A stretch of DNA of 64,000 nucleotides from a virus. The notes under the pieces are model-generated. The model saw nothing but the letters and a program-made list of their open reading frames with translations, made no database searches and was not told the DNA's origin. Numbering within the stretch: position 1 is the stretch's first letter; each line of letters begins with the position of its first letter. The DNA is taken from UHGV virus genome UHGV-1558314; one strand, given 5' to 3'. Below, one piece after another: positions 1 to 64,000 of the stretch. Position numbers and translations under genes: made by a program.

Positions 1-1457
1 GTTTCTACATCTGCAGACTCTTCGCCGCCAATTGTGACTGTTGAGCCTTGCGGATAGATGAAGTTGCCCTTTGCATCCTGAGGGAATGCAACCTTTGCAC
101 CTGATTCGTCAATGTACATTGGAATGCCGTCTTCCTTGCCAATGACAGGAACTGCGCGATATTCAGCTACAACTGCGCGACTTGTGCAGCGTACTGGTGA
201 ACCATCAGCGCCAATGAAGATGTCGCCAAGTGAAATTGGCAACACTGGTGCAACAAATGAAGTCTTTGAAGCTTCACCTGGCTGCACAAATGGAACCATC
301 ACATTAACAAACTCAGATGACACGAAGTCCTTGAGCTGTTCTTTTGTGATTGCGACATCTGTTGCTGTTGGCGTGCAGTCAATCTTTTCAGGATTGATGT
401 CAGTTGACGGACGAGCCATGCCAAGATATTGATGTGTAGCATCATCAGCAAACAATGGACCCGCAGCTTCATCTACAGAAATGTAGTTCGAACCAAAGAT
501 GTCCACTGCACGTTGGAAACGAGCGTCTTCAATGTCATTTGAATTGTAGAACTCGTCAACCTTGTCAGGGTCAATCTTACACATGATACCTGTCGTGTCT
601 GACACTGCATTCACAGCAGTTTCCAATGACAGTTTGTTGCCATTGATATCAAGCAAGTCAGGAATCAATGAGCCAGATACACGACCCATGTAGCCAGATG
701 CTGCAAGCTTTGACAGTGCCTCAGGACCATACATGCCATCAACTTGTGCACGGATGCCATCCTTTGTGAAGTACTTGCCATATACAGTCGAACCTGCAAG
801 TGATTCATAGTTCGTCAGTTTTTCAGAGAAAAACCAAACATCAACCATATAGTCTGACACAAGGTCATTGCAGTTCACGCCGGGTACATACATTGATGGG
901 AAGCGGTCTTGAACTGACTTGATGTCATAATCATAGCCAGTCAATGTTGTCGGCGTAATGAAGATTGTTGCAGACTTGTTTGTAAGTGTTGAGAAGTTGA
1001 GCAGCTGTACGGGGTCAGCGCCAACAGCATTGAGCAGATTCAATGGCTCAGCTTTCCAGAAGTTTGATGTATCATAGACATCCTTAAATGGAACGTCTAC
1101 AGGTGAGCCATCTTCTCCTGAGCTGTTTGCAGCAAAAGTCACTCGTGACAACACATCGCTATCATTGAATGAGCGCAAGTTCAACACAAGAATTGGGCTT
1201 GTTGCAAGCATTTGCTCTGCAATGAGACCAGCGAAACAGCCGGCACGCTCCAAACGCTTGTCACGTTGACCGAAAATTTCATGCAGCTGGTCTGCATCTT
1301 CAACAAGCACGGCGCGATTGACCGGACCGTTCTTCCACTGGCCTGGCAGCAATCGAAGTGTTTGAGCGGGCAGTGAGTCAAGGTGACTTGCGTCAATGAA
1401 CAGACGATATGTCCCGACTGACTTGAACCGTTCAAATAAAGAAGTGTTATTTGCCAT
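1..1457 (-). CDS. Partial CDS (N-terminal 485 codons; 3' end lies beyond window start); putative major capsid protein by position
   Basis: Hand-translated uninterrupted minus-strand frame from ATG at 1455-1457 to position 1 (MANNTSLFERFKSVGTYRLFIDASHL...); absent from ORF track because no stop in window. Product is positional inference only (downstream of protease/scaffold gene). Confidence 0.5.
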   Translation of the reverse strand, partial: MANNTSLFERFKSVGTYRLFIDASHLDSLPAQTLRLLPGQWKNGPVNRAVLVEDADQLHEIFGQRDKRLERAGCFAGLIAEQMLATSPILVLNLRSFNDSDVLSRVTFAANSSGEDGSPVDVPFKDVYDTSNFWKAEPLNLLNAVGADPVQLLNFSTLTNKSATIFITPTTLTGYDYDIKSVQDRFPSMYVPGVNCNDLVSDYMVDVWFFSEKLTNYESLAGSTVYGKYFTKDGIRAQVDGMYGPEALSKLAASGYMGRVSGSLIPDLLDINGNKLSLETAVNAVSDTTGIMCKIDPDKVDEFYNSNDIEDARFQRAVDIFGSNYISVDEAAGPLFADDATHQYLGMARPSTDINPEKIDCTPTATDVAITKEQLKDFVSSEFVNVMVPFVQPGEASKTSFVAPVLPISLGDIFIGADGSPVRCTSRAVVAEYRAVPVIGKEDGIPMYIDESGAKVAFPQDAKGNFIYPQGSTVTIGGEESADVE

Positions 1458-1555
1458 GTTCGTTATCGTATTTGTAAATTGTGAAATGTTGCTTTGTTTG
1501 ATTATAACTTGATATATGTATGTATATGATGACATCAAACATGTTGTTGACCAAA

Positions 1556-1590
1556 ATCAAAAAGACCAGCTCAATTGAGCTGGTCTTTCA
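1556..1590 (-). terminator. Putative intrinsic terminator after protease/scaffold gene
   Basis: 10-bp perfect stem agaccagctc/gagctggtct with aatt loop (1563-1586), followed on minus strand by T-run (plus-strand caaaaa at 1557-1562). Confidence 0.5.
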
Positions 1591-1611
1591 AATGCTGTTT
1601 AACTATCATCA

Positions 1612-4600
1612 TTAGCCACGAATCAAGTCAACCAAGCGTTGCTGTTCAGGAGTCAATGACGACTTTCCACTGCCATCAACGTTTTCGTTAACGAAACCGA
1701 CTGGCTGCTTAGTCGAATATGACTTGATTGCAGCCCAGTTACGTGAACGATAGAATGCTGCGACATCTGACTCATTTACGAAAGTGCGAACTGCTGCCTG
1801 AGTAGCAATCAATGACTTCTGTTCAGGAGTCAAGCTTTCATAAATGTACTTGTATGCTGTTGGCATGTGCTTCAGATACAATGGCGTATGGTCAATTGGC
1901 TGCAGATTCTCATCCAAGACTGCCACACCTGCAGCATCATAGCGAGTTGCAAGCTGCTTTGTTTGACGACGCAATGCAGCAATTTCATGCTTGATGTTTG
2001 TCAAGCATTCATCTGTTGCTTGCGCGCCAAGATATGTGCGAAGCATATCAGACAGCATCTTCTGATTTGCGTCAGTCAAATCACCTGCGACTTCGATGCC
2101 AGTCAGCTGGTCATCCTTACTGATGACTACAGAAATTGTAGAGCCATCACGCTCAACTGTGCGGAAGTCAAAGTCATCATATGACTTATCCTTAAGAACA
2201 GCTTCACGAATATTGTCATCTACGCCTTCATTGACCATGCTCATGCATTCCTCAACATCTACGTCAAGTCCAAGCTCTTCTGCAGTTTCAGCAATCTTTT
2301 CTGCAAGTTGAGCTTTGTTTTCAACTTTGTCGAGGTCTGCTGCATCTGATACAGCATCGACAAGTTCATCTGCCTGTGCACGAGTAATCGTTGAAGCATC
2401 AACAAGGCCATCAATGATTTGCTCTACATCTGCAGGCGTCGGCTTATTGTCTTCTGTAGCTTCATTGATAAACTTAGCAGTCTTTGGCTTGTAGCTAAGC
2501 TTGCCCTCATTAACCATCTCATCCTGCAATTGTGCAGCGATGTATGCAATCAGCAATGACTTGTTGGCTTCAAGTTCATCGACTGCTTCAGCAGACTTTT
2601 GAGCTTTGATGAGTTCATCGTAAGCTGCTGCAACTTTGTCATCCATCGTAGACTTGTCAGGGTCAATGTTTTTGATGCATGTCTTGACAATGTCATCCTG
2701 ATAGAACTTGTCAATGATTGACTTGTCAGTGTCAGAGTACGTTGCATACAGCTTGTCAGCAACAATTGACTCATTGACAATCTTGCCAGGCTCAGATGCA
2801 GGAACAAGAGTCCACTTACCATCAACTTCTGCAACAATGCCTGATGTCGATTCACCATAAGTGACTGTCAGACGAGTACCAGCTTCATTGTTATCAATTG
2901 TGTTGACGACTGCTTCGAATTCATTGCCATCTGCATCATAGATTTTGATGTTGTCACCGACAGCAGCTTCATCTACTGGTGCTTCGAAGAACTCTTTGAC
3001 AAAGTTCTGAACATCAACGGGCAGACTGTCATATGGCTGTGATGCATAGTACTCTGAGTCAGCGTCAAGGTAGTTCTTTGACAGCAGCCAAGTTTTTCGA
3101 GCAGCAACATCTGCAGCATTCCAAGCATCGACTGACTCATCGCAGTCATCAACAAGTGCAAGATACTCAGGGTCTTTCTTGTCATCAAAACGAAGAGTAA
3201 ACTTTTGCTCGGGCTTGCCAGCAGGCCAAACTTCGACTTCAATTTTTGTAGTGCCTGCAACATTTTTGACTGCGCCTACAACAATCTTGTCGCCTTTGTT
3301 GATGCCATTAGACATGTCGTATGGTGCTTCAATAGATTCATCTGTCGACTGTGCTCGAATTGCAGCTGCAATAGCGTTACGAGATTCATTGTCAAACATC
3401 TCCCATGTAGCATTTGCAGCATCTTCTACGCCAATCTTGTCTTTGCCAATCTGCTCAATTAACTGATTGCGGTCAGCTACTGAAGCATTGTACCACCAGT
3501 CTGCTGCAGGGTCAGAAGCTTCATCAAGCGCTTTGACAGTTTCATATCGACCGTCATACAGCATGTACTTATCACCTTCTTTGATGGCTACAGACTCCTT
3601 GCCATTGTACTTGAATGACACTTTGTCTTCATTGAAGCCAGTCAATTCAGCTGTGATTTTGTCACCGTTCTTGTCATAAACTTCGACAGTTTGTGCTTCA
3701 TCAATGTTCAAGTGCTTCTTGAGTGCATCTACAAGTTCTTTGCCAAGTGCATCTTCATTGTCATGAGCATGTTGGAAGCAATCTTCATCTGACTTATCAG
3801 GCTGAACAGCTTTCAATGCTGTGGCACGATTGAGCATTGACATTGTGCCCCAGATTGATACGAAGCTTTTGCCCTCATTGTCTTGTGCTTTGGCTTCGTC
3901 AATTGCATCAATGTCTTTCTCAAGCATTGCATGATGAGCAATGTCGATGCCAGCCCATTTCGTCTTTGCATTATATGGCAAACCAATATGCTTCGACAAA
4001 ATTGACTGACGCTGGTCATCTGTGAATGAATCCCAAGCTTCGCCAAGTGTTGCATGCTTTGCTTCATCAGCAGCAAATTCAGCTTCAATCTTGAGTTTGT
4101 GGTCCTTGTCAATCAGTTGCCACTTGGCATTTGGACGATAAAACTCAGACAATGACAGCTTGTCAAGAATGACTTTGCGTTCGTCATCTGACAATTCGTC
4201 CCACTTGTTGTCAGCAGATTCATCGATGTTGACGAGTTCTTTCTCAATGAGATTCTTGTCAAGCATTGCATCAATGATTGGCTGCTGGGCTTCTGCTGGA
4301 ATGTCTTTGAACGACTTAATTGCAATGACAGCGTCTTTGTCATCAACTTTAGCAGCTTCAACAATTTCTGTCTTCACTTCATCAGTCAAAGCGCCCCAAG
4401 CAGCATCGAGATAATCAAAGTTGAGAGCTTCATCACATTCAACAATGCCATACTGCTTTGCAATGTCATTGTGCTTGTCAAGATTGCTGTCGAGTTCAGC
4501 TTCAATTGCTGCTTTGATGTCATCAATTGACTTATCTTCAACTTCAAACTCAAGAGCTTTTGCAAATTCAGTCAATGCTGCATCATCAAGCTTGCTAATG

Positions 4601-5562
4601 TCATAAGGCTTAGCATCTTCATTTGTGAAGTCAATGCCAAGCAAAGACATTGCTTGTTTTTTGTTTTCTTCTGAGAGTGCATCGAATGCAGTTGCAAGAC
4701 CGACATCGGTATAGTCACACCCAACTTCGTCAAGCAATGCTTCGACTTTCTGGATGTTTTCTACACCAACTTCATTAGCATCAGCATTGTTGTATGCCTC
4801 AATAAAACGTGATTGGTTTGTCATGGTAGTGAAATCTTCTATTGATTCGTTTATGAGTTGCTGTTTGAGTGCATCCAATGATGCTGAGCCAATCAATGCA
4901 TCAGGGAATAGCTTCTGCAACATGCCTGTACGTGCAAGCTCAATCAATTGGAGCATCAATGAGTTTGGCGAGTCTTCGTCATCTACAGATTCACAAATGA
5001 GAGTGTCTTTTGATTCATTAACTGAACCGACAAGATTGAACTCTGCTTCAGGAAATGACGGCTCGCATACTAAATCGTATGTAATCAACTTTAGTAGAGT
5101 CGTTGCACCTGTAGTAGGATTAACTATACCAAGAGCTCGACTTGATACAAACAATGGTGAGCCTGCAGCCACAACTGCCCATGCAATACGACCTGCTGGC
5201 GTATCAAGAATAGTAATCCAGCCTTCAAATCGTTGCTTATCAGGATTCCATTCAATACTGTCAATGCGGTGTGATACATTCCCATACTTCACAGTACGTC
5301 GCTTAACATGCTCAAGCTCGCCAAATAGACGCTTAGCTTTGATTGCTGATTGCAATGTTTGTACTTGCGCAAAATAATTTTCGAAATTGTATGTTCGACC
5401 ATTACGATTACGCTCGCCAATAGTTGCATATGTACCGAACAATCTACCAAGCGCGCCACTTGGCACATGTTCATCTACAGCTTCAGCAACAAATTGACAA
5501 TCCTGGCGGCTTTCTATAATAAGCTGCGCAGGCTTGCCTTTGTATGTTATTGGTTTTGCCAT
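1612..5562 (-). CDS. Prohead protease (T4 gp21-like N-terminal domain) fused to long acidic coiled-coil scaffold-like region, 1316 aa
   Basis: N-terminal ~170 aa carry motifs matching recalled T4 gp21 (NRNGRTY, GELEHV vs GELNHP, FVSSRALG vs GVSSRGLG); remainder is strongly acidic (D/E-rich) and low complexity. ATG start, TAA stop verified. Confidence 0.6.
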   Translation of the reverse strand: MAKPITYKGKPAQLIIESRQDCQFVAEAVDEHVPSGALGRLFGTYATIGERNRNGRTYNFENYFAQVQTLQSAIKAKRLFGELEHVKRRTVKYGNVSHRIDSIEWNPDKQRFEGWITILDTPAGRIAWAVVAAGSPLFVSSRALGIVNPTTGATTLLKLITYDLVCEPSFPEAEFNLVGSVNESKDTLICESVDDEDSPNSLMLQLIELARTGMLQKLFPDALIGSASLDALKQQLINESIEDFTTMTNQSRFIEAYNNADANEVGVENIQKVEALLDEVGCDYTDVGLATAFDALSEENKKQAMSLLGIDFTNEDAKPYDISKLDDAALTEFAKALEFEVEDKSIDDIKAAIEAELDSNLDKHNDIAKQYGIVECDEALNFDYLDAAWGALTDEVKTEIVEAAKVDDKDAVIAIKSFKDIPAEAQQPIIDAMLDKNLIEKELVNIDESADNKWDELSDDERKVILDKLSLSEFYRPNAKWQLIDKDHKLKIEAEFAADEAKHATLGEAWDSFTDDQRQSILSKHIGLPYNAKTKWAGIDIAHHAMLEKDIDAIDEAKAQDNEGKSFVSIWGTMSMLNRATALKAVQPDKSDEDCFQHAHDNEDALGKELVDALKKHLNIDEAQTVEVYDKNGDKITAELTGFNEDKVSFKYNGKESVAIKEGDKYMLYDGRYETVKALDEASDPAADWWYNASVADRNQLIEQIGKDKIGVEDAANATWEMFDNESRNAIAAAIRAQSTDESIEAPYDMSNGINKGDKIVVGAVKNVAGTTKIEVEVWPAGKPEQKFTLRFDDKKDPEYLALVDDCDESVDAWNAADVAARKTWLLSKNYLDADSEYYASQPYDSLPVDVQNFVKEFFEAPVDEAAVGDNIKIYDADGNEFEAVVNTIDNNEAGTRLTVTYGESTSGIVAEVDGKWTLVPASEPGKIVNESIVADKLYATYSDTDKSIIDKFYQDDIVKTCIKNIDPDKSTMDDKVAAAYDELIKAQKSAEAVDELEANKSLLIAYIAAQLQDEMVNEGKLSYKPKTAKFINEATEDNKPTPADVEQIIDGLVDASTITRAQADELVDAVSDAADLDKVENKAQLAEKIAETAEELGLDVDVEECMSMVNEGVDDNIREAVLKDKSYDDFDFRTVERDGSTISVVISKDDQLTGIEVAGDLTDANQKMLSDMLRTYLGAQATDECLTNIKHEIAALRRQTKQLATRYDAAGVAVLDENLQPIDHTPLYLKHMPTAYKYIYESLTPEQKSLIATQAAVRTFVNESDVAAFYRSRNWAAIKSYSTKQPVGFVNENVDGSGKSSLTPEQQRLVDLIRG

Positions 5563-5663
5563 ATTGTTAAATGTGTTATTTGAAAGTTTGCAACATTTTT
5601 GTTGTTATTGATTATATATGCAAGGCAGACTTGTGTGTTGAAAAATTGCAAATTTTCAGTAAT

Positions 5664-5690
5664 TTGTACATACATAAAATACAAAACCAT
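5664..5690 (+). promoter_or_regulatory. Candidate promoter for plus-strand RuvC-like gene containing TTGTACA box
   Basis: aatttgtacatacataaaatac lies ~40 nt upstream of ATG 5708; same TTGTACA core as the recurrent minus-strand box. Confidence 0.3.
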
Positions 5691-5707
5691 CCAAATCAAT
5701 TCATTGT

Positions 5708-6376
5708 ATGTCAACAAACAATCATGGCAAGCTCAGATTACTTGAGCTCAAAGAAGCACAGCCATATGATACACTCAAAATTGGCATCGACGTATCAGTA
5801 GATGCTACTGGCATGTGCATGATATTTGGCAAGACTGTCGCATTGTTCAAATTTACACCACATTTGCCGCCAGAAGATGACAGTTCAGATGATGTGAACT
5901 TTGTGCAGTTCAACAAAATCTATCTGCAAACATCATCTTCTGCAAGAGAACGCTCAAAAATGCATACTCGACATACGCTTGCAAATAAGATTGTTGATGC
6001 TATTGACATGTTCATGCAGGAAATCTGGCCGAACAGTCCAGCAAACATTCAAATTGTCACAGAAGGGTCTGCATATGGCTATGCTGCGCATAACTCTAAC
6101 AGCTTAGTTGAACTTGCTGAATTTAGAAGCGTGATTTTAGAAAGAGTCTATCATCGTTGGCCTCTTGGTACACATCTAAGTCTTGATGTCATTGCGCCAA
6201 AATCATTGAAGAAACACGCGACTGGTGATGGCAAAGCAGACAAACTAAAGATGATTGAAGCTGCAATCGCTAAGTTGACACGCATTCATTGGGCAGGCAA
6301 AATTGACGATGAATGTGACGCATTGCATCTTTGTATGTATGAGCCATTAAGCAATCCTGAACCACGACTTTGGTGA
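5708..6376 (+). CDS. RuvC-like Holliday junction resolvase
   Basis: RuvC-type motifs: KIGIDVSVDATG, VTEGSAYG, ADKLKMIEAAIAKL, DDECDALHLCMY. One of only two clear plus-strand genes. Confidence 0.7.
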   Translation: MSTNNHGKLRLLELKEAQPYDTLKIGIDVSVDATGMCMIFGKTVALFKFTPHLPPEDDSSDDVNFVQFNKIYLQTSSSARERSKMHTRHTLANKIVDAIDMFMQEIWPNSPANIQIVTEGSAYGYAAHNSNSLVELAEFRSVILERVYHRWPLGTHLSLDVIAPKSLKKHATGDGKADKLKMIEAAIAKLTRIHWAGKIDDECDALHLCMYEPLSNPEPRLW

Positions 6377-6497
6377 CATTACATCATACAACATAAGTTT
6401 CATTTCAAAAACTCAATTCATATGCAAATCCCTCGTAACTGGGGGAGGGGCACAACAAGCCCTCCAAAGCAAGTCAAAGATTCTTGCAAAAGTTGAC

Positions 6498-6773
6498 GTG
6501 TATTTAATGCCAAGCGCAAACATTGACACGCTTATCAAACAAGGCTTTAAGTACATTGTGTATCGCAACACTAATACAATGTCAGCGTATCAATACACGA
6601 ATAGAATGTTTGCTGATTCGTCAACAATGGCAATGCTAACATTGACAGACGTTGAAATTGGCGACATGCATTCGTTTGGCTTGCATAACACAACAAATAA
6701 TACAACAAAGCCTATGCAAATGCGTCAAGTAACAATTACACCAACCTCCACTGTTGTAACTGTGCAATGGTGA
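6498..6773 (+). CDS. Hypothetical protein (91 aa)
   Basis: ORF between RuvC-like gene and bidirectional hairpin at 6801-6827; no recognisable motifs. Confidence 0.25.
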   Translation: MYLMPSANIDTLIKQGFKYIVYRNTNTMSAYQYTNRMFADSSTMAMLTLTDVEIGDMHSFGLHNTTNNTTKPMQMRQVTITPTSTVVTVQW

Positions 6774-6794
6774 GCGCTCATTAGCATATGCATC

Positions 6795-6830
6795 AAAAAA
6801 ACTCCGACAGAATTGTTCTGTCGGAGTTTG
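6795..6830. terminator. Putative bidirectional intrinsic terminator
   Basis: Stem actccgacag/ctgtcggagt with aattgtt loop, flanked by A6 upstream and T-rich downstream on plus strand. Confidence 0.5.
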
Positions 6831-7111
6831 CTGTTGTTATAAACAGTTATCTTAACAACACTGTTATCTCAAAATGTTTTGCAATCTACTGCATGATTCA
6901 ATTTTGTGTGGCACTGTCATCAGATGTTGCAAAGTCAACTTCACCAGTAGACTTTACTGCAGACTTAAATGCATTCAAGCCGCATGTAACAATGCAGATA
7001 ACTACAATTTTTAATGCCAAACAGCTTATAAACTGTTACGACACCATTGTCAATCTTGCGGTTATACGTAATTATTTTCTTAAAAAGTGCATGCTTCGTT
7101 TTCATATGTCA

Positions 7112-8908
7112 TTAGCTTTGTGATGTTTTGGCAGGTTCATCATCAATAGGCTCATCATCAACTGACTCATCATCACCTGTATCAATGCCAGAAGCCGCAG
7201 CAAGTGAAACATCATTAGCGACGCCTTGCTGTTCAAGTTGTTGTTGAGCTTGTTTTGTTTGAATTGCGACAAGTCTTGCAGCTTCCATTGCAAGCTTAAG
7301 ATTCTCTTGAAGTTCGATATCAAGCTGTTCAGCATTAGCTTGCATGTCTTCTTTGCTTAAGCCAAGGTACTTGTTGATAAGCCAATTGCTCGAGAAGAAC
7401 GGGCGTTCAGTGTCAGACATGTTAAGTGAACGAACAAGTGAACTGCGAATATCTTCGATTGTATGTATACGCTTCTGAAGCAATGTGAGCTCCATTTGCG
7501 TTTGGAAGTGATTGTATCGATTGAACTTAAGTTTTAGTGCATTCAACACATCATTGTCACCAATGTAGTTATTGTTTTTGATGCACATCAAAACATACAC
7601 AGGCTTCAATATGATTGCAACGCCAAATCTACGCATCAAAGCTGAAATGAAGATAGCAAAGCGCCGCTCATCACGTTGAATTGACTCTTCAGAAACATTC
7701 CACATGCCACCGCCGTCATCGAATCTGCTTAGAGGCAGCTTTGACAAGCGTTGCAAGTTATTGCGGAAATATGTGACTGCTGAAGTGTCAGATAAGTCAG
7801 GCATGCCTGTGCCAATTGTTTGAATGTTGGGTTTGCCTGCATTAGTATCAGCCAGCCAAAATTCGCTATTGAAGGGCACAGATGCTTCACCGTTAACTTG
7901 GAGTTCGCCGGTTTGATTGTCGAATTCAATTTTTTCGTGGTACTTATTCATTGCTTTACGCAATGTTTCCTGTGCAGCAGCTTTCAGTTTACCGCCAGTA
8001 GGAATTGTGATAAGTGAACGAAAACGAGCAGCTGTCGTAGCATATGCAATGCGGCTTCGCTCCAAAATTCTAAGTAAGTTAAACGCACGAACAAGACGCT
8101 CAAAGTATGACATAGACCCAACCATGTCATCATTCCACTGCAAATATGCTACTTGCGAATCAAGCAAGTTGATTTTTTCTGAATTATTAGACACAAATGC
8201 TGGTGCTTTAACATCAAACATTGTATGTGTCTTAAACATATCTTGTTGAGACTTATCATACTGCCAGAAGAACATGTCGCCCTTCTTCATAGGTGTCAAT
8301 GCAAACGCGTTCAACTTTCTGATGCCAACAACATCAGTTGGCTCATCTGCATTATCAAACACAATCTCATAGCCAAGTCTACCTCGTACAAGATATTCAC
8401 GCAACAATGCTTTGACATCTTGTTTACGAGGTTCTGAGTTCAACCCATTGAATGCATACATCAAATAGACTTGCTTGAATGCATCCATAAAGTCATCTTT
8501 GATTGTCTGCTTTGTTGCGTCATCTATCTCAAGTTTATCGATGTCGCAAAAATCAGGCTCGCAAAAGAAATTGCTATCAGAATTGAACACGATGCACTCA
8601 TCAATCATGCGGTCAAGAATGTCATCGAGTTCCGGTTCTGCACTTAAGATGTCATATTTTTTGGCTCGAAGATAACTTGTCAATCCAAAAAGATTCTTTT
8701 TAGGTGACTCTTTCTGATTGAACACGTCATCAGTAGACAACACAACAACTTCTTGGTCATTGATGTTATGCTCACCTGTATATGCTGCTTTCTCCAAATC
8801 TGCATCAGACCCAGACTTGTGCACGTTCAATTGCTGCAATGGGCTGTCTTTTGGAATTGAGCGCAATGCATCAGTCCCCAGATATGTTCGTTTGGTCTTT
8901 TTAGCCAT
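7112..8908 (-). CDS. Putative portal protein (598 aa), positional assignment
   Basis: Large ORF upstream of protease/scaffold gene in transcription order; acidic C-terminus (DTGDDESVDDEPIDDEP). No motif-level confirmation. Confidence 0.35.
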   Translation of the reverse strand: MAKKTKRTYLGTDALRSIPKDSPLQQLNVHKSGSDADLEKAAYTGEHNINDQEVVVLSTDDVFNQKESPKKNLFGLTSYLRAKKYDILSAEPELDDILDRMIDECIVFNSDSNFFCEPDFCDIDKLEIDDATKQTIKDDFMDAFKQVYLMYAFNGLNSEPRKQDVKALLREYLVRGRLGYEIVFDNADEPTDVVGIRKLNAFALTPMKKGDMFFWQYDKSQQDMFKTHTMFDVKAPAFVSNNSEKINLLDSQVAYLQWNDDMVGSMSYFERLVRAFNLLRILERSRIAYATTAARFRSLITIPTGGKLKAAAQETLRKAMNKYHEKIEFDNQTGELQVNGEASVPFNSEFWLADTNAGKPNIQTIGTGMPDLSDTSAVTYFRNNLQRLSKLPLSRFDDGGGMWNVSEESIQRDERRFAIFISALMRRFGVAIILKPVYVLMCIKNNNYIGDNDVLNALKLKFNRYNHFQTQMELTLLQKRIHTIEDIRSSLVRSLNMSDTERPFFSSNWLINKYLGLSKEDMQANAEQLDIELQENLKLAMEAARLVAIQTKQAQQQLEQQGVANDVSLAAASGIDTGDDESVDDEPIDDEPAKTSQS

Positions 8909-9053
8909 TTTTGTATTGCTTTGAATATCTATACACGTCTTGTCAATTTGACATGACCGCAGTCATCTGCAATTATTTAGTAGTGTGTATATGCGTAATT
9001 TGCGTTGCAATTTGTAGTCAAATCACGAACTTCATATGTTGTAGCAGACTCAT

Positions 9054-10172
9054 TCATAGTAATGATGCTTGTAAAATGTCTATAATGTGCTCATCAGTTT
9101 CACATAAATCTGTATCACTTATTATGCAATATGCAGACAATTCAGTAGATGCATTAACATATGCAGTCATTGCAGCAGCTTTTGCTATGACTATATCATC
9201 ATGCAGCCATTTAGCAGGCTTTATTTCAACAACAATTTGCGCGTTATTAAAATGCACAACAAAATCCGCGATATATACATGTGTAGCACTATTGAACACA
9301 TACTTACACCTTGCAGTTTCTATTGAATAGTGTAACTTATTGCGTTCACAAAAGTGTATAAATTTGCGTTCATTGTTTGAACGAAACGACGCTTTAGCTG
9401 ATAAACAGTATTTTGCAGTTTGAACATAGCCTCTCATGCAGTTCATAAATGGCTGCAATGACATTATGTCTCGACCATTTAACAATGCTCTATGCTGTGC
9501 TTCTGCACGTCTACGTTTAACTTCTGGTTTAGCATCTGTAATTTTGCGAGTAGCACGTATACGTTCTTTAACACCAGGTCGAGCCATGATTGCTTTTGCA
9601 GAAGCACTTCGATGCGCATGTGTTTCAGGCCTTGCGTTAGCAATTAGCATCCCATGCAATTGAGTGTCTTTAACTTCTTGACGCTGCATTGCTATTCGAG
9701 TGCTCTGTGAAATCTTTTGCCTAACTGCAGGATTTGACATTGCACGTTTTGCGCGTTCTGACGCCTTTACACGTAGTTCTGTATTATTTGCATACATGGC
9801 ACGTTGAGTATTACTAATTTTGGTGCCAATGCGTTGTTTATATTCTGCATCTGCAAAGTATTTTGCATTTCTGCATGCATGACTGCAAACATCGCCGTCA
9901 CCATAGCCACGTGTTACACACCACCATGTTAATTGCTTGCCACATATAGAACATGTTGGGATATCTGAGTCATCTTTAATTTCACATAGATATTTGTCAT
10001 ACCATTGCTTCAATGAATAGCCTACAATAGGTTCAGCCTTTCTACTAAAATACGTGCTAAATATCCATGTATCAAGTTCAGGCACGTATAACTGAAACTT
10101 TGTACGTGTTATTTGCTTAACAAATTTGTCCCAATTCTTAGCGGCATTGCGCTTAGCGTCTTCAGCAGTCAT
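9054..10172 (-). CDS. Homing-endonuclease-like protein with basic repeats and C-terminal PD-(D/E)XK-like nuclease motif
   Basis: C-terminal IADFVVHFNNAQIVVEIKP fits D...E-x-K; central lysine/arginine-rich repeat region; CxxC...CxxxC cluster near N-terminus. Confidence 0.45.
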   Translation of the reverse strand: MTAEDAKRNAAKNWDKFVKQITRTKFQLYVPELDTWIFSTYFSRKAEPIVGYSLKQWYDKYLCEIKDDSDIPTCSICGKQLTWWCVTRGYGDGDVCSHACRNAKYFADAEYKQRIGTKISNTQRAMYANNTELRVKASERAKRAMSNPAVRQKISQSTRIAMQRQEVKDTQLHGMLIANARPETHAHRSASAKAIMARPGVKERIRATRKITDAKPEVKRRRAEAQHRALLNGRDIMSLQPFMNCMRGYVQTAKYCLSAKASFRSNNERKFIHFCERNKLHYSIETARCKYVFNSATHVYIADFVVHFNNAQIVVEIKPAKWLHDDIVIAKAAAMTAYVNASTELSAYCIISDTDLCETDEHIIDILQASLL

Positions 10173-10179
10173 TAGAGCA

Positions 10180-10926
10180 TCAAATCATTCTGTTATCACT
10201 AACTGCAAAGTTGATATTGTTGTCTTTCAGATATTGCATGTACATTGCAAATACTTGTTCTGCTGTCATTTTGTTGTACTTTGATGATGGTATGAAAATT
10301 GCTTTCGACCAGTTCTCATAAGTTATTTCAATCAAACCTGTAATGCGTTCTGGAATGTATTCACGAAATGCAAACGCGCCGCCATATGGCTGTACAATTG
10401 GCGCGATTTTGTGCCAATCAACAAACACAGGTGTTTGTTCTGTTCTATAAAGCTCGCCTTTATATTTTGATGCAAATGCTCTAAAAATTGCTTCTGCAAT
10501 CACAAAGCGAACTTCAAGTGGCACAAAGTGTAAGCTTAAGCCAACAGAACGCCATTCACCAGATTGTGTGTAAAAGCCGCCCATACAAAAACATAGGGGC
10601 GTTTCGTCCCACACTGCAAGCCAATCTTTTGTTTTAGGGTCACTGTATACAAACATATACAGCTTCCCAGGCTCCATGTACTTTCTGCGAATCTGCACAT
10701 CAGGATTCGTAGCATATGATTTGAACCATGCAGCAGCTTCTCTACCACCGTTTGGCATTTTGTACCACGGATTGCTTCGAATTTCTTTGCCAAGGTCATA
10801 TTGACCAGACTTTACCAAACGATTGAATAATCGTTGTGCTGCAGTCAATATTGAACGTCCTACTGACTTCGCTTTGTCAATAAAAGACGTTTTTGCTTGT
10901 GTATCTAATGAATTAAACTTTGCCAT
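10180..10926 (-). CDS. Hypothetical protein (248 aa)
   Basis: Intact ORF with ATG start; no recognisable motifs. Confidence 0.4.
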   Translation of the reverse strand: MAKFNSLDTQAKTSFIDKAKSVGRSILTAAQRLFNRLVKSGQYDLGKEIRSNPWYKMPNGGREAAAWFKSYATNPDVQIRRKYMEPGKLYMFVYSDPKTKDWLAVWDETPLCFCMGGFYTQSGEWRSVGLSLHFVPLEVRFVIAEAIFRAFASKYKGELYRTEQTPVFVDWHKIAPIVQPYGGAFAFREYIPERITGLIEITYENWSKAIFIPSSKYNKMTAEQVFAMYMQYLKDNNINFAVSDNRMI

Positions 10927-11073
10927 ATCATCATCGTTTCGGCTTTGTGACTACGTGCCAAGCATTGCATTCTTGACACCACACAGCTCTCTTTGTTTGT
11001 TTAGCATTTAGCACTGCTTGCTTAGCTACTTCTGCATTTGCAGCAATCTTATCATAGCATTTCTTTGTGCAAC

Positions 11074-11514
11074 TCATTTGAAGAATCGTTCAGTTATGAT
11101 TTTGAACTTAACATTTTGTTGTTTGCAATATGCAATTGCGGCATTCCACTTTGCGACATTTTTGCAATATGTTTCTTTCGCATAATTTGACGCAGACCGA
11201 CTTGGGCATTGCGTTTCATGCCATGGTTTCACCTCAACGACATATGTAGAATCTGCGGTTTTGAACAAAAAGTCGGGCCAATATGTGTGCGTTACGCCAT
11301 CAAGCTCATATGCAATTGGCAGTGTCTCAGATGACCAAGCAAGAACCTTTGAACTCATATCGCAAAGCTTGCAAAATCTGAATTCAAGTGAACTGCGGTA
11401 TATGATTGTCTTGTCTGTCGCGTCTTTGCCTTTGTACTTATCTGGGTTCATGCATCTGTAGTAGCCTTGCTTGTAGGGCCCTGATTTGTTTGGCTTAAGT
11501 TGCTTAATGTTCAT
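11074..11514 (-). CDS. Small PD-(D/E)XK-like nuclease family protein
   Basis: WPDFLFKTADSTYVVEVKP resembles the nuclease motif of 9054..10172; ATG at 11512-11514 chosen over GTG at 11523. Confidence 0.4.
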   Translation of the reverse strand: MNIKQLKPNKSGPYKQGYYRCMNPDKYKGKDATDKTIIYRSSLEFRFCKLCDMSSKVLAWSSETLPIAYELDGVTHTYWPDFLFKTADSTYVVEVKPWHETQCPSRSASNYAKETYCKNVAKWNAAIAYCKQQNVKFKIITERFFK

Positions 11515-11519
11515 TGCAG

Positions 11520-11765
11520 TCACTCATTGTCAGGTTTGACGTCTTTGCAGCCAAACTTATGCACAGCGTATTCAAGACCAAGTTGTTGCAATTCTGCAAA
11601 TGTCTTATCTTGCACATATTCTTTTGGAAATCTGCCATGCCATTTACCTATCATAGGCGCACATTCTGAACACATTCGAGGCATATTCTGTAAACGTGCA
11701 GACCAATAATAGCCAAGCGCAGTGTTTTCAATTGCGCCACACTTTTCACATACAAATAAAGGCAT
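11520..11765 (-). CDS. Zinc-ribbon protein (about 81 aa)
   Basis: CEKCG...CSEC Cys pairs; start set to internal ATG at 11763-11765 to avoid 65-nt overlap with upstream gene. Confidence 0.35.
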   Translation of the reverse strand: MPLFVCEKCGAIENTALGYYWSARLQNMPRMCSECAPMIGKWHGRFPKEYVQDKTFAELQQLGLEYAVHKFGCKDVKPDNE

Positions 11766-11769
11766 AATA

Positions 11770-13149
11770 TTAGCTATTAACTTCCCACATATTGTCAATA
11801 TCAAGTACAGGCCACATTCTACGTTGAAGCTCAACTGTTTGTGACAGTTTGCCTGACTTTGTGTAGTTCCATTTCAATGCAGTGCTTATGTATTTGCCGC
11901 TCAATCGCAAATTCTTTGCATTTTGAGATACACTTGGCTGTCGCTTTGGCGAATCTGTAGCCTTTTCATCAGGTTTTGTTGGCTCTTCAAGCTTGTTCTT
12001 GATTGACCATATCTCAACGTTTAGTGTTTTGAATGCATATAGCTGGTTCAGTGTTCGTTGTAATGTGCATGACAAAATTACTCTATCAAGCATGCCTTGA
12101 GACCAATCATACATTGCAGCAGCTTCATAAAAATGCTCATGCACATTTGAGTGGTCTGGGTCTCGTTTAGCAAGTTGAATTGCAGTTTGCTCTGTATAAT
12201 CTGCAAAAGTGTCCCAAATCTTATCTGTAGATTCTTGTTTGATGACAGGCTGAGACGTCTGCACATTTATGCTTTGTTCACCCAAATTATGCTGCATTGA
12301 CACAACATTGACTGCCGATGGCCTACGCATAGACGCTGAATTGTATGTCATGCCATATTTTGTGAATCTTGACATCCAATTTTCACCATTGACATTGTTA
12401 TTCAAGATGAGCTTTTGCGGCTTTGGCAATTCTTTGCCATCAATGTTGTCAATTGTTATTGTGTCATCAAGCGGAGTCTCTTCCATTTCTGCAAACACAT
12501 CAACAATCGTCAAACGATACCAAGGGTCAATGAATGCTTTGACAACTTTGTTTTTGCCAAGCCACATATGTCGTAATACATGACGCCTAATGAAGCTTAG
12601 ATATGTTTCATTGCATTGCAGCCATGTCATTTTGTCATCTGTGCCATCGATATTTGTGACAAGGCCAAGACCTGTATCTTCGCAAATCTTCTTGATGACA
12701 TCAATGCTTGTCATGTCATCAAATGATTGAACCATTGTTTGCTTCAATGCATCATCAACAAACAAATGCGCAGAAATTCGAATGTTGCCATTGTCTTGTT
12801 CTGCATTATCAATCAAAAAGTCAGCTTTGATGACCTTGAATTCTGTGTCAGCAGTATTGCCAATGTAAAGTGTTGCAATGTCGTGTACAAGTGGAAAGTC
12901 ATTGAACATAAAGTTTGCATTGTCATTAAATGACAACTCAAATTGTGGCAAAAAGTCCTTGCCATATGACAGCTCAAAGTACTGAATTGACCCAAAGGGC
13001 ACATTCGTGTTGCACACATACACAAGTGGCACAAGTTTACCTGCAGACTTCAGCACAGATTTTGTCGAGTCTTCATTGACAGGGTCATAATTGACCATTA
13101 TGTCTCGCACTTCATCAATCAAAGTGCCCTTCAGAACTTCTTTGAGCAT
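11770..13149 (-). CDS. Hypothetical protein (459 aa)
   Basis: Long intact ORF, ATG start, TAA stop; no recognisable motifs. Confidence 0.45.
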   Translation of the reverse strand: MLKEVLKGTLIDEVRDIMVNYDPVNEDSTKSVLKSAGKLVPLVYVCNTNVPFGSIQYFELSYGKDFLPQFELSFNDNANFMFNDFPLVHDIATLYIGNTADTEFKVIKADFLIDNAEQDNGNIRISAHLFVDDALKQTMVQSFDDMTSIDVIKKICEDTGLGLVTNIDGTDDKMTWLQCNETYLSFIRRHVLRHMWLGKNKVVKAFIDPWYRLTIVDVFAEMEETPLDDTITIDNIDGKELPKPQKLILNNNVNGENWMSRFTKYGMTYNSASMRRPSAVNVVSMQHNLGEQSINVQTSQPVIKQESTDKIWDTFADYTEQTAIQLAKRDPDHSNVHEHFYEAAAMYDWSQGMLDRVILSCTLQRTLNQLYAFKTLNVEIWSIKNKLEEPTKPDEKATDSPKRQPSVSQNAKNLRLSGKYISTALKWNYTKSGKLSQTVELQRRMWPVLDIDNMWEVNS

Positions 13150-13150
13150 A

Positions 13151-13615
13151 TCAAAAGATGATTTTGCCTGCTTGCTGATTGATAATTACATGTGATGTGC
13201 TTCGCCTGTTTGCAACAATTGATGCATTTGACGCTTGTGCTTCAACTTTATCAGTTGTAGTTTTGTTGACTGTTTGCGGAACCGTTTTTGCATCTGCATT
13301 CTGCTTGTATGTCAGCACTGTTATGGCATCATATACAGAAGTCTCAGGCACAAGTAAGATGTCATCAGGCTCAAAATCAAAGGGCGATTTGCGATTATTG
13401 AATGTCATCAATTGCTCAATGCCACGTTTATGCGCATACACATATTCAGATAAGCCAATGGGATTTGCTGCATACACAGGATGCACAAGAGCAACGCCAC
13501 CAACGCCTACTGTGTCAAATTGTCTTGATTGTGTAGCTGTTATGCGTTCATCTGAGTGCAATGTAACATTGTCAAGCAATGGCATTGCAATATCATCATA
13601 ATTATCTGTGACCAT
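13151..13615 (-). CDS. Hypothetical protein
   Basis: ORF track start at 13639 is TTG; first ATG at 13613-13615 used. Confidence 0.35.
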   Translation of the reverse strand: MVTDNYDDIAMPLLDNVTLHSDERITATQSRQFDTVGVGGVALVHPVYAANPIGLSEYVYAHKRGIEQLMTFNNRKSPFDFEPDDILLVPETSVYDAITVLTYKQNADAKTVPQTVNKTTTDKVEAQASNASIVANRRSTSHVIINQQAGKIIF

Positions 13616-13850
13616 TGTTGTGATGATGTTTATGTTCAATCAAAATGAGTGTGCCTGCTTGCAATTTGAACAACTCTTGCATAACATGCATTTGCAAACC
13701 ATATTGAGTATGATGTTGTCTGTTTGCTTCAATGTCTTTTGCAAGCCATGCTTCTGATTCAGAACTTGTTGTCAAGTAGCATGACAGCGTCATTGTACTG
13801 CAGCCAATGCAACATAGTACACACATAAATGCAACAATGAGCTTTGCCAT
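13602..13850 (-). CDS. Small protein with N-terminal hydrophobic signal-like segment (82 aa)
   Basis: MAKLIVAFMCVLCCIGCS hydrophobic N-terminus; tight spacing after upstream gene stop at 13857. Confidence 0.3.
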   Translation of the reverse strand: MAKLIVAFMCVLCCIGCSTMTLSCYLTTSSESEAWLAKDIEANRQHHTQYGLQMHVMQELFKLQAGTLILIEHKHHHNNGHR

Positions 13851-13856
13851 GACAAT

Positions 13857-14480
13857 TTACGCTTTGTTGATTTCAGATGGCATTCTGAACTTGATGTCAT
13901 TGTACACAAATGTCAATGTGAATGTCATCACGTTCTGGTCTACACGAGTTTTGTCATATGTGAGTTCAGAAATTGCAGAAAACACGACATCAATGAAGTC
14001 GATGCCAAACAATGGTTTCTTTGCACCACCATATGTTGCTACAAATCTGCAAGGCTGAAAGTAGATAGTTTCACGTTTATCATTAGCGTACACAAACAGC
14101 GACTCCAAGCAACAAAAATAATTGAGCCCACCATTCGTCAATCTGCATGTCACTTGGATTCGCTTATCAAGTGCTTGATGAATTGTTTTGCTGCCCTTAT
14201 GAAACTGTGTAATCGACTTCTTCATGCCGCTGTCATCAAGAACTTTATTGACATTTTGAGTGACAATGGGCATTGATATGCCCATCAATGACACAGACTG
14301 AATTGAATCATGCAACAAGTCATTGATGTCATAAATGATTTGTGTTGGTTGTTGCACAAACACTTTATTGTATGTCTCAGCAATGTCTTGCGGAATCAAA
14401 TCAATTGGCAAGTCAAAGCGAAACTGGTCAGAACGTGTATCGAGAATGAGCATATTTTTGATAATTTGTTTATGTACCAT
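13857..14480 (-). CDS. Hypothetical protein (207 aa)
   Basis: Intact ORF; no recognisable motifs. Confidence 0.4.
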   Translation of the reverse strand: MVHKQIIKNMLILDTRSDQFRFDLPIDLIPQDIAETYNKVFVQQPTQIIYDINDLLHDSIQSVSLMGISMPIVTQNVNKVLDDSGMKKSITQFHKGSKTIHQALDKRIQVTCRLTNGGLNYFCCLESLFVYANDKRETIYFQPCRFVATYGGAKKPLFGIDFIDVVFSAISELTYDKTRVDQNVMTFTLTFVYNDIKFRMPSEINKA

Positions 14481-15736
14481 TAACTGTCATACGACCAGTG
14501 ACCACAGTCATACACTGGCACAAATCCAGTGTCAAGCATTTCTTGCTCATTAAAGTCATCATCAAGCAAGTGTTCACCCGATTTTGTATTAACCCAGTGC
14601 TTCTTAATTGTGCATTCATCAACCGCAAAGGGATTAAGTACATTGTCAGTACAGTCAATGAACGCATCATTCAAATGCGCTTCAATGATATGAAGCACAA
14701 TTTCTTGGTCGTGCCAATCAAATATCATGAGTGGCGTGTAGCCACATGCAATTGCAAGTTGTTGCTTCCACCAATGATAGTTTGGCTATTTTGCTTCTGC
14801 AGCATTTCGTTTAAAGCCATACACGCTATTATGAGTATGCGTCGGGTTAACGTCAATTAGCAGATTGCCATAATACAGGTCATATGACGTTATGCCAACA
14901 CCATGTTCAAACTCAAAATGCACACCAAGATGTTCTTCAATGTATGATTGCCACCATCTGTTTGGCGCAGATATGATTTGCCCATTTGCTTGCATACATT
15001 TATTTGTCATGCAAAACCATGGCACACCGTAACGTTCCATACAGGTTTTTGAAATTGCAGCAAGCCATTCATCTTTGTCTCTATGCGGCCATGCATAACC
15101 ATAACGCAGACGGCATGTTTGTTGAGCTTTAGCAACGATTGGCGCTAAACGTTCACCGTATATTTCACGTTTAGTTGCGATGGCTTTGCGTGGATTAGTC
15201 CATCCAGCATCACCCCATCGCTCAAGCTTCGTTTGCTGAGATTTTTCAACAATCAGTTCAAGATTCTCACCATATTTTTGACGACGAGTTTGCATTGCTG
15301 CAACATAATCTGTAATGCATCTATGGCCATACAAACGTTCTTTTGTCGCACATTGAACATCTACTGGACCTTGTGGATAGCCATAGCGTTCCATATTCGT
15401 TTGACGAATATGTGCTTTATCGCCATATGAACTGCCGTAGCGTGCAACTTTAGTGGCAATTGTTTGCTTGATGTTGCCTGCTTTAGAACCATAACGAGCT
15501 TCTTTAGTTGCTACGCATTTTTGTTTGACTTCTGCTCTGTTCCAATTATGCTCAACGCCATGTTTACGAAGATGGCCAATTTTCATGTTGTACACGTTTT
15601 TGATATGACCATGAGATGTCTTACGTGGTGCATATCGTACAAATGGTGTTTCTGCAAGCAACTTATCTCGTTCAGCTTCAAGCTCTTTAATTCGAGCTTC
15701 AAGAGCTTCACCAGTCAAAGGCTCTACATGTTTCAT
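14480..15736 (-). pseudogene. Homing-endonuclease-like repeat protein paralog interrupted by a single in-frame TAG
   Basis: ORFs 14786..15736 and 14480..14728 are in the same frame, separated by an in-frame TAG (plus-strand cta at 14786-14788). The combined product aligns along its length with the intact paralog 22976..24175 (shared N-terminal coiled coil, xRYG repeats, C-terminal FDW...YDCGH). Confidence 0.55.
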
Positions 15737-16221
15737 TCGTGTTTGCCAGTTTGAAATAACGAATCAATTGGGATGTGAATACCAGGTTTGGATTGAATGT
15801 TCCATCCGCGCGCCAAACCATTAAGTACGCAGCTCGTAAGGTAAGAAAACGCGTTTTGAGTTACTGTTGGGTCAAACATTTGCCACTTTGACGCCAAAAT
15901 TAGCATGGCTTCTGCTGCGACATCTGCTTGCAAGTCTTTGTCTCTGTAGTATAAACGTCTCTGCACATGTTTGATAAGCAACTCAAACATGTGTATAAGT
16001 TTATCTGACAGCTGCCCAGATACTTTGCATGCGCATATTTCTGCACAAAGTTCTTTGTTGTTAATGTAATAGTTTGATGGCTGACCACGTTTCTTTGTGT
16101 TTGCTGCTTCTTCACGAAGTTGGTCTTCAAGCTGTGTCAACATGTCATCATCTGACACATATTGAATATGCTTATCTTCTGGCAGTTTAGATTCTATTGG
16201 TTGTAAGTTTTGCAGTGGCAT
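15733..16221 (-). CDS. T4 gp55-like late sigma factor
   Basis: NYYINNKEL and FDPTVTQNAFSYLTSCVLN resemble recalled gp55 (NYVNNKEL; FDETKYKNPHAYITQACFN). Start placed at ATG 16219-16221 downstream of promoter box; stop overlaps start of 14480..15736 (ATGA). Confidence 0.5.
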   Translation of the reverse strand: MPLQNLQPIESKLPEDKHIQYVSDDDMLTQLEDQLREEAANTKKRGQPSNYYINNKELCAEICACKVSGQLSDKLIHMFELLIKHVQRRLYYRDKDLQADVAAEAMLILASKWQMFDPTVTQNAFSYLTSCVLNGLARGWNIQSKPGIHIPIDSLFQTGKHE

Positions 16222-16250
16222 AACAGTGAGCATTAAAATTCCTATATAAA

Positions 16251-16262
16251 TTGTACAACATG
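16251..16262 (-). promoter_or_regulatory. TTGTACAA promoter box upstream of gp55-like gene
   Basis: ttgtacaaca at 16251-16260, about 34 nt upstream of ATG 16221. Confidence 0.4.
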
Positions 16263-16287
16263 CAAAATGTTTTTGCACCATTTTGAT

Positions 16288-16356
16288 ACAACATGCATTG
16301 CATATTTGCAATGATGCAAAGTACGATGTACACAACATGCATTGCATATTTGCAAT
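16288..16356. repeat. Two direct copies of a 25-bp element
   Basis: acaacatgcattgcatatttgcaat at 16288-16312 and 16332-16356, between a terminator and the promoter box. Confidence 0.6.
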
Positions 16357-16357
16357 C

Positions 16358-16392
16358 ATAAAAAAGCTCAGCCAATTACGGCTGAGCTTTCA
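16358..16392 (-). terminator. Putative intrinsic terminator after 16438..17727
   Basis: Stem aagctcagcc/ggctgagctt (16364-16389) preceded on plus strand by A5, giving a T-run on minus strand. Confidence 0.5.
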
Positions 16393-16437
16393 TTGAGATG
16401 CAACTTTTACGTTGACAGCAAACCTAACTATGTTCGG

Positions 16438-17727
16438 TTATTCTTTTGGCAGAAGTTCAGCAATGCGTGACTGCAATTGCTCTTTCTGCTTCAAATAGCT
16501 GTCAAGAATTTGCTGATGAGCTGCATAGCCCTCTGATGTTGGGTCCATACTCTGCATTGTGACTTGAACTGCAGCAATGTCTGATTCGACATTGTTGAGC
16601 ACTGTCTGATATGCGTCGACTTGTGCAGATGCACGAATTGCAGCTTTCATTGCAGTGTCATAATGTTCGCGCCACATTGACTTGATGCATTCGATTTCTG
16701 GTGTGCTTACAGAAATTGACTGCAATGCTGCAATGAGTGCAACAATGCCGCCGTATACTGTAATGACGCCAGACTGAGTGTCAAGCATGTTGAAGTGATT
16801 GCCATCAACTGCGTATACAATGATAGGCGCAGATTGCAGCTTGACTGAATTGTCGAGAACTGCAAGCTTTGTGAACTGCTGCGCTACTGTAATGACTGCA
16901 TTGCAAATTGCCTCTGCAGTCTCAAATTCGCCTGCAACTTGCATGCTAACTTGATTGAGTTGCATATAAGTCTTGACTTTCTCAGCGAATTCAAGTGCAG
17001 TCATAACTTGCGAATCAAGCTCAACTGCATCTTGGCCAACAATGCGAACATGGCCGACAATTGTGTCAGCAAAGAATGCTTCAGTCTTTGGACAATACTG
17101 AACAAGAGACATCGCATCCATCAATGCAACAGATTCTGCAGATGGCTCAGATGCTGTAGCATACAGCAAATTACCATCAGATACAGTGAACCACTTGCCA
17201 ACTACAGGCAGACCCATGATGTCGCCTTCAATAATTGCAAGCACATGCTGGCAATCACCTGTAGCAATGATGTGCTCAGGATTTGCTGCATAGTAGATGT
17301 CTTTTGCCTGCTTAATGAGCGACTTCACCTCAGGGTACATGTCATAATTGTCAAGCACGCCATCAACTGCAATTGCTCGAATGATTGGCTCATCAGTTGA
17401 TGCAACATCTACTGCATCTTCGATTGCTGACGCAGCCCTTTGCATATTTGCAGAGCCATCACTCATCAAATCTTCCATGACAAGTGACGCCTTGAAACCA
17501 AAGCCATCTGCGCCAATTGCTGCTTTCTGTGATTTTGCAAATGCGCGTACAGCAGCATCTTTGCTATTTGCAGCGCTTTCCAAAATCATTGCAGCTTTTC
17601 GAAGAGTCAGACCAGACTTTTTGATTTGTGCAAGTGACTCATTGACAAAGTTTGCACCGCCAAAAGTCAATGCTTTGATGCCTTTGATACCTTGAACAAA
17701 TGCATCAACGTTTACAGTATGTTTCAT
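16438..17727 (-). CDS. Hypothetical protein (429 aa), possibly structural
   Basis: Intact ORF adjacent to Ig-like domain protein; no recognisable motifs. Confidence 0.4.
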   Translation of the reverse strand: MKHTVNVDAFVQGIKGIKALTFGGANFVNESLAQIKKSGLTLRKAAMILESAANSKDAAVRAFAKSQKAAIGADGFGFKASLVMEDLMSDGSANMQRAASAIEDAVDVASTDEPIIRAIAVDGVLDNYDMYPEVKSLIKQAKDIYYAANPEHIIATGDCQHVLAIIEGDIMGLPVVGKWFTVSDGNLLYATASEPSAESVALMDAMSLVQYCPKTEAFFADTIVGHVRIVGQDAVELDSQVMTALEFAEKVKTYMQLNQVSMQVAGEFETAEAICNAVITVAQQFTKLAVLDNSVKLQSAPIIVYAVDGNHFNMLDTQSGVITVYGGIVALIAALQSISVSTPEIECIKSMWREHYDTAMKAAIRASAQVDAYQTVLNNVESDIAAVQVTMQSMDPTSEGYAAHQQILDSYLKQKEQLQSRIAELLPKE

Positions 17728-17734
17728 AGTCTAC

Positions 17735-19225
17735 TTATGCCTTTTTAGATTTACGCTTTGCAGCAACTACGACTTCTGCTACGATAGCTTCTACAGTAGC
17801 TTCAGTTACAACAGACTTGTCTGCAACTTTTACAAGAGCTGCATGCAACTTGTAGTTGCCGACTTTGCTGAAAATGCACTTGAATTCTGTTGTTGCATTG
17901 TATTCTGCAGGTACTGCAAAACCACTGTCAGGACCCCATACACCACTATCTTCGAATGTCCAAGGCTGACCCTGTGAATCTGTTGCAGTGAATGTCACAT
18001 GACCATCTTCAGGTGCTTCTACAATTTCATATTGCAGCTGAACGCCATCAACACCAGCTGTGCCAACTACTTCAGTTGCAAGTGTTGCATTGATTGCAAC
18101 TTCTGTTGCAGGCTGAATGCTTGCAGGGACATCTACAGAAATCTTGTATTCTGATACTTCAGGCTGAACTGGCTCAGCAACAACTACTGTAGACTCTGTT
18201 TCAACAACTACACTGTCATCAGCAACCTTGGCAAGAACTGCATGCAATTTGTATGTGCCTGCCTTGCTAAAGATTACAGTGAACTTTGTAGTTGCATTGT
18301 ATTCTGCTGGAATGTCAAAGCCTACTGCAGGACCCCATGTGCCATTGTCGACAAACGTGTATTCCTCGCCAGTTGTGTCAGTAGCCTTGAATGTCACATG
18401 GCCATCTTCAGGTGCTTCGTCTACACCATAGCGGAACTGAACTTTGTCAACACCGACATCACCAACAGTCTTCGTTTTGAATGTTGCATCAAGCTCAACT
18501 TCAGTGTTTTCGATGATTGTTTCAGGCGCAGACATTTCAAACTCATACTCAGATACTGTTTGCACAGCTTGTTCAAGTTTGATGTTCTTTGTCTTGTTTG
18601 AAATCATAGTTTCACGACCAGCCTGGCTAACGTAGCCCTCTTTAGACACTTCCCAGACAATTTCTTCGCCTGACAAAACAGTCAACGAATTGCGAACTTC
18701 ACCATTCATCTTGACAACTGCATCTGCAGGTTCTACATTGATTGTCAGTGTAGCTTTGCTGAGCTCAACAAGCTCCACTACTTGAATGACATCATGGTTT
18801 GTGAGCGTGATTGTGCCCTCCTGAGATTCATAGCCCTCTTTCGACACTTCCCACTTAATTGGAATGCCTGCAGGCACATTCTCAAGCATCTTTGTAGCCT
18901 CACCATTGATTTCTACGTGAGCATCTTCAGGCACAGGCTGAATTGTGATGCTGAACTTATCTTTGCCAGGTTCAGGGTCTGGTCCTGGTCCTGGGTCATC
19001 ACCAGTAATTGCAGGGATGATAGTGTTTTCGATGACTTTCTGAGCTTCTGCAGTTGTGCCATAGAATTTGAGCGTTTTCTTGGCTTCTTCTACAGACATT
19101 TTCTCAAGATTGTCTGCAAGATATGTCAGACCAGTGACTGCAGCAATTTTCTGCCGCATTTCTGGGCTAATGACTACACCAGTAGATTTGACTACTGGAG
19201 CAGCTTGTTTTTGTTTCTTTGCCAT
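17735..19225 (-). CDS. Protein with tandem Ig-like repeat domains; possible capsid decoration (Hoc-like) protein
   Basis: Two ~85-aa internal repeats (PEDGHVTFKATDTTGEEYTF...YKLHAVLAKVADDSVV and PEDGHVTFTATDSQGQPWTF...YKLHAALVKVADKSVV). Start set to internal ATG (MAKKQKQ); the track start would lie inside the upstream terminator. Confidence 0.45.
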   Translation of the reverse strand: MAKKQKQAAPVVKSTGVVISPEMRQKIAAVTGLTYLADNLEKMSVEEAKKTLKFYGTTAEAQKVIENTIIPAITGDDPGPGPDPEPGKDKFSITIQPVPEDAHVEINGEATKMLENVPAGIPIKWEVSKEGYESQEGTITLTNHDVIQVVELVELSKATLTINVEPADAVVKMNGEVRNSLTVLSGEEIVWEVSKEGYVSQAGRETMISNKTKNIKLEQAVQTVSEYEFEMSAPETIIENTEVELDATFKTKTVGDVGVDKVQFRYGVDEAPEDGHVTFKATDTTGEEYTFVDNGTWGPAVGFDIPAEYNATTKFTVIFSKAGTYKLHAVLAKVADDSVVVETESTVVVAEPVQPEVSEYKISVDVPASIQPATEVAINATLATEVVGTAGVDGVQLQYEIVEAPEDGHVTFTATDSQGQPWTFEDSGVWGPDSGFAVPAEYNATTEFKCIFSKVGNYKLHAALVKVADKSVVTEATVEAIVAEVVVAAKRKSKKA

Positions 19226-19316
19226 AAGATATTGTGAATTTGGTTGTTTATTCTTAACAAAATATGTACATACAGATGCAACAGATGATATGTCAGATAC
19301 ACAAAGCTGCATAAAA

Positions 19317-19354
19317 TGACCAGACTTGCAAATAAATTTAAGCAAGTCTGGTCA
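19317..19354 (-). terminator. Putative intrinsic terminator after DNA polymerase C-terminal gene
   Basis: 13-bp stem tgaccagacttgc/gcaagtctggtca with AT-rich loop; T-run follows on minus strand. Confidence 0.45.
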
Positions 19355-19369
19355 TCAGTTTTGATTGCA

Positions 19370-20662
19370 CTACAACAATGACGGCACTCGTTGAGTTTCA
19401 AGTGGGTCGCTGACATTGATGCCTGTGTATGCAACAAGTCGTTGTATTGGGCCAAGTACGAGTTTTTCGAACATGAGTCGTTTGTTCATTGGCGGCACAT
19501 CTGGCATATACTTCGGTGTCGGCATTTCGCCTGGTGCAAAGCCAAATGCATCGCAATATTGACGAGAGCCAATTGGGATATTTGACAAATCTGACTTTGC
19601 TCTGTCAACAAAGTAGTAGAACACTCGACCGCCTTCAATCAATGGGTATCGTGTTTCCAATCCATGAGCTTTTACAAGACGATTATGCCAACAACATGCC
19701 CTGTACTGAGGCAGTACACCTTTTGCTAACTGCCATTCGCCATCATAGCTTAACACATAGTCATGATACTTGTTTGCATTGACATATGCACAAAGTTTTT
19801 CCAAGTCTTGCTCAGCTTCAAAGCGTTTCCATAATTTCTGTATGAGCTTTGGATATGTCGCAGAAGTCAATTCACCTCTGAACATTTTTTTGAATGCATA
19901 ATCAAGCATTTGCCTAACAAGCATTGATGAGCCTGTTTGAATAAGTTCGATGCCCTTACCTTGAATATGCTCAGTAGGGTCTTCAAATACTCGACCATCT
20001 ACATATATTTGAGACTTCAAATACTTTTTCTTTTGGGCAAATAATGCAGTATCAGAAATCGTCTCAAGGTCGAACATTAGCACAGAATCTCCATGACGCT
20101 TTGCAAGGTCATTTGCATATGACCTATTGAACAGTTCTTCCATACGATATTTGAATATCGCAAGAATCAAGTCATACCAATTTTTGCCTGTGTAACCAAT
20201 TGACTTAACTGTCGGCTCAAAGTGAATGTACAAAGAGTCTGTGTCAATATACAGCACTTTGTCTTCATAGGGTTCTTGCTTTGGCGACACAGACAAATCA
20301 AAATTGCCTTTCAATTTGGGGTCATTGCGCAGCTTTTCATGCAATTCATAATCACACCACCATTTATTGTTGAGATAGTCATTTGCTACTCGTTCGCCAA
20401 AGTGAATGAAGTTACGCCCTTCTGCAGTAATTGATTCTGCAACTGCCATATTGAAGAAGTGATAGAATCGATTACTTGTCGCACCATAAATACTGTTCCT
20501 TAGTGTTTTGAACGTCACCTGCAATGACGCATGTTTAAGCGACTCTTGTATTGCAAAGCCACGTAATTCAAATAGACGCTCAGTAGACAACTGACTCAAA
20601 TCGCCAGTTAAATCTACTCCATCTATTTCAATTTTTGACATGTCTATCTGAGCTTCTGCCAT
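19370..20662 (-). CDS. Family-B DNA polymerase, C-terminal fragment (motifs B and C)
   Basis: KTLRNSIYG (motif B, Kx3NSxYG) and YIDTDSLY (motif C, YxDTDS). ATG start, TAG stop. Confidence 0.8.
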   Translation of the reverse strand: MAEAQIDMSKIEIDGVDLTGDLSQLSTERLFELRGFAIQESLKHASLQVTFKTLRNSIYGATSNRFYHFFNMAVAESITAEGRNFIHFGERVANDYLNNKWWCDYELHEKLRNDPKLKGNFDLSVSPKQEPYEDKVLYIDTDSLYIHFEPTVKSIGYTGKNWYDLILAIFKYRMEELFNRSYANDLAKRHGDSVLMFDLETISDTALFAQKKKYLKSQIYVDGRVFEDPTEHIQGKGIELIQTGSSMLVRQMLDYAFKKMFRGELTSATYPKLIQKLWKRFEAEQDLEKLCAYVNANKYHDYVLSYDGEWQLAKGVLPQYRACCWHNRLVKAHGLETRYPLIEGGRVFYYFVDRAKSDLSNIPIGSRQYCDAFGFAPGEMPTPKYMPDVPPMNKRLMFEKLVLGPIQRLVAYTGINVSDPLETQRVPSLL

Positions 20663-20684
20663 AAGGTATCTTATTTAATTATTA

Positions 20685-20724
20685 TTGTACAACACACATT
20701 GCAATTTTGCAATATGTGTGTTAA
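20685..20724 (-). promoter_or_regulatory. Promoter box plus adjacent palindrome upstream of polymerase C-terminal gene
   Basis: ttgtacaaca at 20685-20694 followed by near-palindrome acacacattgcaa..ttgcaatatgtgtgtt. Confidence 0.35.
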
Positions 20725-20758
20725 ACAAAAATGCAGCAGCAGAACATCTGCTGCTGCA
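20724..20758 (-). terminator. Putative intrinsic terminator after 20802..21629
   Basis: Stem gcagcagcag/ctgctgctgc (20733-20757), loop aacat; A-run on plus strand upstream gives T-run on minus. Confidence 0.5.
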
Positions 20759-20801
20759 TCGGCAGGTATCTTCACATGTATTTGAGTTGATTACGATGTG
20801 A

Positions 20802-21629
20802 TTAGAATGGCAGGTCACCATCGTCACCTGCAGCGCCAAATTCAGCTGCAATGTCATATACCAACGTCATTGCGATTCGCAAATCGCGCTTCTTAGACTT
20901 CAGGCGCATGATATCATGACCAGAATTGTTTGTGATGACTGAACATTCAAACTCTTCATTGCCATCAATAAATGACAACATTGATTTGTGAATTGTGATT
21001 GGCGATAAATCAGATGGGTAATTTGCATCAATCACATATTCAAAGTTGTTGTTCTTGGCAATTAGTCCTCGTTCAGTCGTACGAATCTCAATGCCGGGCA
21101 ATTCCTTATCACCAGTATTCAATGAGCCATACGATGACATGATGCCAAAGTGATTTGACGTCAAATCGAGTTTTCTTAGATTTGTTGTGCTGTCAAACAA
21201 CATTGACATATCATTGTCAGACAGCTCAAAGTAGCCAAGTGATGGCATTGAACAAACCTGATTGATTTTGAGCTGATTGTTTGAGATTACAATGAGCTCT
21301 GCAATTGTATCTGTGCCAATTTGTTTGACATAGATTTCAATCATTGCAGATGAGCCAAATGCAGCAAGTACTCGATTGTTAAACTGTGTGCCGTTGTAAA
21401 TGAGCGCCTTGACTGTGACATCTTTGAGCGTCGACTCATAATGCTCACAAATATCAAGAACATTGAGCGTCTGTGATTTTACAAAGCTGCTGTTGCCAGC
21501 ATCAGTTCTGATTCGCTGGTCATTAAGTGAAAAGCTAAGCTTGCCATCGCACTTTAATGATGATGCAAACAATGCTCGCAGCATATCAATGTTTGCATTG
21601 CGTAACGTAATTTTGTTCAAAGTTTCCAT
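20802..21629 (-). CDS. Hypothetical protein (275 aa); weak resemblance to a sliding-clamp-like processivity factor
   Basis: Sits between polymerase fragments; acidic C-terminus ending DDGDLPF. Function not supported by motifs. Confidence 0.25.
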   Translation of the reverse strand: METLNKITLRNANIDMLRALFASSLKCDGKLSFSLNDQRIRTDAGNSSFVKSQTLNVLDICEHYESTLKDVTVKALIYNGTQFNNRVLAAFGSSAMIEIYVKQIGTDTIAELIVISNNQLKINQVCSMPSLGYFELSDNDMSMLFDSTTNLRKLDLTSNHFGIMSSYGSLNTGDKELPGIEIRTTERGLIAKNNNFEYVIDANYPSDLSPITIHKSMLSFIDGNEEFECSVITNNSGHDIMRLKSKKRDLRIAMTLVYDIAAEFGAAGDDGDLPF

Positions 21630-21697
21630 CTTGTATCTATGTTGTTGATTTTCAATTTAATATATTGAACAACATTTGTTGACATTTTGCAACATTG

Positions 21698-22072
21698 TCA
21701 TCGATTGTCGCCTGACCCATGCAGTACGCCTCGTAATTTTCGAGACTGTAGTTTCTGAATGTTAAGCTGACAAATGTCAGTTAAGCTGTAGCCCAAATCA
21801 TGTGCAAGAGTTGCAGCATACCACATGACATCGCTAAGCTCTTTTGCGATTTCCTTGCGAATGTCTTCATTGTCAAAATCACCATTCTTGTCTCGAATGA
21901 CTTTTTTGACTTTGTCTGCAACTTCGCCTGCTTCACCCGTCAAGCCAAGCGTTGGATAGACAATTGCAGCTGATTTAGGATACACTGCGCTATCAAGTGC
22001 AGCAGTCTGATATTCATCAATGGTTGAAATACAAGTGTGGTCAATTACACCATGTTCATCTCGTTTAAGCAT
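21698..22072 (-). CDS. MazG-like nucleoside triphosphate pyrophosphohydrolase
   Basis: All-alpha NTP-PPase signature (LTGEAGEVADKVKK ... ELSDVMWYAATLAHDLG). Confidence 0.55.
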   Translation of the reverse strand: MLKRDEHGVIDHTCISTIDEYQTAALDSAVYPKSAAIVYPTLGLTGEAGEVADKVKKVIRDKNGDFDNEDIRKEIAKELSDVMWYAATLAHDLGYSLTDICQLNIQKLQSRKLRGVLHGSGDNR

Positions 22073-22073
22073 A

Positions 22074-22565
22074 TCATTTACGTTTTTGTTTGACTCTTAA
22101 TCGTTTTTGCATAAATGCTCTTGTAGCTTCACCAAAAGCCATCTCGTCTCGTTCGCCACCACAAAGCTTTGCAAGCTTATTGAATGTGTCTTGGTCAATC
22201 ATTGTGTACGTTGAGTTGTTGACCACATGCAATGCAAACTGAATCAGCGGTGCGCCTGGCTGCAAGCAGAACGGCTCTTTGCCCGCATTGTACACTGCAA
22301 GATGAATCTCGCCATGATAGTCTGAATCTACAAACTCACTTGTTTTGATGATAAGATGATTTCGTGAAATGCCCGACTTATTGTAGGCAATCAATGCATG
22401 ACAGGCAGGCACAAGTGCTTTGATGCCAGATGGAATTGCAATGCCCTCACCAGGTTGCAGCATTGTTTGCACAAAATCATTGGGTATGCAAAAGTCCCAT
22501 GCGCCAGATTCTGCTGTTGACTTAAAAGGACTTTCTACATTTCTGCATTTTGCAAAGAATAACAT
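22074..22565 (-). CDS. dUTPase / dCTP deaminase family protein
   Basis: VDSDYHGEIHLAVYNAG resembles trimeric dUTPase motif GxIDxDYRGE. Confidence 0.5.
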   Translation of the reverse strand: MLFFAKCRNVESPFKSTAESGAWDFCIPNDFVQTMLQPGEGIAIPSGIKALVPACHALIAYNKSGISRNHLIIKTSEFVDSDYHGEIHLAVYNAGKEPFCLQPGAPLIQFALHVVNNSTYTMIDQDTFNKLAKLCGGERDEMAFGEATRAFMQKRLRVKQKRK

Positions 22566-22588
22566 ATTAAGTATGTGTTTGTATGTTG

Positions 22589-22933
22589 TTAGTACATTTC
22601 TCGTTTAACAAGAGCTTTGCGTTTTGAGCGTAACCCTGCCCTATTACGTAATTCTACTGACCAATCACGAATCATTTGCCATGCAATCCCACCACGTTGA
22701 ATACCACCGTGCTTGAACATTTCATTGCAAATACCTTGAATAAACACCGCATCAGACTTTGTCAATGCGTCAACAATTTGACCATGGTTGTCTTCTGTCT
22801 TGACATCATTACAGAGCTTAAGTTCATCTACTGAAAGTTCGCCAAGCAGCTCATAGTAGTATATGAGAGCTTTGCGTGCGGCAATTGCTTTTCTTGAATT
22901 GCCAGAATAAGACAAAGTTACATGTTTGCTCAT
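22589..22933 (-). CDS. Hypothetical protein (114 aa)
   Basis: Track start at 22939 is TTG; ATG at 22931-22933 used. Confidence 0.35.
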   Translation of the reverse strand: MSKHVTLSYSGNSRKAIAARKALIYYYELLGELSVDELKLCNDVKTEDNHGQIVDALTKSDAVFIQGICNEMFKHGGIQRGGIAWQMIRDWSVELRNRAGLRSKRKALVKREMY

Positions 22934-22949
22934 ATTCAATTATTGTTAT

Positions 22950-22972
22950 TATATGTTGATATTGTACAACAT
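22950..22972 (-). promoter_or_regulatory. Recurrent promoter box (coding-strand ATGTTGTACAATATCAACATATAAT)
   Basis: Plus-strand tatatgttgatattgtacaacat; TATAAT-like element ~10 nt downstream of the box on the minus strand. Confidence 0.45.
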
Positions 22973-22975
22973 GTG

Positions 22976-24175
22976 TTAACTTTTTGCATGACCACAATCA
23001 TACACCGCAACATAGCCAGCATCAATCATCTCTTGCTCATCTTGTCCGCAATCTTCAATATGTTCTTTTGTCTTCAAATGACACCAGTGTTTGCGAATTG
23101 TTGACTTGTCATCTGACAATTGCGGATTGAGTGCGAAGTCAGTTGAGTCTACTGGTTCACCTGCAAGATGCTTTCTAATGACATCAATGACAACATCAAA
23201 TGGCATCCAGTCAAACACTGTAATGCAAGTGTAGCTGTGTTTGATAGCAAGTTGTGTTTTGTTAAAATGGTTGTCATATGGTCGTTGCCAATTATGATTT
23301 GCATTGAACACAATATTTGCAAAACTACGCGTGCTATTATGAGAAATAGTTGGGTTAAGTTCAATTAGCAACTTATGCGATTTGCAAACAATGTCATATG
23401 ACAATGACGTGTTCTCAAATGTAAATTCTTGCTCAAAATGCACATCAAGGTTATCAAATAGCATGTTAAGCCTTGTGCATATTTTTGTATTGTGTGCAGA
23501 CTTTGCTTTAGATTTTGCTCTGCATTGAGGCAATTGGCATGGCCACACTACACCATGACGTGACAATGTTGTTGCACGAATTGCGTCAAGATTCGTTGAT
23601 GGATTGCCATATCGAGCTATTCGAGTTTGCCTTGCTTTGTCTATATTGCCTGGGCCTGCATTGCCCCATCGCTGCAACTTTGTTTGTCGAGCTTGTTCAT
23701 GATTGCTGTAATATGGGTCTCCATATCGTTCAAGCTTTGTTTGCTTTAACTTACTCATGTCGCCAAGCCCATTGCCATACTTAGCACGCTTTGTTTCTAT
23801 GCCTTTCTTTAGATTGCCTCGTTTGTTGCCATATTTTGCAATGTTGTGTGCATTACGTTTTTCAATGTCACCAAACCCATTGCCATATCGTGCAAATTTT
23901 GTTGCTTGCGCTTTTTCAAAATTGACTGCTAATGTGCCATAACGAGCATACTTAGTTGCTTTGCCCTTATCAACGACTTCTTTACGATGCAATGCAGCTT
24001 CAACACCATATTTTCGCAAATTTGTAATTTTTGCATTGTATCGTCGTCTAATTGTTGCATGAGTGTTGTTACGAGACCCTGTTCTGACATATTCAGTTGC
24101 AGCAAGTTCAGCATCACGTAACTGCTCAAGTTCTGCAATTCGTTGTTCAAGTTCAGCGCCTACAAGTGGTTTCAT
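22976..24175 (-). CDS. Homing-endonuclease-like protein with ~18-aa basic tandem repeats (intact paralog)
   Basis: About eight repeats of K-x-x-A-T-K-x-A-R-Y-G-N type; N-terminal coiled coil; C-terminal YDIVCKSHKLLIELNP resembles a PD-(D/E)XK-like core with N in place of K. Located between the two DNA polymerase fragments. Confidence 0.45.
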   Translation of the reverse strand: MKPLVGAELEQRIAELEQLRDAELAATEYVRTGSRNNTHATIRRRYNAKITNLRKYGVEAALHRKEVVDKGKATKYARYGTLAVNFEKAQATKFARYGNGFGDIEKRNAHNIAKYGNKRGNLKKGIETKRAKYGNGLGDMSKLKQTKLERYGDPYYSNHEQARQTKLQRWGNAGPGNIDKARQTRIARYGNPSTNLDAIRATTLSRHGVVWPCQLPQCRAKSKAKSAHNTKICTRLNMLFDNLDVHFEQEFTFENTSLSYDIVCKSHKLLIELNPTISHNSTRSFANIVFNANHNWQRPYDNHFNKTQLAIKHSYTCITVFDWMPFDVVIDVIRKHLAGEPVDSTDFALNPQLSDDKSTIRKHWCHLKTKEHIEDCGQDEQEMIDAGYVAVYDCGHAKS

Positions 24176-24183
24176 GTGTTGTT

Positions 24184-25689
24184 TTACAATTTGATTGCGC
24201 CTCTACGAGCAAGCTCTTCTTCAATCAATCGAACATGATTGTTAGAATACCAGAACTGAATTTTTTTGTGATAATTACGCTTGTCTCCAAGTTCTTCCTG
24301 TACTGCTTTGTACATGCTTTTTTCATGATTGTCATACAAGCAGTCATTAACGGACACAAAGTACTCTGGCAATGACTTGTAATGCGCAATTTCATCAGGA
24401 TTTGTCAGACGTCTGATAAAGTTATCCGGTGATACATTGCATGATTTCATTGAACTTGGATAGAGTGAATTTGCATCAACACAAACAACTTTATGAGCCC
24501 AATGGTTAAATGGTTGCTTCACAAAGCCACCTTCAAATGCATGCACAACATTTTCTGGACCGCCTTGAGCACATACGACTTTGCCACCATATTTGTTGTA
24601 CAAATATGTCATCATGACGCCCTCAGATTGCTTAACTGGGCCTTGACAGTGGTTCATATCAATGTTTGACACATTTGACAAGCCCATCACATTTGATATC
24701 AAGTCAGTTTTTGCAGCAATCATCGCATTGACCATCGTATCGACAGCATTATATGCAATGAACGTGCATGGATGATACAAATACAGCTCTTTAAGTGTAC
24801 AATCATAGGGCAGCTTACCTACACCGAACATACGATGTGCAATATAGTCAAGTCGCAATGACTCTTTTTGCCACACTGAATAGTCGTATGTGTCCATGAG
24901 CTGCATGTAGTCATCAATGTACTTGTGATATGGCATACCATTGCCCCAGACAGTTCTGCCAACTGGAGATGCCAATGCTAAATCAATATTGTGCATTGCG
25001 CATCGATTTTTGACATAGATGTTGTCGAAGCCATTGATGTTCCAGCCTGTCAATGCAGGAATGTTTTTGAAGAGCTTAGTCACCCAAAAATGCAACAATT
25101 CATGCTCATTTGCATGTTGAAAGATTTTGACAGTTGGATGTTCTTTCAAATACGCAGCAAAGCAATGTTGACCCATGTACTCTTGAATGATGCCATTGAC
25201 AAACTCAAATGCATCATCCAGTGTTGGGTTTTGTTTGCCACAGCTTTTGCGCAAATCATCATCATTCAACAAGTCAACAGTAGTCTGAATGACACAATTG
25301 CATTGTTCATCGCATGTACTTATTGCATTAATGGGCATTTCAGCTTTGTCAGGCTTTGGAAAGCCATTGCCAATTTCAGTCTCAATATCGTAAAAGTATA
25401 ACTTTGGTCTACGATAAGCAAACAATTCAACTTTGTCAGCTTCAGGCAATTCAAATAAGAATTGCAGCAAGTCAAATTGATTGAATCGTTTTGCTGTGAC
25501 TCGAGTCACAGGCAATTTGCGCCAATCTTGAATATCTGCATATTGCGGCTCTACATGGTCTGATATTTGCCATACTGGAAATTGATATGGCTGTTCACAG
25601 ACTGGGTATGTTTTGATGTCAATGCCACCTTGCTCATTAACGTATGAAACTTCAATGCCATGTGACAAATATGCTACGTCGACAATCAT
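24184..25689 (-). CDS. Family-B DNA polymerase, N-terminal fragment (3'-5' exonuclease motifs and motif A)
   Basis: Exo I FYDIETE, Exo II NINGFDNIY, Exo III YNAVD, motif A VDANSLYPS. Track start 25725 is TTG; first ATG 25687-25689 used. Confidence 0.8.
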   Translation of the reverse strand: MIVDVAYLSHGIEVSYVNEQGGIDIKTYPVCEQPYQFPVWQISDHVEPQYADIQDWRKLPVTRVTAKRFNQFDLLQFLFELPEADKVELFAYRRPKLYFYDIETEIGNGFPKPDKAEMPINAISTCDEQCNCVIQTTVDLLNDDDLRKSCGKQNPTLDDAFEFVNGIIQEYMGQHCFAAYLKEHPTVKIFQHANEHELLHFWVTKLFKNIPALTGWNINGFDNIYVKNRCAMHNIDLALASPVGRTVWGNGMPYHKYIDDYMQLMDTYDYSVWQKESLRLDYIAHRMFGVGKLPYDCTLKELYLYHPCTFIAYNAVDTMVNAMIAAKTDLISNVMGLSNVSNIDMNHCQGPVKQSEGVMMTYLYNKYGGKVVCAQGGPENVVHAFEGGFVKQPFNHWAHKVVCVDANSLYPSSMKSCNVSPDNFIRRLTNPDEIAHYKSLPEYFVSVNDCLYDNHEKSMYKAVQEELGDKRNYHKKIQFWYSNNHVRLIEEELARRGAIKL

Positions 25690-25700
25690 ATTATTATCTT

Positions 25701-26111
25701 TTAGAATAGAGATATTGTACAACAATTTGATTCAGGTTGCCATTCTACAATATGCGCATCAAAGTGTTTGTTAAGCCAATGTGCAAGTATGTGTCTATGA
25801 CAAAATGCAGATGGTCTGCACCAACATAACAATACAATGTCTCGTTCGCCTGCAAAAATCTTTATGCGATGCAGCATCAAACTTATCTGTGACAATGCAG
25901 CGTCAAGTTTTGCTGCATATTGCTCTGCATATTGTGCATTGTCAAGCAAGCCTGCTTTATGCAAACGAACAAGTGACATGTAATCAGGCATGACGTCAGT
26001 CCATGTAAAATCTGCTATGAAGCCCTTAGGCTTTGTTGCAGACACTTGAACAAGAAATGCGTTATCAGGCAGATGCCTGCATGCATAATATGAAGTCAAG
26101 ATTCTTGTCAT
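25701..26111 (-). CDS. Small protein with C-x-x-x-x-C-H-R motif (DUF488-like?)
   Basis: LLCWCRPSAFCHRHILAHWL; family assignment from memory only. Confidence 0.3.
   Translation of the reverse strand: MTRILTSYYACRHLPDNAFLVQVSATKPKGFIADFTWTDVMPDYMSLVRLHKAGLLDNAQYAEQYAAKLDAALSQISLMLHRIKIFAGERDIVLLCWCRPSAFCHRHILAHWLNKHFDAHIVEWQPESNCCTISLF
25711..25726 (-). promoter_or_regulatory. Promoter box upstream of polymerase N-terminal gene
   Basis: attgtacaaca at 25714-25724, embedded in the 3' end of the upstream gene. Confidence 0.4.
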
Positions 26112-27031
26112 TCTACAGTAATTGTTGCAAGTTTGTTAATTGGCTGTATGAACACATCAAAGCTTTTAACAGTGCCAAACGCATTTCGTTTAACTGCATA
26201 TAACATTGTAGTGTTCACATCATGCTTTGCATAGCGAGTTTCAATGACTTGACTGATGTAGCCTTTTGAATCTCGAATGTATTCTATGCTTGTAGCAATT
26301 TTGTTTGCTTTGATAGAGTTTACTGTAATCAATGCGCCATTCTGACCATATGCATATTGCATTGTTGCTGTAGATGGCTTTGCAGCATTCACACTTAACT
26401 GCTGAATGACTTGCATTTTGCGACCATGCGAATCATAGTAATATGTGAATGTGCATGGAAACTTGCCAACCAAACTGTTCAAATGACGCAACTGCTCATA
26501 ATGATAGCTGAACTGCACTACACTACTATTAGATTCACAAATGCTGCTTGGTCTGTAGTAGCCATTGAAGCACCCATACTGAATTGTGTATGTTTCAAAA
26601 TGACCTCTACGATACAAACTAAGCAAACTAAGCATAGTCGTAGCCTCATCAACATGCAAGAACTTAATGTCTGCGCATGCATTGCTCTTGGCATAATCAG
26701 CTGCATTCCACTTATCAACGACTTTCCAAGAGTAGCATTTGATGCTTTGATTGCGCTCATTGACAAAGTGTATGCCATTTGACTGCACCTTTACAATGTC
26801 ATAGCAATTCAAATGACCATTACTGTCAATGAATTTTTGCAGCCAGTTTAAGGCCATAATATTTGTTGCAAATGTCTGTGCAAATGCAATTTGACCATCT
26901 GCAAATGCTGCTGTGTATGTCTTGTTCTTATCGTAGATTGGCAATGTTGCATCTGCATATGATGCTGCTACAAACGCATAGCCAATCACATTATTCTCAG
27001 AACTTAAATTAGAATGTCTCAACTGTTCCAT
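26108..27031 (-). CDS. Hypothetical protein (307 aa)
   Basis: Intact ORF; no recognisable motifs. Confidence 0.4.
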   Translation of the reverse strand: MEQLRHSNLSSENNVIGYAFVAASYADATLPIYDKNKTYTAAFADGQIAFAQTFATNIMALNWLQKFIDSNGHLNCYDIVKVQSNGIHFVNERNQSIKCYSWKVVDKWNAADYAKSNACADIKFLHVDEATTMLSLLSLYRRGHFETYTIQYGCFNGYYRPSSICESNSSVVQFSYHYEQLRHLNSLVGKFPCTFTYYYDSHGRKMQVIQQLSVNAAKPSTATMQYAYGQNGALITVNSIKANKIATSIEYIRDSKGYISQVIETRYAKHDVNTTMLYAVKRNAFGTVKSFDVFIQPINKLATITVE

Positions 27032-27240
27032 GTGCCATTACGCTTACGACGTTCAATTTCTGCCTCAACGTCATCAATGTCATGATTTATTTGAGCAAGA
27101 CGAATGTCATTGTCATACTCTTTAAGTAGCTGTTCAAACAAATCTTCTTTGAACTGCTTCAAACGTTCATTTGAAAATGCTCTTACGTTCATATCAAAGT
27201 CTACATTCTTTTTCAAGTTTCTTGTCATTGATGACAACAT
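27019..27240 (-). CDS. Hypothetical small protein (73 aa)
   Basis: ATG start verified; charged, likely coiled coil. Confidence 0.3.
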   Translation of the reverse strand: MLSSMTRNLKKNVDFDMNVRAFSNERLKQFKEDLFEQLLKEYDNDIRLAQINHDIDDVEAEIERRKRNGTWNS

Positions 27241-27763
27241 TCAACAAATAGTTGACATGTTTGCATGAATGACGATACATAAAGCCTGGGCAATCACAAT
27301 ACGCTTGCATTGATTCAGGATATAACACAAGTACATGTGAATTGCCTCGTGAGCCAAAGACTTTGTACTTGACCGGTACTGTCGGCAAGCCAATCAAATT
27401 ATTGACGTCTTGTGAATGTCTGATGTTATGCAGCTGTTTAAGTGAAACCCAGTGTTCTGCGGCTTCAGTAGCAGACATCAAATTAATGCCAAATGCTTGT
27501 TTATATTGCTGTTTGCAAAACAACTGCCATTTGTGTGCATATACAGAGTTCTTTTGCAGTATCTCTTTATGCAACAAATACTCTTCAATATATCTTGGTT
27601 GCCAACGAGTCGACCATGACGCAAATTCAGGCACAAACTGAATGTCTTCAAGAGTTGTGCCTGCTGGTACAGAATGCCAAGCATCACCTGTACATGCATA
27701 AGTGCCTGTTGTTGTTACAATTATTGCCGGATTACATTTGCCAATGATTTGAATCTTGTCCAT
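27194..27763 (-). CDS. SWIM zinc-finger protein
   Basis: C-terminal CDCPGFMYRHSCKH matches CxCxnCxH. Confidence 0.45.
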   Translation of the reverse strand: MDKIQIIGKCNPAIIVTTTGTYACTGDAWHSVPAGTTLEDIQFVPEFASWSTRWQPRYIEEYLLHKEILQKNSVYAHKWQLFCKQQYKQAFGINLMSATEAAEHWVSLKQLHNIRHSQDVNNLIGLPTVPVKYKVFGSRGNSHVLVLYPESMQAYCDCPGFMYRHSCKHVNYLLNVVINDKKLEKECRL

Positions 27764-27795
27764 CTTATTTATGATTTGATGTCTTGTATTTATAT

Positions 27796-27816
27796 TATAT
27801 GTTGATATTGTACAAC
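27796..27816 (-). promoter_or_regulatory. Recurrent promoter box
   Basis: Plus-strand tatatgttgatattgtacaac; minus-strand context TTGTACAATATCAACATATAATATAAATAC. Confidence 0.45.
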
Positions 27817-27975
27817 GCTAAGTGTCATTTTGCACTGTCGTCACCAATTGTTATTGATGGTGTTGCAAACAATGCAAGCAAACACCAACCACTTTTAGTA
27901 ACTGCACAAGCAACTGCTATTGCAGCAAAGAAGCTTGCATAAATGATTGCTGCAGCAAGCCAACTTGTTTTATCG

Positions 27976-28266
27976 CTATATTTGTTGTTCGATGAGTTCT
28001 CCATTGATAATGTCTTTTCTGATGTAAACGCCCTTTAATGTTGGATGCTGCTGTACAAACGTCATGTGACCAATAACATGCACTTTGTGATTTTTAGGCA
28101 GTACAATGCCATGCTCAAATATAGCATGAGTATCTGTAAATTGCAACAGTTTCACCGGTGCTGTAATACAATTGACAAAGTACAACTTGCCAACTTGCGC
28201 ATCTGCTGCTTTGATTTTGTCTTTCATTGTTATGCAATTTGAGTACTGGCGTATTTTACAAGCCAT
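27976..28266 (-). CDS. Hypothetical protein (96 aa)
   Basis: ATG start verified. Confidence 0.3.
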   Translation of the reverse strand: MACKIRQYSNCITMKDKIKAADAQVGKLYFVNCITAPVKLLQFTDTHAIFEHGIVLPKNHKVHVIGHMTFVQQHPTLKGVYIRKDIINGELIEQQI

Positions 28267-28508
28267 GCATACACATCATAGTGAAAAATCTTCACATAAT
28301 GCGGCATGCTAAAGCATTCACCACAACTGCAATGCGCATCAATGTTGCCTGTAATAACGTTGTATGTTAGCCGAACAATTTCATATGACTCAGAGCCCAT
28401 TTGACAATGCTGCTTAATGTCAATTGTTCTGCCAAATCGTTTGCGAAACCATATAACAAGTTGTGCATACAAATCATCAATGTTTGATGTCATTGAGCAG
28501 TCTTTCAT
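28230..28508 (-). CDS. Hypothetical protein (92 aa)
   Basis: ATG start verified; contains HCSCGEC. Confidence 0.3.
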   Translation of the reverse strand: MKDCSMTSNIDDLYAQLVIWFRKRFGRTIDIKQHCQMGSESYEIVRLTYNVITGNIDAHCSCGECFSMPHYVKIFHYDVYAWLVKYASTQIA

Positions 28509-28532
28509 ATGCGTAAGGATAGTCGGGATTTG

Positions 28533-28979
28533 TCAGCAAACGCTTAATAAACTGTTGAGCTCAAATTTGCTGTCAAATGATTGAACTGCAGGCCTGCCAA
28601 CAAATTTGAGATATTTGATTGCTTCTTTAGCAAATTTGCCTGCAGAATTACTGTCAAGCATTATGTATGATGTCAAAGTGTCAATCATAAAAATGCTTCG
28701 CCAACTTGGTGCGCCACAAATGACTTCTACTGCATTCCTGTTAGGAATGCGTCGTACACGTACATTAAGAATGGTCATCAAGTCATTCCAAGATGCGTCT
28801 CTGCATGTACATGGCTGCAAATTCCACTGACGTGTCATATGACACCAATATAGAATTGTGTTTGCAGGCAATTCTGCTCGTTCAGCTTTGCTAAGCTTAT
28901 GGCCATCTGCTGCATAGACAGCTTGTCTGCTAATCTGAACAGAGCTAAGCTTGCCTCGTTTGTGTGTAACTGCTACCAT
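28533..28979 (-). CDS. Hypothetical protein (148 aa)
   Basis: ATG start verified. Confidence 0.35.
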   Translation of the reverse strand: MVAVTHKRGKLSSVQISRQAVYAADGHKLSKAERAELPANTILYWCHMTRQWNLQPCTCRDASWNDLMTILNVRVRRIPNRNAVEVICGAPSWRSIFMIDTLTSYIMLDSNSAGKFAKEAIKYLKFVGRPAVQSFDSKFELNSLLSVC

Positions 28980-29371
28980 GTCTTTGCATAGTTAATGAGC
29001 TGCTTAACATCAAAGAATGCAGGATTGTCGTACGTAGACTTGCTGTAGTCAAAGATGACACAAATGTTGTTGCCAAGCAATCTGCAGTTGCCATAGATTT
29101 TTGCAATCTTTGTGTTACGTTTCTTGTCAACGCAAATATTGATTGCTTGTACTTTCATGACATCAAGCCACTGACCAGTGTATTCATTCTGAACTGCAGA
29201 TGGTTCACAAGTTGGCAATGCAAGCACATATGTCTTACCACTGTCAAGTCGTTCAATGACTTCACCATGATATTGAGGTTCAAGAATGTTGACGCCATTG
29301 ACATCAGGATTTGCTGTTCGTAATGCAACTTTCAATTCTTCTGTAGTTGCGTTGTAATTTATTCTGTACAT
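28973..29371 (-). CDS. Hypothetical protein (about 132 aa)
   Basis: Track start 29503 is TTG and overlaps the next gene; internal ATG at 29369-29371 used. Confidence 0.3.
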   Translation of the reverse strand: MYRINYNATTEELKVALRTANPDVNGVNILEPQYHGEVIERLDSGKTYVLALPTCEPSAVQNEYTGQWLDVMKVQAINICVDKKRNTKIAKIYGNCRLLGNNICVIFDYSKSTYDNPAFFDVKQLINYAKTW

Positions 29372-29387
29372 ATCTATTGATATTTTG

Positions 29388-29618
29388 TTATTCGAAATCC
29401 GTGTCATCTGCATTTTCATTAGGGTCATAGATAAGCCATACAAATGCTGCACAGCCAAGTATGAATAAGCCTCCGCCAATGATTGTAGTGAAGATTGAGC
29501 CAATGTAGTGTTTTACAATATCGCCAAGCGGATTCAGTGTTTCGTAACCCATCATAAATGCGACAAATACAACTATTATTGCTGCTATTGCTTTGTTTGT
29601 CGTGTTTCGTTTTATCAT
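29388..29618 (-). CDS. Small membrane protein (about 76 aa)
   Basis: Two hydrophobic segments (AIAAIIVVFVAFMMGY; IIGGGLFILGCAAFVWLIY); start at ATG 29616-29618. Confidence 0.35.
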   Translation of the reverse strand: MIKRNTTNKAIAAIIVVFVAFMMGYETLNPLGDIVKHYIGSIFTTIIGGGLFILGCAAFVWLIYDPNENADDTDFE

Positions 29619-29741
29619 TATTGTAGAGGTTTTAGTGTTCTGTATATTATGTTCGAATATATGGGGGCATATATTATATATAGATATATTACAACACACA
29701 AATCATTTTTGCACACTTTTATAAACCAAAATTTCACAAAA

Positions 29742-30050
29742 ATGCAAACACAAGAAGTTTTAACGGATGTCATTGACATGTCACAATCAGCTCGCAATTA
29801 TGCGCTTGGCACTGTATGTGACGCAGAAGAGCATGAAGATGCTGTTGACGCAGTTATCGAAGATTACATGCAAGGCGCAAGAGAAATGTACGTCAAGTTG
29901 ACTACATTTGTCAATGTCAATGATGCAGTGCCTACAAATAACTACCCAGTCATTGCAAAGCTTGCAAATGATTCATATGCAATTGCAACATTTGAAAATG
30001 ACATGTGGTCAGTTGACCATATTGTTGCGTGGCGCAAGTTGCACATTTAA
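29742..30050 (+). CDS. Hypothetical acidic protein (102 aa), plus strand
   Basis: ATG at 29742 with AT-rich upstream region; ends 12 nt before a strong bidirectional terminator. Confidence 0.4.
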   Translation: MQTQEVLTDVIDMSQSARNYALGTVCDAEEHEDAVDAVIEDYMQGAREMYVKLTTFVNVNDAVPTNNYPVIAKLANDSYAIATFENDMWSVDHIVAWRKLHI

Positions 30051-30061
30051 GATTACAGCAC

Positions 30062-30100
30062 AACAAAAAAGTCCGAGCAATGCTCGGACTTTTTTGTTGT
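30062..30100. terminator. Bidirectional intrinsic terminator between convergent genes
   Basis: aaaaaagtccgagcaatgctcggacttttttg: 10-bp stem flanked by A6 and T6. Confidence 0.7.
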
Positions 30101-30111
30101 GCACTGATTGT

Positions 30112-33100
30112 CTATCGAACAATCGATGTAATTGATGCTACTGGTATCGTACCAATGATTGATGTAGTTGAGCGGAAGTCTGCATAGACTTTAATGTCAA
30201 ATGTGAACTCCTTGCCACCAATGTAGCATATGAAATTCATTGTTTTTGTGTATGACAACTTGTTTTGTTGAGTATTGCTGTCAATGTCAGATGAACCAAC
30301 TGCATCAGTCATACGAGCCTGGAACAACAATGGTATCAGCAATGCATTGTTTTCACCAGGCTTAACTACATAAGCTGCAGAATCAGTACTATTCGAAACT
30401 TGCATTTGATTGACTGTTGTCGGATTCAACAGCAAGAATGCGCCACGACTATTTGCGCCGACTGCATAGACGTCGTTGTCTGTGAATGCGCATTTAGGTG
30501 CGTTTTCTGCAGTAAGTTCAAGTGGCAGAATCTGCTGATACTTTGACTTAATAACAGAATTGAACTTAGCAAGTTCTGCAAATGCAGCAGTCAATGCTGC
30601 TTTTGTTTGTTCATTCTTATTTGCTGAGTATGCAATCCATGCAGGATGCTGAACAGACAGCAGATTATATGCGTCTGGTGATACTGTCGACTTCAATGCA
30701 ATCGCTTCATAATCATCGTCATTCTTATGAACAAATTTGCGATTTGCTGCTTGTGCAGAAGTGTCAATGTTTTGTGTTTCTACAGTAGACGATGATGGTG
30801 TTTCTGCAGCAATGTACAGCTTTTCTGTGCCTGTTACGTTTTTCAAACCAGCATACAATGCTTGTCCCATGTATTGACGAGTGCCATACGGCGCCAAGAT
30901 GTCATTGCTGTCATATGCATCGCTGTTAAGCACTACAGGCACATCATAGACATCTGCAAAATCTTGTAGCTTGTCTGTAATATGCTGTGACAAGTCACCA
31001 TGATATCGTGGGTACAATGAAATGTTTTCTGCACCAATGTTGTAGAACTTCAGCCAATATTGTCGAGTAAGCACTTTACCATAGTTGTCTGCTGAAGTGA
31101 TGTCAAACTTATCTGCATAAGTGCCAGCAAACAAAACATTGCTTGAGCCATTCAGAATTTCTGTTTGATTGCCTTCGTCATCTATGATTGCAACTCGAAG
31201 CATCGAGCCTTGATTCAGAATGATGTCTTTGAGCTGCGCGACTTCATTGCTAAGTGACAACAGTTTTTCGTATGTCGTCACTTTTGCAAGCTCTGATGTA
31301 AAGAAGCCTGATGCGATGTTTTGAGCATTGTGAGCATAGTAGATGTTGTTTTCTGAGAATGCATCTGCAATATGCTTGATAAGACCTTTGTTCTCAAGCA
31401 TATTTTCAAGAGCTACATTTTGCTTATCAATTGCAAGTTCATCTTTAAGTGTGACAAACATTGCAGAAGCTGCAAGACTTTCTGGGAATTGAATGCTAAC
31501 AATATTCGACCACTCAGATTCATTGAGTACATTTGGATAGCCTGCTTCGCCAATCGCTTTAACACGGAACTGAACAATCTCATTAGCAGAAATTGGAATT
31601 TCAAGCTGATTGCATGAGATTGCATCAATGGATTCTGAATTGATTGGTTCCCATTGAATGCTACCATCGACAATGATTTTGCGACGAAGTGGCGTAAATA
31701 CTTCATTCCATGTGCTAAATGCTGCTGTCGTAATTGTGCCTGCTGCGTTTTCGATGTCAAATGTGTCTGCCTTTGCTACTGTGCCATTCAATGATGCATA
31801 TCTGTACTGCACCTTGAATTGCACAATGTTTTGTGCTGCAGTAAACCTACTGATTGCAGGGTCTTGTACCGGTAAGAAGCCTCGAACTCTGAACTTTGGA
31901 TTGTACAATGCGTCATATGCAGCACCATTGATATTCAGCATCTCATCAATGATATTTGTGAGTGTTTGCAGTCGTTCTGCTCTTTGCTGAGTCAATGTAA
32001 CATATTGTGTAGACGCTTTTTGACGTTCAACATCATTCTTGAAATTGTTTGTATTGAGCTTTGACATCACAGATGCAATGTCAGAGTCAAGCACCGACAT
32101 TTCTTGCTGAACTGCTCGTTTTTGATTGTACAATGACAAAATTCGAGATTTGTCAGTGTTGTCAATCAAATGCGTGTTAAGCTGAATGACTTTGAATGCT
32201 TCTGCAGACAATTGCAAACGATTTGGCTTAATTGCATATTGCGATGGCGCAAGCATATCAGTAGTCAATGCGGCAATATAAGTGCCAATTGATGCGTCGC
32301 CATGTGACAACATATACGAGTTTGCATTGACAAGCTCATTTGTTGCAGTACGAATTGTAAGTGTTGCAGTGTCAATCAAAACTGCTGGGCTGTACTGAGC
32401 TACTGTGTTATATGCATCATGCACAGGCGACAAGAACAACACGAATTTTTCAGAATGTCGAAGTGGTACTTCAATGACTTTTCGAACAATGGGCTCTACA
32501 AAGACGAGGTCAGTGACTTCTACATTCAATGCATTCAAGCCTGCAGTACGCTGCAGTATACATGTTTGCGACAGTTTGTCAATCGAAACAATTTGCAGTA
32601 ATACTGAACCAGTTGGGTCTGACAATGTGTCACCGACTTTCAATGTCAGTGAACCAGCAACTTTTGCGTCAATTGCATCATATACAATGCTGTCAAGTTT
32701 GACAGCGATTGTGCCATTGTTCGCATTTTGCTTCTTGAGAATTTTGAAGCTGCCACTTGATGCTGCTCGTCGTGGTCGCAGATTAACTGTGAAGTCTTCA
32801 AGAGTATAGTCATCATCAGTATGCCAGCCATGCGCATCAATTTCAGCAAGCAATGCAGCATGGCTCATTTCAATGCCTGTTTGTGTCACAATTTGCTGCA
32901 ATGCAGCAAACATGACGTCTGAGCATATGTACTTTGTAACTTGACATTGTTTAAGATACGATGATGCTTGACCAGTCACATCAATTTGCACGTGCATACC
33001 AAGCGCTGTTGCGCGTTCAAGCATATCATTGCCAAGTGCGACAACATTGTTATCTTCTGCTATCGTGCCTTGCAAAGTTTTCAAAGTCTCAGGCTGATTC

Positions 33101-33417
33101 AACAAGCTCATATGCACCATTGTACGCATATTGTTGTTTGCATCTACAAGTTGTGCATACAACTGCTCGCCATTATTTAAGCCTATCAAGACTTTCATAT
33201 TTTGCTCAATGACAGTCATGCGACGTTGAATTGACGCAAAGCTTGGCACAGTAATGCTTGTTGTGTTGCCATCGTCATTTGTCAATGTTATTGTGACTGT
33301 ATCTTCTGATGATGACACTGCAGCTTGCAGCACATCAAGGTATTGCAGACTATTGTCATACAGTTGCTTAATGTCTGACAGCAATTGTTGCATTGCATTT
33401 GTTGAAACTTCTGACAT
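30112..33417 (-). CDS. Large virion structural protein (about 1100 aa), putative tail fiber or baseplate component
   Basis: Very long ORF; track start is TTG, ATG at 33415-33417 used; no enzymatic motifs. Confidence 0.4.
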   Translation of the reverse strand: MSEVSTNAMQQLLSDIKQLYDNSLQYLDVLQAAVSSSEDTVTITLTNDDGNTTSITVPSFASIQRRMTVIEQNMKVLIGLNNGEQLYAQLVDANNNMRTMVHMSLLNQPETLKTLQGTIAEDNNVVALGNDMLERATALGMHVQIDVTGQASSYLKQCQVTKYICSDVMFAALQQIVTQTGIEMSHAALLAEIDAHGWHTDDDYTLEDFTVNLRPRRAASSGSFKILKKQNANNGTIAVKLDSIVYDAIDAKVAGSLTLKVGDTLSDPTGSVLLQIVSIDKLSQTCILQRTAGLNALNVEVTDLVFVEPIVRKVIEVPLRHSEKFVLFLSPVHDAYNTVAQYSPAVLIDTATLTIRTATNELVNANSYMLSHGDASIGTYIAALTTDMLAPSQYAIKPNRLQLSAEAFKVIQLNTHLIDNTDKSRILSLYNQKRAVQQEMSVLDSDIASVMSKLNTNNFKNDVERQKASTQYVTLTQQRAERLQTLTNIIDEMLNINGAAYDALYNPKFRVRGFLPVQDPAISRFTAAQNIVQFKVQYRYASLNGTVAKADTFDIENAAGTITTAAFSTWNEVFTPLRRKIIVDGSIQWEPINSESIDAISCNQLEIPISANEIVQFRVKAIGEAGYPNVLNESEWSNIVSIQFPESLAASAMFVTLKDELAIDKQNVALENMLENKGLIKHIADAFSENNIYYAHNAQNIASGFFTSELAKVTTYEKLLSLSNEVAQLKDIILNQGSMLRVAIIDDEGNQTEILNGSSNVLFAGTYADKFDITSADNYGKVLTRQYWLKFYNIGAENISLYPRYHGDLSQHITDKLQDFADVYDVPVVLNSDAYDSNDILAPYGTRQYMGQALYAGLKNVTGTEKLYIAAETPSSSTVETQNIDTSAQAANRKFVHKNDDDYEAIALKSTVSPDAYNLLSVQHPAWIAYSANKNEQTKAALTAAFAELAKFNSVIKSKYQQILPLELTAENAPKCAFTDNDVYAVGANSRGAFLLLNPTTVNQMQVSNSTDSAAYVVKPGENNALLIPLLFQARMTDAVGSSDIDSNTQQNKLSYTKTMNFICYIGGKEFTFDIKVYADFRSTTSIIGTIPVASITSIVR

Positions 33418-33503
33418 ATGCTTAAAATGTGGTGTTTGAATATGTACAAACAAAAAGACTGCTGCAAATTATTGCAGCAGTCTTTGATAATTGCTTGTTT
33501 ATG

Positions 33504-34397
33504 CTATGTCAATGCAATAAAGACATCACCAGATTGCTCAGCCTCAAGCTCTTTTTCAACTGTCTGTTGCATTGTTTGACCTTTTGACGCAAGTCTATCA
33601 AAGTTAATGCGAACATTGCCGGGCAACTTGAAGTCATATGTGCCAATGATATCTGCAAGTTCTTGCATGCATTGACCAGTGCAGTATCTCAAGAAACGCC
33701 TGTCTTCATACAATGATTGCAGTGGCACTCTTACCCAACACATCAACACCAAATCAGACCCTTCATTGTCACCAAGAATGTTCAGCTTATGACTAAATCT
33801 GTTGAAGTTATACGTGATTGTTCGTTGCAGAATGCTTTCATACGTGCCAATTTCATACATTGTCACCCACAAGTCATCTGCAATTGATGCATTTTGAGAA
33901 CCTGCAGGCCCAGCGTAGTTAAATGACACACCATTTGCCTCACTGTAGAAATTGATTGAATTGCTAAGCAGTCGTTCAAGATAGAAATTTGCACGCCGCA
34001 TTGATAACTTATGCTGCGATTCAAGTAGCTGAACATCTGATACAGCCCAGATTTGTGGCGGCAATTTGACAATTTTGTTTGCGCCATCAGTCATGTCAAT
34101 ATCGCGAACAACAAACCAGCGCTCTTCAAGAGCAGACTCAGAATGTTCAAAGAACCATTCTGCACAAGTCTCAATGATTTGTGGCATACGAGTCTTCGGA
34201 ATTGCAAATGGCAATGCACAGCCTCGTGTGACTTCTTGTACAAGTCGCTCAATAAATCGCAAGTCTATGCTGTAGTCATATCGAGAATTGATATTTTCGA
34301 CTTCAGGCTTATTGCACGCAGTTGTTGTAGCACCTTCAACTTTCCAAGAAGTTGCACCATCATTAAATTCTGCTTGTGGTTTACGATTGACTTTCAT
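33504..34397 (-). CDS. Hypothetical structural protein (297 aa)
   Basis: Intact ORF in presumed tail/baseplate block. Confidence 0.35.
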   Translation of the reverse strand: MKVNRKPQAEFNDGATSWKVEGATTTACNKPEVENINSRYDYSIDLRFIERLVQEVTRGCALPFAIPKTRMPQIIETCAEWFFEHSESALEERWFVVRDIDMTDGANKIVKLPPQIWAVSDVQLLESQHKLSMRRANFYLERLLSNSINFYSEANGVSFNYAGPAGSQNASIADDLWVTMYEIGTYESILQRTITYNFNRFSHKLNILGDNEGSDLVLMCWVRVPLQSLYEDRRFLRYCTGQCMQELADIIGTYDFKLPGNVRINFDRLASKGQTMQQTVEKELEAEQSGDVFIALT

Positions 34398-34846
34398 AGA
34401 GTTTGTCTTACAACAAGTTGAATGACCGGCATATTGTACACGTCCATTTTGAATATGTCTTCGCCTTCTGTCATTAGCAATGCATCAAGAACCGCATTGC
34501 CAATGGGTGAATTCATAAACATTGACGTGCTATTAAGTGCCAATTCAGCCAAATATGTAGAAATATCTACATTATCGCCAGGTCGCATTTCCTGACGTAT
34601 ATAATAAGGGTCGTTTGGATTATCCAAGTAATCATTCCAGCCAAAACCATCGGGCTGCTTAGTATAAGCAATATCAGTAAAACCAAGCTGTGCTCTTATC
34701 ATCTTATCATTGTCAAGTAACTTGTACCAAACTTGGCCATCAGCAGATACCATGTAATTTGATGGCACAGTTAAGTTGTACTTTGATTTTGCTTGTGCAG
34801 CAGTTAATACGCCGCTTTCAAATGTGAAGCCAGCTGTTGCATGCAT
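34394..34846 (-). CDS. Hypothetical structural protein (150 aa)
   Basis: Start overlaps stop of upstream gene by 4 nt. Confidence 0.35.
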   Translation of the reverse strand: MHATAGFTFESGVLTAAQAKSKYNLTVPSNYMVSADGQVWYKLLDNDKMIRAQLGFTDIAYTKQPDGFGWNDYLDNPNDPYYIRQEMRPGDNVDISTYLAELALNSTSMFMNSPIGNAVLDALLMTEGEDIFKMDVYNMPVIQLVVRQTL

Positions 34847-34989
34847 AGCATTTTGTGCTCTGTAATGTTATTGAGTTACACGTGACATATGAGTCTCAAT
34901 TTTATTGTGTTTGTTTATCTATCAACTTGTGATTATCTCTATCTATCAACTTATGATTGTCCATCTCTTATCAAAGTTGTGATGTCAAC

Positions 34990-35601
34990 TTATGGTGCAA
35001 CAATCGGTCCGCCACCAGGCAGACTTGAGCATGTTTGCATGTACGAGTACAACAAGTTGCCAATGTTCTGCATAATGTTTGCAAACATAAGTGCAATGCC
35101 TCGCAAATCTGCTTCGCCTTCAAATGTGTTGATAAATGCTTGCTGAGCGCATGCAAACATTACTGGCACAGTCGATGCACTTGTCATTGCTATCACAGGT
35201 CCACCAGGCGACAAGGGCAGCACCGGTGGTGATGCTGGCACAGTTAAGTTTGTTGGAATCCATGCTGCAACTGCTGCAGCATAGGGCTTAAAGCCATTGC
35301 CAAACTTTATTGCAATGTTCTTTGGGTCTGCTTCACCTTGAAAAGTTTCTATAAGTGCTTGTCTGCCTGCTTCAAATAGAGATTGCTCAAGTGTAGCAGT
35401 TGGACCTGCAGCTATTGGACCGCCGACAGGCAAACCTGTGCAAGTTGCAATGTAGCTTGCTACACCTGTAGCAAACAATTGACTGAATTTGTTGGCAAAC
35501 TTTGATGCAATTTGTGGTCTATCAAGCTCACCTTGAAAAGTTGCAGTGTATGCTTGATATGCAATTGGCTGCACAGCAGCTTGCAATGTAGCGCCTGACA
35601 T
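34990..35601 (-). CDS. Protein with three internal ~60-aa repeats
   Basis: Repeats TFQGELDRPQIASKFANKF / TFQGEADPKNIAIKFGNGF / TFEGEADLRGIALMFANIM each followed by PxGGP segments; start at internal ATG 35599-35601. Confidence 0.4.
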   Translation of the reverse strand: MSGATLQAAVQPIAYQAYTATFQGELDRPQIASKFANKFSQLFATGVASYIATCTGLPVGGPIAAGPTATLEQSLFEAGRQALIETFQGEADPKNIAIKFGNGFKPYAAAVAAWIPTNLTVPASPPVLPLSPGGPVIAMTSASTVPVMFACAQQAFINTFEGEADLRGIALMFANIMQNIGNLLYSYMQTCSSLPGGGPIVAP

Positions 35602-35602
35602 A

Positions 35603-35887
35603 TCAATCCAACAATTGAGCAGCAGCAACTGCGCCAAGTGCTGCAGATATGAATGATTGCGCAATGTATGATAAACTCCAGCAACGTTCTATTGCATAGA
35701 GTTTTGACAAGCCACATGCAATAATGTCAAGTGTTACTGAAAGTAACGTAACTACAAGCAAATGTGTTCGCAATGGCACTTCAATTGTGTCGTATGTCAT
35801 TAGTGTTGTTGCAAATGCAATGAATGCGATTATTACGCAGTGCAGCAGTGCAAACATCAAGCGTTCAATGAAATGTTGACTGTTCAT
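35603..35887 (-). CDS. Small membrane protein (94 aa)
   Basis: Three hydrophobic helices. Confidence 0.35.
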   Translation of the reverse strand: MNSQHFIERLMFALLHCVIIAFIAFATTLMTYDTIEVPLRTHLLVVTLLSVTLDIIACGLSKLYAIERCWSLSYIAQSFISAALGAVAAAQLLD

Positions 35888-35889
35888 AT

Positions 35890-36768
35890 TTAGTCTTGGC
35901 CTTTATCAATTGTTGCGATTTTTGATAGTGTCTCAGGCAAAAAGTTTGAGTCTTTCTTATGTGTACTGTTTGATGGCTGCTGCACTTTTGTAGGATATGT
36001 TCCAAACACAGGTGCGAGTGGACTTGTGTATGGATTGCCTTGAGCTGTTGTCTGGAGCTGCTTCATGACTTCTGCAAGATTGTCAACAACTTCTTTCACA
36101 TAGTCAAGAACATTTTGATGCGCAGTTTTGTTGTCATCTCCAACTACACAAGGCTGTTCTGATTTATCTGTGCTGCCAAAGCTCAAATGACCATCAGCAG
36201 TCATATGAATGACTCCATTTTTGTCAGCATCAGTAGTCATATGAATTGACTTGTCCTTGCGCAAATTGATGTCTGTGCCATTGTAGTGAATATGCCAGCC
36301 TTGTTCAGGTGTCCACCAAATGCCAAACTTGCCCTCTGTGCCATATCGTTCAGCATCATCATAGACAACAATCTTTGCTTTGGCGTTTTCATCACCAATG
36401 ACATCTTTTGCGATATCTGAACGAGAATCAAGATGCATCCAAGTCATATTGTAAACACCTCGACTCAAATCAAGCATAACCCAGTCACCCACAATTGGCG
36501 CATCATACATGTTCATCATGCTGCTATCTGCATAGCACCATGGCAGCTTGTCTGTAGCAATTTCATTGTCAGCAAATCGAGTAAAGCCATCAATTTGACA
36601 GCGTATACGACATTGTAACATGTCATCATCAACATCAACAACTTCACCAATGAGCTTAACTGGCATACCCTCTGTCAAAGACCCAATTGATGATGCAGTT
36701 ATTGATGCATTGTATGCTGATATCTTTTCAAACAGCTCTTCTTGAGTAACAAGCAACATATCAGACAT
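35890..36768 (-). CDS. Hypothetical structural protein (292 aa)
   Basis: Start overlaps upstream stop (TAATG). Confidence 0.35.
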   Translation of the reverse strand: MSDMLLVTQEELFEKISAYNASITASSIGSLTEGMPVKLIGEVVDVDDDMLQCRIRCQIDGFTRFADNEIATDKLPWCYADSSMMNMYDAPIVGDWVMLDLSRGVYNMTWMHLDSRSDIAKDVIGDENAKAKIVVYDDAERYGTEGKFGIWWTPEQGWHIHYNGTDINLRKDKSIHMTTDADKNGVIHMTADGHLSFGSTDKSEQPCVVGDDNKTAHQNVLDYVKEVVDNLAEVMKQLQTTAQGNPYTSPLAPVFGTYPTKVQQPSNSTHKKDSNFLPETLSKIATIDKGQD

Positions 36769-38198
36769 TACATTGAATCTTCATACACATTGATACGACC
36801 AAGCTTTGGTAGTTTGCTTTGGTCTGGTTCATACACAGGATTTGCAAGTGCTTTCTGTGATAAGTTGTCATCATACTTTGTTACTGCAGACCCTTTGAGC
36901 AATTGCTTTGCTCTTGAATATGCAAACTGTGGATTTGTCAATGCTGCAATTTCAACAGAATTCAAGCCATAAACATTGCCAACAGTCTTGCCAACAAGTA
37001 TTCGACTTGCTTGCATATTGATTTCAGCCAACGCATTTGCTGCAGTAGACAAAGCAAACTCTTTTGCATATTCAAGCGCTTCTTTAGCCGCTTTATTGAC
37101 TGCGTCTTTGAGCAATTGTTTGACTGATTGACCTTTCATTGTCGACACAACTTGCTGTGTAATCTTGCCGTATTTGCTGTCTTTTGCAAGCTTGACAAAT
37201 TGCTGGCCGTACGTCTCTTTCTTTTTCTCAACTGTTTCTGATGTATCAGTGTCACTAAGAATTTTTTGAGACTGCACTACAAGGCCCTTATGGCTATCTT
37301 TCATTGCTGCAAATGCAGATGAAATTGACAATGTGCCATATGACACTTTGATGTTGTTTGTCGCCATTGTAGGCTCAGCAGTGTTGTCTATGTCTTGTAC
37401 AAAATTTGCGCCAGAATCGGGCATAAATGCACATTGCCCAAAATTGAAGAGCACATACTGACCAGCATTGATTACGACTGCAATGTCATCAGGTCTTGCC
37501 ATTTGAGTTGATGATGACACGCCTTCTATGCGTGCTTGCTGAATTGCTTTGATGTCTTCACCGTAGTTTGCAACTTCTGTTCTCGTATCACCAAAACTGT
37601 GCTCTGACATACCAAGCATTTGCTCAACTTCATTGTCAAGTTTTAATGACTTGTCATCTGCAAGTTCTTCTTGGAATATGCGAACTTCTGTTACATACAC
37701 AAACATATTGAAGCGTTGCAAGTTCAGTGGTAGCACATAGACCATGCGGTCGTAGTCATATAACACTTGCTTGAGCAGTGTGTTAATTGTCGCAAATCGC
37801 CAGTCAACGCTTTCTGTCACAGTAAGCCCAATGGTTTTGTCATTCAAAATGACTTCTTTCATTGTTCGCTTATATGCGTCAGCAAGTCCTTGAATGCCTG
37901 TAAAGCAATGAAACGCAGAGTCCTGAATTGCTTGCAGCATCTTTATGACAATTTCAAGCTGTGCATATCGTGTATCATCACCAATTCGCTTCAAATACGC
38001 CAATGCGCTGTTCTTAAACTTAGCATCTGCAAGTAAACCCATTTCAGAGTCAAAGTTAAAGAACACTCTGAATGTCAAATATGTTGGGTCTTGATATGCA
38101 TTGCACAACACACCATTTATGACCTCTGGGTCAAGTGACATGAACTGGTATACACCATTGAACATGTCTATGCGTGAAGTTGCGTGATTTGATGGCAT
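36768..38198 (-). CDS. Hypothetical structural protein (476 aa)
   Basis: Intact ORF; no recognisable motifs. Confidence 0.4.
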   Translation of the reverse strand: MPSNHATSRIDMFNGVYQFMSLDPEVINGVLCNAYQDPTYLTFRVFFNFDSEMGLLADAKFKNSALAYLKRIGDDTRYAQLEIVIKMLQAIQDSAFHCFTGIQGLADAYKRTMKEVILNDKTIGLTVTESVDWRFATINTLLKQVLYDYDRMVYVLPLNLQRFNMFVYVTEVRIFQEELADDKSLKLDNEVEQMLGMSEHSFGDTRTEVANYGEDIKAIQQARIEGVSSSTQMARPDDIAVVINAGQYVLFNFGQCAFMPDSGANFVQDIDNTAEPTMATNNIKVSYGTLSISSAFAAMKDSHKGLVVQSQKILSDTDTSETVEKKKETYGQQFVKLAKDSKYGKITQQVVSTMKGQSVKQLLKDAVNKAAKEALEYAKEFALSTAANALAEINMQASRILVGKTVGNVYGLNSVEIAALTNPQFAYSRAKQLLKGSAVTKYDDNLSQKALANPVYEPDQSKLPKLGRINVYEDSM

Positions 38199-38304
38199 AT
38201 TGTGTATAGTTTGCTTTCTTAATTTTTGGATATATACACATGCTCAAACTGCACAAAAAACTTCGCATCAATAACTTGATGCGAAGTGTACTCAATGTAA
38301 TATG

Positions 38305-39966
38305 CTAACGACCGTAGCTGTATGCATTTGCTTTATCAGCATTTGCTTTACGTGCATTGTTTCGTTGAGTTTGACTACGAATTGCTTTCTTATTGCCAGA
38401 TGCTGCAAGTGCATCATTGTACTGCTTAACTGCTGCATTGAGCTCGTTCACAAATTGCTGTGTATTGCATTGTTCAAGCAACAGCATGTCAGATGTCAAT
38501 TGCGCTGACTCAGTATTATCATTGAGCTGCTCCAAATCACGACAATTGTAATATGTGGTGACGTCATCATCTGTAATGCTGACACAAGTTGATGCAAATG
38601 CCACTGTAGGCTTAGCAATGTTGCATTCATATTCATAGTATTTGACGTCTTGATAGTCATATCCACCACTCAAGCGCTTAACTTTGACATTATTGCGAAC
38701 TTGTTCTACTTTCTGAATGTTTGCTATCTGTGCAAGCTGTGCATACTTAGACGCATCAATGGTTGCAACTCCAAGTGATTCAGATGCTTTAATGTCTTCA
38801 AGCAATTCATAAATTGCTGCAGCAATGTTTGATTTGATGCCTACATAATTTGCTGTTAGCTGCTGAGGCGTACGAGCTTGTTCAACAATCTTTACATTTT
38901 GACGAAGCTTAGCAAAGTTGTCAGTGCTTGTTAGCAATGCATTGTAGAGCAAAGTGTCATTTGCAGGCTCACCACCGTATTTGGCGCATAATGCATCGTT
39001 GGGCTTGCCAAACACGTCTTCAATACGATTTGCGTAGATACCAGTTGGAATTCGTGCAGCACTTCTGTTTGTCACATAGATTTCATTACCAGATTCATCG
39101 CAAATTGCTAAGTAACTGTTGTCTTCTGTGTATACTCTGCAAGTTTTGCCTTTGATATTTTTGAGCTTATATTTGCGATTGTTACTGTCAAACCATACGC
39201 TGTCGCTTTTAATGACATTGCCATCAGTGTCATAATTTGCAAACCACTGAAAAGTTTTAGAATTGAAACTCTTAGACTGCACTGCATCATTAGGTTCCCA
39301 AGTTGCATTTGGCAGCTGACGAGCATGCGTAGTCAATTCATATCGTCCATCGTCAGCATTCCATGTTTTTGTAATGATATGCGCCTTTGTTTTGTCTGTC
39401 CATACAGTGCAAGTGCCATCAGATGTTCGCTCAGAATACATTTCGCCAATAGGACTGATTTCCCAAAAGATGTCACCAGTTTTGCCAGCAGTCTGTATAA
39501 ACTTGCGATTGTCTTCACCAGTGATTCTATCGATGCGACCAACAAGTTCATATTTGCTTACAGTGTATTCATAGCCATTGTCGTCATATGCAATAGTGTG
39601 TTTGAGTCTGCACTGATATTTGCCATTGTCGGTATACAACTCCTGATAAACTTCACGGCCTTTGCTGTCATATGACCACTTGCCTAACAGTTGACCAAGT
39701 GAATTGTATTCAAGCCAAGTGCCTGACTGCTTGCCATCATTGTCCCAAGTTCGAATCATAGCAAGTTGAGCGTTATCGAACCACTGTTCGTCTTTAATGA
39801 CGACGCCTGCAGCATTCGTAGTAGTTCTACTACGCAAGCATTTGTCTACAAGACTTCCGTCTTTAAGTGTTTGCCAATGCGTCGTCGTGACTTTTTGTGC
39901 GTCTGCGTTTACATGCATAAGCACACTTGCCGCTAATACAAGCAGCAACATTTTTAGTGTTTTCAT
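38305..39966 (-). CDS. Secreted repeat protein with N-terminal signal peptide (553 aa)
   Basis: MKTLKMLLLVLAASVLMHVNADAQ signal-like N-terminus; multiple W/Y-x-x-D/N-G-K repeats resembling MORN/YwqK-type. Confidence 0.45.
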   Translation of the reverse strand: MKTLKMLLLVLAASVLMHVNADAQKVTTTHWQTLKDGSLVDKCLRSRTTTNAAGVVIKDEQWFDNAQLAMIRTWDNDGKQSGTWLEYNSLGQLLGKWSYDSKGREVYQELYTDNGKYQCRLKHTIAYDDNGYEYTVSKYELVGRIDRITGEDNRKFIQTAGKTGDIFWEISPIGEMYSERTSDGTCTVWTDKTKAHIITKTWNADDGRYELTTHARQLPNATWEPNDAVQSKSFNSKTFQWFANYDTDGNVIKSDSVWFDSNNRKYKLKNIKGKTCRVYTEDNSYLAICDESGNEIYVTNRSAARIPTGIYANRIEDVFGKPNDALCAKYGGEPANDTLLYNALLTSTDNFAKLRQNVKIVEQARTPQQLTANYVGIKSNIAAAIYELLEDIKASESLGVATIDASKYAQLAQIANIQKVEQVRNNVKVKRLSGGYDYQDVKYYEYECNIAKPTVAFASTCVSITDDDVTTYYNCRDLEQLNDNTESAQLTSDMLLLEQCNTQQFVNELNAAVKQYNDALAASGNKKAIRSQTQRNNARKANADKANAYSYGR

Positions 39967-40273
39967 TGTTTGTTGTTATTTGAGATGGTTTTGGGCAAGC
40001 TGCAAAGAATGGATTGCATTTGTAGTTGTTCAGTCGCAAATCATCATACTGTGACTTGTCAATGTATTGCACTGTGACTTTGTTAAACGCTAGTTTGACG
40101 CCAAATCGAGCAGCGCATTGGCCATATAACATATAACGATAATTGACGTTCTTACGAGATATGCTGCTGTCCTTATTAAAGGATATTTTTCGTGTGCTTA
40201 TGTATGCAAATGTAACATCGCCGTCAAGACATGTAAACTTGCGTGCATACACATATACTAGAACAGTTTTCAT
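39863..40273 (-). CDS. Cys-rich hypothetical protein
   Basis: Start set to ATG 40271-40273; overlaps start of 38305..39966 by ~100 nt in another frame, so uncertain. Confidence 0.25.
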   Translation of the reverse strand: MKTVLVYVYARKFTCLDGDVTFAYISTRKISFNKDSSISRKNVNYRYMLYGQCAARFGVKLAFNKVTVQYIDKSQYDDLRLNNYKCNPFFAACPKPSQITTNNENTKNVAACISGKCAYACKRRRTKSHDDALANT

Positions 40274-40277
40274 AGCA

Positions 40278-41543
40278 TTACCGATATTTGATGTGCCATG
40301 GCCGCATAAATGCGCATGCATTAATGCAGTTTGCATACACATATCGAAGCATTGCAATTGCATTGCTGACATCACTTACTGCAGCAGGCTCATAATTTGC
40401 ATGGCCGCCAATCTTAGCATTCAAAGCATCACGAGTAATTGGTGCAAGACTCCCATTTCTGAGTTCAGGCCATAACTGTGCTGCAAGTGATGCATTGTTT
40501 ACAATGGCTTGCTTATGAAATATTGCATTTTCTCGTGCGTTCTTTTTGCAATTTGACTGCCATATGCCATACACAAAGTATGGCTGATGCATAACCACAC
40601 AATTGCCAGACAGCTGCAAAATTGCATGCACAAAGTCGATTGCAGTGTCTGCATCAAGACCCTTTGTTTTGCAATCATTGTAATCGATATTGTACAACTT
40701 AAGCCACTCTGCATCGAACATCTCATATGGGTCATTGATGTAAATGTGCTTGAACCATAGCAATTCTGCATCAGAAGACATCACTGCAATGTCTACTTGT
40801 GCAATACGCTGCCAGTTGTCATCAAATATGCTGCTTGGGATGCTGTCATGCTTTACGCCACTGTAGCATGTCATTGCTGCAGTGCAATGCAGCATAGGCC
40901 AAACTTGAAGTCGCTTGCAGCATTCTGCAAAAACATCTGCGCATGCATTGACATCAGCAAGGGCGTCATGAGCAGATTCAAAGTCATGACCGAACAAACC
41001 TCGATATGCATCGACAAGTTTTGCAGACCCATTGCTCAAATGCTTTGCAAAGCCTTTGTACAGAAACTTTGTGTCAATGACGGGATATTGAGTCATGAAG
41101 TTTGCAGTTTTGCAACGCTGACATTCATAATCGAGAATCGTCAAGTCATATGGTGCGTTGTGTGCAATAAGATGCGTTACACCAAAACGCTCCAAGTCAA
41201 GTCTGAACTGGTCAAGCACTTTTTGCATTGGCTCTCCATGTTCATACAACTGCGCCATAGTATGACCATGCACAGCAAGAGCTTCTGCTGGCATATCATC
41301 AAAACTGCTGTTGAATCTGCCAAGTGGCATTACAAGCATGTTGTTTCGATGCAGTTCTATAATGTTGCCCGCATAGTCAAGTCTGAAGATTTTGTATGCA
41401 AGCTGAACTACAAATGACATCTCTTGCAAATCAATGACATCTTGCTTATGCCAGTAATCGACTGCTAACCCTGTTGACTCTACATCAAACGCTGCGCATA
41501 CAAGCTCTGTGATATGCTCTTTGCTTTTATTGATATGTTCCAT
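40278..41543 (-). CDS. DnaQ-like (DEDDh) 3'-5' exonuclease with ~200-aa C-terminal extension
   Basis: Exo motifs AAFDVESTG, HNAPYDL, HDALADV. Confidence 0.6.
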   Translation of the reverse strand: MEHINKSKEHITELVCAAFDVESTGLAVDYWHKQDVIDLQEMSFVVQLAYKIFRLDYAGNIIELHRNNMLVMPLGRFNSSFDDMPAEALAVHGHTMAQLYEHGEPMQKVLDQFRLDLERFGVTHLIAHNAPYDLTILDYECQRCKTANFMTQYPVIDTKFLYKGFAKHLSNGSAKLVDAYRGLFGHDFESAHDALADVNACADVFAECCKRLQVWPMLHCTAAMTCYSGVKHDSIPSSIFDDNWQRIAQVDIAVMSSDAELLWFKHIYINDPYEMFDAEWLKLYNIDYNDCKTKGLDADTAIDFVHAILQLSGNCVVMHQPYFVYGIWQSNCKKNARENAIFHKQAIVNNASLAAQLWPELRNGSLAPITRDALNAKIGGHANYEPAAVSDVSNAIAMLRYVYANCINACAFMRPWHIKYR

Positions 41544-41545
41544 GC

Positions 41546-42178
41546 TTATAAGAATTTTTCTGCAATCAAGCCAGGTGTAAAATCAGGATGGAACTGCAGA
41601 GGCCCATTATCAATGACATTGATTTCGAGATGATTGCCATCGATGTCTATGACAGACGCTTTGTCAAAGCCTACAGGGCTATTGTAGATGTACGCATTGC
41701 CAGATTTGTCAATGACAATATCACCATGAACAAAGTATTCACGCTCAGTTACAGCAAAGCCTCCGCAAGTTGCAGTGTTGTCTGACTCTTGTTTGACATC
41801 GTAGTCAGCTTTCAATGCTTGTGCAAGCGTAATGACATCTTTGCTGTACTTTCTGCGGCCAATAGGCGTGTCAATCATATTGATGAGCGACGTAATTTTG
41901 TCTTGCGGCGACATGTTCATAGCAGCATATTGCAATGCTGACATACAATGTAGCAATTCGCATGTATCAGTTGTAATACGACAAATCTGACAAACGTCAC
42001 CAATTGCAATGTCATCAATGTTGTCGCATTTTATTGATGTCACCAATAACTTTACGTTGTCATGCATGCACGATACTACAATAGAACTGATGCTGTTATC
42101 ATAATAACGTTCAATTTTTGTCACGGTTGCAATGCGGTAATTGCTGCGCTCTATCATGCGATAATTTGTTTTATTCAT
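41546..42178 (-). CDS. Hypothetical protein
   Basis: Start set to ATG 42176-42178, overlapping upstream stop by 8 nt. Confidence 0.3.
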   Translation of the reverse strand: MNKTNYRMIERSNYRIATVTKIERYYDNSISSIVVSCMHDNVKLLVTSIKCDNIDDIAIGDVCQICRITTDTCELLHCMSALQYAAMNMSPQDKITSLINMIDTPIGRRKYSKDVITLAQALKADYDVKQESDNTATCGGFAVTEREYFVHGDIVIDKSGNAYIYNSPVGFDKASVIDIDGNHLEINVIDNGPLQFHPDFTPGLIAEKFL

Positions 42179-42392
42179 ATGTGTAAGTGTGAAGTTGTTC
42201 AAAAAGGTCTTCAATTGAGTTTGTTTCAAATGCAAACTCATCTTTTGATATGCAAGTGACCATATAAATGCCATCAATATTTACAATGCGGCAATCATGG
42301 CCATCTGGGCTGAACTTCTTGTCTTTGTACAGAATTTCAGCCATGATGAGTCGTTGGTTAAGCGTAAGTGGATTGCTATAGAATCGTTTCAT
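42171..42392 (-). CDS. Hypothetical small protein (73 aa)
   Basis: ATG start verified. Confidence 0.3.
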   Translation of the reverse strand: MKRFYSNPLTLNQRLIMAEILYKDKKFSPDGHDCRIVNIDGIYMVTCISKDEFAFETNSIEDLFEQLHTYTYE

Positions 42393-42396
42393 ATCA

Positions 42397-42618
42397 TTAA
42401 GCTTCTTTGAAATTCAAGCAATTATTGAACCAGAGTTCTTCTGCAATCGTAAGCTCCAGTTCAGAGCAGTTATTCTTAATGAAGTCAGTCGGGTCATAAT
42501 TGAAATACACATATTCACCTGAATAGTGAAAAGGCTGTTCCATAGCAATCAATGCGAACATTAAACTGTCGATGTCCCTTTTATTGCCATATGCTACGTA
42601 AACTTTAATCTGTTTCAT
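42397..42618 (-). CDS. Hypothetical small protein (73 aa)
   Basis: ATG start verified; preceded by promoter-box variant. Confidence 0.3.
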   Translation of the reverse strand: MKQIKVYVAYGNKRDIDSLMFALIAMEQPFHYSGEYVYFNYDPTDFIKNNCSELELTIAEELWFNNCLNFKEA

Positions 42619-42636
42619 TGTTGTAGAGGTTTTATA

Positions 42637-42660
42637 TTATATATTGATATATTACAACAT
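42637..42660 (-). promoter_or_regulatory. Promoter-box variant (TTACAACA)
   Basis: tatatattgatatattacaacat immediately upstream of ATG 42618. Confidence 0.3.
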
Positions 42661-42763
42661 TTGTTGTCAATTTGCACAATTGTTGTTAACAAAATGCATT
42701 ACATTGACAAAAAAATAAAGGCTCAGTTTGTATAACTGAGCCTCTTGAAATGACACGAACTTA

Positions 42764-43822
42764 TTACTGCTTCAAGCCTGTGAACAGTTCATACTTGAAT
42801 GCAGGCCCTGCTGTGTAAGCCTCAAAGTAGAAGTCACCAATATTGATGCTTGCAATAGCGTCATCGACAGCTTTCTTGTAGCCTACACGTTCAATTGTCT
42901 GCTTATCGCATTTACGCCAATATGTGCTGTGCATCATAAGCGTGGGTGATGCAGCATAGTCTACTGCAAGCTGTTGTTTTGCAGTGTCAATGTGATGTTC
43001 ATAGATGTGCACATCATTGCCAGTCCAAATGAACTCTCTTGCCGCACAGTTAGTCAATGTTGCAACAATATGTGTAAGCAATGCATATGATGCGATATTG
43101 ATGGGCACACCAAGACACATGTCACAACTACGCTGAGTAAGCGCACAGTCAAGCCACATGCTTGGTACTTGAGCAGAATCAAGGCATTCTGCAGAACAAT
43201 CATGCACAAGCATGCTATCATTAGCAATCTGAATTCGTTCTTCAAGAGTCATTGGCTGACAATTGAACTGAAACAGCATATGACATGGCGGCAATGCCAT
43301 CTGAGACATTTGTGCAGGATTCCATGCAGACACGACTTTGTAGCGGCCAGTTGGATTGATGACAATGTCTTTAATGCAAGTTGCAAGTTGGTCATATCCA
43401 CTGTCATTGAAGTTGCGCCACTGATACCCATAGATAGGTCCGCAATCACCATACTCAGGCTTGCTGAATTTTGTGTTATGCAGTTCTGTGCACCAAGTTT
43501 CAAAGTCGACATCTTCACCTGGATGCAGTTTACGCCAATGACGATATGCATCCTGATGCCAGAACTTTGTAATACCAAGCGTGTCAAGCGTTTTTACATT
43601 TGTATCACCTGACATAAACCACAGAAGTTCTCCAATGACACCCTTGACAAACATTCTCTTGGATGTCAACAGTGGAAAGCCTTTACGCAAATCAAATCGC
43701 ATTGATTCTACAAACAATGACTTTGTGCGAGGCATGTTTTCACGAGCAGGCTCCTTAAATCTGCCATGTTCAATAACATTGTTAAGTACTCTCAAGTACT
43801 CAGTGTCGTGTTTGATATTCAT
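42764..43822 (-). CDS. thyA: Thymidylate synthase (ThyA family, canonical dUMP-type)
   Basis: ELLWFMSGDTN, LPPCHMLFQF (catalytic Cys), GVPINIASYALL with Asn at the base-specifying position. Confidence 0.75.
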   Translation of the reverse strand: MNIKHDTEYLRVLNNVIEHGRFKEPARENMPRTKSLFVESMRFDLRKGFPLLTSKRMFVKGVIGELLWFMSGDTNVKTLDTLGITKFWHQDAYRHWRKLHPGEDVDFETWCTELHNTKFSKPEYGDCGPIYGYQWRNFNDSGYDQLATCIKDIVINPTGRYKVVSAWNPAQMSQMALPPCHMLFQFNCQPMTLEERIQIANDSMLVHDCSAECLDSAQVPSMWLDCALTQRSCDMCLGVPINIASYALLTHIVATLTNCAAREFIWTGNDVHIYEHHIDTAKQQLAVDYAASPTLMMHSTYWRKCDKQTIERVGYKKAVDDAIASINIGDFYFEAYTAGPAFKYELFTGLKQ

Positions 43823-44444
43823 GAATGGGATGTTTATGAGTGTCTAATGATATGTCTGAGAATTCATATGCATACTTTGATATTGCAACACCATTTGCAT
43901 CTTCAAATGCTTCTGTAAAGTTGCTATCAATCCATCGTTTGACAGACTTAACTCCGCCTAAATGACATGCTGCAAGCAATGACGCTTCGGTTATTGTAAA
44001 TGTGTTATCATTGTATGTCGCTTTACGCCCAATTGCGTCATAACAACCGTAGTGCTGCAGCAATTCTTGTTGACGTTCAAGTAGCATATGCTGCACCGCA
44101 ATCTGCTTTGTAGAATCTTTAGCAATTTCTTGCAGTGAACAAGTCAATCCTTTGTATCGTACCAAGTCATCATGAGCAATCTTTGTTAGCTGCCATCGAC
44201 CTGTTGCGCCAAATCGATTTGTGATATGCCAACGATTGCGAGATTCAAGATAGCCCAGCTTATCTAAGTATTCTGCAAAGCTGCAAGTTTCTGGTTCAGT
44301 GACGTCTAACAAGACGTGCACATTTGACAAATTTGCGACTGGCGCATATGTGACATGTTTTGTTGCAGTGCAATCACATAATGTCGGCCATGCAATGATA
44401 AAAGCAACACCAATTTTGATGAGCGATTCACATAATCTTATCAT
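43800..44444 (-). CDS. Lytic transglycosylase (SLT-domain)-like protein with N-terminal hydrophobic segment; candidate endolysin
   Basis: YLESRNRW...GATGRWQL resembles SLT ES...GAxGLMQ; N-terminal SLIKIGVAFIIAWPTL may be a membrane anchor. Track start is TTG; ATG 44442-44444 used. Confidence 0.35.
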   Translation of the reverse strand: MIRLCESLIKIGVAFIIAWPTLCDCTATKHVTYAPVANLSNVHVLLDVTEPETCSFAEYLDKLGYLESRNRWHITNRFGATGRWQLTKIAHDDLVRYKGLTCSLQEIAKDSTKQIAVQHMLLERQQELLQHYGCYDAIGRKATYNDNTFTITEASLLAACHLGGVKSVKRWIDSNFTEAFEDANGVAISKYAYEFSDISLDTHKHPIHEYQTRH

Positions 44445-44488
44445 TTGTTTGAAATTAGTGAAGAGCACTTGCAGGCAGCTCAATCTCC

Positions 44489-44504
44489 TGACAGTACACT
44501 GTCA
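44489..44504. promoter_or_regulatory. Perfect inverted repeat TGACAGT-AC-ACTGTCA
   Basis: Between helicase stop (44510) and SLT-like gene start. Confidence 0.3.
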
Positions 44505-44509
44505 TGCAA

Positions 44510-46387
44510 TCAAAAGCCTGCAAAGAAATCAGCATCAGCAGCATCTTGCTGCGATGTTGACTCTTGTTCAATCACAAATCGACTGTGCAACTTTTGATTA
44601 TGTTTTATGTATGGCATAATGCGCCGGATTGATTCATCAATGACAAACGTTTCACACCAGTCATTTGCATGTCGAATGCCTCGACCAACTGACTGTACGA
44701 AGCTTTGATAGCACTTATTGCGATACCAGCTTTCGTGATTTGCAGCTTTTGTTTTGACTACGATATCACCAAGTGATTGCCAAGGTAATTTTGCAACAAT
44801 TTGACATCTACAACGATTGTCTGGTAAGTCAACGCCTTCAGTAATGCTAAAGCCTACAAGTACGTAGTTAGTGCCATCAGCAAGCATTGCAAGTTTGTTT
44901 TGTTTATCTTCAGCATTGACATATGTCAGCATTCTGCGTTTGTGCTTGCTGTTATTGATGATATAGTTTGCAATGTCTCGTGTTGATGTGTGTATGATAC
45001 AGTTGCAGTCATGCGTGTCAAGAATGCTGTCAATCTTCTCAACAAGTCGAGGCATATTTGCCGCTTTATTCTTGTAGCTCAATGACAACGCAGGCCTGCA
45101 CAGTACAATGGGGGATTTGCTAAAATCCCAATCAGGCTCCATGTAGAATGCTACATAGTTTTTGATGCCATTGAGTGCAGCAAATGTGTCGATGTCACCA
45201 ATTGTCGCTGACATCCACAATTGTGCGTGTGTAGCATCACTGTGATGCACCAGCGTATTTGCAAGAAGCTCATCATTGACACATTTGAATTGCAAGCTGT
45301 TTGTTGCAGCGTCAAGTACTACAAGCATGTCACCAGGTGATTGTTCAGTTGCATCAAGCATTGTAATGATTGAATATGACAACGTATCACAGCTGGCAAC
45401 AAAGCGAATGAACGCTTTCTCAAATTGACCAAGTATTTTACCAGAATCCTGAAGTTCACTTAGCTTGTCATATGCAGTATGCAAAAAGTCTACAAGTTCT
45501 GACAACTGCTGTGCAAGCACTCTTGCTTCTGCTCGCATTGTTGCAATGTCATATTGTGTTGTTGCAAGCTTAATGATTGCTTTGACTTGTGCAAACACAT
45601 TATTGCGAAGTTCTACATATTTATTCTGATTTTCAAGAGTCATGATACCTGCAATCAGTGACTCGGCCTTTGTGCAATTCTGAATGAATCGAGGACCAAT
45701 TGACGTGTAAAGAAAGCCTGACAAAATGTCATCAATCTTATGGCACTCATCGAATATTGTCAATTCACGAGGCCCAAATAAGTTTTTGACGCAATTGACT
45801 TGTATCAACCAGTATGCATAATTGAGCACAGTGCAATTTGCTGCTGCAGCCTTTTGACGAGTCTGCAAATATGCGCATTTAGGTCCGCATGGCAATGCAA
45901 GAGCTTTCTTTGATGACAGCCCGTCTTGCTGGCATTTGCCCATACTGAATGGCAGCCCATTGACATGACAAATGTAGTTGTCTCGACCTTTGAGCATTAC
46001 ACAACTTCTGAATGCTGAAGTAGTTGTATCTGCTTTAGCATTGTTGTCGTACAAATATTGCTGAATGAACTTGTCGTACTGGTCTTGCAGCAGTTTATCA
46101 GAAGTCAGTACATACGACTTAAAGAACGTTGCACAAAACATTGCAACCACAGATTTCCCCGTTCCAGTCGCGCCCTGCAACACAACATTTTGCCCATTTG
46201 CAATGCAACGAATGATGTCAATAATTAGTTGACGTTGAGTTGCGTCAAAACGTGCTTGGTCCCATTTGCATGTCTTTGATTGTGCAAGATATGCTGAGAA
46301 TTTGTCGATATGTGCTACAATGAGCTCATCAAGCTCTTGCTGAGACTGTTCTTCTGTCTTATGTTCTGTTGGTGTTAGTCTACCCAT
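44510..46387 (-). CDS. DinG/XPD-family Fe-S helicase
   Basis: Walker A GATGTGKS, DECH box FDECHKID, four-Cys cluster between them, C-terminal VGRGIRHANDWCETFVIDE. Confidence 0.65.
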   Translation of the reverse strand: MGRLTPTEHKTEEQSQQELDELIVAHIDKFSAYLAQSKTCKWDQARFDATQRQLIIDIIRCIANGQNVVLQGATGTGKSVVAMFCATFFKSYVLTSDKLLQDQYDKFIQQYLYDNNAKADTTTSAFRSCVMLKGRDNYICHVNGLPFSMGKCQQDGLSSKKALALPCGPKCAYLQTRQKAAAANCTVLNYAYWLIQVNCVKNLFGPRELTIFDECHKIDDILSGFLYTSIGPRFIQNCTKAESLIAGIMTLENQNKYVELRNNVFAQVKAIIKLATTQYDIATMRAEARVLAQQLSELVDFLHTAYDKLSELQDSGKILGQFEKAFIRFVASCDTLSYSIITMLDATEQSPGDMLVVLDAATNSLQFKCVNDELLANTLVHHSDATHAQLWMSATIGDIDTFAALNGIKNYVAFYMEPDWDFSKSPIVLCRPALSLSYKNKAANMPRLVEKIDSILDTHDCNCIIHTSTRDIANYIINNSKHKRRMLTYVNAEDKQNKLAMLADGTNYVLVGFSITEGVDLPDNRCRCQIVAKLPWQSLGDIVVKTKAANHESWYRNKCYQSFVQSVGRGIRHANDWCETFVIDESIRRIMPYIKHNQKLHSRFVIEQESTSQQDAADADFFAGF

Positions 46388-46388
46388 T

Positions 46389-46422
46389 CTAAATGAGATT
46401 TAGATTATGTTCGAATATATGA
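46389..46422 (-). promoter_or_regulatory. Conserved 5' leader hairpin plus shared 16-mer upstream of helicase gene
   Basis: Inverted repeat TCTAAAT-gag-ATTTAGA abuts the ATG, identical to the leader of 49413..53339; tatgttcgaatatatg also occurs at 29648-29663. Confidence 0.4.
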
Positions 46423-46631
46423 GAACATATATTATTTGTAAAGATATAATACTACAAACAGCACACATTTGCACTTTGACATAACTGATTGAGTATCAAT
46501 CAATTATGAGTTTATAAAAGTTTTTCAAAAGTAGGGTGTTGTTGTTTGAGTAGAGTGTTGTTAATGCTGTCAGCTGTCTTGTTAGCATTATCGATTGCTT
46601 GCAAACTATCAGCCGTCATAGAACATCACAA

Positions 46632-46665
46632 AAGCAAGCAGACTACAATTGCAGTCTGCTTGCTT
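46632..46665 (-). terminator. Palindromic terminator-like element, copy 1
   Basis: aagcaagcagact acaattgc agtctgcttgctt; 27/28 identical to element at 62977-63004. Confidence 0.45.
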
Positions 46666-46687
46666 TGACATATGTGTAGCATATAGC

Positions 46688-47044
46688 TTATTTGCACATA
46701 AACAATGCAGCAAACCAATTCACTGGCTTGTCAATAAGCTGCTTCCACATAGTCCAATTGTACATGCCATGTGCAAACATTGTAAGAGCAAACAGCAGCA
46801 TACACATTGATACAAGCCAATCAGCAAATGGCATATTGCCCCATCGAATGTACTCGAAAATGCCAACTTTAACAAGCTGAGCAAACAAAATGAGCATTAC
46901 AGCCATTGCAAGTCGCGTCCAGACTACATATTGCTGAGTCTTATCTACAAACTTTGCAATCAATGCTGGCACAAAGTACATAATGTATGCAAACAGCAGC
47001 AAGCAAAAGCCTGCATACAGCAGATTAGAAATAAAAGCTCCCAT
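46688..47044 (-). CDS. Multi-pass membrane protein (118 aa)
   Basis: Four hydrophobic segments. Confidence 0.4.
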   Translation of the reverse strand: MGAFISNLLYAGFCLLLFAYIMYFVPALIAKFVDKTQQYVVWTRLAMAVMLILFAQLVKVGIFEYIRWGNMPFADWLVSMCMLLFALTMFAHGMYNWTMWKQLIDKPVNWFAALFMCK

Positions 47045-47047
47045 ATT

Positions 47048-47929
47048 CTATCGTTTGAATTTGATGAAGTGTTCAGCATCGAGGCCCTCAAATACATACG
47101 GGTCAAGAGTTTCCCAGAAGTTTGAGTATGTCGTTGTCTTTGCAATGCTTGTTTGCTTTGACAAGTTCATATTTGGGTAGCCAAGCATTGCATAGTGTCG
47201 CTCATATATGTGCATTGACGTCGCATTATGCACATATGCGCCAAGCTTAAGACCAAGTTCATTTGCGACAAGTTCTTGCAACAAAGTGAATGCAAACTGG
47301 TCGTTGCAAAAGCCCCAAATGACATCATTGCTTCGCATGTATGTTGTCAAGTACAGCTTATCACCACGAACATTGAAAACAAGATTCAATGTGCATGGCA
47401 TGTCTTTGCCAGTGTAGTTTGCATATTGCGGCTCATAAATGCTAATAACTGCTCGTCTTGTGCATTCATGATTTCGCAAACGTTCAATGACATCTGCAAT
47501 CTGCTTGTGCCAAATTGCGCCATACTGTGAATTGACATTGACACCATCGTCGCTGAATTGCTTCCAACGAGGCAAATAACGTTCAATGCATTCAACTGCA
47601 GGATTGGCTGTCATGTACCACGCAAATTCTGCAGCAGCATTGAGCTTTTTCCATGGTCGTACGTCAATCTTGATTTGCCGCTGTGAAGGGTCCTGAATAA
47701 CTACAGACACATTCAGCAATTCTTTTGTTCGAGTCACTGTTTGTGCATTGTTGCCCTTTGATTCTACAAACTCACCTCTACAATGAAGTTCATACAAAAT
47801 TGAGCGAAATGCTTCTGTTGCAGTGTTTTCAATGATTGTCGTCTGTTGATAACATAAATTTGACGACAATGCTTCAGCATCATTGTACTTTATGCTGTCA
47901 TTGTCATAAGGTGAATTTTTTGTGTGCAT
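47048..47929 (-). CDS. Deoxycytidylate hydroxymethylase-like protein (ThyA-family paralog)
   Basis: RRAVISIY, PCTLNLVF (catalytic Cys), MRSNDVIWGFCNDQFAF with Asp at the base-specifying position, MHIYERH; closely resembles recalled T4 gp42 (MRSNDVVFGFRNDYAW, LHVYSRH). Confidence 0.55.
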   Translation of the reverse strand: MHTKNSPYDNDSIKYNDAEALSSNLCYQQTTIIENTATEAFRSILYELHCRGEFVESKGNNAQTVTRTKELLNVSVVIQDPSQRQIKIDVRPWKKLNAAAEFAWYMTANPAVECIERYLPRWKQFSDDGVNVNSQYGAIWHKQIADVIERLRNHECTRRAVISIYEPQYANYTGKDMPCTLNLVFNVRGDKLYLTTYMRSNDVIWGFCNDQFAFTLLQELVANELGLKLGAYVHNATSMHIYERHYAMLGYPNMNLSKQTSIAKTTTYSNFWETLDPYVFEGLDAEHFIKFKR

Positions 47930-47953
47930 ATTTTGGGATGTTTGTTTTTGTTA

Positions 47954-49048
47954 TCATACAACGACGGTATCTCGTTTGCAATCTGTTCTGTCGAATATCG
48001 AGCAACAATATGATGCAGATTGCTCTTTGATTGCAATAGCTTCGTCATTGTCAAGTGATGAAATACCATCTATGTATGCTTTTGTATTGCCAGCGATGTC
48101 ATCATTTGTTAGCAATGCTGCACGACGTTCAGTACCAAAGAAGCCAAAGCACAATTGACGCTGCAATGCTTCACGAGAAATCTTGTCATCAAACTCGGAT
48201 TTCATGTGTTGCATAAATTCGACAATATCATCAATGTCGCATTGAGTAAAGTCAATGTACAATTTATGCATGTACTTGAATCGTTTGTAGTCTGTTGCAA
48301 GAATTTCTGGGTGCACAATGAACAACGTCTTTTTGCTGTCTATTGGATTTGCAATGACTGACGCTTGAACATAATCAACAAGCACGCCAGATTCACGAAG
48401 TTGCTCAACTGTTTTGCCAAATATATGCCCAAACGTGTCATCAAACCACTTCAAGTATACTTCGTTGTCTTCATCTTTTGATGCGCCAACAATGTAAATC
48501 TCATTGACTCCAAGCGCTTTAAGACGAGTGTCAGATAGCATCGTGTTCAATTGATGCTGCACATACAGCATTGGGCTGCTATGCAAAACTGTTTTGACAA
48601 TCTCACAAGCAATGTCCATATATGCATAGTCAAGCTTTGCAGATTTTGACACATACACTGCACGTTGCTGCAATGGCTCAATTGCTGAGCATGTGGTCAC
48701 AAAGTTGCCAACACATTCTGCTACTGCAATGTCATGCAAGTCATCTGCAATGTACACAATACTTGACAAGTCATCAAATGTTTGAACAAGTTGCTGAAGC
48801 TTTGTTTTGTAATTGCAGAGCATCAATGACTTGATGTTGCAATTGCCAAGCATTGTCTTGATGAGTCGTTGACCTGCTTCAGTGCTGTCACCAGAAATGA
48901 CATGCACATCGCAGTCAAACCAGTTCAACATGTCGATTGCATGCCGAACGCCATATTGCATTTGTTTTGCGAACTTGCCAGATTCATTGAACAGCATTTC
49001 ACCTGACATAATGCCGTCAAAGTCACATACGATTTGAAGTCTGTCCAT
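47954..49048 (-). CDS. HAD-superfamily (KdsC-like) phosphatase domain protein with uncharacterised C-terminal half
   Basis: N-terminal VCDFDGIMSGE ... VHVISGDS ... IADDLHD. Confidence 0.4.
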   Translation of the reverse strand: MDRLQIVCDFDGIMSGEMLFNESGKFAKQMQYGVRHAIDMLNWFDCDVHVISGDSTEAGQRLIKTMLGNCNIKSLMLCNYKTKLQQLVQTFDDLSSIVYIADDLHDIAVAECVGNFVTTCSAIEPLQQRAVYVSKSAKLDYAYMDIACEIVKTVLHSSPMLYVQHQLNTMLSDTRLKALGVNEIYIVGASKDEDNEVYLKWFDDTFGHIFGKTVEQLRESGVLVDYVQASVIANPIDSKKTLFIVHPEILATDYKRFKYMHKLYIDFTQCDIDDIVEFMQHMKSEFDDKISREALQRQLCFGFFGTERRAALLTNDDIAGNTKAYIDGISSLDNDEAIAIKEQSASYCCSIFDRTDCKRDTVVV

Positions 49049-49052
49049 GTTG

Positions 49053-49385
49053 CTACAATTTTGAAGTTAAGTCAATTCGAATTTTGTCTGCGTTGCTTTG
49101 GTCAACAAATCTGTCATCAAAGAAACATTCAACTACGACAAGCTTCTTTGAATTCACAAATTCGATTAGCGATTTTTGCATTGCATCAAGTTGCTTCATG
49201 CATTTACAAAAGCTGCTGTATGACATGATTTGCTTTGGTAACATATCAAATGCGTCTGCAATTCGCTGATGAGCAATCTTTTTTGATGTTGCAATAATGA
49301 CATCTGCTTTGTTGTCATTTGCATGATTGCCAAATATCGCAATATGGTAAACTTTCATTGTATGAGTGATTTTGCTGTTATACAT
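49053..49385 (-). CDS. Hypothetical protein (110 aa)
   Basis: ATG start verified. Confidence 0.3.
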   Translation of the reverse strand: MYNSKITHTMKVYHIAIFGNHANDNKADVIIATSKKIAHQRIADAFDMLPKQIMSYSSFCKCMKQLDAMQKSLIEFVNSKKLVVVECFFDDRFVDQSNADKIRIDLTSKL

Positions 49386-49412
49386 TTATGTTATATATGC
49401 ACATTGTGCCAG

Positions 49413-52400
49413 TTAACAAATTGATGACGTGCCATCAGTATTTGCTACAACTGTCAATGCACTATCAAACTCATCTTGTTGCAATACATGGTCAACTATG
49501 AGTGTTTTGCGAATTGCAGAAAGCTTGGTAAGCAACTGCATCAACACTTGCTGATAATTGATATTGTTGACATCATGCTCAGCGCCAACAATCTGCCCAT
49601 TGCTAAGCTTGCCACTGATTTCGTCAATGAGCAAGATGTTGCCCACTTTGTTTAAGCGTTGAGTCAAAATGAGATGCACGATTGCAAGACCTGCGAAAGT
49701 TCCTTCCATGCCAGACATTTGACTTACACTTCGAATTGACTTCGAGCCCATCAAGTCAATCATCTTCAACACATTGTTGTCATTGATGTCAAAGAACACT
49801 CGGTAGTTCAATGAATCCAGCAAATCATTGAGCTGTGCATTCAGTGATGTTGCAATTGCTGCAAAGACATATGAAACTAAGCCTCGTTTGCTTGTGCACT
49901 GCTTATATGCATTGTACACCAAGTTTGCAATGTTCCACTTTTTCGAAGCTTGCAAATCTTTCTTGAGAGCTTCAATTCGCACATTGTTTGCTGATAAGTC
50001 TGCTTGCATTGTTGCAATTTCTGCATTGATGCTTAGCAGTTTTGAGTTCGCTTCAGTTTCATGCTGCTTAGCATCATCAATGTCGACTTGCAATGCAGCA
50101 TTTGTTGTAATATGCTGCTGAGTTTGCTGTGCATGTTCAAGTGCAAATGCTGCAGCAGTCTTATCAATCTCAAGTTGTTTAAGCGCAGACTCATATGTCG
50201 CTTTCTTATCATACTCTGCTTGAGCAATTTCAAGTTCAGCATTTATTGCAGCCAGTTCTGATTCTACTGTAGATTTTGATTGCAATACATCTTGCTTTGC
50301 TTGTTCAGCTTTACGTTTGATGTCTGCAAGTTGATTTGTGATATCTGCAATTTGCATTTTGACTGCTTCGACTTCAAGCAATGTTGCTGCAGTAGCCATT
50401 GGTTGTGCAATGAATGCATCTAAGTCTCTTTGCGCATTGACTACAGTTCTCTGCAAATCATTGAGCTTTTCTGCATGCATGTCATATGCTGCTTTGTGTG
50501 CTGGATTCAGTGCAGCAATTATTGCATTTGAATCTGTAACATCTATGATTGCTGCTTGCAGTTGCTCAATTTCATACTTCAAATTGCCAATTTTGACAAC
50601 ATTCTCATTGAATTGCTCTGTCTTTTGCGCACATTCTTGACGCAACTTAGCAAGCTCAGTTGACAACCACAGCTTGTATGCTTGTCCTGTGCCAGATGTC
50701 AAGTCATTTGTACATACAGGGCATTTGTCGTTTTCAAGTTGCTTTTGCTTGTCTATAACATTGTCGATGTTTGTTTTTGCAGCAGATATTTCTGTTCTAA
50801 GTGCATTTTGAACAGTGTTGATGTCTTCAATTTGCTTTTGCAAAGCATCTATTTTTGCCCGAGTGTTTGCATTGTACGACTTGCCAAGATTTATCAGCAC
50901 AGAATCAATGTGCTGCTTTGCTGCATCATATGCAAGCTTTGATTCATCAAGCTTTGTTCTGTACAATGACTCTGCATGCGCAACTTCTTTCTGCACTTTT
51001 GCAGATAGCTCATTCTGTTTTGTAAGCAGCTCAGCATATGTATTGTGCAGCTGTGAGCCAGATGCTATGACATTTGTGTATGCTGTATTAGCTTCATTGT
51101 CAATATTAGTGAGTTGCTGCTCAATCTGTGCTTTTGCTGTTTGCAACTTAGACATATCTTGCAATGCAAGTGCAGCAATGTCAAGCTCAACTTTGTGAAT
51201 CTTTGCAATGATGCCATCGATATTTGCTGTTGCATCTTCTATAGTTAAGATGTCTGCAGGAATTTGATGTAGTTTCTTTGAGAGCTCTTCTACTTTTGCA
51301 CGAGCTTTTGTAAGCTTCGCGGACCACTCTTTTTGATTATCTTGTCGTAACTGCAAAGAGTAATTGAGTTCATTGCAAGTTGTATTGAGAGACTCAAGTT
51401 CTGCTTTTATTGCAACATCAGTCAATGCGGGCTTACTAAGGCCATCAAACAATGCAGCCTTTGCAGCATCATTAGAATTGCCAAGCTGTACAAATGTATT
51501 GATGCCAAGAGTATCAAGTAGCCAGTCATTCAATGAATTTGAGTCCATTGCAATGATTTGGTCAAGTAGTGTCTGATTGATACAAACATATCGCGACAAT
51601 TCCCAGATAGAGCCAAAGATTGCATATAGCGTGTCTTTGATTTCATGCTGCGGCACTACGTAGTCATCTGACAATCTTACAAGCTGAACAGTCTCATTGA
51701 CTGCTGACACGTTATCTCGCCATGAGCCATCTGCATTTATTCGAGAACCTCGTTTGAATTTGCGTTCAAGTGTTCGAATCAATTTGTAGTGAACATTTTG
51801 ACCTGCTACTACATGCACAAAGACACAAGAAGCTTCAAGCTTATCATATGACTCATTGTCAATCAATTTGTCATTGAAGTATGTCAAAGCGTTCTGCTTT
51901 GTTGCTGCAGAAGACTGTTCAGCGTCAATAAAGCCAGTCAGCAGCCATTTGATAAGTCTGAAGATTGTAGTCTTGCCATTGCCATTGTTGCCTCTAACTT
52001 GTGTAAGCTGTGCAAGATTGTCAAAGCTGACATCAACATCTTTCAATGCCATGAACTGATTTGCTTTAACATTTTGAATGACATATTTTGCAACTTCAGT
52101 GTCAAAAGACAATTTATCAATTTGTTCATCAATCAATGACTTGAACATGTCAACAAACTGCTGAGCATCTTCAGTAGCAACTATGGCATTGCGTTCAATG
52201 TATGCATTGACCCAGTCAAGTGCAGCGTCTTTAAGCCATTCAGCAGTTTGAACCTTTTGCAGCAAATTGTCGCCATTTGCGTCTACAGCATTGATTGAAT
52301 CAATGACAGCAGAATCATACAGAATGTCAATTGCAGCAACAACATATGAACTTACAAGATTCTGTGCAATGCGCTCAACAATACCAGACAGTTCGGGCTT

Positions 52401-53339
52401 TGTGACCTTTGACTTGATTTTGATTTTATTGATGCGGCCAGGGTTGATGAGTGCAATCTTGTCTGTTTTGACATCATTATCAATTGTGATTGTATGATAA
52501 TGCACAAGCTGCTCAAGTGGATGCCACTCTACCACAATTCGCTTGTTGTCAATATCGATGTCAAGCAAGTTGTAGCCATGTTCTGCAGTACCATGCTGTA
52601 TTGCAGTGTCATTCAACAAATAGTCGCCTTCACCAAAATCTCTGACAATTGGCGAGCCGCAATATGTTAATGTCTTATCACCAGCAACCCATATTGCATG
52701 CTTATGAATGTCACCCATTGCAACAAAGTTGCTATTAAATTGCATTGCATCTATACGACTGTCATTGTCACCACGAACAATACAATCATCAAAGTTGACA
52801 CAATTCTTTACAGGGTCATGGAACAGCTCAATGACACACATTGATGACAATGCTGCAATCTGCGATTCATCAAGTGATGCCCAAGGCGAATATGTGCCAC
52901 CAGACCACTTCTCATTTTGAGCCCATACTGCAGCAGCAAAACCAGGTGCAAGCAGTTCAACTCTTGAACTGTTGATATACTTGATTCGCTTGTCATCAAT
53001 TGCAGTTACAAGCTTGTCAATGCTATCTGTCCACTGCATTTGTGAACCATCACCAGCATCAAATGTGTTATCACGTTGCTTCAAATCATGATTGCCAGCA
53101 GTAATGACAATTTGAAGCTTGTCATTGACTTCAAGCATGCCTTTGAGCAGCTTAACAAACAGCGACTCTTCAAGTGAATTGCTATTCCAATGCTCAAACA
53201 CGTCGCCGACAATGAATACAAACTCAACTGACTTTGCTTTGTCAATTAGTTGTTTGTTGATGTGCTCATATTCTACGAAACGTCGTAAATGACCTTGTCG
53301 AACATTATATTGAATGTCTGCTATGTGAAGTGCTTTCAT
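49413..53339 (-). CDS. Fused Mre11/SbcD-like nuclease and Rad50/SbcC-like ATPase (1308 aa)
   Basis: N-terminal phosphoesterase motifs (LHIADIQ, IVGDVFEH, TAGNHD) resemble recalled T4 gp47; then Walker A GNNGNGKTT, long coiled coil, zinc hook CPVCTNDL, C-terminal LLIDEISGKL. Confidence 0.65.
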   Translation of the reverse strand: MKALHIADIQYNVRQGHLRRFVEYEHINKQLIDKAKSVEFVFIVGDVFEHWNSNSLEESLFVKLLKGMLEVNDKLQIVITAGNHDLKQRDNTFDAGDGSQMQWTDSIDKLVTAIDDKRIKYINSSRVELLAPGFAAAVWAQNEKWSGGTYSPWASLDESQIAALSSMCVIELFHDPVKNCVNFDDCIVRGDNDSRIDAMQFNSNFVAMGDIHKHAIWVAGDKTLTYCGSPIVRDFGEGDYLLNDTAIQHGTAEHGYNLLDIDIDNKRIVVEWHPLEQLVHYHTITIDNDVKTDKIALINPGRINKIKIKSKVTKPELSGIVERIAQNLVSSYVVAAIDILYDSAVIDSINAVDANGDNLLQKVQTAEWLKDAALDWVNAYIERNAIVATEDAQQFVDMFKSLIDEQIDKLSFDTEVAKYVIQNVKANQFMALKDVDVSFDNLAQLTQVRGNNGNGKTTIFRLIKWLLTGFIDAEQSSAATKQNALTYFNDKLIDNESYDKLEASCVFVHVVAGQNVHYKLIRTLERKFKRGSRINADGSWRDNVSAVNETVQLVRLSDDYVVPQHEIKDTLYAIFGSIWELSRYVCINQTLLDQIIAMDSNSLNDWLLDTLGINTFVQLGNSNDAAKAALFDGLSKPALTDVAIKAELESLNTTCNELNYSLQLRQDNQKEWSAKLTKARAKVEELSKKLHQIPADILTIEDATANIDGIIAKIHKVELDIAALALQDMSKLQTAKAQIEQQLTNIDNEANTAYTNVIASGSQLHNTYAELLTKQNELSAKVQKEVAHAESLYRTKLDESKLAYDAAKQHIDSVLINLGKSYNANTRAKIDALQKQIEDINTVQNALRTEISAAKTNIDNVIDKQKQLENDKCPVCTNDLTSGTGQAYKLWLSTELAKLRQECAQKTEQFNENVVKIGNLKYEIEQLQAAIIDVTDSNAIIAALNPAHKAAYDMHAEKLNDLQRTVVNAQRDLDAFIAQPMATAATLLEVEAVKMQIADITNQLADIKRKAEQAKQDVLQSKSTVESELAAINAELEIAQAEYDKKATYESALKQLEIDKTAAAFALEHAQQTQQHITTNAALQVDIDDAKQHETEANSKLLSINAEIATMQADLSANNVRIEALKKDLQASKKWNIANLVYNAYKQCTSKRGLVSYVFAAIATSLNAQLNDLLDSLNYRVFFDINDNNVLKMIDLMGSKSIRSVSQMSGMEGTFAGLAIVHLILTQRLNKVGNILLIDEISGKLSNGQIVGAEHDVNNINYQQVLMQLLTKLSAIRKTLIVDHVLQQDEFDSALTVVANTDGTSSIC

Positions 53340-53341
53340 AT

Positions 53342-53383
53342 TCTAAATGAGATTTAGATTATATGTTGATATTGTACAACATG
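53342..53383 (-). promoter_or_regulatory. Promoter box plus conserved leader hairpin upstream of Mre11-Rad50 fusion gene
   Basis: Minus strand GTTGTACAATATCAACATATAATCTAAATCTCATTTAGAAT then ATG. Confidence 0.45.
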
Positions 53384-53418
53384 CAAAATGCACTTGCATT
53401 TTGATACAACGTATGTCA

Positions 53419-53766
53419 TTATTTTGCAAGCATTTTGCTGATTGCATCTATCACAGTTTCACTGAGCAAGTAGTAGACAACGCTTATCAGCAATGATATC
53501 AGTACTGCAGCTGTGATAAATTGCAACGCATTCACAATTGCACGCACAAATGTTATCTGTGTGTTGTATGCAAGCACTATGCAGCATAGCACAATAATGA
53601 CACACCAGACTACAATTGCATATGCAGGCATCAATGAATTTGTCCATATGCAGTACAATACAGTAGTTAGCATCAAAAATGCTATTGCTCTGATGACTGA
53701 CACAATGATGTCTATGTAGAGCTTCATTACACGTAAATGAACTCTTGGCTTATGCGGTTTCATCAT
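53419..53766 (-). CDS. Small multi-pass membrane protein
   Basis: Start at ATG 53764-53766 overlapping upstream stop (ATGA); three hydrophobic helices. Confidence 0.35.
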   Translation of the reverse strand: MMKPHKPRVHLRVMKLYIDIIVSVIRAIAFLMLTTVLYCIWTNSLMPAYAIVVWCVIIVLCCIVLAYNTQITFVRAIVNALQFITAAVLISLLISVVYYLLSETVIDAISKMLAK

Positions 53767-54995
53767 GACTTTATGTACAATTCTGCAAGTTGTCTGGTGT
53801 ACAATCGTGGATTGTGATATGCTTTCCAATATGCAGTAGACTTTATTGCAGCAAGAATCTCATCATAATGTTTGACTGCTTTTGCTACAACTTCATCAAG
53901 TACATGCAAATCTTCTACACTAACAAGCAGCCATTTTTCTACAATGTCAATGAATTCTTGATTGCAATTAAAGCCATATTTGTAGTTGCAAGTGTCAAGT
54001 ACAAGTGGGATGCAGTCATTTGTCAGTGCTTCAAAAAATCTACGAAGACTGAAACAATTCTCATCATATGATGGAATGCTTAATGTAAACTTGGCAGTCT
54101 TGATGAGTTGCAAATACTCTTCGTATGGAATCAGAGGACCATTGTGCTTCCACTGATTGTTATGTCGTCTTGTTGTGTACTTGAACAAAAACTTTGAACT
54201 GTCAAGCTCACAAAGATGGTCCATGCGTAAAATGTAGTTATAGCGGTCTCTTCTATCAGGCCAACTGTCAGTCATTGCAAACACAAAGTCTCTTTGCTTG
54301 TCACATTTTGCTGACATACCTCTATGCTGACACATGCAGTACCAATATTGCTGCGATGGACTGAACTCGAACTTTGAGTGATGCTCACTGCCATCTTTGC
54401 ATTGTTGAACGTAAATATTGTCAGGCACAAAGTGAAAGTAGAAATGTCGAATTTGCAAGCCGTCAATGTAGTCAAGCTTATGCTGCAATGGGTCCTCACA
54501 GAAATTGTAACACTGAATGCGTTTTGCTGCAGCATACTCAGCAACTATGAATGTGCACACCCATTGCAATGCGATGTCTTCACTCTTCAAAAAGTCAACA
54601 AGTGGCTCATTTGGATGCGCTTTGCATTCATTGAACATTTTGTACCACTTGCATTGCTCCATGTCATACTTGGAGACTGTATTGCCATTAAAAAATGACA
54701 CAGTATCAATTTTGAATGCCTCAAGTTGTTTATGCACAATGTCGATTGCTTGTGCATATGTGACAGTCTCATCAGACATTATTTGTGCAAACTTGATTGG
54801 ATGCGCATGCAAATTTGCAATTGTGTCTGCTGACATTTTGCGCTGTGTATGATAATCGACATACAAAAACTGACACTTGTCTGTAAGCAATTCAAGCATT
54901 GCTACAGATTTCCATCGAATTGCTTGAAAGAAATTGAAGTGCGCAGTTTGAAAAATGAGATGCGTAGGCTTGTCAGAATGAGTCAAAGTTTGCAT
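53763..54995 (-). CDS. Glycosyltransferase-like protein (GT-B-type C-terminal motif), paralog B'
   Basis: IPSYDENCFSLRRFFEALTNDCIPLV resembles GT-B donor-binding motif; paralogous to 58026..59582 (shared EDPLQHKL, PSQQYWY). Track start is TTG; ATG at 54993-54995 used. Confidence 0.45.
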   Translation of the reverse strand: MQTLTHSDKPTHLIFQTAHFNFFQAIRWKSVAMLELLTDKCQFLYVDYHTQRKMSADTIANLHAHPIKFAQIMSDETVTYAQAIDIVHKQLEAFKIDTVSFFNGNTVSKYDMEQCKWYKMFNECKAHPNEPLVDFLKSEDIALQWVCTFIVAEYAAAKRIQCYNFCEDPLQHKLDYIDGLQIRHFYFHFVPDNIYVQQCKDGSEHHSKFEFSPSQQYWYCMCQHRGMSAKCDKQRDFVFAMTDSWPDRRDRYNYILRMDHLCELDSSKFLFKYTTRRHNNQWKHNGPLIPYEEYLQLIKTAKFTLSIPSYDENCFSLRRFFEALTNDCIPLVLDTCNYKYGFNCNQEFIDIVEKWLLVSVEDLHVLDEVVAKAVKHYDEILAAIKSTAYWKAYHNPRLYTRQLAELYIKS

Positions 54996-56158
54996 GGACA
55001 AATGTCGCAGTTATGTTGATGTTTGTGTTTATTTATGAAGTCATATGTCACTGCAAAAAAGTGCTTTGCAATGTCATATCGAGTTTTCAAATATGCTGCT
55101 TGTCGTTCACAAAATGCTGCATAAATATCTGGGTGTTGTTTGAATGCTGCAATGCGTTGCTGTACTTGTTCTGCAGAATGCACATATGACACTTTGCTCA
55201 AATATACATCATCTGCAAATAATCGTTTGTCTTTGTCAACTGCGCAATCAACAAAAGTTGCAATTCGTGCAACAATTGCTTCACCGACACGATTTGGTAT
55301 TAGCCCATATTGCTCATATTGCTGTTCGCCGATAGCAATGTGTGCTGCTGCATATGACATTGCATATGGCACACTATAAAATGGCACACTAAAATCAAAT
55401 GAACAATTTGACTGCAGCAATTGTGTTTGTGCATCAGACAATCTACTTGTCAAGTTGCCTGTATATTTGTGCTCACCAAGAAAACTTGAGCGACAGCCTG
55501 AATCTACATAGTATCGAATGACTTTGTTTATGCGACTGTCAGATAGCATATGCCAATCTCTTGTAGCATATATCAAGTCTACTGTTTTTGCGCCAATATG
55601 ACGAGGCTCTATCGCAACATTGCTGTATGTTGGCAGCATAAACAATGGCAGCCATTTGACATTGTTGAACACTGAATGCTCATTTGACAAATTCATGCAC
55701 TGGCTAAGTTCAAGTACTGGCTCATCATACACGCCATGTAGCTCAACTCTGCCTGCATGCACAAAGTTGACACGCTTAAATGGAAATCGCATATCAGTGC
55801 AAACTGTCATTCTTGCTGCAATAGACATTCGCCACATAGCATGCAGCTTAACAACTGCTTCTGCTTGAGGTCGAGGCAACATATTTAGCAAATCAATCCA
55901 GCCGCCCCACAAAATCCAAACATCATTTGAACAGATGTTGAATTGCAAACTCAATATGTCTTCTACTGTTGTAGCAATAATGTCATGCCCATTGATGCTT
56001 GCAAGGTGTTTTCGTTGATTTGCAATAATAATGACTTGACTGAATGGAGACTCTGGAAATGACACAAGCGCTTTTGCAAACAACACGGGTTCTTGCGACA
56101 CCAAGTTGTTTGAGTATGGGTCGATTATGCAATCAAGCTTGTGTATGAAGAGTCTCAT
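54983..56158 (-). CDS. Hypothetical protein (391 aa), paralog A' of 59579..60745
   Basis: Shared N-terminus MRLFIHKLD vs MSKLFILKFD and TDMRFPF vs TDLRFDF; sits immediately upstream of a GT-like gene. Confidence 0.4.
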   Translation of the reverse strand: MRLFIHKLDCIIDPYSNNLVSQEPVLFAKALVSFPESPFSQVIIIANQRKHLASINGHDIIATTVEDILSLQFNICSNDVWILWGGWIDLLNMLPRPQAEAVVKLHAMWRMSIAARMTVCTDMRFPFKRVNFVHAGRVELHGVYDEPVLELSQCMNLSNEHSVFNNVKWLPLFMLPTYSNVAIEPRHIGAKTVDLIYATRDWHMLSDSRINKVIRYYVDSGCRSSFLGEHKYTGNLTSRLSDAQTQLLQSNCSFDFSVPFYSVPYAMSYAAAHIAIGEQQYEQYGLIPNRVGEAIVARIATFVDCAVDKDKRLFADDVYLSKVSYVHSAEQVQQRIAAFKQHPDIYAAFCERQAAYLKTRYDIAKHFFAVTYDFINKHKHQHNCDICPCKL

Positions 56159-56889
56159 TTTGCAGATGATTCAAAAAATTTGTAGACATCGCAGTTAGCA
56201 ATGTGGTCATTCCAAGCATCTTCAGAGTCTGCAACAAAGCCACAATGACAGCGTTTTGGCTGCCAAACTGGTTCAACTACTGCAGGCATTGCTTCTTCAA
56301 TAGTGTTTGCAGGTTCATTATCTGCTGGCAATACTTCAACGTCTTCAACTTGTGCTGCATCTTGTTGTGCACGCTGCTCAATGACATTGCCCTCAAAGTC
56401 AAACTGAATGCCAGCTTGTTCTGCTTTTGTACGATTATTACGAGCTACGAACAAATACGCAAAGATGAATTCGACAAGCGCTATGGCAAGTGACTTCAGT
56501 GCATTGACAAGAAGCATGATGCCTGTTGATAAATGGCCGTCAAAGCTCAAAAACACGAACACACATGTAAAGCATGACATAAACACTGCAATCAGTGGAA
56601 TGTTCTTGTATTTTGGCAACAAATCAGAGTTGACTGATGTAAGCAACACAACGAATTGATAACCTATTGCAAGCCAATAGTCGCCAAACACTGCATAGAT
56701 ATGCGTAGTGATGCCAATAAGAAATGTGATAGTCACAATCATAATGAGCAACACACTTGTCAGAAAGTCTGCAATAGAATTGCTGAGCTTGTCATACCAG
56801 TGTTTGTTGACAATTGACGTGTTGGCTACGCGCACTTTACTAAGTGCATCTATGCCGCTTTTGATATTTGATTGTGCTTTCATACACAT
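56155..56889 (-). CDS. Multi-pass membrane protein with C-terminal Cys/His-rich soluble domain (244 aa)
   Basis: Several hydrophobic helices; C-terminal CHCGF...HIANCD; ATGA overlap with next gene. Confidence 0.4.
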   Translation of the reverse strand: MCMKAQSNIKSGIDALSKVRVANTSIVNKHWYDKLSNSIADFLTSVLLIMIVTITFLIGITTHIYAVFGDYWLAIGYQFVVLLTSVNSDLLPKYKNIPLIAVFMSCFTCVFVFLSFDGHLSTGIMLLVNALKSLAIALVEFIFAYLFVARNNRTKAEQAGIQFDFEGNVIEQRAQQDAAQVEDVEVLPADNEPANTIEEAMPAVVEPVWQPKRCHCGFVADSEDAWNDHIANCDVYKFFESSAK

Positions 56890-57136
56890 ATAACGTTATA
56901 TCATATCTACACACAAAGCAAATGCTACTGCAAGTGCAGCCATAATTGCATATACGACTATCGATGCAGTATAATCTGATTCAGGATTCCACTTATCAGG
57001 TGTGTTAAGCTTGTGATACTTGTCTCGTCTCATCTTGAGTCAAAAAATGATGGCTGCTGCTACATTTTGTGAAATCATGTGCAGCAGCCATCTGGCAGGT
57101 TTCTTGCTTTGTAAAGCTTGGATAGAGGATGGATTT

Positions 57137-57195
57137 TATATGTTGATATTGTACAACATGCAAAATGTATTTGCATTTTGATACAACATATATTG
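57137..57195 (-). promoter_or_regulatory. Promoter box with adjacent palindrome
   Basis: tatatgttgatattgtacaacatgcaaaatgtatttgcattttgatacaac, near-identical to 53360-53410. Confidence 0.45.
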
Positions 57196-57411
57196 TCATT
57201 TTGCACAGTCTGATGCAATTAAATCTTTGTCAAAGCATTCATCTATAATGTCTTCAATAAGATACGCTTCGACATTGTTAAGCTTCAAGATATCTACGAG
57301 TTTTGCTTTGATATCGCAAGCTAATGCAGATTCGACTGTATGCAATATGACTGATGATACGACATGCTTGTCTGTCATCATTTGTAATTGCTGTGGTGTT
57401 ACTCTACTCAT
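57196..57411 (-). CDS. Small acidic hypothetical protein (71 aa)
   Basis: ATG start overlaps Tmk-like stop (ATGA). Confidence 0.3.
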   Translation of the reverse strand: MSRVTPQQLQMMTDKHVVSSVILHTVESALACDIKAKLVDILKLNNVEAYLIEDIIDECFDKDLIASDCAK

Positions 57412-57980
57412 GCGCCAAGTTCAGCTAAGCATTTCAACACATTGTCTTGCAGACTTGCATTGTTGTCAATTTCGACAATATGCAATGGTGAGTTCTTTCG
57501 CCACTCATCATATGCAGCAATCATTTCATTGCGTTTGCTGACATCAATGTTGACATCACCGCAAAAATTATCGACAAAATCTGGCACAACATCACGCTTG
57601 CATAAGAACACTACGTGCGGCAATGTTGCAAGCTTCTTTTCATATGCTTCAAAGAATGCTTGATGCTTATCAGTGTGCAGCTCTTTGTAAAGCGTTGTGT
57701 TGAAGATTTGATGCGTGATGAATGAACGGTCACACAAAAACGTTGCTTTGCCAAAGCCTTGAGAGTCATTTCCAATGAACTCTAAGAAGAAGCGCCAATC
57801 ATAAAAGAACGCTTCATTGAGGTCCCAAGGTTCGGGCATTGGGTCATCACCTGACTCATGCTGCTGCCACCAAGAACGAGATGTTCGTTTGCAATTGATA
57901 AACCATGGGCGCCACTTCATCAATTCATTGATGAGTGTTGTTTTGCCTGAAGCTTCTACACCTTCAAATATCGCTATCAT
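57408..57980 (-). CDS. Thymidylate-kinase-like P-loop nucleoside monophosphate kinase
   Basis: P-loop FEGVEASGKTT and CDRSFITHQ (DR-Y/H-like). Confidence 0.55.
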   Translation of the reverse strand: MIAIFEGVEASGKTTLINELMKWRPWFINCKRTSRSWWQQHESGDDPMPEPWDLNEAFFYDWRFFLEFIGNDSQGFGKATFLCDRSFITHQIFNTTLYKELHTDKHQAFFEAYEKKLATLPHVVFLCKRDVVPDFVDNFCGDVNIDVSKRNEMIAAYDEWRKNSPLHIVEIDNNASLQDNVLKCLAELGA

Positions 57981-58025
57981 TGTGTATTATGTTTGATTTT
58001 TGATTACAGTACAACGTAGTTATGC

Positions 58026-59582
58026 TCATTGCACTTCTACGAATGGCTCTTTCAACACAAAGCTGTCACCATTGCAACATGCGGCTGAGCCATCGTCTGC
58101 ATCAAGTGCGCATGACATATCAGACTTGCAGAACTTGCAATATGAACATGACCATGCATGACTCATAAAGTTGTTTGCTTCACAAATTACACAGCGCTCA
58201 TGTGAAAGTGTATTGTCGCAATTGTCACAAGACTTCTTGATTGGCACATCTTTATTGATATATGCAAGATGCAATGCAATATCATACACAAAGTCACCCG
58301 TATATTGCTGAATGAAATCAGTGTGCCACAACTCTTTTAACAATTGTGTATGTCTATATGGCTGAACAATGTCTTCAAGATGCTGCAAGTCATCATCGCT
58401 AACCATGAGCTTCTTAATGACAAACTGTTTGAACTGCGGCCATCTGTCAAACATATAGAGTTTGCATGAGTTGTGCACAAGTGGAACACAGCCAAGCACA
58501 ATGCTTTCACAGAATCTACGCAAACTAAAACAGTTTGCATCATATGACGGCACAATCAATGTGAATCTGCTATGCTTGATGAGTTCAAGGTATGTGTCAT
58601 ATGGCAGTAGCTTGTCTGACAATGGCTGCTGTTGCTTGTCCCTGCTGAAAAATCTGAACACAATGCCTTTATCAATTGCATCTTGATTGTGCAGATGCAT
58701 GAGTTTGTTGATGAGTTCTGTGCGTTCAGTTTTGTCTCGCCAAGTATTCGTCAATGCAAATGCAAAATTCAGTCGCTTGTCATCAAACGTCGCTTCAATG
58801 TCATCCCAAGTTTTGTCATGCAAATACCAGTATTGCTGTGATGGGCACCATCCATAATATGCAATAGCGTCTTGTTCTGCTGTAACGTCATACACATATG
58901 CAGAATTGTATTCAAGGCCAAGCCCTTTGACATTGTTGCAGTCATGAAAGTACCAATGCTGCACTTTGAATATCTTTGATGCACTGAATGCGCTTTCATA
59001 TGGCCCTGAATAGCGATAGTCAATGTAATTGAGCTTGTGCTGCAATGGGTCTTCGACAAAGTTGTTTATGACTGTGCCTTGTTGTTTGCCATTAGTCTTG
59101 CGAGCATTCAATGCAATATTGTACTGCATAATGACTGACAGCATCTCATACACTACATACATGAGTGCTTTGTAGACTGAGCCTGCTGCGTCAATTAGCG
59201 GCAAATCACGTTTGACTGATGCAGTACCAAATGTCTTGCAATATGCAGAAAATGTATCAAGTTCTGCCTGTTGAAATGAATTGCATGCGCCATTGAATAT
59301 GTTGAATGTTGCAATGTAGCTCATATTACAAGATGTCATTGACATATCAAGACGCTTCATAATGTCAGCAATGCGACATTGAGCAAAATCTGACACATCA
59401 ACATATTTGACATGATGACCTGATGCAGTCAAGCCAACTGCGACTTCTTTCATTTGTGGCACAAAGCCTACTACAATGAACAAGTCATCTTTGTTTGCTC
59501 GTTCAAACATTGCTGCACTTTTCCAAGTCAATGAATTGAAAAAGTCTATGTAGCCAGTCTGTGTGATGATATGTGTTCTCAT
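58026..59582 (-). CDS. Glycosyltransferase-like protein (GT-B-type C-terminal motif), paralog B
   Basis: VPSYDANCFSLRRFCESIVLGCVPLV; C-terminal Cys-rich extension (CDNCDN...CVICE...CSYCKFC). Confidence 0.45.
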   Translation of the reverse strand: MRTHIITQTGYIDFFNSLTWKSAAMFERANKDDLFIVVGFVPQMKEVAVGLTASGHHVKYVDVSDFAQCRIADIMKRLDMSMTSCNMSYIATFNIFNGACNSFQQAELDTFSAYCKTFGTASVKRDLPLIDAAGSVYKALMYVVYEMLSVIMQYNIALNARKTNGKQQGTVINNFVEDPLQHKLNYIDYRYSGPYESAFSASKIFKVQHWYFHDCNNVKGLGLEYNSAYVYDVTAEQDAIAYYGWCPSQQYWYLHDKTWDDIEATFDDKRLNFAFALTNTWRDKTERTELINKLMHLHNQDAIDKGIVFRFFSRDKQQQPLSDKLLPYDTYLELIKHSRFTLIVPSYDANCFSLRRFCESIVLGCVPLVHNSCKLYMFDRWPQFKQFVIKKLMVSDDDLQHLEDIVQPYRHTQLLKELWHTDFIQQYTGDFVYDIALHLAYINKDVPIKKSCDNCDNTLSHERCVICEANNFMSHAWSCSYCKFCKSDMSCALDADDGSAACCNGDSFVLKEPFVEVQ

Positions 59583-60745
59583 GATTTGAATGTTTGTTCA
59601 AGAATTGTGTAACACTGCACAATCATTACTGCAAGAGCTTTTTGCTGTGCTTGTTTGCAATCATCAAAATTTGTGGGCGCAGTGCGTACGCGTGTTTTGC
59701 TATTAAGTGTCGCAAATGTCGCGTAGTCATCGAAGCCTATAATGTCAGCAAATAGGGCAATTGGCTTATAATCTACAAGTATGTTGCAGCAATTTGCAAG
59801 TACGCCTTCAACCCATCGATTTGGCAGCAAGTCTGCTTGCACATACAATGAATCACCAACTACAAGATTGTATGCCGACTGTGACATTACACGCGGCATT
59901 GCATCGTATGTGACTTTGTATTTAAGTGTAAAGTTTGGTGCTGCTGATTTAATCGCAGACAAAATTGTGTCATCAAGATATGATGTTATGAGACACGTGT
60001 CGCACATATGTATGACAAATTGTTCAATCACACTTCTACGATACTCGTCAAGATATGTGAAACCTGCACAACTTGCACAGCATGCATATTGCTGCTTTAT
60101 GTCAGCAAAGCTACGCACATGAGCTTCAATTGCATTTTGCATCGTTACTTGTAGTTTAAGCAATCTTGGCTCTTTAATGTATTGAAGCTTCAATGCATTG
60201 ACTGCTGCAATGATTTGCAATGGGGCAAACACACATTGAGACTCATCAAGCCAAGCGTATTTGAGATTTTTGTGCTGGCATAGATGCGTAATGTTGTCTT
60301 TTTGTGATTCTAAGTACTCTTTGTAATTGTGCAATCGCTTTGTCAATGTGCATTCTTTATCAAAGTCGAATCGCAAATCAGTTGTTAGTGTAAATTTGCG
60401 AGCGTTTGACAAACACCATGTTTTGAATGCATTCCACAGAACATCTTGCTGAAATTCTGAGCAATGTTCAAGAGCAGCCTTTGAACCTTGCCAGAATATT
60501 GCGCAATCATCTGATTTTGCGCACTTCAGCATATCTTGCCATGCATGTATGTTATTGATAATATGCACATTATCATACACAAGCTCATCAAGTATTGCAT
60601 GCTTGTTCTCAGGGTCGCCAAACACATATACAGCATCAAACATTGTCTGCACAAAACCTGCAAATGCAATAGGTTCTGTATGCTTAAGATGCTGTACGTC
60701 TGAACGCACGCATGTGTCAAATTTCAAAATGAATAGTTTGCTCAT
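59579..60745 (-). CDS. Hypothetical protein (388 aa), paralog A
   Basis: ATGA overlap with downstream GT-like gene; paralogous to 54983..56158. Confidence 0.4.
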   Translation of the reverse strand: MSKLFILKFDTCVRSDVQHLKHTEPIAFAGFVQTMFDAVYVFGDPENKHAILDELVYDNVHIINNIHAWQDMLKCAKSDDCAIFWQGSKAALEHCSEFQQDVLWNAFKTWCLSNARKFTLTTDLRFDFDKECTLTKRLHNYKEYLESQKDNITHLCQHKNLKYAWLDESQCVFAPLQIIAAVNALKLQYIKEPRLLKLQVTMQNAIEAHVRSFADIKQQYACCASCAGFTYLDEYRRSVIEQFVIHMCDTCLITSYLDDTILSAIKSAAPNFTLKYKVTYDAMPRVMSQSAYNLVVGDSLYVQADLLPNRWVEGVLANCCNILVDYKPIALFADIIGFDDYATFATLNSKTRVRTAPTNFDDCKQAQQKALAVMIVQCYTILEQTFKS

Positions 60746-61442
60746 ATACTTTGCAATTATCTATTACATGTTGATATTGTACTTCATCTATGATGTGATT
60801 TGCAATGACACCATATGAGGCGTCATACATTGGCATCTTCTCATATGACAATGCTGCGTCAAGATTGCATATCACATAATTGCAATGCACAATGTCATCT
60901 ACATTGTCACTAACTGCTACGATATTGACACACTTTGCAAGAAATGCATCATCAAAGTCTACTTGATTGCATGCAACCTCATAATCTGCTGCGCTTCTTG
61001 GGTACCAATATAACTCAATGCCAGCACTACTAAGTAGTCGCAAGCCATCTATGTGATGATACAAGTCAACAAAATGCACTTGCTTAACGCCTGCTTGCAA
61101 AATAAGCTTTGCGCAATCAATGCATGGACTGTATGTTACATACAGCACTGCGTCATTTGCGGTCGCATTGCCATATTTGCACAGCTTCATCAATGCGTTT
61201 GATTCTGCATGCAAAACTTCTTTGTTGGTTTTGATACCTGCCGATGTTGCATGCTCACAACAATTTGACATGCCAGTTGGCATGCCATTGTAGCCATCTG
61301 AAATTATGCAACCATTTTTTACAAGCAATGCGCCAACTTTTGCTCGCTGAGCATATGAATTTAATGACCAAAGCTCAGCCATTTTAAGATATATGAGATT
61401 TCGTTGAAACTGCTTTGTTTCAGACCAAGTTAGCCATTTCAT
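60717..61442 (-). CDS. dCMP deaminase (zinc-dependent cytidine/deoxycytidylate deaminase family)
   Basis: HAESNAL ... SPCIDCAKLI zinc-binding motifs. Confidence 0.7.
   Translation of the reverse strand: MKWLTWSETKQFQRNLIYLKMAELWSLNSYAQRAKVGALLVKNGCIISDGYNGMPTGMSNCCEHATSAGIKTNKEVLHAESNALMKLCKYGNATANDAVLYVTYSPCIDCAKLILQAGVKQVHFVDLYHHIDGLRLLSSAGIELYWYPRSAADYEVACNQVDFDDAFLAKCVNIVAVSDNVDDIVHCNYVICNLDAALSYEKMPMYDASYGVIANHIIDEVQYQHVIDNCKVYEQTIHFEI
60766..60785 (-). promoter_or_regulatory. Promoter box embedded in 3' end of dCMP deaminase gene
   Basis: acatgttgatattgtacttc about 25 nt upstream of ATG 60745. Confidence 0.35.
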
Positions 61443-61446
61443 ATGC

Positions 61447-62829
61447 TTACAGTGAGTTTATAATTTTGATAAAGTCTGTTACAATGTTTGTATGCAACTC
61501 AATGAGATAGTTGTCTTGTAATGTCATAAGCTCATCAAGTTCATCTACACTTAATGACTTGAAGACTTCTGCACAATGCTTGGCATTTTTGATGTGTGCG
61601 ACTTTATGATACTTGATAAAGTCAGGACACACACAATTATTCACGTACATACAAGGCAAGCCTGCAAGCATTGATTCAGTTGCTCTGAATGTAATTGCGT
61701 TGCATTGTTTCATATTCTCTTCACACACAATGTATGCAAAGTCGAACTGCGACAAGTATGTTAACATGTCAAAATACTTGATTGTGCCATTATAGACATG
61801 TGGCATATCAATGTCGATATTGCCGACAACATGAGTTTCGATGTCTGCGCAGCCAAGCAAATCAATGACTTCTTGTTTGCGTTCAGCGCACATGTCATTC
61901 CAAGCAACCATCGGCATTGCAGTAGTCAACTTGCCTGATTGCAATTTTGCTAAACGTTTTTCGTTATGTGATGCATACAATGGAATGCCTTCAAGTCTTG
62001 CATGCTGAATTGTGTTGACATTGATTTCTGTCAGCATTGACAACGCATTATGCATGTTCTGTGCTTGTGTGACAACTGTCATCTTTTTGCAGCGCAATCT
62101 AAAGTTTGCAATGTGTGGCACGAGTCGTAAATCATACCACAGCCATACAATGTCACCCTTCCATGACTCAATAAGCTGCTTGTGCTGTTTGTAGATGACT
62201 GACTGACTCATCAAGTCATTCATTGCTGAGCATACAATGTACAACACACCATATTTGTCAATTGAGTGCTGCACATAGTCAACTGAGCAGCATAGCACAT
62301 CTTTGTCGAAAAGTTTTGGGTCATGCACTTCTGCATCATCTACAATAAGATGTGCCTTGTATTGATGCTGCTTTGTTGCATCAATGATGCGAGCAATTGC
62401 AAAGCATTCTCTACTTTGAATGTCTGTCTTATCTTGTCGTGGTTGGTCTTGTGTTCGTACAGGATATGCAGGCTTAAGTATTACAGGCACAAAATGTGTT
62501 TTTGCAGAATATGGTGCATCTACTGCAGCAAACTCCGCGTTGCATCGTTGTGAATGCAGATGTCGTGCATATGATTGCAACAATTCATGAATCATTGCAA
62601 TGTACTCTTTCAATTCAAACAGCTCGTGTACAGTTGCGTTTGTTATGTCGACTACGACAGTTTGTCGCACAATTGGATACACACAAATAACGTAATCATT
62701 ATATGATAGTGGAATGCCTATAAATGCTGAGCATCTGTTTCGAAGCCATGCAATGCAATCAGCGTCAAACACAATTTCATATTGCTGCTGCAAAGCATTT
62801 AATTGCGCTATAATCAAATCATTGTGCAT
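61447..62829 (-). CDS. Hypothetical protein (460 aa), possible third glycosyltransferase-like protein
   Basis: C-terminal FDFAYIVCEENMKQCNAITFRATESMLAGLPCMYV loosely resembles the same GT-B motif. Confidence 0.3.
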   Translation of the reverse strand: MHNDLIIAQLNALQQQYEIVFDADCIAWLRNRCSAFIGIPLSYNDYVICVYPIVRQTVVVDITNATVHELFELKEYIAMIHELLQSYARHLHSQRCNAEFAAVDAPYSAKTHFVPVILKPAYPVRTQDQPRQDKTDIQSRECFAIARIIDATKQHQYKAHLIVDDAEVHDPKLFDKDVLCCSVDYVQHSIDKYGVLYIVCSAMNDLMSQSVIYKQHKQLIESWKGDIVWLWYDLRLVPHIANFRLRCKKMTVVTQAQNMHNALSMLTEINVNTIQHARLEGIPLYASHNEKRLAKLQSGKLTTAMPMVAWNDMCAERKQEVIDLLGCADIETHVVGNIDIDMPHVYNGTIKYFDMLTYLSQFDFAYIVCEENMKQCNAITFRATESMLAGLPCMYVNNCVCPDFIKYHKVAHIKNAKHCAEVFKSLSVDELDELMTLQDNYLIELHTNIVTDFIKIINSL

Positions 62830-62846
62830 ATTCGTATTGTTTTATC

Positions 62847-62975
62847 ATATATGAATATATTGTACAACATGTATTGAGCTTTTGCACAACATATGTTGTT
62901 AAAATATCATCATTGTACAACATAAAGCGCATATTTGCACGTTGTGTTGCTAAAAATATTGTTATTGTACACAAA
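62847..62975 (-). promoter_or_regulatory. Promoter region with three copies of the TTGTACA(A) box
   Basis: atatattgtacaacatg (62857-62872), cattgtacaacat (62911-62923), ttattgtacac (62962-62972). Confidence 0.4.
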
Positions 62976-62976
62976 A

Positions 62977-63004
62977 CAAGCAGACTGCAATTGCAGTCTG
63001 CTTG
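62977..63004 (-). terminator. Palindromic terminator-like element, copy 2
   Basis: Perfect 28-bp palindrome caagcagactgcaa|ttgcagtctgcttg downstream of 63052..63597. Confidence 0.45.
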
Positions 63005-63051
63005 CACTTGTTATTAACCCTTAAAATCAATGACACTATGTCAATGTCATT

Positions 63052-63597
63052 TTAGTTTGCGTCCGCTTCCTGCGATTCAGCTTCAGCAGACTTTTCAGCA
63101 AGTTCTGCTTGCTTGCGTTTGTCAATTTCCTGCAAGCAAGTATCAAGTGCAGTAGCATTTTCACGATACTGCTCGTCGAACTTCTGTACTTCTGCTGCAG
63201 GTGCCTCAAGCAGATTGTTGAGCGAATCCAGTGCTGCAGCAACCTGAGCACCCTTGAACTTCGTTGTAGATACTGCACGAACAATGTACTTGAACTCGAA
63301 GATGCCCATGGTGCTTCGTCCTTTTGCAGCGTCAGTAGCCCATGCAGCAAATGCGACAACATCACGCATAAGTCGCATATCAAACTCAAGCTGCGGCAAA
63401 ACAAGTTCGCACACATTACGTGCAACAGACTTGAGCAATTCGCCATCAGTCGTGACAATCATCTGCATTGACTGCGATTTGTCTTCGAGTTCTTTTCGAG
63501 CTTCACTGAGCAACTTTTCAAGTGCTTTCAGCTGCTCCATTGTCATGTCTTTGAGTTCAGTTGCAGGCTTTGCTGCAACAGCATTTTTCTTTGCCAT
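63052..63597 (-). CDS. Hypothetical coiled-coil protein (181 aa)
   Basis: ATG start verified; acidic C-terminus. Confidence 0.4.
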   Translation of the reverse strand: MAKKNAVAAKPATELKDMTMEQLKALEKLLSEARKELEDKSQSMQMIVTTDGELLKSVARNVCELVLPQLEFDMRLMRDVVAFAAWATDAAKGRSTMGIFEFKYIVRAVSTTKFKGAQVAAALDSLNNLLEAPAAEVQKFDEQYRENATALDTCLQEIDKRKQAELAEKSAEAESQEADAN

Positions 63598-63610
63598 ATG
63601 AATAAATGTG

Positions 63611-64000
63611 TTATGAGATGATTTTGATGATTGCTAATGCTAATGTTGCTAAGCACAATGCGCTTAACAGAATCTTCCATATTGTGGCAGAATATCTTAA
63701 CAATCGTAAGGGCTGTTCTTCTGCATATGCAAGATATTCGAGTTCAGCAACATTTGACATCACTGTTCTAATGATGCCATTGCCAGTGTAGTTATGTCGA
63801 AGTGTTACGACATCAAGCAGATTGTTTTGCACAAGTTGATTGAAGACAGGTTCCATGCGTTCATGCATGATGTGCTCAACAATTGCGACTGAGTCAAGTG
63901 CTTCAAATTCTGTGCCCTGTATTGTTGCAATGACTTCAGCAGGGAGCTGCGTATGCACAATGAGACATCGTTGTTCATTGAACAATGCAAATCCACTGTT
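63611..64000 (-). CDS. Hypothetical protein, 5'-partial (N-terminus beyond window end)
   Basis: Frame stays open from 63985 to 64000; track start at 63985 is TTG; C-terminal hydrophobic segment. Confidence 0.35.
   Translation of the reverse strand, partial: NSGFALFNEQRCLIVHTQLPAEVIATIQGTEFEALDSVAIVEHIMHERMEPVFNQLVQNNLLDVVTLRHNYTGNGIIRTVMSNVAELEYLAYAEEQPLRLLRYSATIWKILLSALCLATLALAIIKIIS

Follow-up and report, generated by a model that had tools for sequence, protein, structure and literature searches.

Middle promoters of phage T4 carry a MotA box, (a/t)3TGCTTtA, centred at -30 and lying 12 ± 1 bp from a sigma-70 -10 element, and they use MotA/AsiA sigma appropriation (PMC2988021). T4-like phages also contain PeSLs, which are composite terminator/early-promoter motifs (PMC4122927). 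In the Bacteroidota, the primary sigma factor (sigma-ABfr) reads -33 TTTG and -7 TAnnTTTG, in which T-8, T-7, T-6, and G-5 are nearly invariant, and gene leaders are A-rich and lack a Shine-Dalgarno sequence (PMC6847099). Here, we describe a repeated element in a 64,000-nucleotide stretch of viral DNA (UHGV-1558314; hereafter, the window) whose palindromic box, TTGTACAA, is probably the extended -10 region of a pre-late, two-part promoter in a T4-like phage. The promoter is an ordinary kind of element; its sequence is new.

Distribution, architecture, and conservation of the box

Within the 64-kb window, TTGTACAA occurs 15 times versus 2.86 expected, a count reached by none of 100 shuffles, and TGTTGTACAATAT, allowing up to two mismatches, matches 23 times versus 5.45 expected. 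Twelve of these 23 matches are intergenic and on the minus strand (16248, 20682, 21662, 22959, 25712, 27805, 29684, 42647, 53369, 57146, 62857, and 62910), in agreement with the original prediction of at least eleven intergenic boxes ahead of minus-strand genes. A position matrix recovers 13 sites plus weaker tandem copies, every one on the minus strand, and no match at a score of ≥10 on the plus strand of the window. All matrix sites fall in intergenic gaps or gene ends on the coding strand, and this strand-specific, gene-oriented placement (13 minus-strand sites versus 0 plus) bears out the view of the box as a promoter element. The motif is not equally frequent inside coding regions: nine of the 15 exact cores are intergenic, and intergenic DNA makes up 8.4% of the window (binomial P = 6.5e-7). 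The six bare cores within genes (24596, 31901, 32126, 34236, 37395, and 40690) lack the flanking conservation. Unbiased k-mer enrichment of the intergenic DNA likewise ranks box-derived 7-mers first (TGTTGTA, ATGTTGT, and GTTGTAC), with GTGCAAA also at the top.

The predicted promoters and associated features are as follows (sequences are given as upstream hexamer, spacer length in nucleotides, and downstream hexamer):

15733..16233, minus strand: gp55-like late sigma factor gene (166 aa), downstream of the 16251 promoter
16250..16278, minus strand: predicted promoter GTGCAA-17-TACAAT (-35 at 16273-16278, -10 at 16250-16255); spacer ends in ATGTTG; ATG of the gp55-like sigma gene 16 nt downstream
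16283..16311, minus strand: weaker tandem upstream copy TTGCAA-17-TATCAA, with a third, degenerate unit further upstream
16362..16391, minus strand: intrinsic terminator (13-bp stem and T-run), immediately 5′ of the 16251 promoter array
20684..20712, minus strand: predicted promoter TTGCAA-17-TACAAT, ahead of the PolB polymerase-domain half (19370-20662)
20730..20760, minus strand: intrinsic terminator (14-bp stem and T-run), upstream of the 20685 promoter
21664..21692, minus strand: predicted promoter TTGCAA-17-TTCAAT, ahead of a 275-aa gene (20802-21629)
22961..22989, minus strand: predicted promoter ATGCAA-17-TACAAT, ahead of a 114-aa gene, dUTPase, and MazG; then ATCAACATATAAT (22948-22960)
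25714..25742, minus strand: predicted promoter TGGCAA-17-TACAAT, overlapping the preceding gene at its 3′ end, ahead of the PolB exonuclease half (24184-25689)
27807..27835, minus strand: predicted promoter GTGCAA-17-TACAAT, ahead of a 189-aa gene (27194-27763); then ATCAACATATAAT (27794-27806)
29686..29714, minus strand: weaker predicted promoter GTGCAA-17-TAATAT, ahead of a 55-aa gene (29388-29555); then TATAAT, then CATATATTCGAAC
42649..42677, minus strand: predicted promoter GTGCAA-17-TAATAT, ahead of two 73-aa genes; terminator hairpin at ~42718-42744
46446..46474, minus strand: weak member GTGCAA-17-TATTAT, ahead of the helicase gene (44510-46387)
53371..53399, minus strand: predicted promoter ATGCAA-17-TACAAT, ahead of the gp47/gp46-like fusion (49413-53339); then ATCAACATATAAT (53358-53370)
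53401..53429, minus strand: tandem upstream copy TTGCAA-17-TATCAA, read from the sequence
57049..57092, minus strand: strong hairpin then U-run (-30.1 kcal/mol, z = -4.5), ~50-95 nt past the 57149 promoter; may yield a terminated short RNA or act as an attenuator
57148..57176, minus strand: predicted promoter ATGCAA-17-TACAAT; second, tandem copy further upstream (57178-57206)
62859..62887, minus strand: predicted promoter GTGCAA-17-TACAAT (top matrix score), ahead of a 460-aa gene and the dCMP deaminase operon (61447-62829)
62912..62940, minus strand: tandem predicted promoter GTGCAA-17-TACAAT, 53 nt upstream of 62859..62887; terminator hairpin at 62976-63005
5646..5672, plus strand: box-like TTGCAA-15-TACATA, ahead of a RuvC-like gene (5708-6376); doubtful member

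At all 13 matrix sites, nTGCAA (once TGGCAA) stands exactly 17 nt 5′ of a second hexamer, which is TACAAT at nine sites, TAATAT at two, and TATTAT and TTCAAT at one each. T-12 and T-7 are kept at 13/13 sites and A-11 at 12/13 (the exception being TTCAAT), such that the hexamers fit the TAnnnT rule of sigma-70-family factors, a pattern kept in the sister genome and relatives, and the upstream hexamer falls at the 17 ± 1 bp of a sigma-70-family bipartite promoter throughout. A spacing scan with TGCAA-N(k)-TA[CT]AAT on the minus strand gives eight matches at k = 17 versus ~0.5 expected; the remaining spacings between 10 and 24 each give zero to two, and the plus strand at k = 17 gives none. The original prediction had put the true -10 ~10 nt past the box and had denied a 17-nt sigma-70 spacing; both statements are contradicted here, in that the box itself contains the -10-type hexamer TACAAT and has an nTGCAA-like -35 at precisely that distance. 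The consensus would read (G/A/T)TGCAA(A), a 17-nt spacer ending in TGTTG, and then TACAAT(AT), with TTGTACAA as the putative extended -10 and a geometry as for sigma-70-family factors. Transcription would start ~7 nt past TACAAT, giving leaders of ~10-50 nt; the observed hexamer-to-ATG distances, 16-58 nt at single promoters, would allow a start 5-9 nt past the -10. The box is not a textbook sigma-70 promoter, since (G/A/T)TGCAA agrees with Escherichia coli TTGACA at only 3-4 of six positions (TG and the final A are kept) and a generic sigma-70 scan is unenriched (54 matches versus 42 expected), picking up just two box sites.

In sister genomes (92-96% identity), the -35, ATGTTG, and -10 blocks show no substitutions in 126 positions, versus 37/427 in spacer and flanks, and the same architecture recurs at four further sister-genome sites beyond the window span and at two sites past the window end. 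Syntenic relatives with 78% and 52% PolB identity have GTGACA, GTGCAC, TTGTAA, or GTGCAA, followed by a 17-nt spacer and TACAAT, at orthologous positions, namely ahead of the PolB exonuclease half and the 275/284-aa gene; the 52% relative has four coding-strand matches at a spacer of 17 and zero to one at other spacers. In these relatives, the palindrome decays (GTAGTACAAT and GTCGTACAAT, with the broken forms TGTAGTACAAT and TGTCGTACAAT at orthologous sites), whereas TG(C/A/T)A-17-TACAAT persists.

Two features noted in the original prediction hold only in part. The extension of the box to ATCAACATATAAT is real but confined to a minority of sites: an exact TATAAT stands at a fixed +7 offset at 5/13 (22962, 27808, 29687, 42650, and 53372), with TATAAA at 57149, and this downstream hexamer was not found at 7-8/13 window sites, at the four extra sister-genome sites, or in the relatives. 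Four sites with divergent spacers (22962, 27808, 53372, and 57149) share the identical 22-nt block GTTGTACAATATCAACATATAA, and the region 3′ of TACAAT is thus also constrained there; a simple -35/-10 model leaves this constraint unexplained. The plus-strand RuvC-like gene (Pfam RuvC, E = 1.5e-4) does have a correctly oriented, box-like element upstream (TTGCAA at 5646-5651 and TACATA at 5667-5672), but its core, TTGTACAT, agrees at 7/8 positions, its spacer is 15 nt, and it lies outside the 16251-62975 span.

Genes downstream and host signals

Genes behind the boxes include both halves of the split PolB, the gp47/46 nuclease fusion, the helicase, dUTPase, MazG, the dCMP-deaminase operon, and the gp55-like late sigma gene. 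The product of the last matches phrog_234 ("late sigma transcription factor"; E = 1.3e-8) and Pfam Sigma70_r2 (E = 0.005, short of the curated cutoff), and its homologue in Chryseobacterium phage MA9V-2 is annotated "sigma-70 region 2." No box was found at the structural genes (portal, protease, and the 945-, 1101-, and 476-aa genes). Because the genes served belong to replication, recombination, and nucleotide metabolism or encode the late sigma factor, the boxes would form a pre-late (T4 early/middle-like) class, which appears to head the corresponding operons of an uncultivated ~175-kb T4-like myovirus; and because one box would drive the gp55-like gene, the class would act before, and be needed for, late transcription. 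T4-type, gp55-dependent late promoters, with a single -10-like TATAAATA, no -35 requirement, and late/structural genes downstream, were rejected as a match: the box has an obligatory upstream element, is missing from structural genes, and would drive the gp55-like gene itself. Strong terminator hairpins with a T-run (dG -16 to -23 kcal/mol) lie 12-90 nt upstream of the predicted promoters, inside a 130-nt limit, at four loci (16251, 20685, 42650, and 62860/62913), the remaining sites having none upstream, and tandem duplications occur at 16251, 53372, 57149, and 62860/62913.

A Shine-Dalgarno sequence is present in 2/63 gene leaders, and leaders are A-rich at -14 to -12, -6, and -3, as in the Bacteroidota. 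The Shine-Dalgarno-less signature is shared by phage PAU, whose reported host is Sphingomonas, and may therefore be a phage-lineage trait rather than proof of a Bacteroidota host. A sigma-ABfr promoter was rejected because the box reads TACAATAT, not TAnnTTTG. In the window, TTTG-N18-22-TAnnTTTG matches three times versus 3.1 expected, never upstream of a gene, and TAHHTTTG is intergenic on the coding strand just twice. If the host does belong to the Bacteroidota, the mismatch of the box to TTTG/TAnnTTTG makes direct reading by the host primary sigma doubtful. Candidate readers are the host primary sigma, a full-length phage sigma encoded outside the window, and a host sigma remodelled by phage factors; the search for a phage-encoded activator or sigma that reads the box, as had been proposed, returned none in the window, in its flanking sequence, or in fragments of the sister genome.

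Alternative readings of the box

The original prediction took TTGTACAA for a MotA-box-like activator site near -30 and TATAAT, ~10 nt downstream, for the real -10, which would make these activator-dependent middle promoters without a -35. This is very unlikely, even though exact TATAAT at five sites and TATAAA at one share an identical 7-nt offset from TACAAT, the identical GTTGTACAATATCAACATATAA block at four sites with divergent spacers shows constraint on the TATAAT region, and the genes served are like those of the T4 middle regulon. That functional resemblance stands; the architecture does not, as the box lies 8-10 nt from TATAAT and TGCAAA 17 nt from TACAAT, and neither the (a/t)3TGCTTtA sequence nor the 12 ± 1 bp distance of a MotA box is matched. 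Moreover, TATAAT is missing at 7-8/13 sites, 4/4 extra sister sites, and the relatives; the ATG lies so close past TACAAT (16 nt at 16251 and 21 nt at 20685) that a -10 another 7-12 nt downstream would put the start at or beyond it; and the invariant TGCAA at 17 nt is ignored. Among genes called in the window and in the adjoining sequence (~3 kb before it and 9.6 kb after it), none had a Pfam match to MotA or AsiA, and neither turned up when 30 unknown proteins were scanned against PHROG and Pfam. Still more improbable is that the palindrome, or ATGTTG-N8-CAACAT, serves as the operator of a dimeric phage or host regulator or as an RNA/DNA hairpin, and not as a polymerase element. TTGTACAA is perfectly palindromic, ATGTTG and CAACAT can pair, and some spacers contain CAAAATG...CATTTTG inverted repeats, but a palindromic operator needs no strand specificity (13 versus 0 here), relatives lose the palindrome and keep G-TACAAT and TGT, most sites lack CAACAT, the ATGTTG/CAACAT hairpin is weak, folding no more stably than shuffled sequence (-4.8 kcal/mol, z ~ -1.4), and the inverted repeats in the spacers give z = -0.3 to -0.5.

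The two-part promoter with TACAAT as its -10 leaves a choice of reader for TGCAAA. It is conceivable, if well short of probable, that this hexamer is contacted by a phage activator on a remodelled host sigma, as with MotA/AsiA in T4, or by region 4 of a full-length phage sigma, in place of host primary sigma region 4. The box is unlike the Bacteroidota consensus while translation signals look Bacteroidota-like; at TGTTG plus TACAATAT, its conserved block far exceeds the length of a host -10; the genes behind it are those of the T4 middle regulon; sigma factors, in some cases RpoD-like, are encoded by every T4-like "group 2" jumbo phage (PMC7824862); a sigma spanning regions 2-4 is present in 15/15 Lak Prevotella megaphages; and phage MA9V-2 has a bipartite motif, ATGTCR-17-TAYAYW, also unlike its host consensus. 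Set against this are the lack of any such sigma or activator in the DNA searched, the Shine-Dalgarno-less signature of PAU, which may mark a phage lineage rather than a Bacteroidota host, and the exact 17-nt geometry with TG at -34/-33, as expected from ordinary sigma region 4 contacts. Tentatively, then, a Bacteroidota host sigma may be unable to read TGCAAA-17-TGTnGTACAAT, with a full-length phage sigma or remodelled host sigma reading it instead. Were this so, the boxes would be a true middle class dependent on an early phage protein, and T4-like phages of Bacteroidota would have a MotA/AsiA-independent middle-transcription switch with lineage-specific promoter sequences, of which the differing 17-nt motif of MA9V-2 would be a parallel example. 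Compatible with either reader, but a weaker prospect, is that terminator-promoter units are PeSL-like mobile cassettes providing short homology for module-shuffling recombination. The repeated composite of a terminator stem-loop directly upstream of a promoter was found at the four loci above, tandem duplications exist, and the helicase and gp47/46 upstream regions share an identical 26-nt leader and ~89% identity over 72 nt. Evidence of mobility is confined to this shared promoter-leader, and most boxes adjoin conserved core genes, not hyperplastic regions.

Comparison with known promoter systems

With Bacteroidota primary-sigma promoters, the box shares a TG-to-TA distance of 20 nt and T-12, A-11, and T-7, but TACAATAT lacks T-8, T-6, and G-5, the upstream element is TGCAAA and not TTTG, and the host-type pattern is unenriched in the window. 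PeSL cassettes (PMC2839356, PMC4122927) likewise pair a stem-loop terminator with a highly conserved promoter immediately after it, in copies spread around the genome, and a promoter-leader unit seems to have been copied between two genes here; however, the box sequence is unrelated, and boxes lie mostly between core genes.

T4 middle promoters are similar in their regulon (replication, recombination, nucleotide metabolism, and a factor needed for late transcription) and in having an upstream TGC-containing element with a good -10. They differ in that the element in the box phage is TGCAAA, 17 bp rather than 12 ± 1 bp from the -10; the TTGTACAA box that had been equated with the MotA box would be the -10 region; and no MotA/AsiA homologue was detected in the window or the ~3 kb before and 9.6 kb after it. 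T4 early promoters (sigma-70 UP/-35/TGn/-10; PMC2988021) differ in their -35 (TTGACA/GTTTAC versus TGCAAA), in a TGn that sits one base from the hexamer, as opposed to a TGTnG block abutting it, in serving host-takeover ORFs in place of replication and late sigma genes, and in that the sigma of the probable host of the box phage is unlikely to read the box sequence. Both are nonetheless bipartite, with -35 and -10 elements 17 bp apart, occur as many near-identical copies in which conservation extends past both hexamers, are co-oriented with genes, and often follow terminators.

The phage and its relatives

Pfam and PHROG matches identify the window as belonging to a distant T4-like myovirus, with nearly all genes on the minus strand. 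It matches positions 63,866-127,865 of the 175,395-bp metagenomic contig ena:ERZ27260853:k119_42272 without a difference, and a sister genome in IMG/VR, the sole return of protein-seeded searches of that database, is 92 to 96% identical to it. Megablast with 22 kb as the query gave no DNA-level match among deposited phages. All knowledge of the lineage comes from metagenomes, the source metagenomes being ERR1136818, SRR23947489, and SRR29825857. The nearest cultured relatives, syntenic and sharing 27 to 36% protein identity, are the Chryseobacterium phages MA9V-1/2, Tenacibaculum phages PTm1/PTm5, Sphingomonas phage PAU, and the Prevotella Lak megaphages. Using the polymerase half of the family-B DNA polymerase (PolB), we found syntenic relatives at 78%, 52%, and 44% identity; PolB alignment found no relatives among GTDB genomes, and that search therefore gives no clue to the host. 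The features recognized are as follows:

7112-8908: gp20-type portal
Inside a 1316-aa protein: gp21-type protease domain
19370-20662 (-): polymerase half of the split PolB
24184-25689 (-): exonuclease half of the split PolB
49413-53339 (-): fused gp47/46 nuclease subunits
42764-43822, 47048-47929, 60717-61442, 53763-56158, and 58026-59582 (all -): two thymidylate-synthase-family genes, dCMP deaminase, beta-glucosyltransferase-like gene, and two GT47-like genes
Elsewhere in the window: gp2, gp13-like neck protein, helicase, dUTPase, and MazG

The PolB halves lie 3.5 kb apart, with five genes in the gap, among them a 399-aa homing-endonuclease-like ORF (22976-24175); the split is also kept in the 44 to 78% relatives, MA9V-2, and phage PAU, and the gap in MA9V-2 holds a TnpB gene. 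The gp47-like (Metallophos) and gp46-like (AAA_23/SbcC-type) subunits form a single 1308-aa ORF. Amid the head and neck genes, two proteins carry TnsA-like endonuclease N-terminal domains (9054-10172 and 11074-11514, both on the minus strand), one of which also weakly resembles phage endonuclease I; this arrangement is retained in the 44 to 52% relatives. The set of nucleotide-metabolism and glycosyltransferase genes suggests hypermodified DNA, possibly with a glycosylated hydroxymethyl-pyrimidine.

A probable bipartite promoter and the genes behind it

The recurrent box that the original prediction placed upstream of minus-strand genes, centred on palindromic TTGTACAA, is borne out: the core occurs 15 times in the window (2.9 expected), and the 13-mer with ≤2 mismatches 23 times (5.5 expected), with 12 of the latter matches being minus-strand sites in intergenic gaps. 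Of the 15 exact cores, 9 fall in intergenic DNA, which makes up 8.4% of the window (P = 6.5e-7); the six cores within genes lack the conserved flanks. Among 7-mers counted without bias, those from the box show the strongest intergenic enrichment. A position matrix recovers 13 sites plus weaker tandem copies and has no plus-strand match in the window. No tRNA or Rfam match was found in the window; the conserved blocks correspond to no RNA gene of a known type.

Aligned in coding orientation, all sites read (G/A/T)TGCAA(A), 17 nt, and TA(C/A/T)(A/T)AT, with a conserved (A)TGTTG at the 3′ end of the spacer. Because the box consists of TTG plus TACAA, the −10-type hexamer TACAAT lies within it; the conserved hexamer positions are T−12, A−11, and T−7, which are contacts of sigma-70-family region 2. 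The pattern TGCAA-N(k)-TA[CT]AAT has 8 hits at k = 17, all on the minus strand and against 0.5 expected, and 0 to 2 hits at each other k from 10 to 24; the 17-nt spacing holds at 13/13 sites. As read from these alignments, the box is almost certainly the extended −10 of a bipartite promoter with canonical 17-bp spacing. Tandem copies, 30 to 53 nt apart, are found at 16251, 53372, 57149, and 62860/62913. At 16251, 20685, 42650, and 62860/62913, the promoter closely follows a strong intrinsic terminator.

The genes directly behind the sites are both PolB halves, the gp47/46 fusion, a gene of 275 aa, one of 189 aa whose product is zinc-finger-like, small ORFs, and, at a weak site, helicase. A 114-aa gene also occupies this position, with dUTPase and MazG next in line, and so does a 460-aa gene that opens the dCMP-deaminase operon. 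Given the strand and intergenic bias and the replication and nucleotide-metabolism genes behind the sites, the assignment of the box to promoters of a middle-like gene class stands. The gene behind 16251 encodes a 166-aa protein of the PHROG "late sigma transcription factor" (gp55) family (E = 1.3e-8), which has a weak Sigma70_r2 match and whose MA9V-2 homologue is annotated "sigma-70 region 2." Since this late sigma gene itself lies behind a triple box array, the box cannot be the late promoter; boxes are absent from the structural genes, namely those for portal and protease and three of 945, 1101, and 476 aa. Together the sites give a map of the predicted pre-late transcription units of this T4-like lineage, an uncultivated one from the gut or the environment with genomes of ~175 kb, and, with the late sigma gene under this promoter class, the early-to-late cascade becomes readable from sequence alone.

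Several sites have further features. An identical 26-nt leader, ATAATCTAAATCTCATTTAGAAT(G), precedes helicase (46388-46413) and gp47/46 (53340-53365), both on the minus strand, and the two upstream regions share ~89% identity across 72 nt; a promoter-leader unit appears to have been copied between these genes. At 57049-57092 (-), ~50 to 95 nt past the predicted start of the 57148-57176 promoter, a hairpin with a U-run (−30.1 kcal/mol, z = −4.5) precedes a 45-aa transmembrane ORF (56896-57033) and a 242-aa gene, and could yield a ~95-nt terminated small RNA or act as a transcription attenuator. The first ~22 codons of plus-strand gene 29649-30050 (133 aa, no family match) overlap the minus-strand promoter at 29686-29714; this is the sole called plus-strand gene of that stretch, with a bidirectional terminator at 30051-30111, and either its start is mis-called or two signals overlap.

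Conservation and alternative readings

The bipartite form recurs beyond the window, at four more sites of the sister genome and at two in the 9.6 kb past the window end, none with TATAAT at +7. Between the window and its 92 to 96% sisters, the −35, ATGTTG, and −10 blocks have 0/126 substitutions, versus 37/427 in spacer and flanks (one row of this comparison is probably a paralogous match; without it, 0/108 versus about 21/366). At orthologous positions, the relatives carry GTGACA-17-TACAAT, TTGTAA-17-TACAAT, GTGCAA-17-TACAAT, and GTGCAC-17-TACAAT, and the 44% relative has GTGCAA-18-TATAAT upstream of its gp55-like gene. A relaxed pattern finds 4 coding-strand hits at spacer 17 in the 52% relative and 0 to 1 at other spacers. 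In relatives the hexamer is preceded by TGTAG, TGTCG, and CATTG, which breaks the palindrome; what selection keeps is TG(C/A/T)A - 17 - (TGTnG)TACAAT, not palindromic TTGTACAA. In IMG/VR, the exact bipartite pattern occurs in the sister genome and 6 other contigs (one sequence common to five, plus a single match in another), none of which resembles the window.

These comparisons bear on how the box works. In the original prediction, a TATAAT following the box served as the −10, giving a MotA-like geometry. An exact TATAAT does follow at 5/13 sites, and a TATAAA at one more, always 7 nt after TACAAT; as a −10 it finds no support, being missing at most sites and at the relatives' sites. The T4 MotA box, (a/t)3TGCTTtA, lies 12 ± 1 bp from the −10 (PMC2988021), whereas the TTGTACAA box differs in sequence and lies 8 to 10 nt from TATAAT. 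With TACAAT inside the box and the −35/MotA-box position occupied by TGCAAA, which had been overlooked, the MotA-like geometry falls. Moreover, the ATG comes 16 nt after TACAAT at 16251 and 21 nt after it at 20685, too close for another −10 beyond TACAAT to drive these genes. The place where transcription probably starts is corrected too. RNA hairpin and operator readings, which the palindrome might invite, are rejected on its loss in relatives and on fold statistics, the ATGTTG/CAACAT hairpin being no better than shuffles.

Sequence downstream of the extended −10 is also constrained at some sites: a 22-nt block, GTTGTACAATATCAACATATAA, is identical at 22962, 27808, 53372, and 57149 although the spacers differ, which implicates the first ~13 nt after TACAAT. 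The constraint could come from a polymerase preference in the start site or initial transcribed region, from an overlapping late promoter of gp55 type, or from the site of a regulator. ATATYCRAA, found 10 times in the window (2.9 expected), 9/10 on the coding strand, is a candidate element for the gp55-like sigma, either as a late promoter or close to the start site. Copies at 8920, 33435, 38225, 46410, and 29652 (all on the minus strand), 12 to 30 nt (one ~97 nt) before start codons, precede the portal, 1101-aa, 476-aa, helicase, and a small gene; relatives have comparable strings (AATAGATATTCAAAC in one, ACATATCCGAAT in another). That the downstream TATAAT and this late motif are one element is possible, though the motifs themselves lend it no support, the structural genes carrying ATATYCRAA or TAyAkAT-type strings, not CAACATATAAT. 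As ATATYCRAA is not the same string as the block downstream of TACAAT, a dual early-plus-late role is tentative.

Host and cognate sigma factor

A Shine-Dalgarno core precedes only 2/63 genes, and the leaders are enriched in A at −14 to −12, −6, and −3/−2. Leaders of this kind have been described in Bacteroidota, where the primary sigma recognizes −33 TTTG/−7 TAnnTTTG instead of sigma-70 promoters (PMC6847099). MA9V-2, with its Chryseobacterium host, has the same leader type (0/43 with a Shine-Dalgarno core). Phage PAU (NC_019521.1 80000-112000; 31% GC), taken as a Shine-Dalgarno-using contrast, fails to discriminate, being itself Shine-Dalgarno-less (3/48 genes) with leaders A-rich at −13/−12, a Bacteroidota-like signature that is odd given its recorded host, Sphingomonas paucimobilis. 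The signature may therefore be a lineage trait, which softens the host inference; we still regard Bacteroidota as the probable host.

The host-type promoter (TTTG/TAnnTTTG) is not enriched in the window or flanks, and the box lacks T−8, T−6, and G−5 of the Bacteroidota −7 element, which suggests that a phage factor reads it; that a phage-specific factor is required seems rather doubtful. On the other side, tblastn searches of the window, flanks, and sister-genome fragments, seeded with the Lak sigma and with regions 2-4 of E. coli RpoD, revealed no sigma with region 4, nor was any phage sigma of the needed kind found in about 100 kb of DNA from the lineage. Searched against 5.8 billion proteins, the Lak sigma matched only Lak-family proteins, none on a contig of ~175 kb. 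Bacteroidota-style translation signals beside a non-Bacteroidota-style promoter raise the issue of who reads T4-like phage promoters in Bacteroidota. Should it be a phage factor, Bacteroidota genetics would gain in the 29-bp element a promoter part that is both compact and orthogonal.

There are precedents for a phage factor in this role. Every T4-like "group 2" jumbo phage encodes sigma factors, RpoD-like in some cases (PMC7824862), and a sigma spanning regions 2-4 is present in 15/15 Lak megaphages. MA9V-2 has a motif of the same geometry, ATGTC(G/A), 17 nt ending in TTAAATT, and TA(C/T)A(C/T)(T/A), likewise no match to TAnnTTTG; ATGTCR-17-TAYAYW occurs 5 times (1.5 expected), with four intergenic sites, at 8090, 8673, 15972, and 27750 within OR513085.1 130000-170000. 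A second MA9V-2 motif, GTGTATA(A/C)TA, lies upstream of its PolB and sigma genes. We found nothing relevant in the literature on TTGTACAA as a promoter. The promoter sequence itself is new; the element is ordinary in kind, as promoters in many over-conserved copies are familiar from T4-like phages, and so are terminator-promoter cassettes (PMC2988021, PMC4122927).

Follow-up and report, generated by a model that had tools for sequence, protein, structure and literature searches.

A phage that replaces all the cytosine in its DNA has to remove dCTP. To our knowledge T4 gp56 is the only well-studied enzyme that serves cytosine replacement in this way, and we know of no recognisable gp56 in most metagenomic phages that carry cytosine-type thymidylate synthase (TS) homologs. 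The question addressed here is whether one of two adjacent genes, lying between the DNA polymerase halves of a virus genome of at least 175 kb, takes the part of gp56, and if so which. The analysis covered a 64-kb stretch of that genome (the window), and all features given below with coordinates are encoded on its minus strand.

The question presupposes a dCMP hydroxymethylase, which a first-pass annotation of this DNA had attributed to the phage. A TS homolog of 293 residues (47048–47929; Pfam PF00303, 85.8 bits) carries the signature of a 5-hydroxymethyl-dCMP synthase like T4 gp42. Its motifs KDMPC and RSNDVIWGFCND display L143D, the catalytic Cys, D169 and N177D, the same pattern as the SDFMC and RSNDVVFGFRND motifs of gp42, and the diagnostic residues are invariant in a 26-sequence alignment that includes gp42. 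An Asp at the position of ThyA Asn 177 denotes a cytosine substrate and an Asp or Glu at Leu 143 gives access to water, and Asn in place of Asp 169 marks the 5-hydroxy-dCMP synthases (PMC13326640). With Asp at both of the first two positions and Asp 169 retained, every diagnostic residue points the same way, and the window phage is predicted to encode a T4-gp42-type dCMP hydroxymethylase, in agreement with the first-pass annotation. The surroundings also match the T4 pathway: the window contains a 241-residue protein of the dCMP deaminase family (60717–61442; Pfam dCMP_cyt_deam_1, 74.8 bits), a canonical thymidylate synthase of 352 residues with Asn 177 (42764–43822; motif RSCDMCLGVPIN; PF00303, 256 bits; TIGR03284, 240.6 bits, over the cutoff) and glycosyltransferase-like genes. 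A gp56 homolog was sought in the window with tblastn and phmmer and none was found; tblastn of T4 gp56 against the 64 kb gave chance matches only (E of at least 0.66), and no other NTPase appeared among the ORFs scanned in the window. The scan took in 64 kb of at least 175 kb, and the remainder may contain a gene like that for gp56.

The locus is bounded by the N-terminal half of a family-B DNA polymerase, with the exonuclease domain and motif A (24184–25725; DNA_pol_B_exo1, 47 bits; phrog_2062, 1e-59), and by the C-terminal half (19370–20662; Pfam DNA_pol_B, 57 bits; phrog_1918, 1.7e-48). When the whole polymerase region was compared by megablast with 50,697 phage records, nothing matched. 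The window phage appears to be without a close sequenced relative, the nearest being Chryseobacterium phages MA9V-1 and MA9V-2, with 36% identity between the N-terminal half and the split 'DNA polymerase II' of MA9V-2. The two genes in question, for proteins of 163 residues (22074–22565) and 124 residues (21698–22072), are separated by a single base (TGA t ATG). They lie exactly where the first-pass annotation had placed two genes of dNTP-hydrolysing families, flanked by the polymerase halves, and the matches to those families (dUTPase PF00692 and MazG PF03819) are far above chance. The annotation had further treated the region as a single polymerase-splitting cassette, and comparison with related contigs speaks against this. 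The gene for the 163-residue dUTPase-like protein and that for a 275-residue protein directly upstream of the polymerase C-terminal half (20802–21629) are conserved residents, whereas a 399-residue DUF7487 / homing-endonuclease-like gene (22976–24175; Pfam DUF7487, 36 bits; phrog_3339 'homing endonuclease') is precisely missing from the otherwise near-identical contig L011 and is a mobile insertion with presence/absence polymorphism. A 116-residue ORF between the homing-endonuclease-like and dUTPase-like genes (22589–22939) gave no family match in searches of Pfam, PHROG and NCBIfam; it is 100% identical in L011 and was undetected in the two sister phages L003 and L007.

The 275-residue protein has orthologs at the corresponding place of L003 and L007 (43–44% identity) and more distant ones in MA9V-2, L040 and L079 (20–28%). 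Searches of Pfam, PHROG, NCBIfam and the PDB, including a profile search of the PDB, gave zero matches. The idea that it is a sliding clamp was discarded, as hhalign against T4 gp45 returned a probability of 0.5% and the PDB profile search was empty; a single-sequence AF2 model (pLDDT 31) was too low in confidence for use.

The 124-residue protein is a single-domain, all-α NTP pyrophosphohydrolase of the MazG family, scoring 36.1 bits against Pfam MazG (PF03819; cutoff 22) and E=1.4e-35 against phrog_229 'MazG-like pyrophosphatase'. It resembles the phage MazG proteins of phrog_229 in having one MazG domain of about 120 residues and the acidic EXXE...EXXD residues, which the translation, in alignment with PDB 2q73, shows in GEAGE (E47, E50) and KELSD (E78, D81). 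Annotated MazG proteins of roseophages, a pelagiphage and actinophages are 50–57% identical to it, and its closest homologs often lie beside ThyX, PolA or RecA genes; to the MazG proteins of T4-like cyanophages the identity is 31–40% only. Family membership makes this protein a suspect for the cytosine-excluding dCTPase, that is, for the true gp56 analogue beside a dUTPase-like enzyme that would handle dUTP only. Of the two window proteins it alone belongs to the superfamily of gp56, since reviews unite gp56 (Pfam dUTPase_2) and MazG in one all-α superfamily (PMC12524310), and in structure the RB69 and DLP3 dCTPases are similar to dCTP pyrophosphatases of the MazG-like kind (PMC13326640). In addition, a proposal by Iyer et al. 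has MazG-like enzymes of jumbo phages degrading unmodified NTPs (PMC7824862), and the MazG of cyanophage S-PM2 reaches its greatest Vmax with dGTP and dCTP (PMC6850273). The S-PM2 enzyme is nevertheless broad in specificity, has its Km in the millimolar range and prefers dGTP (PMC6850273), and because the window MazG is only 31–40% identical to the S-PM2 group, the dGTP/dCTP preference cannot be transferred to it with confidence and we gave these kinetics little weight as a proxy. Any similarity between the window MazG and gp56 was undetectable by tblastn.

The distribution of the gene also speaks against such a role. In both sister phages, L003 and L007 (57–59% identity), the stretch between the polymerase halves still contains the dUTPase-like gene, and MazG is missing from it. 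It is missing too from the 39 kb of the L007/L178 contig around the dUTPase-like gene and a hydroxymethylase, the latter being a 45% identical ortholog with D177 and D143. (This ortholog was not among the best 120 matches of the hydroxymethylase search; it was found by walking from the helicase ortholog, and an apparent absence from the sister phage was dismissed.) Among 160 loci around hydroxymethylase genes or genes of the K/H subfamily of dUTPase-like proteins described below, MazG is confined to the window's own strain. We therefore consider it quite unlikely that MazG is the dCTPase. The 124-residue protein appears to be a generic phage NTP pyrophosphohydrolase, inserted in the window lineage only, and most likely acts as an accessory enzyme in broad house-cleaning or dNTP recycling. 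The dUTPase-like and MazG genes are two separate genes with differing histories, and the 'nucleotide-sanitation pair' of the first-pass annotation dissolves, the dUTPase-like gene being found in the sister phages and at the other loci with no MazG beside it.

The 163-residue protein scores 40.2 bits against Pfam dUTPase (PF00692; cutoff 22) and E=1.7e-9 against the dUTPases of phrog_135, and E. coli Dut is the PDB entry that it matches best by sequence. An AF2 monomer model had a moderate pLDDT of only 69; the best 50 PDB matches to this model in Foldseek were all trimeric dUTPases (probability 1.00, TM 0.59–0.78). The protein is thus predicted to adopt the all-β jelly-roll subunit fold of the trimeric dUTPases, and it has its motifs in the same order as the homotrimeric enzymes of E. 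coli and phage T5. T4 gp56, on the other hand, is a dimeric all-α protein matching Pfam PF08761 (dUTPase_2), which neither the 163- nor the 124-residue protein matches, so the alignment with dimeric dUTPases that had been suggested is inapplicable to the dUTPase-family gene, and its role as a dCTPase on an unrelated fold is that of a candidate only. Within the dUTPase family the protein is divergent, as it stays below half of the cutoffs of the NCBIfam dut equivalogs TIGR00576 (48.1 bits against 102.55) and NF001862 (46.8 against 103). Pfam DCD (PF22769) is matched over part of its length with 29 bits, just over the 27-bit domain cutoff. A dCTP deaminase was considered and set aside, since the score against NCBIfam TIGR02274 (dCTP_deam) was 27.6 bits with a cutoff of 92.8 and the best PDB deaminase matches had E values of only 0.01–0.07; the residue at what we take to be the position of the catalytic Glu of the deaminases is Ala or Cys. 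The dCTP deaminases and DCD-DUT enzymes do have the trimeric fold in common with the 163-residue protein, which means that this fold is able to bind dCTP.

Alignment with E. coli Dut shows which parts of the active site are retained. Motif 3, VDSDYHGE, keeps the catalytic Asp and the deoxyribose-selecting Tyr, and D80, D82, Y83 and G85 are invariant across 13–15 homologs. The phosphate-binding Arg residues of motifs 2 and 4 that typify canonical dUTPases are both replaced: motif 2 is NKSG, with Lys for Arg and the Ser-Gly kept, and motif 4 is PGAPLIQF, with Pro for Arg and the Gln kept. In E. coli numbering, canonical dUTPases have R71 in 80/80, R116 in 78/80 and N84 in 77/80 sequences. A second group, here called K/H, has K71, K116 and H98 each in 79/79 and lacks N84, which is also deleted in the window protein; the seven members of the clade to which the window protein belongs all have K71 and, at position 116, Pro. 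The invariance of His 98 is partly by construction, as this residue formed part of one search pattern; K71, K116 and N70 lay outside the patterns. On dUTPase structures the K/H changes map to the phosphate site and to the hairpin that binds the nucleobase (PMC4827122). K/H is a sharply bounded subfamily of the dUTPase fold, with Lys in motif 2, His in the hairpin, and Lys in motif 4 that is exchanged for Pro in the window clade. This clade differs further in a degenerate motif 5 (ERDEMAFGEAT in the window protein; R-x4-(A/K)-F-G-E-(A/M)-T in the clade), which has lost the Ser and two Gly but still shows the Arg, the Phe and a single Gly, whereas the wider subfamily retains a canonical motif 5, and in a basic helical C-terminal tail that is not seen in other subfamily members.

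The motif-4 Pro and the degenerate motif 5 might lower the activity of the window clade. Together with the basic tail they could even indicate that the protein is catalytically weakened and serves mainly in a non-enzymatic role, for instance a regulatory or polymerase-associated one, in which case MazG would be generic cargo and neither gene would be linked to DNA modification. Some staphylococcal phage dUTPases are described as having a non-enzymatic regulatory role, and many large viral contigs show close linkage of the dUTPase-like gene to polymerase genes. Such linkage is equally expected of an enzyme that edits the nucleotide pool, however, and among members of the window clade, with 55–77% identity to one another, there is no variation in the catalytic Asp, in the Tyr, Ser or Gln, or in the Arg and Phe of motif 5, which indicates selection on the active site. 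A non-enzymatic role is for these reasons very unlikely.

An active enzyme could still be a lineage-specific but strict dUTPase, keeping uracil out of DNA and supplying dUMP; its place beside cytosine-hydroxymethylase genes would then reflect the inheritance of nucleotide-metabolism genes as a module, and dCTP exclusion would be the work of another enzyme or be incomplete. Every search assigns the protein to the dUTPase family, and it preserves the Asp of catalysis, the Tyr that discriminates ribose, the Gln of motif 4, and Arg and Phe of motif 5. Its hairpin loop is shortened and in this is like the loop of the strict dUTPases of eukaryotes (PMC4827122). A dUTPase would also be useful where a dCMP deaminase adjoins it, as the deaminase raises dUMP and dUTP. 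Side chains do not decide the matter: the uracil in dUTPases is recognised by main-chain atoms (PMC12524310), so the side-chain differences are no proof of a switch to cytosine, and a reading of base specificity from them was rejected as decisive, on this ground and on that of the eukaryote-like hairpin loop.

The genomic company of the K/H genes is less easily explained by strict dUTPase activity. IMG/VR was scanned with the K/H subfamily and neighbors were counted within 10 kb at 80 loci, many of which are interrelated. A TS-family gene was present at 65 of the 80, and at 60 it was a TS homolog with Asp 177; the median gap between the dUTPase-like and TS genes was 1.5 kb, and all 63 pairs that were measured were co-directional. 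In a control scan of 80 loci of canonical dUTPases, 7 had a TS gene and none an Asp177 TS homolog (60/80 against 0/80, Fisher p = 1e-26). When the loci were dereplicated at 70% identity, the Asp177 neighbor remained in 10 of 16 K/H clusters as compared with 0 of 60 canonical clusters. The reverse scan, starting from 80 hydroxymethylase homolog loci, found a dUTPase-fold gene within 10 kb at 21 and none at the remaining 59; K/H proteins made up 18 of the 19 neighbors that could be classified, and one was canonical. The order dUTPase-like, dCMP deaminase, hydroxymethylase was seen at 27 of the 80 K/H loci and mirrors the 56/cd/42 enzyme set of T4. In Bacteroides phage BF486P2 the K/H homolog lies between two Asp177 TS homologs and adjoins an AAA_28 kinase-like gene (34.8 bits), and a scan of 12 neighbor proteins from 14.6 to 25 kb revealed no other NTPase. 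The K/H subfamily travels with cytosine-specific TS homologs, unlike the canonical dUTPases of the control set, and with family-B polymerase genes. This association could mirror co-inheritance of a nucleotide-metabolism module and not shared chemistry, and a related Lys-type homolog of 34% identity in Croceibacter phage P2559Y has no TS gene for company, as a strict dUTPase might. Strict dUTPase activity leaves unexplained, though, the Asp177 neighbors that canonical dUTPases lack, the near-exclusive occurrence of the K/H type beside hydroxymethylases and the invariant loss of both phosphate-binding Arg residues with gain of the hairpin His, and it leaves K/H phages with no identified dCTPase in the regions examined. 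We regard it as rather unlikely.

We favor the reading that the 163-residue enzyme fills the role of T4 gp56 with another fold, MazG being accessory cargo, and give it a probability of about 0.45. The suggestion in the first-pass annotation that one of the two genes encodes a gp56-like dCTPase is reasonable, because both belong to dNTP-pyrophosphatase families and the phage has a hydroxymethylase; as the candidate, the comparative evidence favors the dUTPase-fold gene over MazG. As we infer it, the enzyme would edit the nucleotide pool for a hydroxymethylcytosine pathway by hydrolysing dCTP, and probably dUTP too, to the monophosphate and pyrophosphate. The hairpin pocket of dUTPases shuts out 5-substituted pyrimidines, and a tight pocket of this kind may spare 5-hydroxymethyl-dCTP. 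The dCTP would be depleted and the dCMP formed would be fed to the hydroxymethylase and to the dCMP deaminase. In T4 this task falls to gp56, which hydrolyses dCTP, dCDP, dUTP and dUDP and leaves hm-dCTP intact. More tentatively, the K/H subfamily as a whole may be an unrecognised class of viral dCTP pyrophosphatases, a non-orthologous replacement of gp56 that spares 5-hydroxymethyl-dCTP. In the part of the literature that we covered there was no precedent for a dCTPase of the trimeric fold or for a link between dUTPases and hydroxymethylases, and with coverage incomplete, novelty is unproven.

If this reading is correct, the K/H subfamily would explain how cytosine is excluded in numerous uncultured phages, among them large ones of the Bacteroidota type whose polymerase is split, and a systematic annotation as 'dUTPase' would be corrected. 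The motifs N-K-S-G and G-E-I-H and the motif-4 Lys would provide a sequence marker of cytosine replacement in phages, predicting cytosine-modified genomes and bearing on their sequencing, on restriction and CRISPR sensitivity, and on phage engineering. The subfamily would also be an example of a strictly uracil-specific fold retuned to cytosine. Should the protein be an ordinary dUTPase, the finding shrinks to routine nucleotide-metabolism genes and a mobile MazG.

Three further genes of the window may belong to the modification pathway. A 190-residue P-loop protein (57408–57980) with a weak AAA_28-like match (18.8 bits, below the Pfam cutoff) is a possible dNMP kinase of the pathway. Two glycosyltransferase-like proteins are likewise weakly matched: one of 518 residues (58026–59582; Exostosin_GT47, 25.5 bits, below cutoff) and one of 412 residues (53763–55001; Exostosin_GT47 and Glyco_trans_1_2, both below cutoff), the latter possibly transferring a sugar to hydroxymethylcytosine. 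For the 412-residue protein, a GT47-like gene is also syntenic in contigs L178 and L180.

Two adjacent genes of nucleotide-hydrolase families lie between the halves of the family-B polymerase (polN, 24184–25725; polC, 19370–20662), as the first-pass annotation had proposed, and both open reading frames were found at exactly the positions it gave, with family matches above cutoff. The first encodes a 163-aa dUTPase-fold protein (22074–22565, minus strand) that matches Pfam dUTPase PF00692 with 40.2 bits and, more weakly, a dCTP-deaminase-like domain (29 bits, Pfam). It falls below the cutoffs of the NCBI dut equivalog (48 bits, cutoff 102.55) and the NCBI dCTP deaminase (27.6 bits, cutoff 92.8). 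In PDB, E. coli Dut matches its sequence best, and Foldseek with its AF2 model (pLDDT 69) returned homotrimeric dUTPases only. The comparison with dimeric dUTPases suggested for this gene is therefore misplaced, as the protein is of the trimeric all-β type, unlike T4 gp56, which falls in Pfam PF08761, the dimeric all-α type. The second gene encodes a 124-aa MazG-family protein (21698–22072, minus strand; Pfam PF03819, 36.1 bits, cutoff 22; phrog_229, E=1.4e-35) with intact acidic metal-binding residues (GEAGE...KELSD). The two frames abut, a single base separating the stop codon of the former from the ATG of the latter.

No close relative of the window was found among GenBank phages. The nearest, Chryseobacterium phages MA9V-1/2 (polymerase identity 36%), also have a split polymerase but differ in the intervening genes. 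In the window the order is polN, a DUF7487 homing-endonuclease-like gene, a 116-aa gene, the dUTPase-like gene, MazG, a 275-aa gene and polC. The dUTPase-like protein is 57–59% identical in two metagenomic sister phages, L007, with the order polN, 93 aa, dUTPase-like, 279 aa and polC, and L003, with polN, TnsA-like, 117 aa, 178 aa, dUTPase-like, 171 aa (no family), 274 aa and polC. Both sisters thus keep the dUTPase-like gene, while among the sister loci compared MazG is confined to the window strain and to L011 (IMGVR_UViG_3300045988_152288), a near-identical IMG/VR contig whose neighbouring genes are 95–100% identical at the protein level. The 399-aa DUF7487/homing-endonuclease-like gene (22976–24175, between polN and the 116-aa frame) is precisely missing from L011, where at 9600–9640 the 116-aa gene comes straight after the polymerase stop codon; the split polymerase locus is cleanly polymorphic for the presence of this mobile, free-standing endonuclease gene. 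From these orders and this absence it follows that the intervening stretch does not form a single cassette, nor do the two flagged genes stay together as a pair, contrary to the first-pass annotation. Of the genes between the polymerase halves, the dUTPase-like one and the ~275-aa one are residents.

The phage carries two thymidylate-synthase (TS) family genes in the window, a canonical ThyA (42764–43822; 256 bits; Asn177) and a divergent homolog (47048–47929; 85.8 bits) whose best PDB matches are the CMP hydroxymethylase MilA and T4 dCMP hydroxymethylase. At the diagnostic positions of this family N177D denotes a cytosine substrate, L143D/E hydroxymethylation and D169N the 5-hydroxy-dCMP synthases (Lee et al. 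2026, PMC13326640). The motifs of the divergent homolog, KDMPC and RSNDVIWGFCND, follow the same pattern as SDFMC and RSNDVVFGFRND in T4 gp42, and the diagnostic residues are invariant across 26 homologs, gp42 included. A dCMP-deaminase gene lies at 60717–61442, and weak matches nearby point to two glycosyltransferase-like genes and one P-loop kinase-like gene. With the gp42 residue pattern and these accompanying genes, sequence evidence gives good support to the premise that the phage has a dCMP hydroxymethylase. The L007 phage, reached by walking from the helicase ortholog, has at the syntenic position a hydroxymethylase ortholog (45% identity; RSNDVVTGFCID, KDMPC), ThyA and a GT47-like gene; no MazG was found in 39 kb of its contig. 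The window ThyA is long (352 aa) and TS profiles match it in two or three separate stretches, which implies an insertion of ~20–30 residues after the catalytic Cys region. Its orthologs in L178, a further stretch of the L007 phage, and in viral contig L180 (375 and 362 aa) share that insertion.

The dUTPase-like protein belongs to a divergent group with Lys for the motif-2 Arg and an invariant His in the base-binding hairpin (the K/H subfamily). We aligned the window clade (n=7), IMG/VR relatives (n=79) and canonical viral dUTPases (n=80), using E. coli Dut numbering. All three sets retain the catalytic Asp, the Tyr, Ser in motif 2, Gln in motif 4, and Arg and Phe in motif 5. Position 70 is Pro in 73/80 canonical sequences and Asn in all relatives (79/79) and the whole window clade (7/7); position 71 of motif 2 is Arg in 80/80, Lys in 79/79 and Lys in 7/7, respectively. 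Asn 84, present in 77/80 canonical sequences, is deleted in both other sets. Gly 87 (80/80) is replaced by Cys (50) or Glu (18) in the relatives and by Glu in 7/7 of the window clade, and the canonically variable hairpin position 98 is His in 79/79 and 7/7. Position 116 of motif 4 is Arg in 78/80 canonical sequences, Lys in 79/79 relatives and Pro in 7/7 of the window clade. Motif 5 is canonical in both larger sets and degenerate in the window clade, R-x4-(A/K)FGE(A/M)T followed by a basic helical tail; this and Pro 116 may reduce activity. His98 and Gly87 belonged to the respective search patterns; Lys71, Lys116, Asn70, Arg71, Arg116 and Asn84 did not. Nucleobase-binding residues have been placed at both ends of the motif-3 hairpin, and motif 5 credited with diphosphate discrimination and high catalytic power (Szabo et al., PMC4827122), which locates the changes of the K/H subfamily in the substrate site.

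Genomic context ties this subfamily to cytosine-type TS homologs. Within 10 kb on either side of the K/H gene, 65 of 80 IMG/VR loci contain a TS-family gene, with Asp177 in 60, mostly together with Asp143; the gap has a median of 1.5 kb, the strand is the same in 63/63 measured pairs, and a dCMP-deaminase gene lies directly between the two in 27 loci. Among 80 control loci found with canonical dUTPases, seven have a TS gene and none Asp177 (Fisher p = 1e-26, for K/H loci that are phylogenetically related to one another); after dereplication at 70% identity the figures are 10/16 clusters versus 0/60. A reverse scan seeded by hydroxymethylase homologs, sharing one contig with the forward scan and so largely independent, gave Asp169/Asp177 in 76/80 loci. 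A dUTPase-fold neighbour occurred in 21 of the 80 loci (18 K/H, two partial or unclassified, one canonical), a gp56-like gene in one and MazG in none. Both flagged proteins fall in known superfamilies, and phage dCTPases are a classical idea; this sharply delimited subfamily and its near-exclusive, bidirectional linkage appear to be undescribed in the literature searched, the coverage of which is incomplete.

At its dCTP/dCMP node T4 depends on a dCTPase-dUTPase (gp56), a dCMP deaminase (cd) and a hydroxymethylase (gp42). The trio that recurs here, in which a dUTPase-like gene joins those for deaminase and hydroxymethylase, matches this set except that the first enzyme differs. In trimeric dUTPases the pocket leaves no room for 5-substituted pyrimidines such as thymine (PMC4531489), a property that any dCTPase sparing hm-dCTP must have. 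From the trio and this pocket we infer that the K/H enzyme acts on dCTP: it would hydrolyse dCTP, and probably dUTP, to the monophosphate, which would feed hydroxymethylase and deaminase, and dCTP would be depleted beside the replicative polymerase. The substrate assignment is an inference, since uracil is read by main-chain atoms (PMC12524310) and specificity is not deducible from sequence. Against it, a related Lys-type homolog occurs in Croceibacter phage P2559Y, which has no TS gene, and most hydroxymethylase loci have no nearby dUTPase-fold gene; the window spans 64 kb and the genome at least 175 kb. The MazG-family protein could instead be the dCTPase, given its membership of the same all-α superfamily as gp56 (PMC12524310) and the suggestion of Iyer et al. 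(PMC7824862) that MazG-like enzymes of jumbo phages may break down unmodified NTPs, but its scattered occurrence weakens it as a candidate relative to the dUTPase-fold gene. Its closest homologs (50–57%) come from roseophages, a pelagiphage and actinophages, and several of them adjoin ThyX, PolA or RecA genes; MazGs of T4-like cyanophages are only 31–40% identical to it, and the one characterised cyanophage enzyme, from S-PM2, is broad, preferring dGTP (Km 0.14 mM) and dCTP (Km 1.16 mM), while Km for the remaining substrates is in the millimolar range (PMC6850273). The first-pass interpretation is partly supported: the general idea that one of the two genes is a candidate dCTPase holds, and the dUTPase-fold gene is the better candidate.

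In Bacteroides phage BF486P2 (L092) a K/H homolog is flanked by two different TS homologs with Asp177, of which one has Arg or Lys in place of the Asp143-type residues seen elsewhere; an AAA_28 kinase-like gene and a 611-aa carbamoyltransferase adjoin the K/H gene (cluster at 17255–23283). No other NTPase was found among 12 neighbouring proteins scanned (14.6–25 kb). This looks like a cytosine hypermodification cluster, directly testable because the gut phage is cultured. In seven other loci (L013, L017, L018, L020, L022, L023 and L024) the Asp177 domain forms the N-terminal ~220 aa of a ~600-aa frame (e.g. L017:10818–12644) with a ~390-aa C-terminal extension; siblings L012 and L019 stop after the TS domain. 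Five control loci carry long TS homologs of 348–388 aa (L148:7740–8849, L152:12807–13916, L157:13595–14758, L166:13032–14195 and L117:3606–4649), all with KD(T/V)PC and four with KDTPC together with RSNDLIWGFSAVN, a loop one residue longer with Asn at its end. These may be uracil-type (dUMP) hydroxymethylases, mirroring the K/H–Asp177 linkage.

The polymerase is another recurrent neighbour: of 80 loci, 20 have a family-B polymerase gene no more than 10 kb from the K/H gene, and in 15 of 16 mapped loci it starts ~200 bp or less downstream, some having hydroxymethylase, dUTPase-like gene and polymerase in that order. Many large viral contigs (L028, L029, L031, L033, L036, L038, L040, L054, L062, L079, L083 and L085, mostly near position 10000) have the K/H gene adjoining, or running into, the start of a ~470-aa frame for the polymerase N-half, which argues that the split polymerase with its dUTPase-like neighbour is old and widespread; the window clade differs from those contigs in gene order only. 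The ~275-aa gene is always directly upstream of polC (window 20802–21629, L003:11112–11936, L007:10572–11411), also in distant relatives at 20–28% identity (L001:11711–12655, L040:16238–16999, L079:9944–10690), and in L040 and L079 it and polC follow 4–5 kb after the N-half. Its product had no match in Pfam, PHROG, NCBIfam or PDB and could be a partner of the split polymerase that has gone unrecognised; hhalign was negative for a T4 gp45-type clamp.

At the position of MazG, L003 has an unrelated 171-aa frame without a Pfam match (10518–11033), and the slot between the dUTPase-like and 275-aa genes seems to be a gene-insertion hotspot. Free-standing endonuclease genes seem abundant in this genome: the window also has another DUF7487 gene (316 aa, 42 bits) as well as two TnsA-like/endonuclease-I-like genes (together at 14786–15736, 9054–10172 and 11074–11523). 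L011 has a 405-aa paralog of the 399-aa gene (41% identical) ~6.7 kb downstream of its dUTPase-like gene. A DUF488-N3a family gene in the window (25701–26111, 38 bits) overlaps the TTG start of polN by 25 bases.

Follow-up and report, generated by a model that had tools for sequence, protein, structure and literature searches.

The locus analysed here raises the question of what kind of helicase a metagenomic phage encodes in a long minus-strand gene, whether this helicase carries an iron-sulphur cluster, and what it may do for the phage. A sequence-only reading had called the product a DinG/XPD-type helicase. The window, by which is meant the whole 64-kb stretch of DNA that was analysed, covers part of a genome of about 175 kb. 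The reading frame was found to be real and exact in its boundaries, and its start methionine is the same methionine as in the homologs when these are aligned. The features of the gene are as follows.

44510..46387, minus strand: helicase coding sequence, 625 aa, ATG start (open reading frame with PHROG 2488, Pfam and Foldseek matches)
46151..46174, minus strand: Walker A or motif I, GATGTGKS, residues 72-79 (translation)
45875..45970, minus strand: compact putative [4Fe-4S] domain, C140-x11-C152-x14-C167-x3-C171 (cysteine conservation and alignment to known ligands)
45740..45751, minus strand: motif II or Walker B, DECH, residues 213-216 (translation)
45278..45706, minus strand: arch-like insertion between motifs II and III, about residues 228-370 (AF2 model)
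44624..44974, minus strand: helicase domain 2 (Pfam Helicase_C_2, residues 472-588), bearing motifs V and VI (Pfam and translation)
44513..44572, minus strand: disordered acidic/aromatic C-terminal tail ...QQDAADADFFAGF (AF2 pLDDT and homolog alignment)

Identity of the helicase

That the gene encodes an SF2 helicase of the XPD/Rad3/DinG branch is supported by three independent lines, namely sequence families, profile comparison with solved structures, and fold. Among the sequence families, Pfam Helicase_C_2 scored 70.5 bits against a gathering score of 25.3, and DEAD_2 scored 21.8 bits against 21, a borderline pass. The match to PHROG 2488 ("DNA helicase"; E 9.8e-87, 293 bits) runs over the full length of the family, with residues 39-594 on profile positions 13-564 of 579. 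The SF2 motor motifs are all in place and their columns are invariant or nearly so among 43 homologs: G75, G77, K78 and S79 of Walker A and H216 of the DECH box, a motif II of DEAH type, are nearly invariant, D213 and E214 are invariant, and motifs III (MSAT, 392-395), V (SITEG, 514-518) and VI (QSVGRGIR, 565-572) follow in the translation.

A profile built from the 43 homologs matched PDB entries of Thermoplasma XPD (TaXPD; 2.4e-25), FANCJ (1e-23), human XPD (6e-22) and DinG (1.7e-21); the profile was needed for this search, the single-sequence phmmer comparison with the PDB being weak (best 2e-6). XPD (Thermoplasma 4a15/2vsf, and human XPD in TFIIH), FANCJ and Chl1 were the best PDB profile matches, and hhalign aligned the protein with E. 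coli DinG over 518 columns with a probability of 99.4%. The AF2 model (pLDDT 87.3, pTM 0.85) gave DinG (6fwr) as top Foldseek match with E 4e-24 and TM 0.72, followed by XPD, CasDinG, Chl1 and TFIIH-XPD; whole-chain TM values for XPD and Chl1 were 0.6-0.65. The four domains of the family fold, with the arch inserted between motifs II and III, are seen both in the model and in the Foldseek matches. The arch-like insertion consists mostly of long helices (232-248, 251-277, 281-314 and 321-346), and in the profile alignments this region runs through the arch of TaXPD and that of DinG. Residues 610-625 at the C-terminus have pLDDT below 50, and a DDFF-like terminus is common to the close homologs. 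With Pfam, the profile and hhalign comparisons and Foldseek all in agreement, the DinG/XPD-type identity proposed from the sequence holds.

E. coli DinG (PDB 6fwr/6fws) is thus the best fold match and shares the layout of two motors, Fe-S domain and helical arch, but its identity with the phage protein is just 15-20%. Among the NCBIfam models the best was YoaA (102.5 bits, E 2.5e-29), the profile of which has 630 positions against 625 aa in the phage protein. None of the cut-offs for cellular subfamilies in NCBIfam was reached, as YoaA requires 680 bits, the two DinG models gave 60.6 against 598 and 54.4 against 789, and rad3 gave 54.9 against 246.95. These scores, far below the YoaA, DinG and Rad3 cut-offs, place the helicase in a phage clade outside the cellular subfamilies.

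Relatives of the helicase in phages

Relatives were found in 493 of 50,697 phage records, or about 1%. The sequence-only reading had remarked that Dda, UvsW and DnaB types are more common in phage replication modules; the XPD/DinG type is indeed a minority, but with 493 records and a PHROG family of its own it is not rare, and the XPD/DinG annotation is correct but ordinary. Members of PHROG 2488 include Chryseobacterium phage MA9V-1 ORF89, Salmonella phage Det7 gp60 (Ackermannviridae), Vibrio phage YC gp037, RHph_TM30 gp342 (Rhizobium), a Lak megaphage and halovirus Rad3-like helicases. The relatives usually sit near an Mre11-Rad50-type nuclease or near genes of replication, recombination or nucleotide metabolism. 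DNA nearly identical to the window was absent from the 50,697 phage records, so there is no isolate annotation to borrow, and the best protein match in an isolate was 29.7% identical. The closest isolate is MA9V-1. The lineage is distantly related to the group of Sphingomonas PAU, Tenacibaculum PTm1 and Chryseobacterium MA9V-1, and it probably has hypermodified DNA.

Cysteine conservation and the putative Fe-S domain

A cysteine cluster had been placed between Walker A and the DECH box, and it was recovered there among eight cysteines at positions 85, 129, 140, 152, 167, 171, 185 and 199. Four of these stand apart in the count over the 43 homologs, which are 22-98% identical to the query. In exact columns, C140 and C171 are conserved in 43/43, C167 in 42/43 and C152 in 38/43, and all four are found in 43/43 once a shift of at most three columns is allowed. 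Each of the remaining 17 cysteines of the protein is present in at most 32 of the 43, and the conservation of the four-cysteine set is far above chance. At least four cysteines also occur in the same segment in each of six distant homologs (MA9V-1, Det7, Vibrio phage YC, RHph_TM30, Lak-B9 and a halovirus), and the spacing in MA9V-1, C-x11-C-x15-C-x3-C, is nearly identical.

One criterion of the family is a set of four conserved cysteines in the interval from Walker A to Walker B (PMC3378879); the phage protein has such a set, and three of its cysteines align with known ligands. With the ligand identities known for XPD and DinG (PMC2435149, PMC5679670), C140 aligns with Cys92 and C171 with Cys164 of TaXPD in the profile comparison with the PDB, and hhalign sets C140, C167 and C171 on Cys120, Cys194 and Cys205 of DinG. 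A profile of residues 92-226 recovered just the stretch from the fourth cysteine to motif II of XPD, Rad3 and Chl1, and there C171 falls on Cys190 of human XPD. The two middle cysteines have no residue-for-residue match to the middle ligands of XPD, and C152 has no one-to-one ligand match at all, the loop lengths being different. The cysteine domain is preceded by GRDNYIC, in which R135 aligns with Arg88 of TaXPD and R112 of human XPD, the arginine that contacts the cluster in XPD (PMC2435149). Failure of the cysteines to align with the XPD ligands had been named beforehand as what might refute the Fe-S assignment; they do align at the positions that sequence can anchor, and that objection fails. 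An alignment with FANCJ that placed C140 on C310 was judged a mis-registered segment of low score and was discarded.

The domain is much shorter than in XPD or DinG. From first to last cysteine it spans 31 residues, as compared to 72 in XPD and 85 in DinG. The Fe-S domain of DinG is about 55 residues longer, the third DinG ligand, C199, lies in an insertion that the phage protein lacks, and the second phage cysteine, C152, is without a ligand counterpart in DinG. The order of the ligands along the chain is that of XPD (C1...C2...C3...C4), but the loop between C3 and C4 has 3 residues in the phage protein and about 35 in XPD. YoaA likewise has a four-cysteine Fe-S motif, with a different spacing (C108, C168, C173 and C179).

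From its sequence, the four-cysteine domain most likely binds a [4Fe-4S] cluster. The alternative is that the cysteines hold a structural zinc, or nothing, in a miniaturised wedge free of Fe-S, in the manner of CasDinG with its vestigial Fe-S domain. The short span between the first and fourth cysteines, with its C-x3-C ending, would speak for this when set beside the longer spans C92-C164 of TaXPD, C120-C205 of DinG and C108-C179 of YoaA (PMC2435149, PMC5679670, PMC9826845), and family members without a cluster do exist, CasDinG being one (PMC10450177). Yet the cluster-free members have lost their cysteines, while here all four are kept over the range of 22-98% identity, three of them align with proven Fe-S ligands, and the cluster-contacting arginine of XPD is retained as R135 (PMC2435149). 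A zinc-bound or metal-free domain is accordingly regarded as unlikely.

Gene neighbourhood

The helicase was said to lie in a replication/repair module, and the genes around it bear this out: an Mre11-Rad50 fusion, a DEDDh exonuclease and two thymidylate-synthase (TS) homologs.

40278..41543, minus strand: DEDDh (RNase_T family) exonuclease (family profile matches)
42764..43822, minus strand: canonical-type thymidylate synthase, two genes downstream of the helicase (Pfam Thymidylat_synt 4e-76)
43800-44483: 227-aa open reading frame between the helicase and the canonical-type thymidylate synthase
47048..47929, minus strand: divergent thymidylate-synthase-family enzyme, upstream of the helicase (Pfam 3.7e-24)
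49413..53339, minus strand: Mre11-Rad50 (SbcD-SbcC-like) fusion nuclease/ATPase, 1308 aa (Pfam Metallophos and AAA_23; PHROG 35725, 7e-113)

The matches of the Mre11-Rad50 fusion to the NCBIfam models for Rad50 and SbcD were far below the cut-offs. The canonical-type thymidylate synthase reached 240 bits with TIGR03284 against a cut-off of 108, and the divergent enzyme was under every thymidylate-synthase cut-off in NCBIfam; we infer that the latter may be a pyrimidine hydroxymethylase. Also at the same end of the window are a dCMP deaminase, a thymidylate-kinase-like gene, three glycosyltransferase-like genes and a KdsC-like phosphatase.

In relatives with helicases 43-63% identical, the context proposed for comparison proved to be kept in the order Mre11-Rad50 fusion ... 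TS-like - helicase - TS - DEDDh exonuclease. In the locus L013 (helicase 47%), the core of TS-like gene, helicase, TS and exonuclease is kept, and the locus stops short of the Mre11-Rad50 position. Further away, the homolog in Ackermannviridae lies about 2.5 kb from gp47/gp46 and the MA9V-1 helicase adjoins one TS gene; the homologs of RHph_TM30 and the haloviruses have no adjacent TS genes.

Leader, promoter and terminator

The upstream region of the helicase and that of the Mre11-Rad50 fusion have a short element in common.

46386..46408, minus strand: 23-nt leader ATAATCTAAATCTCATTTAGAAT, helicase copy, reaching two bases into the ATG (sequence match)
53340..53362, minus strand: identical second 23-nt leader ATAATCTAAATCTCATTTAGAAT, ending just before the ATG of the Mre11-Rad50 fusion (sequence match)
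46409..46435, minus strand: 27-nt AT-rich hairpin module in the helicase leader (leader comparison)
46414..46442, minus strand: sigma-70-like promoter candidate TTTACA-17-TATATT (consensus scan only)
46625..46665, minus strand: strong terminator-like hairpin of 15 bp followed by UUUUGUG (fold -25 to -28 kcal/mol, z = -5.6)

The 22-mer that remains when the first A is left off the 23-nt leader has exactly two matches in the 64-kb window, against 0.01 expected. Of the claim that the two genes share a leader hairpin, the exact 23-nt repeat stands, but the hairpin is weak or marginal and the leader is specific to the lineage. The 7-bp stem (UCUAAAU-CUC-AUUUAGA) contains a single G-C pair among A-U pairs, and the fold has a z-score of -0.8 within the sequence around the helicase copy and of -3.2 within that around the Mre11-Rad50 copy. 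The palindrome occurs no more than twice in the window and likewise twice in the close relative IMGVR_UViG_3300045988_152288 (174.6 kb); two copies per sequence searched give no wider regulon. The leader was not found in relatives with helicases 63%, 47% and 43% identical, and it is confined to the closest relatives of the phage, not being a conserved feature of the gene family. An Rfam scan of 44000-54000 for known leader RNAs gave no match at E <= 1. The 27-nt module is absent here from the Mre11-Rad50 leader; in the relative L011 it is at Mre11-Rad50 instead, and in the IMG/VR relative at both genes.

Transcription from the promoter candidate would start close to the 5′ end of the 23-nt leader, and the terminator-like hairpin is located between this promoter candidate and an upstream 118-aa open reading frame. 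In the order terminator, promoter and leader, the helicase would form a separate transcription unit in this phage and its closest relatives. The helicase leader duplicates that of Mre11-Rad50, which suggests joint expression of the two genes.

Role of the helicase

As a whole, the locus is best explained by a monomeric XPD/Rad3/DinG-family SF2 helicase with a putative [4Fe-4S] cluster and an accessory role in replication, recombination and repair, a reading given a probability of roughly 0.75. The architecture would be that of two RecA-like motor domains with two insertions, the very compact four-cysteine domain and the helical arch. If it works as XPD and DinG do, single-stranded DNA would pass between the Fe-S domain, motor domain 1 and the arch, hydrolysis of ATP would power translocation in the 5′-to-3′ direction, and the Fe-S domain would be the wedge that separates the strands; unwinding and 5′-3′ polarity we infer from family membership only. 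Most likely the enzyme would serve as a 5′-3′ accessory helicase that unwinds or clears forks, D-loops, R-loops or protein blocks when replication depends on recombination, and it would share this pathway with the Mre11-Rad50 nuclease and the DEDDh exonuclease encoded nearby. YoaA is an XPD/Rad3-like Fe-S helicase that acts with the Pol III chi subunit in replication-fork repair (PMC9826845). Unlike YoaA, the phage helicase gives no sign of a chi-like partner, and unlike XPD it has no TFIIH-type partners.

The niche would be that of the unrelated 5′-3′ helicase Dda in T4. Dda (SF1B) belongs to another superfamily and fold and has no sequence similarity to the phage protein, so the likeness would lie in the proposed job only, that of a monomeric 5′-3′ helicase aiding forks and recombination alongside gp46/47. 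The complete genome of Vibrio phage YC (Ackermannviridae), which bears a homolog, encodes gp59, gp61, UvsW and a gp41 homolog (tblastn 1.6e-40), and no Dda was found there by tblastn (best E 0.4). The recurrence of the gene near Mre11-Rad50-type nucleases and the missing Dda in this T4-like genome suggest non-orthologous replacement of the 5′-3′ accessory helicase, an argument that draws on a single distant carrier of a homolog (26.5% identity) and is subject to the sensitivity of tblastn. The gp41, gp61 and Dda queries gave nothing significant by tblastn within the 64-kb window, which is uninformative for a genome of about 175 kb.

A larger part for the protein, as the principal replicative fork helicase that replaces a hexameric gp41/DnaB-type enzyme and moves 5′-3′ along the lagging strand together with the primase of the phage, is unlikely. 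The window holds no match to gp41 or gp61, but its scan leaves about 110 kb of the genome outside; the published table of MA9V-1 shows just this helicase and a small DEAD-box protein with no primase, but annotation in that group is sparse, and Vibrio phage YC has gp41, gp59 and gp61 in addition to its homolog. In several lineages the gene does have genes of replication and nucleotide metabolism for neighbours, and its acidic C-terminal tail may recall tails that tether proteins to the replisome. We know of no XPD/DinG-family helicase that is a replicative helicase, and none turned up in literature searches. An elaborated form, in which a miniaturised Fe-S helicase would be the main fork helicase, anchored at the replisome through its acidic ...DDFF tail and post-transcriptionally co-regulated with Mre11-Rad50 through the duplicated 23-50 nt 5′-UTR hairpin module as a shared operator, is equally unlikely.

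Less probable still are roles outside replication and repair. Since the helicase lies between two TS-family genes in all close relatives and beside one in MA9V-1, and the dCMP deaminase, thymidylate-kinase-like, glycosyltransferase-like and KdsC-like genes are at the same window end, its main job could be tied to DNA hypermodification, by opening or scanning the duplex for modification enzymes or by unwinding modified DNA. Nucleotide-synthesis and replication genes are however usually co-located in large phages, the RHph_TM30 and halovirus homologs are not beside TS genes, and we are aware of neither mechanism nor precedent for such a helicase, which makes this highly improbable. A function in defence or counter-defence, as a CasDinG/Csf4-like, Hna-like or similar helicase, is largely refuted and is the least probable of all. 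CasDinG/Csf4 of type IV-A CRISPR systems is of the same fold family, the generic PADLOC model 'typeIV_DinG, CAS-IV-A associated' gave 191.6 bits (E 6e-57), and CasDinG and Hna structures were among the Foldseek matches. Still, the TM of DinG (0.72) is above those of CasDinG (0.60) and Hna (0.48), the Csf4-specific model gave just 27 bits, and the Fe-S cysteines lost in CasDinG are present here (PMC10450177). A tandem-repeat search found no CRISPR-like array, no Cas family was found among the open reading frames scanned with Pfam, PHROGs and NCBIfam (PADLOC covered three proteins), and the gene order within the replication/nucleotide module is kept in all relatives. Membership in CasDinG/Csf4 was rejected on the Csf4 score, the cysteines and the lack of cas genes or array.

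Significance

The analysis gives a firm annotation to a previously unannotated gene of a metagenomic phage and names C140, C152, C167 and C171 as its likely Fe-S ligands. Phage members of the XPD/DinG family appear to be biochemically unstudied, literature searches having found no such study of any of them. The findings leave current understanding standing. With 27-31 residues from first to last cysteine, against 72-85 in XPD and DinG, the phage members have the shortest Fe-S domains in this analysis, and they could for that reason be minimal models of the Fe-S wedge.

The helicase gene and its family

44510-46387, minus strand, helicase ORF of 625 aa with an ATG start

The start methionine of this ORF, whose coordinates match the sequence-only reading exactly, is common to its closest homologs. 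In the translation the Walker A motif GATGTGKS occupies residues 72-79 and the DECH box residues 213-216. Pfam assigned Helicase_C_2 (2e-19) with DEAD_2 borderline, and PHROGs placed almost the entire length in family 2488, "DNA helicase" (E 1e-86). The closest NCBIfam models were YoaA (102 bits), DinG (61) and rad3 (55), and the helicase scored far under the curated cut-offs of all three. A 43-sequence profile run against PDB sequences ranked Thermoplasma XPD first (2e-25), followed by FANCJ, human XPD, E. coli DinG and yeast Rad3, and hhalign against E. coli DinG gave a probability of 99.4% over 518 columns. The AlphaFold2 model built from the alignment was confident (pLDDT 87.3, pTM 0.85) and had E. 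coli DinG 6fwr as its top structural neighbour (E 4e-24, TM 0.72), with long-form Thermoplasma XPD, Finegoldia DinG, CasDinG, S. aureus DinG, Chl1 and TFIIH-XPD as further neighbours; the best matches in a viral structure library were phage helicases labelled "DinG Rad3-related" or "ATP-dependent helicase". Family scans and structure comparisons thus agree with the DinG/XPD-type helicase proposed from the sequence, and place it in a phage clade of the XPD/Rad3/DinG family, outside the named cellular subfamilies.

Residues 606-625 (window 44513-44572) make up a tail that is disordered and acidic and carries aromatics at its end (...DAADADFFAGF), and close homologs terminate in DDFF-x-x-[FLY]. 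The tail presumably resembles the acidic, partner-binding C-terminal tails of bacterial SSB and T7 gp4/gp2.5.

Conservation and alignment of the four cysteines

Eight cysteines lie between Walker A and the DECH box. When 43 homologs with 22-98% identity to the query were aligned, C140 and C171 were invariant, while C167 was present in 42/43 and C152 in 38/43 in the exact column, C152 being shifted two residues in five of the sequences. All four were kept in 43/43 if a 3-column shift was permitted, and none of the other 17 cysteines exceeded 32/43. The conserved signature is C-x11-C-x14-C-x3-C, directly preceded by G-R-D-N-Y-I. The four-Cys cluster noticed earlier is confirmed by this conservation and is not due to chance.

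The Fe-S ligands of Thermoplasma acidophilum XPD (TaXPD) are Cys92, 113, 128 and 164, and its Arg88 (human Arg112) touches the cluster (PMC2435149); those of E. coli DinG are Cys120, 194, 199 and 205 (PMC5679670). In the comparison with PDB sequences the profile "lkGkdNYiC" pairs with TaXPD "mqGRVN-MC", ending at Cys92, and R135 stands opposite Arg88. The profile "CakkCpY" pairs with "rnnvCPY", so that C171 falls in the Cys164 column; a profile of the Fe-S region only placed C171 opposite human XPD position 190 ("CPYFLAR"). With DinG, hhalign paired C140 with C120, C167 with C194 and C171 with C205, whereas the third DinG ligand, C199, lies in an insertion absent from the window helicase. C152 sits in a loop of differing length, without a residue-for-residue match to a ligand. 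Because C140 and C171 do align with XPD Fe-S ligands (TaXPD Cys92 and Cys164), the Fe-S helicase interpretation stands, and the putative Fe-S domain survives the ligand comparison.

Distribution of homologs

Homologs were found by tblastn in 493 of 50,697 phage records, none of them reaching 60% identity, in Ackermannviridae of Salmonella, Klebsiella, Escherichia and Dickeya, in Vibrio and Rhizobium phages, in Lak megaphages and in haloarchaeal viruses. The best match was Chryseobacterium phage MA9V-1 (29.7%), and no DNA-level match to sequenced phages was found. An exhaustive phmmer search of 1.84 billion cluster representatives returned 3313 proteins at E <= 1e-10, of which 337 reached E <= 1e-30. 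In 6/6 distant viral homologs at least four cysteines are kept in the equivalent segment; the span from first to fourth cysteine is short in RHph_TM30 (27 residues) and MA9V-1 (32), and in Det7 the outermost cysteines of the segment are 27 residues apart. The family, fold, Fe-S motif and occurrence in phages are already known; such genes are covered by PHROG 2488 and, in GenBank, by "DNA helicase" annotations in their hundreds. The window helicase itself is divergent: no protein of an isolate exceeds 30% identity to it, and its scores fall far short of all curated cellular models.

Gene neighbourhood

Genome context in relatives was conserved. In metagenomic relatives with helicases of 98%, 63% and 43% identity the order is Mre11-Rad50 fusion, small ORF, KdsC-like ORF, thymidylate synthase (TS)-like gene, (membrane ORF), helicase, small ORF(s), TS and DEDDh exonuclease. 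The relative with a 47% identical helicase keeps the core of TS-like gene, helicase, TS and exonuclease, and its locus stops short of the Mre11-Rad50 position. In MA9V-1 the order is thymidylate kinase, TS, then helicase; in RHph_TM30 the homolog lies between dCMP deaminase and DNA polymerase. RNase H is a few genes away in Vibrio phage YC and Det7, and in YC the homolog is also ~2.5 kb from gp55 and gp47/gp46. Elsewhere the window carries virion and replication genes of T4-like type: portal, prohead protease, gp2-like end protector, gp55-like sigma factor and the two pieces of a family-B polymerase.

49413-53339, minus strand, Mre11-Rad50 fusion of 1308 aa (PHROG 35725)
24184-25725, minus strand, family-B DNA polymerase piece
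19370-20662, minus strand, family-B DNA polymerase piece
1612-5562, minus strand, ORF of 1316 aa with a head maturation protease match (PHROG 207)

In the fusion one chain combines an SbcD-like phosphoesterase with an SbcC-like ATPase that has a long coiled coil; the fusion is kept in relatives at 1310-1332 aa, and is matched in size by MA9V-1 ORF70, a 3,981-bp 'metallo-phosphoesterase'. The two polymerase pieces, ~3.5 kb apart, match T4 gp43 residues 112-486 and 522-827; they are separated by 22976-24175 and other ORFs, one of the intervening ORFs having weak homing endonuclease similarity. The protease match of 1612-5562 is confined to the first ~240 residues, and with ~1000 unassigned residues beyond it the ORF is an unusually large protease fusion.

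Pyrimidine-metabolism and sugar-transfer genes surround the helicase.

42764-43822, minus strand, gene of this set
47048-47929, minus strand, gene of this set
47954-49048, minus strand, gene of this set
53763-55001, minus strand, gene of this set
54983-56158, minus strand, gene of this set
57408-57980, minus strand, gene of this set
58026-59582, minus strand, gene of this set
60717-61442, minus strand, gene of this set

Among them are two TS homologs, one canonical and one divergent; the latter, under all NCBIfam TS cut-offs, may be a hydroxymethylase. The others include a dCMP deaminase, a thymidylate-kinase-like ORF, three GT47/GT-B-like glycosyltransferases and a KdsC-like phosphatase-domain protein, and so dense a set suggests that pyrimidines are hypermodified, perhaps by glycosylation, in this phage. 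In the 60 nt before ~55 minus-strand ORFs, Shine-Dalgarno-like GGAG/AGGA is nearly absent and the sequence is A-rich, and best matches also fall in Chryseobacterium, Tenacibaculum and Sphingomonas PAU-type phages, which together hint at a Bacteroidota-like host.

Leader and promoter elements

Ahead of the helicase stands a strong terminator-like hairpin of 15 bp (z = -5.6; -25 to -28 kcal/mol), which UUUUGUG follows, and a sigma-70-like promoter candidate, TTTACA-17-TATATT, lies between hairpin and gene. A leader hairpin shared with the Mre11-Rad50 fusion had been proposed. The sharing holds, the 23 nt before the two ATGs being identical, but the hairpin, a 7-bp stem with one G-C pair and a 3-nt loop, is of marginal predicted stability (z = -0.8 for the helicase copy and -3.2 for the copy before the fusion gene). 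Next to it is an AT-rich 27/28-nt hairpin module, ATAATATATGTTCTCATATAT(T)TCGAAC, with ATAAT direct repeats on both sides.

46409-46435, window, hairpin module
about 3022-3049, metagenomic relative L011, hairpin module
loci L015 and L016, hairpin module

The module lies in the helicase leader in the window, and instead in the Mre11-Rad50 leader in L011, whose helicase is 98% identical. The 174.6-kb relative IMGVR_UViG_3300045988_152288 has it at both genes, giving a shared leader of ~50 nt in these two copies only. The simplest history would be an ancestral duplicated leader of ~50 nt, followed by independent slippage deletions between the ATAAT repeats. In the 63%, 47% and 43% relatives the shared leader element is absent and just a general promoter-like motif remains, and no matching Rfam family was found; the element is recent and lineage-specific. 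It is reasonable to suppose that the helicase and the fusion may be co-expressed.

A promoter-like motif, TGTTGTACAATATCA(ACATATAAT), recurs in the window, often with (T/A)TGCAA 17 nt upstream of TACAAT.

22957-22971, minus strand, promoter-like motif
53367-53381, minus strand, promoter-like motif
57144-57158, minus strand, promoter-like motif
25710-25724, minus strand, promoter-like motif
27803-27817, minus strand, promoter-like motif

At <=3 mismatches it has 23 matches where 7 are expected; the coding (minus) strand carries 17 of the 23, and close matches stand in front of genes. The core of the motif also precedes both genes, helicase and Mre11-Rad50 fusion, in the relatives at 63% and 43%. 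Just past the helicase stop is a hairpin, TGACAG-TGTA-CTGTCA (44488-44505; -10.5 kcal/mol, z = -2.1), without a T-run, followed by AGGAGA and the listed TTG start of ORF 43800-44483 (227 aa, no family match); whether this TTG is the true start is uncertain.

Role of the helicase

By analogy with the family, the arch, the Fe-S domain and motor domain 1 would together enclose a pore through which ssDNA threads; translocation would be 5'-3' and powered by ATP, with the Fe-S domain as the wedge. We infer this mechanism from relatives, the fold and motifs being seen in the protein itself.

In the complete genome of Vibrio phage YC (NC_048709.1), a homolog carrier, the annotated genes include those for a gp59 helicase loader, a gp61 primase, and a clamp with its loader; the second "DNA helicase" of this genome resembles UvsW (Pfam UvsW_N). 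T4 gp41 as query found a clear homolog in two segments (1.6e-40 and 9e-33), at 5758-8139 in CDS HWB64_gp005. Its annotation, 'DarB-like antirestriction', is wrong, the gene being a homolog of the T4 gp41 replicative helicase; the match blocks, gp41 residues 3-209 and 207-464, are ~1 kb apart, which suggests an intein or other insertion. T4 Dda had no match in the YC genome (best E 0.4). The XPD/DinG-type enzyme of YC is therefore extra to a gp41-type replicative helicase, and is the sole candidate found for the 5'-3' accessory role that T4 gives Dda.

That YC has both enzymes makes it unlikely that the window helicase is the principal fork helicase, although a gp41/gp61 match is absent from the window, which covers 64 kb of a ~175-kb genome. 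Similarly improbable is a Zn-binding or cluster-free miniature domain: the short span ending in C-x3-C would permit it, but all four cysteines are strictly conserved and they align with proven ligands. A role tied to DNA hypermodification, suggested solely by the flanking TS homologs, has very little probability, and a defence-related, CasDinG-like function still less. The generic PADLOC "typeIV_DinG" model did score 192 bits, but the Csf4 model reached just 27, the cysteines are lost in CasDinG (PMC10450177), no CRISPR-like array was found and the ORFs scanned with Pfam, PHROGs and NCBIfam included 0 Cas families.

By extension of the YC comparison, the window helicase would most likely be an accessory enzyme that acts beside the Mre11-Rad50 nuclease in repair and recombination-dependent replication. 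Its annotation is correct, well supported and ordinary; as literature searches yielded no biochemical work on a phage helicase of the XPD/DinG type, its short Fe-S domain and its possible replacement of Dda are mildly interesting leads.
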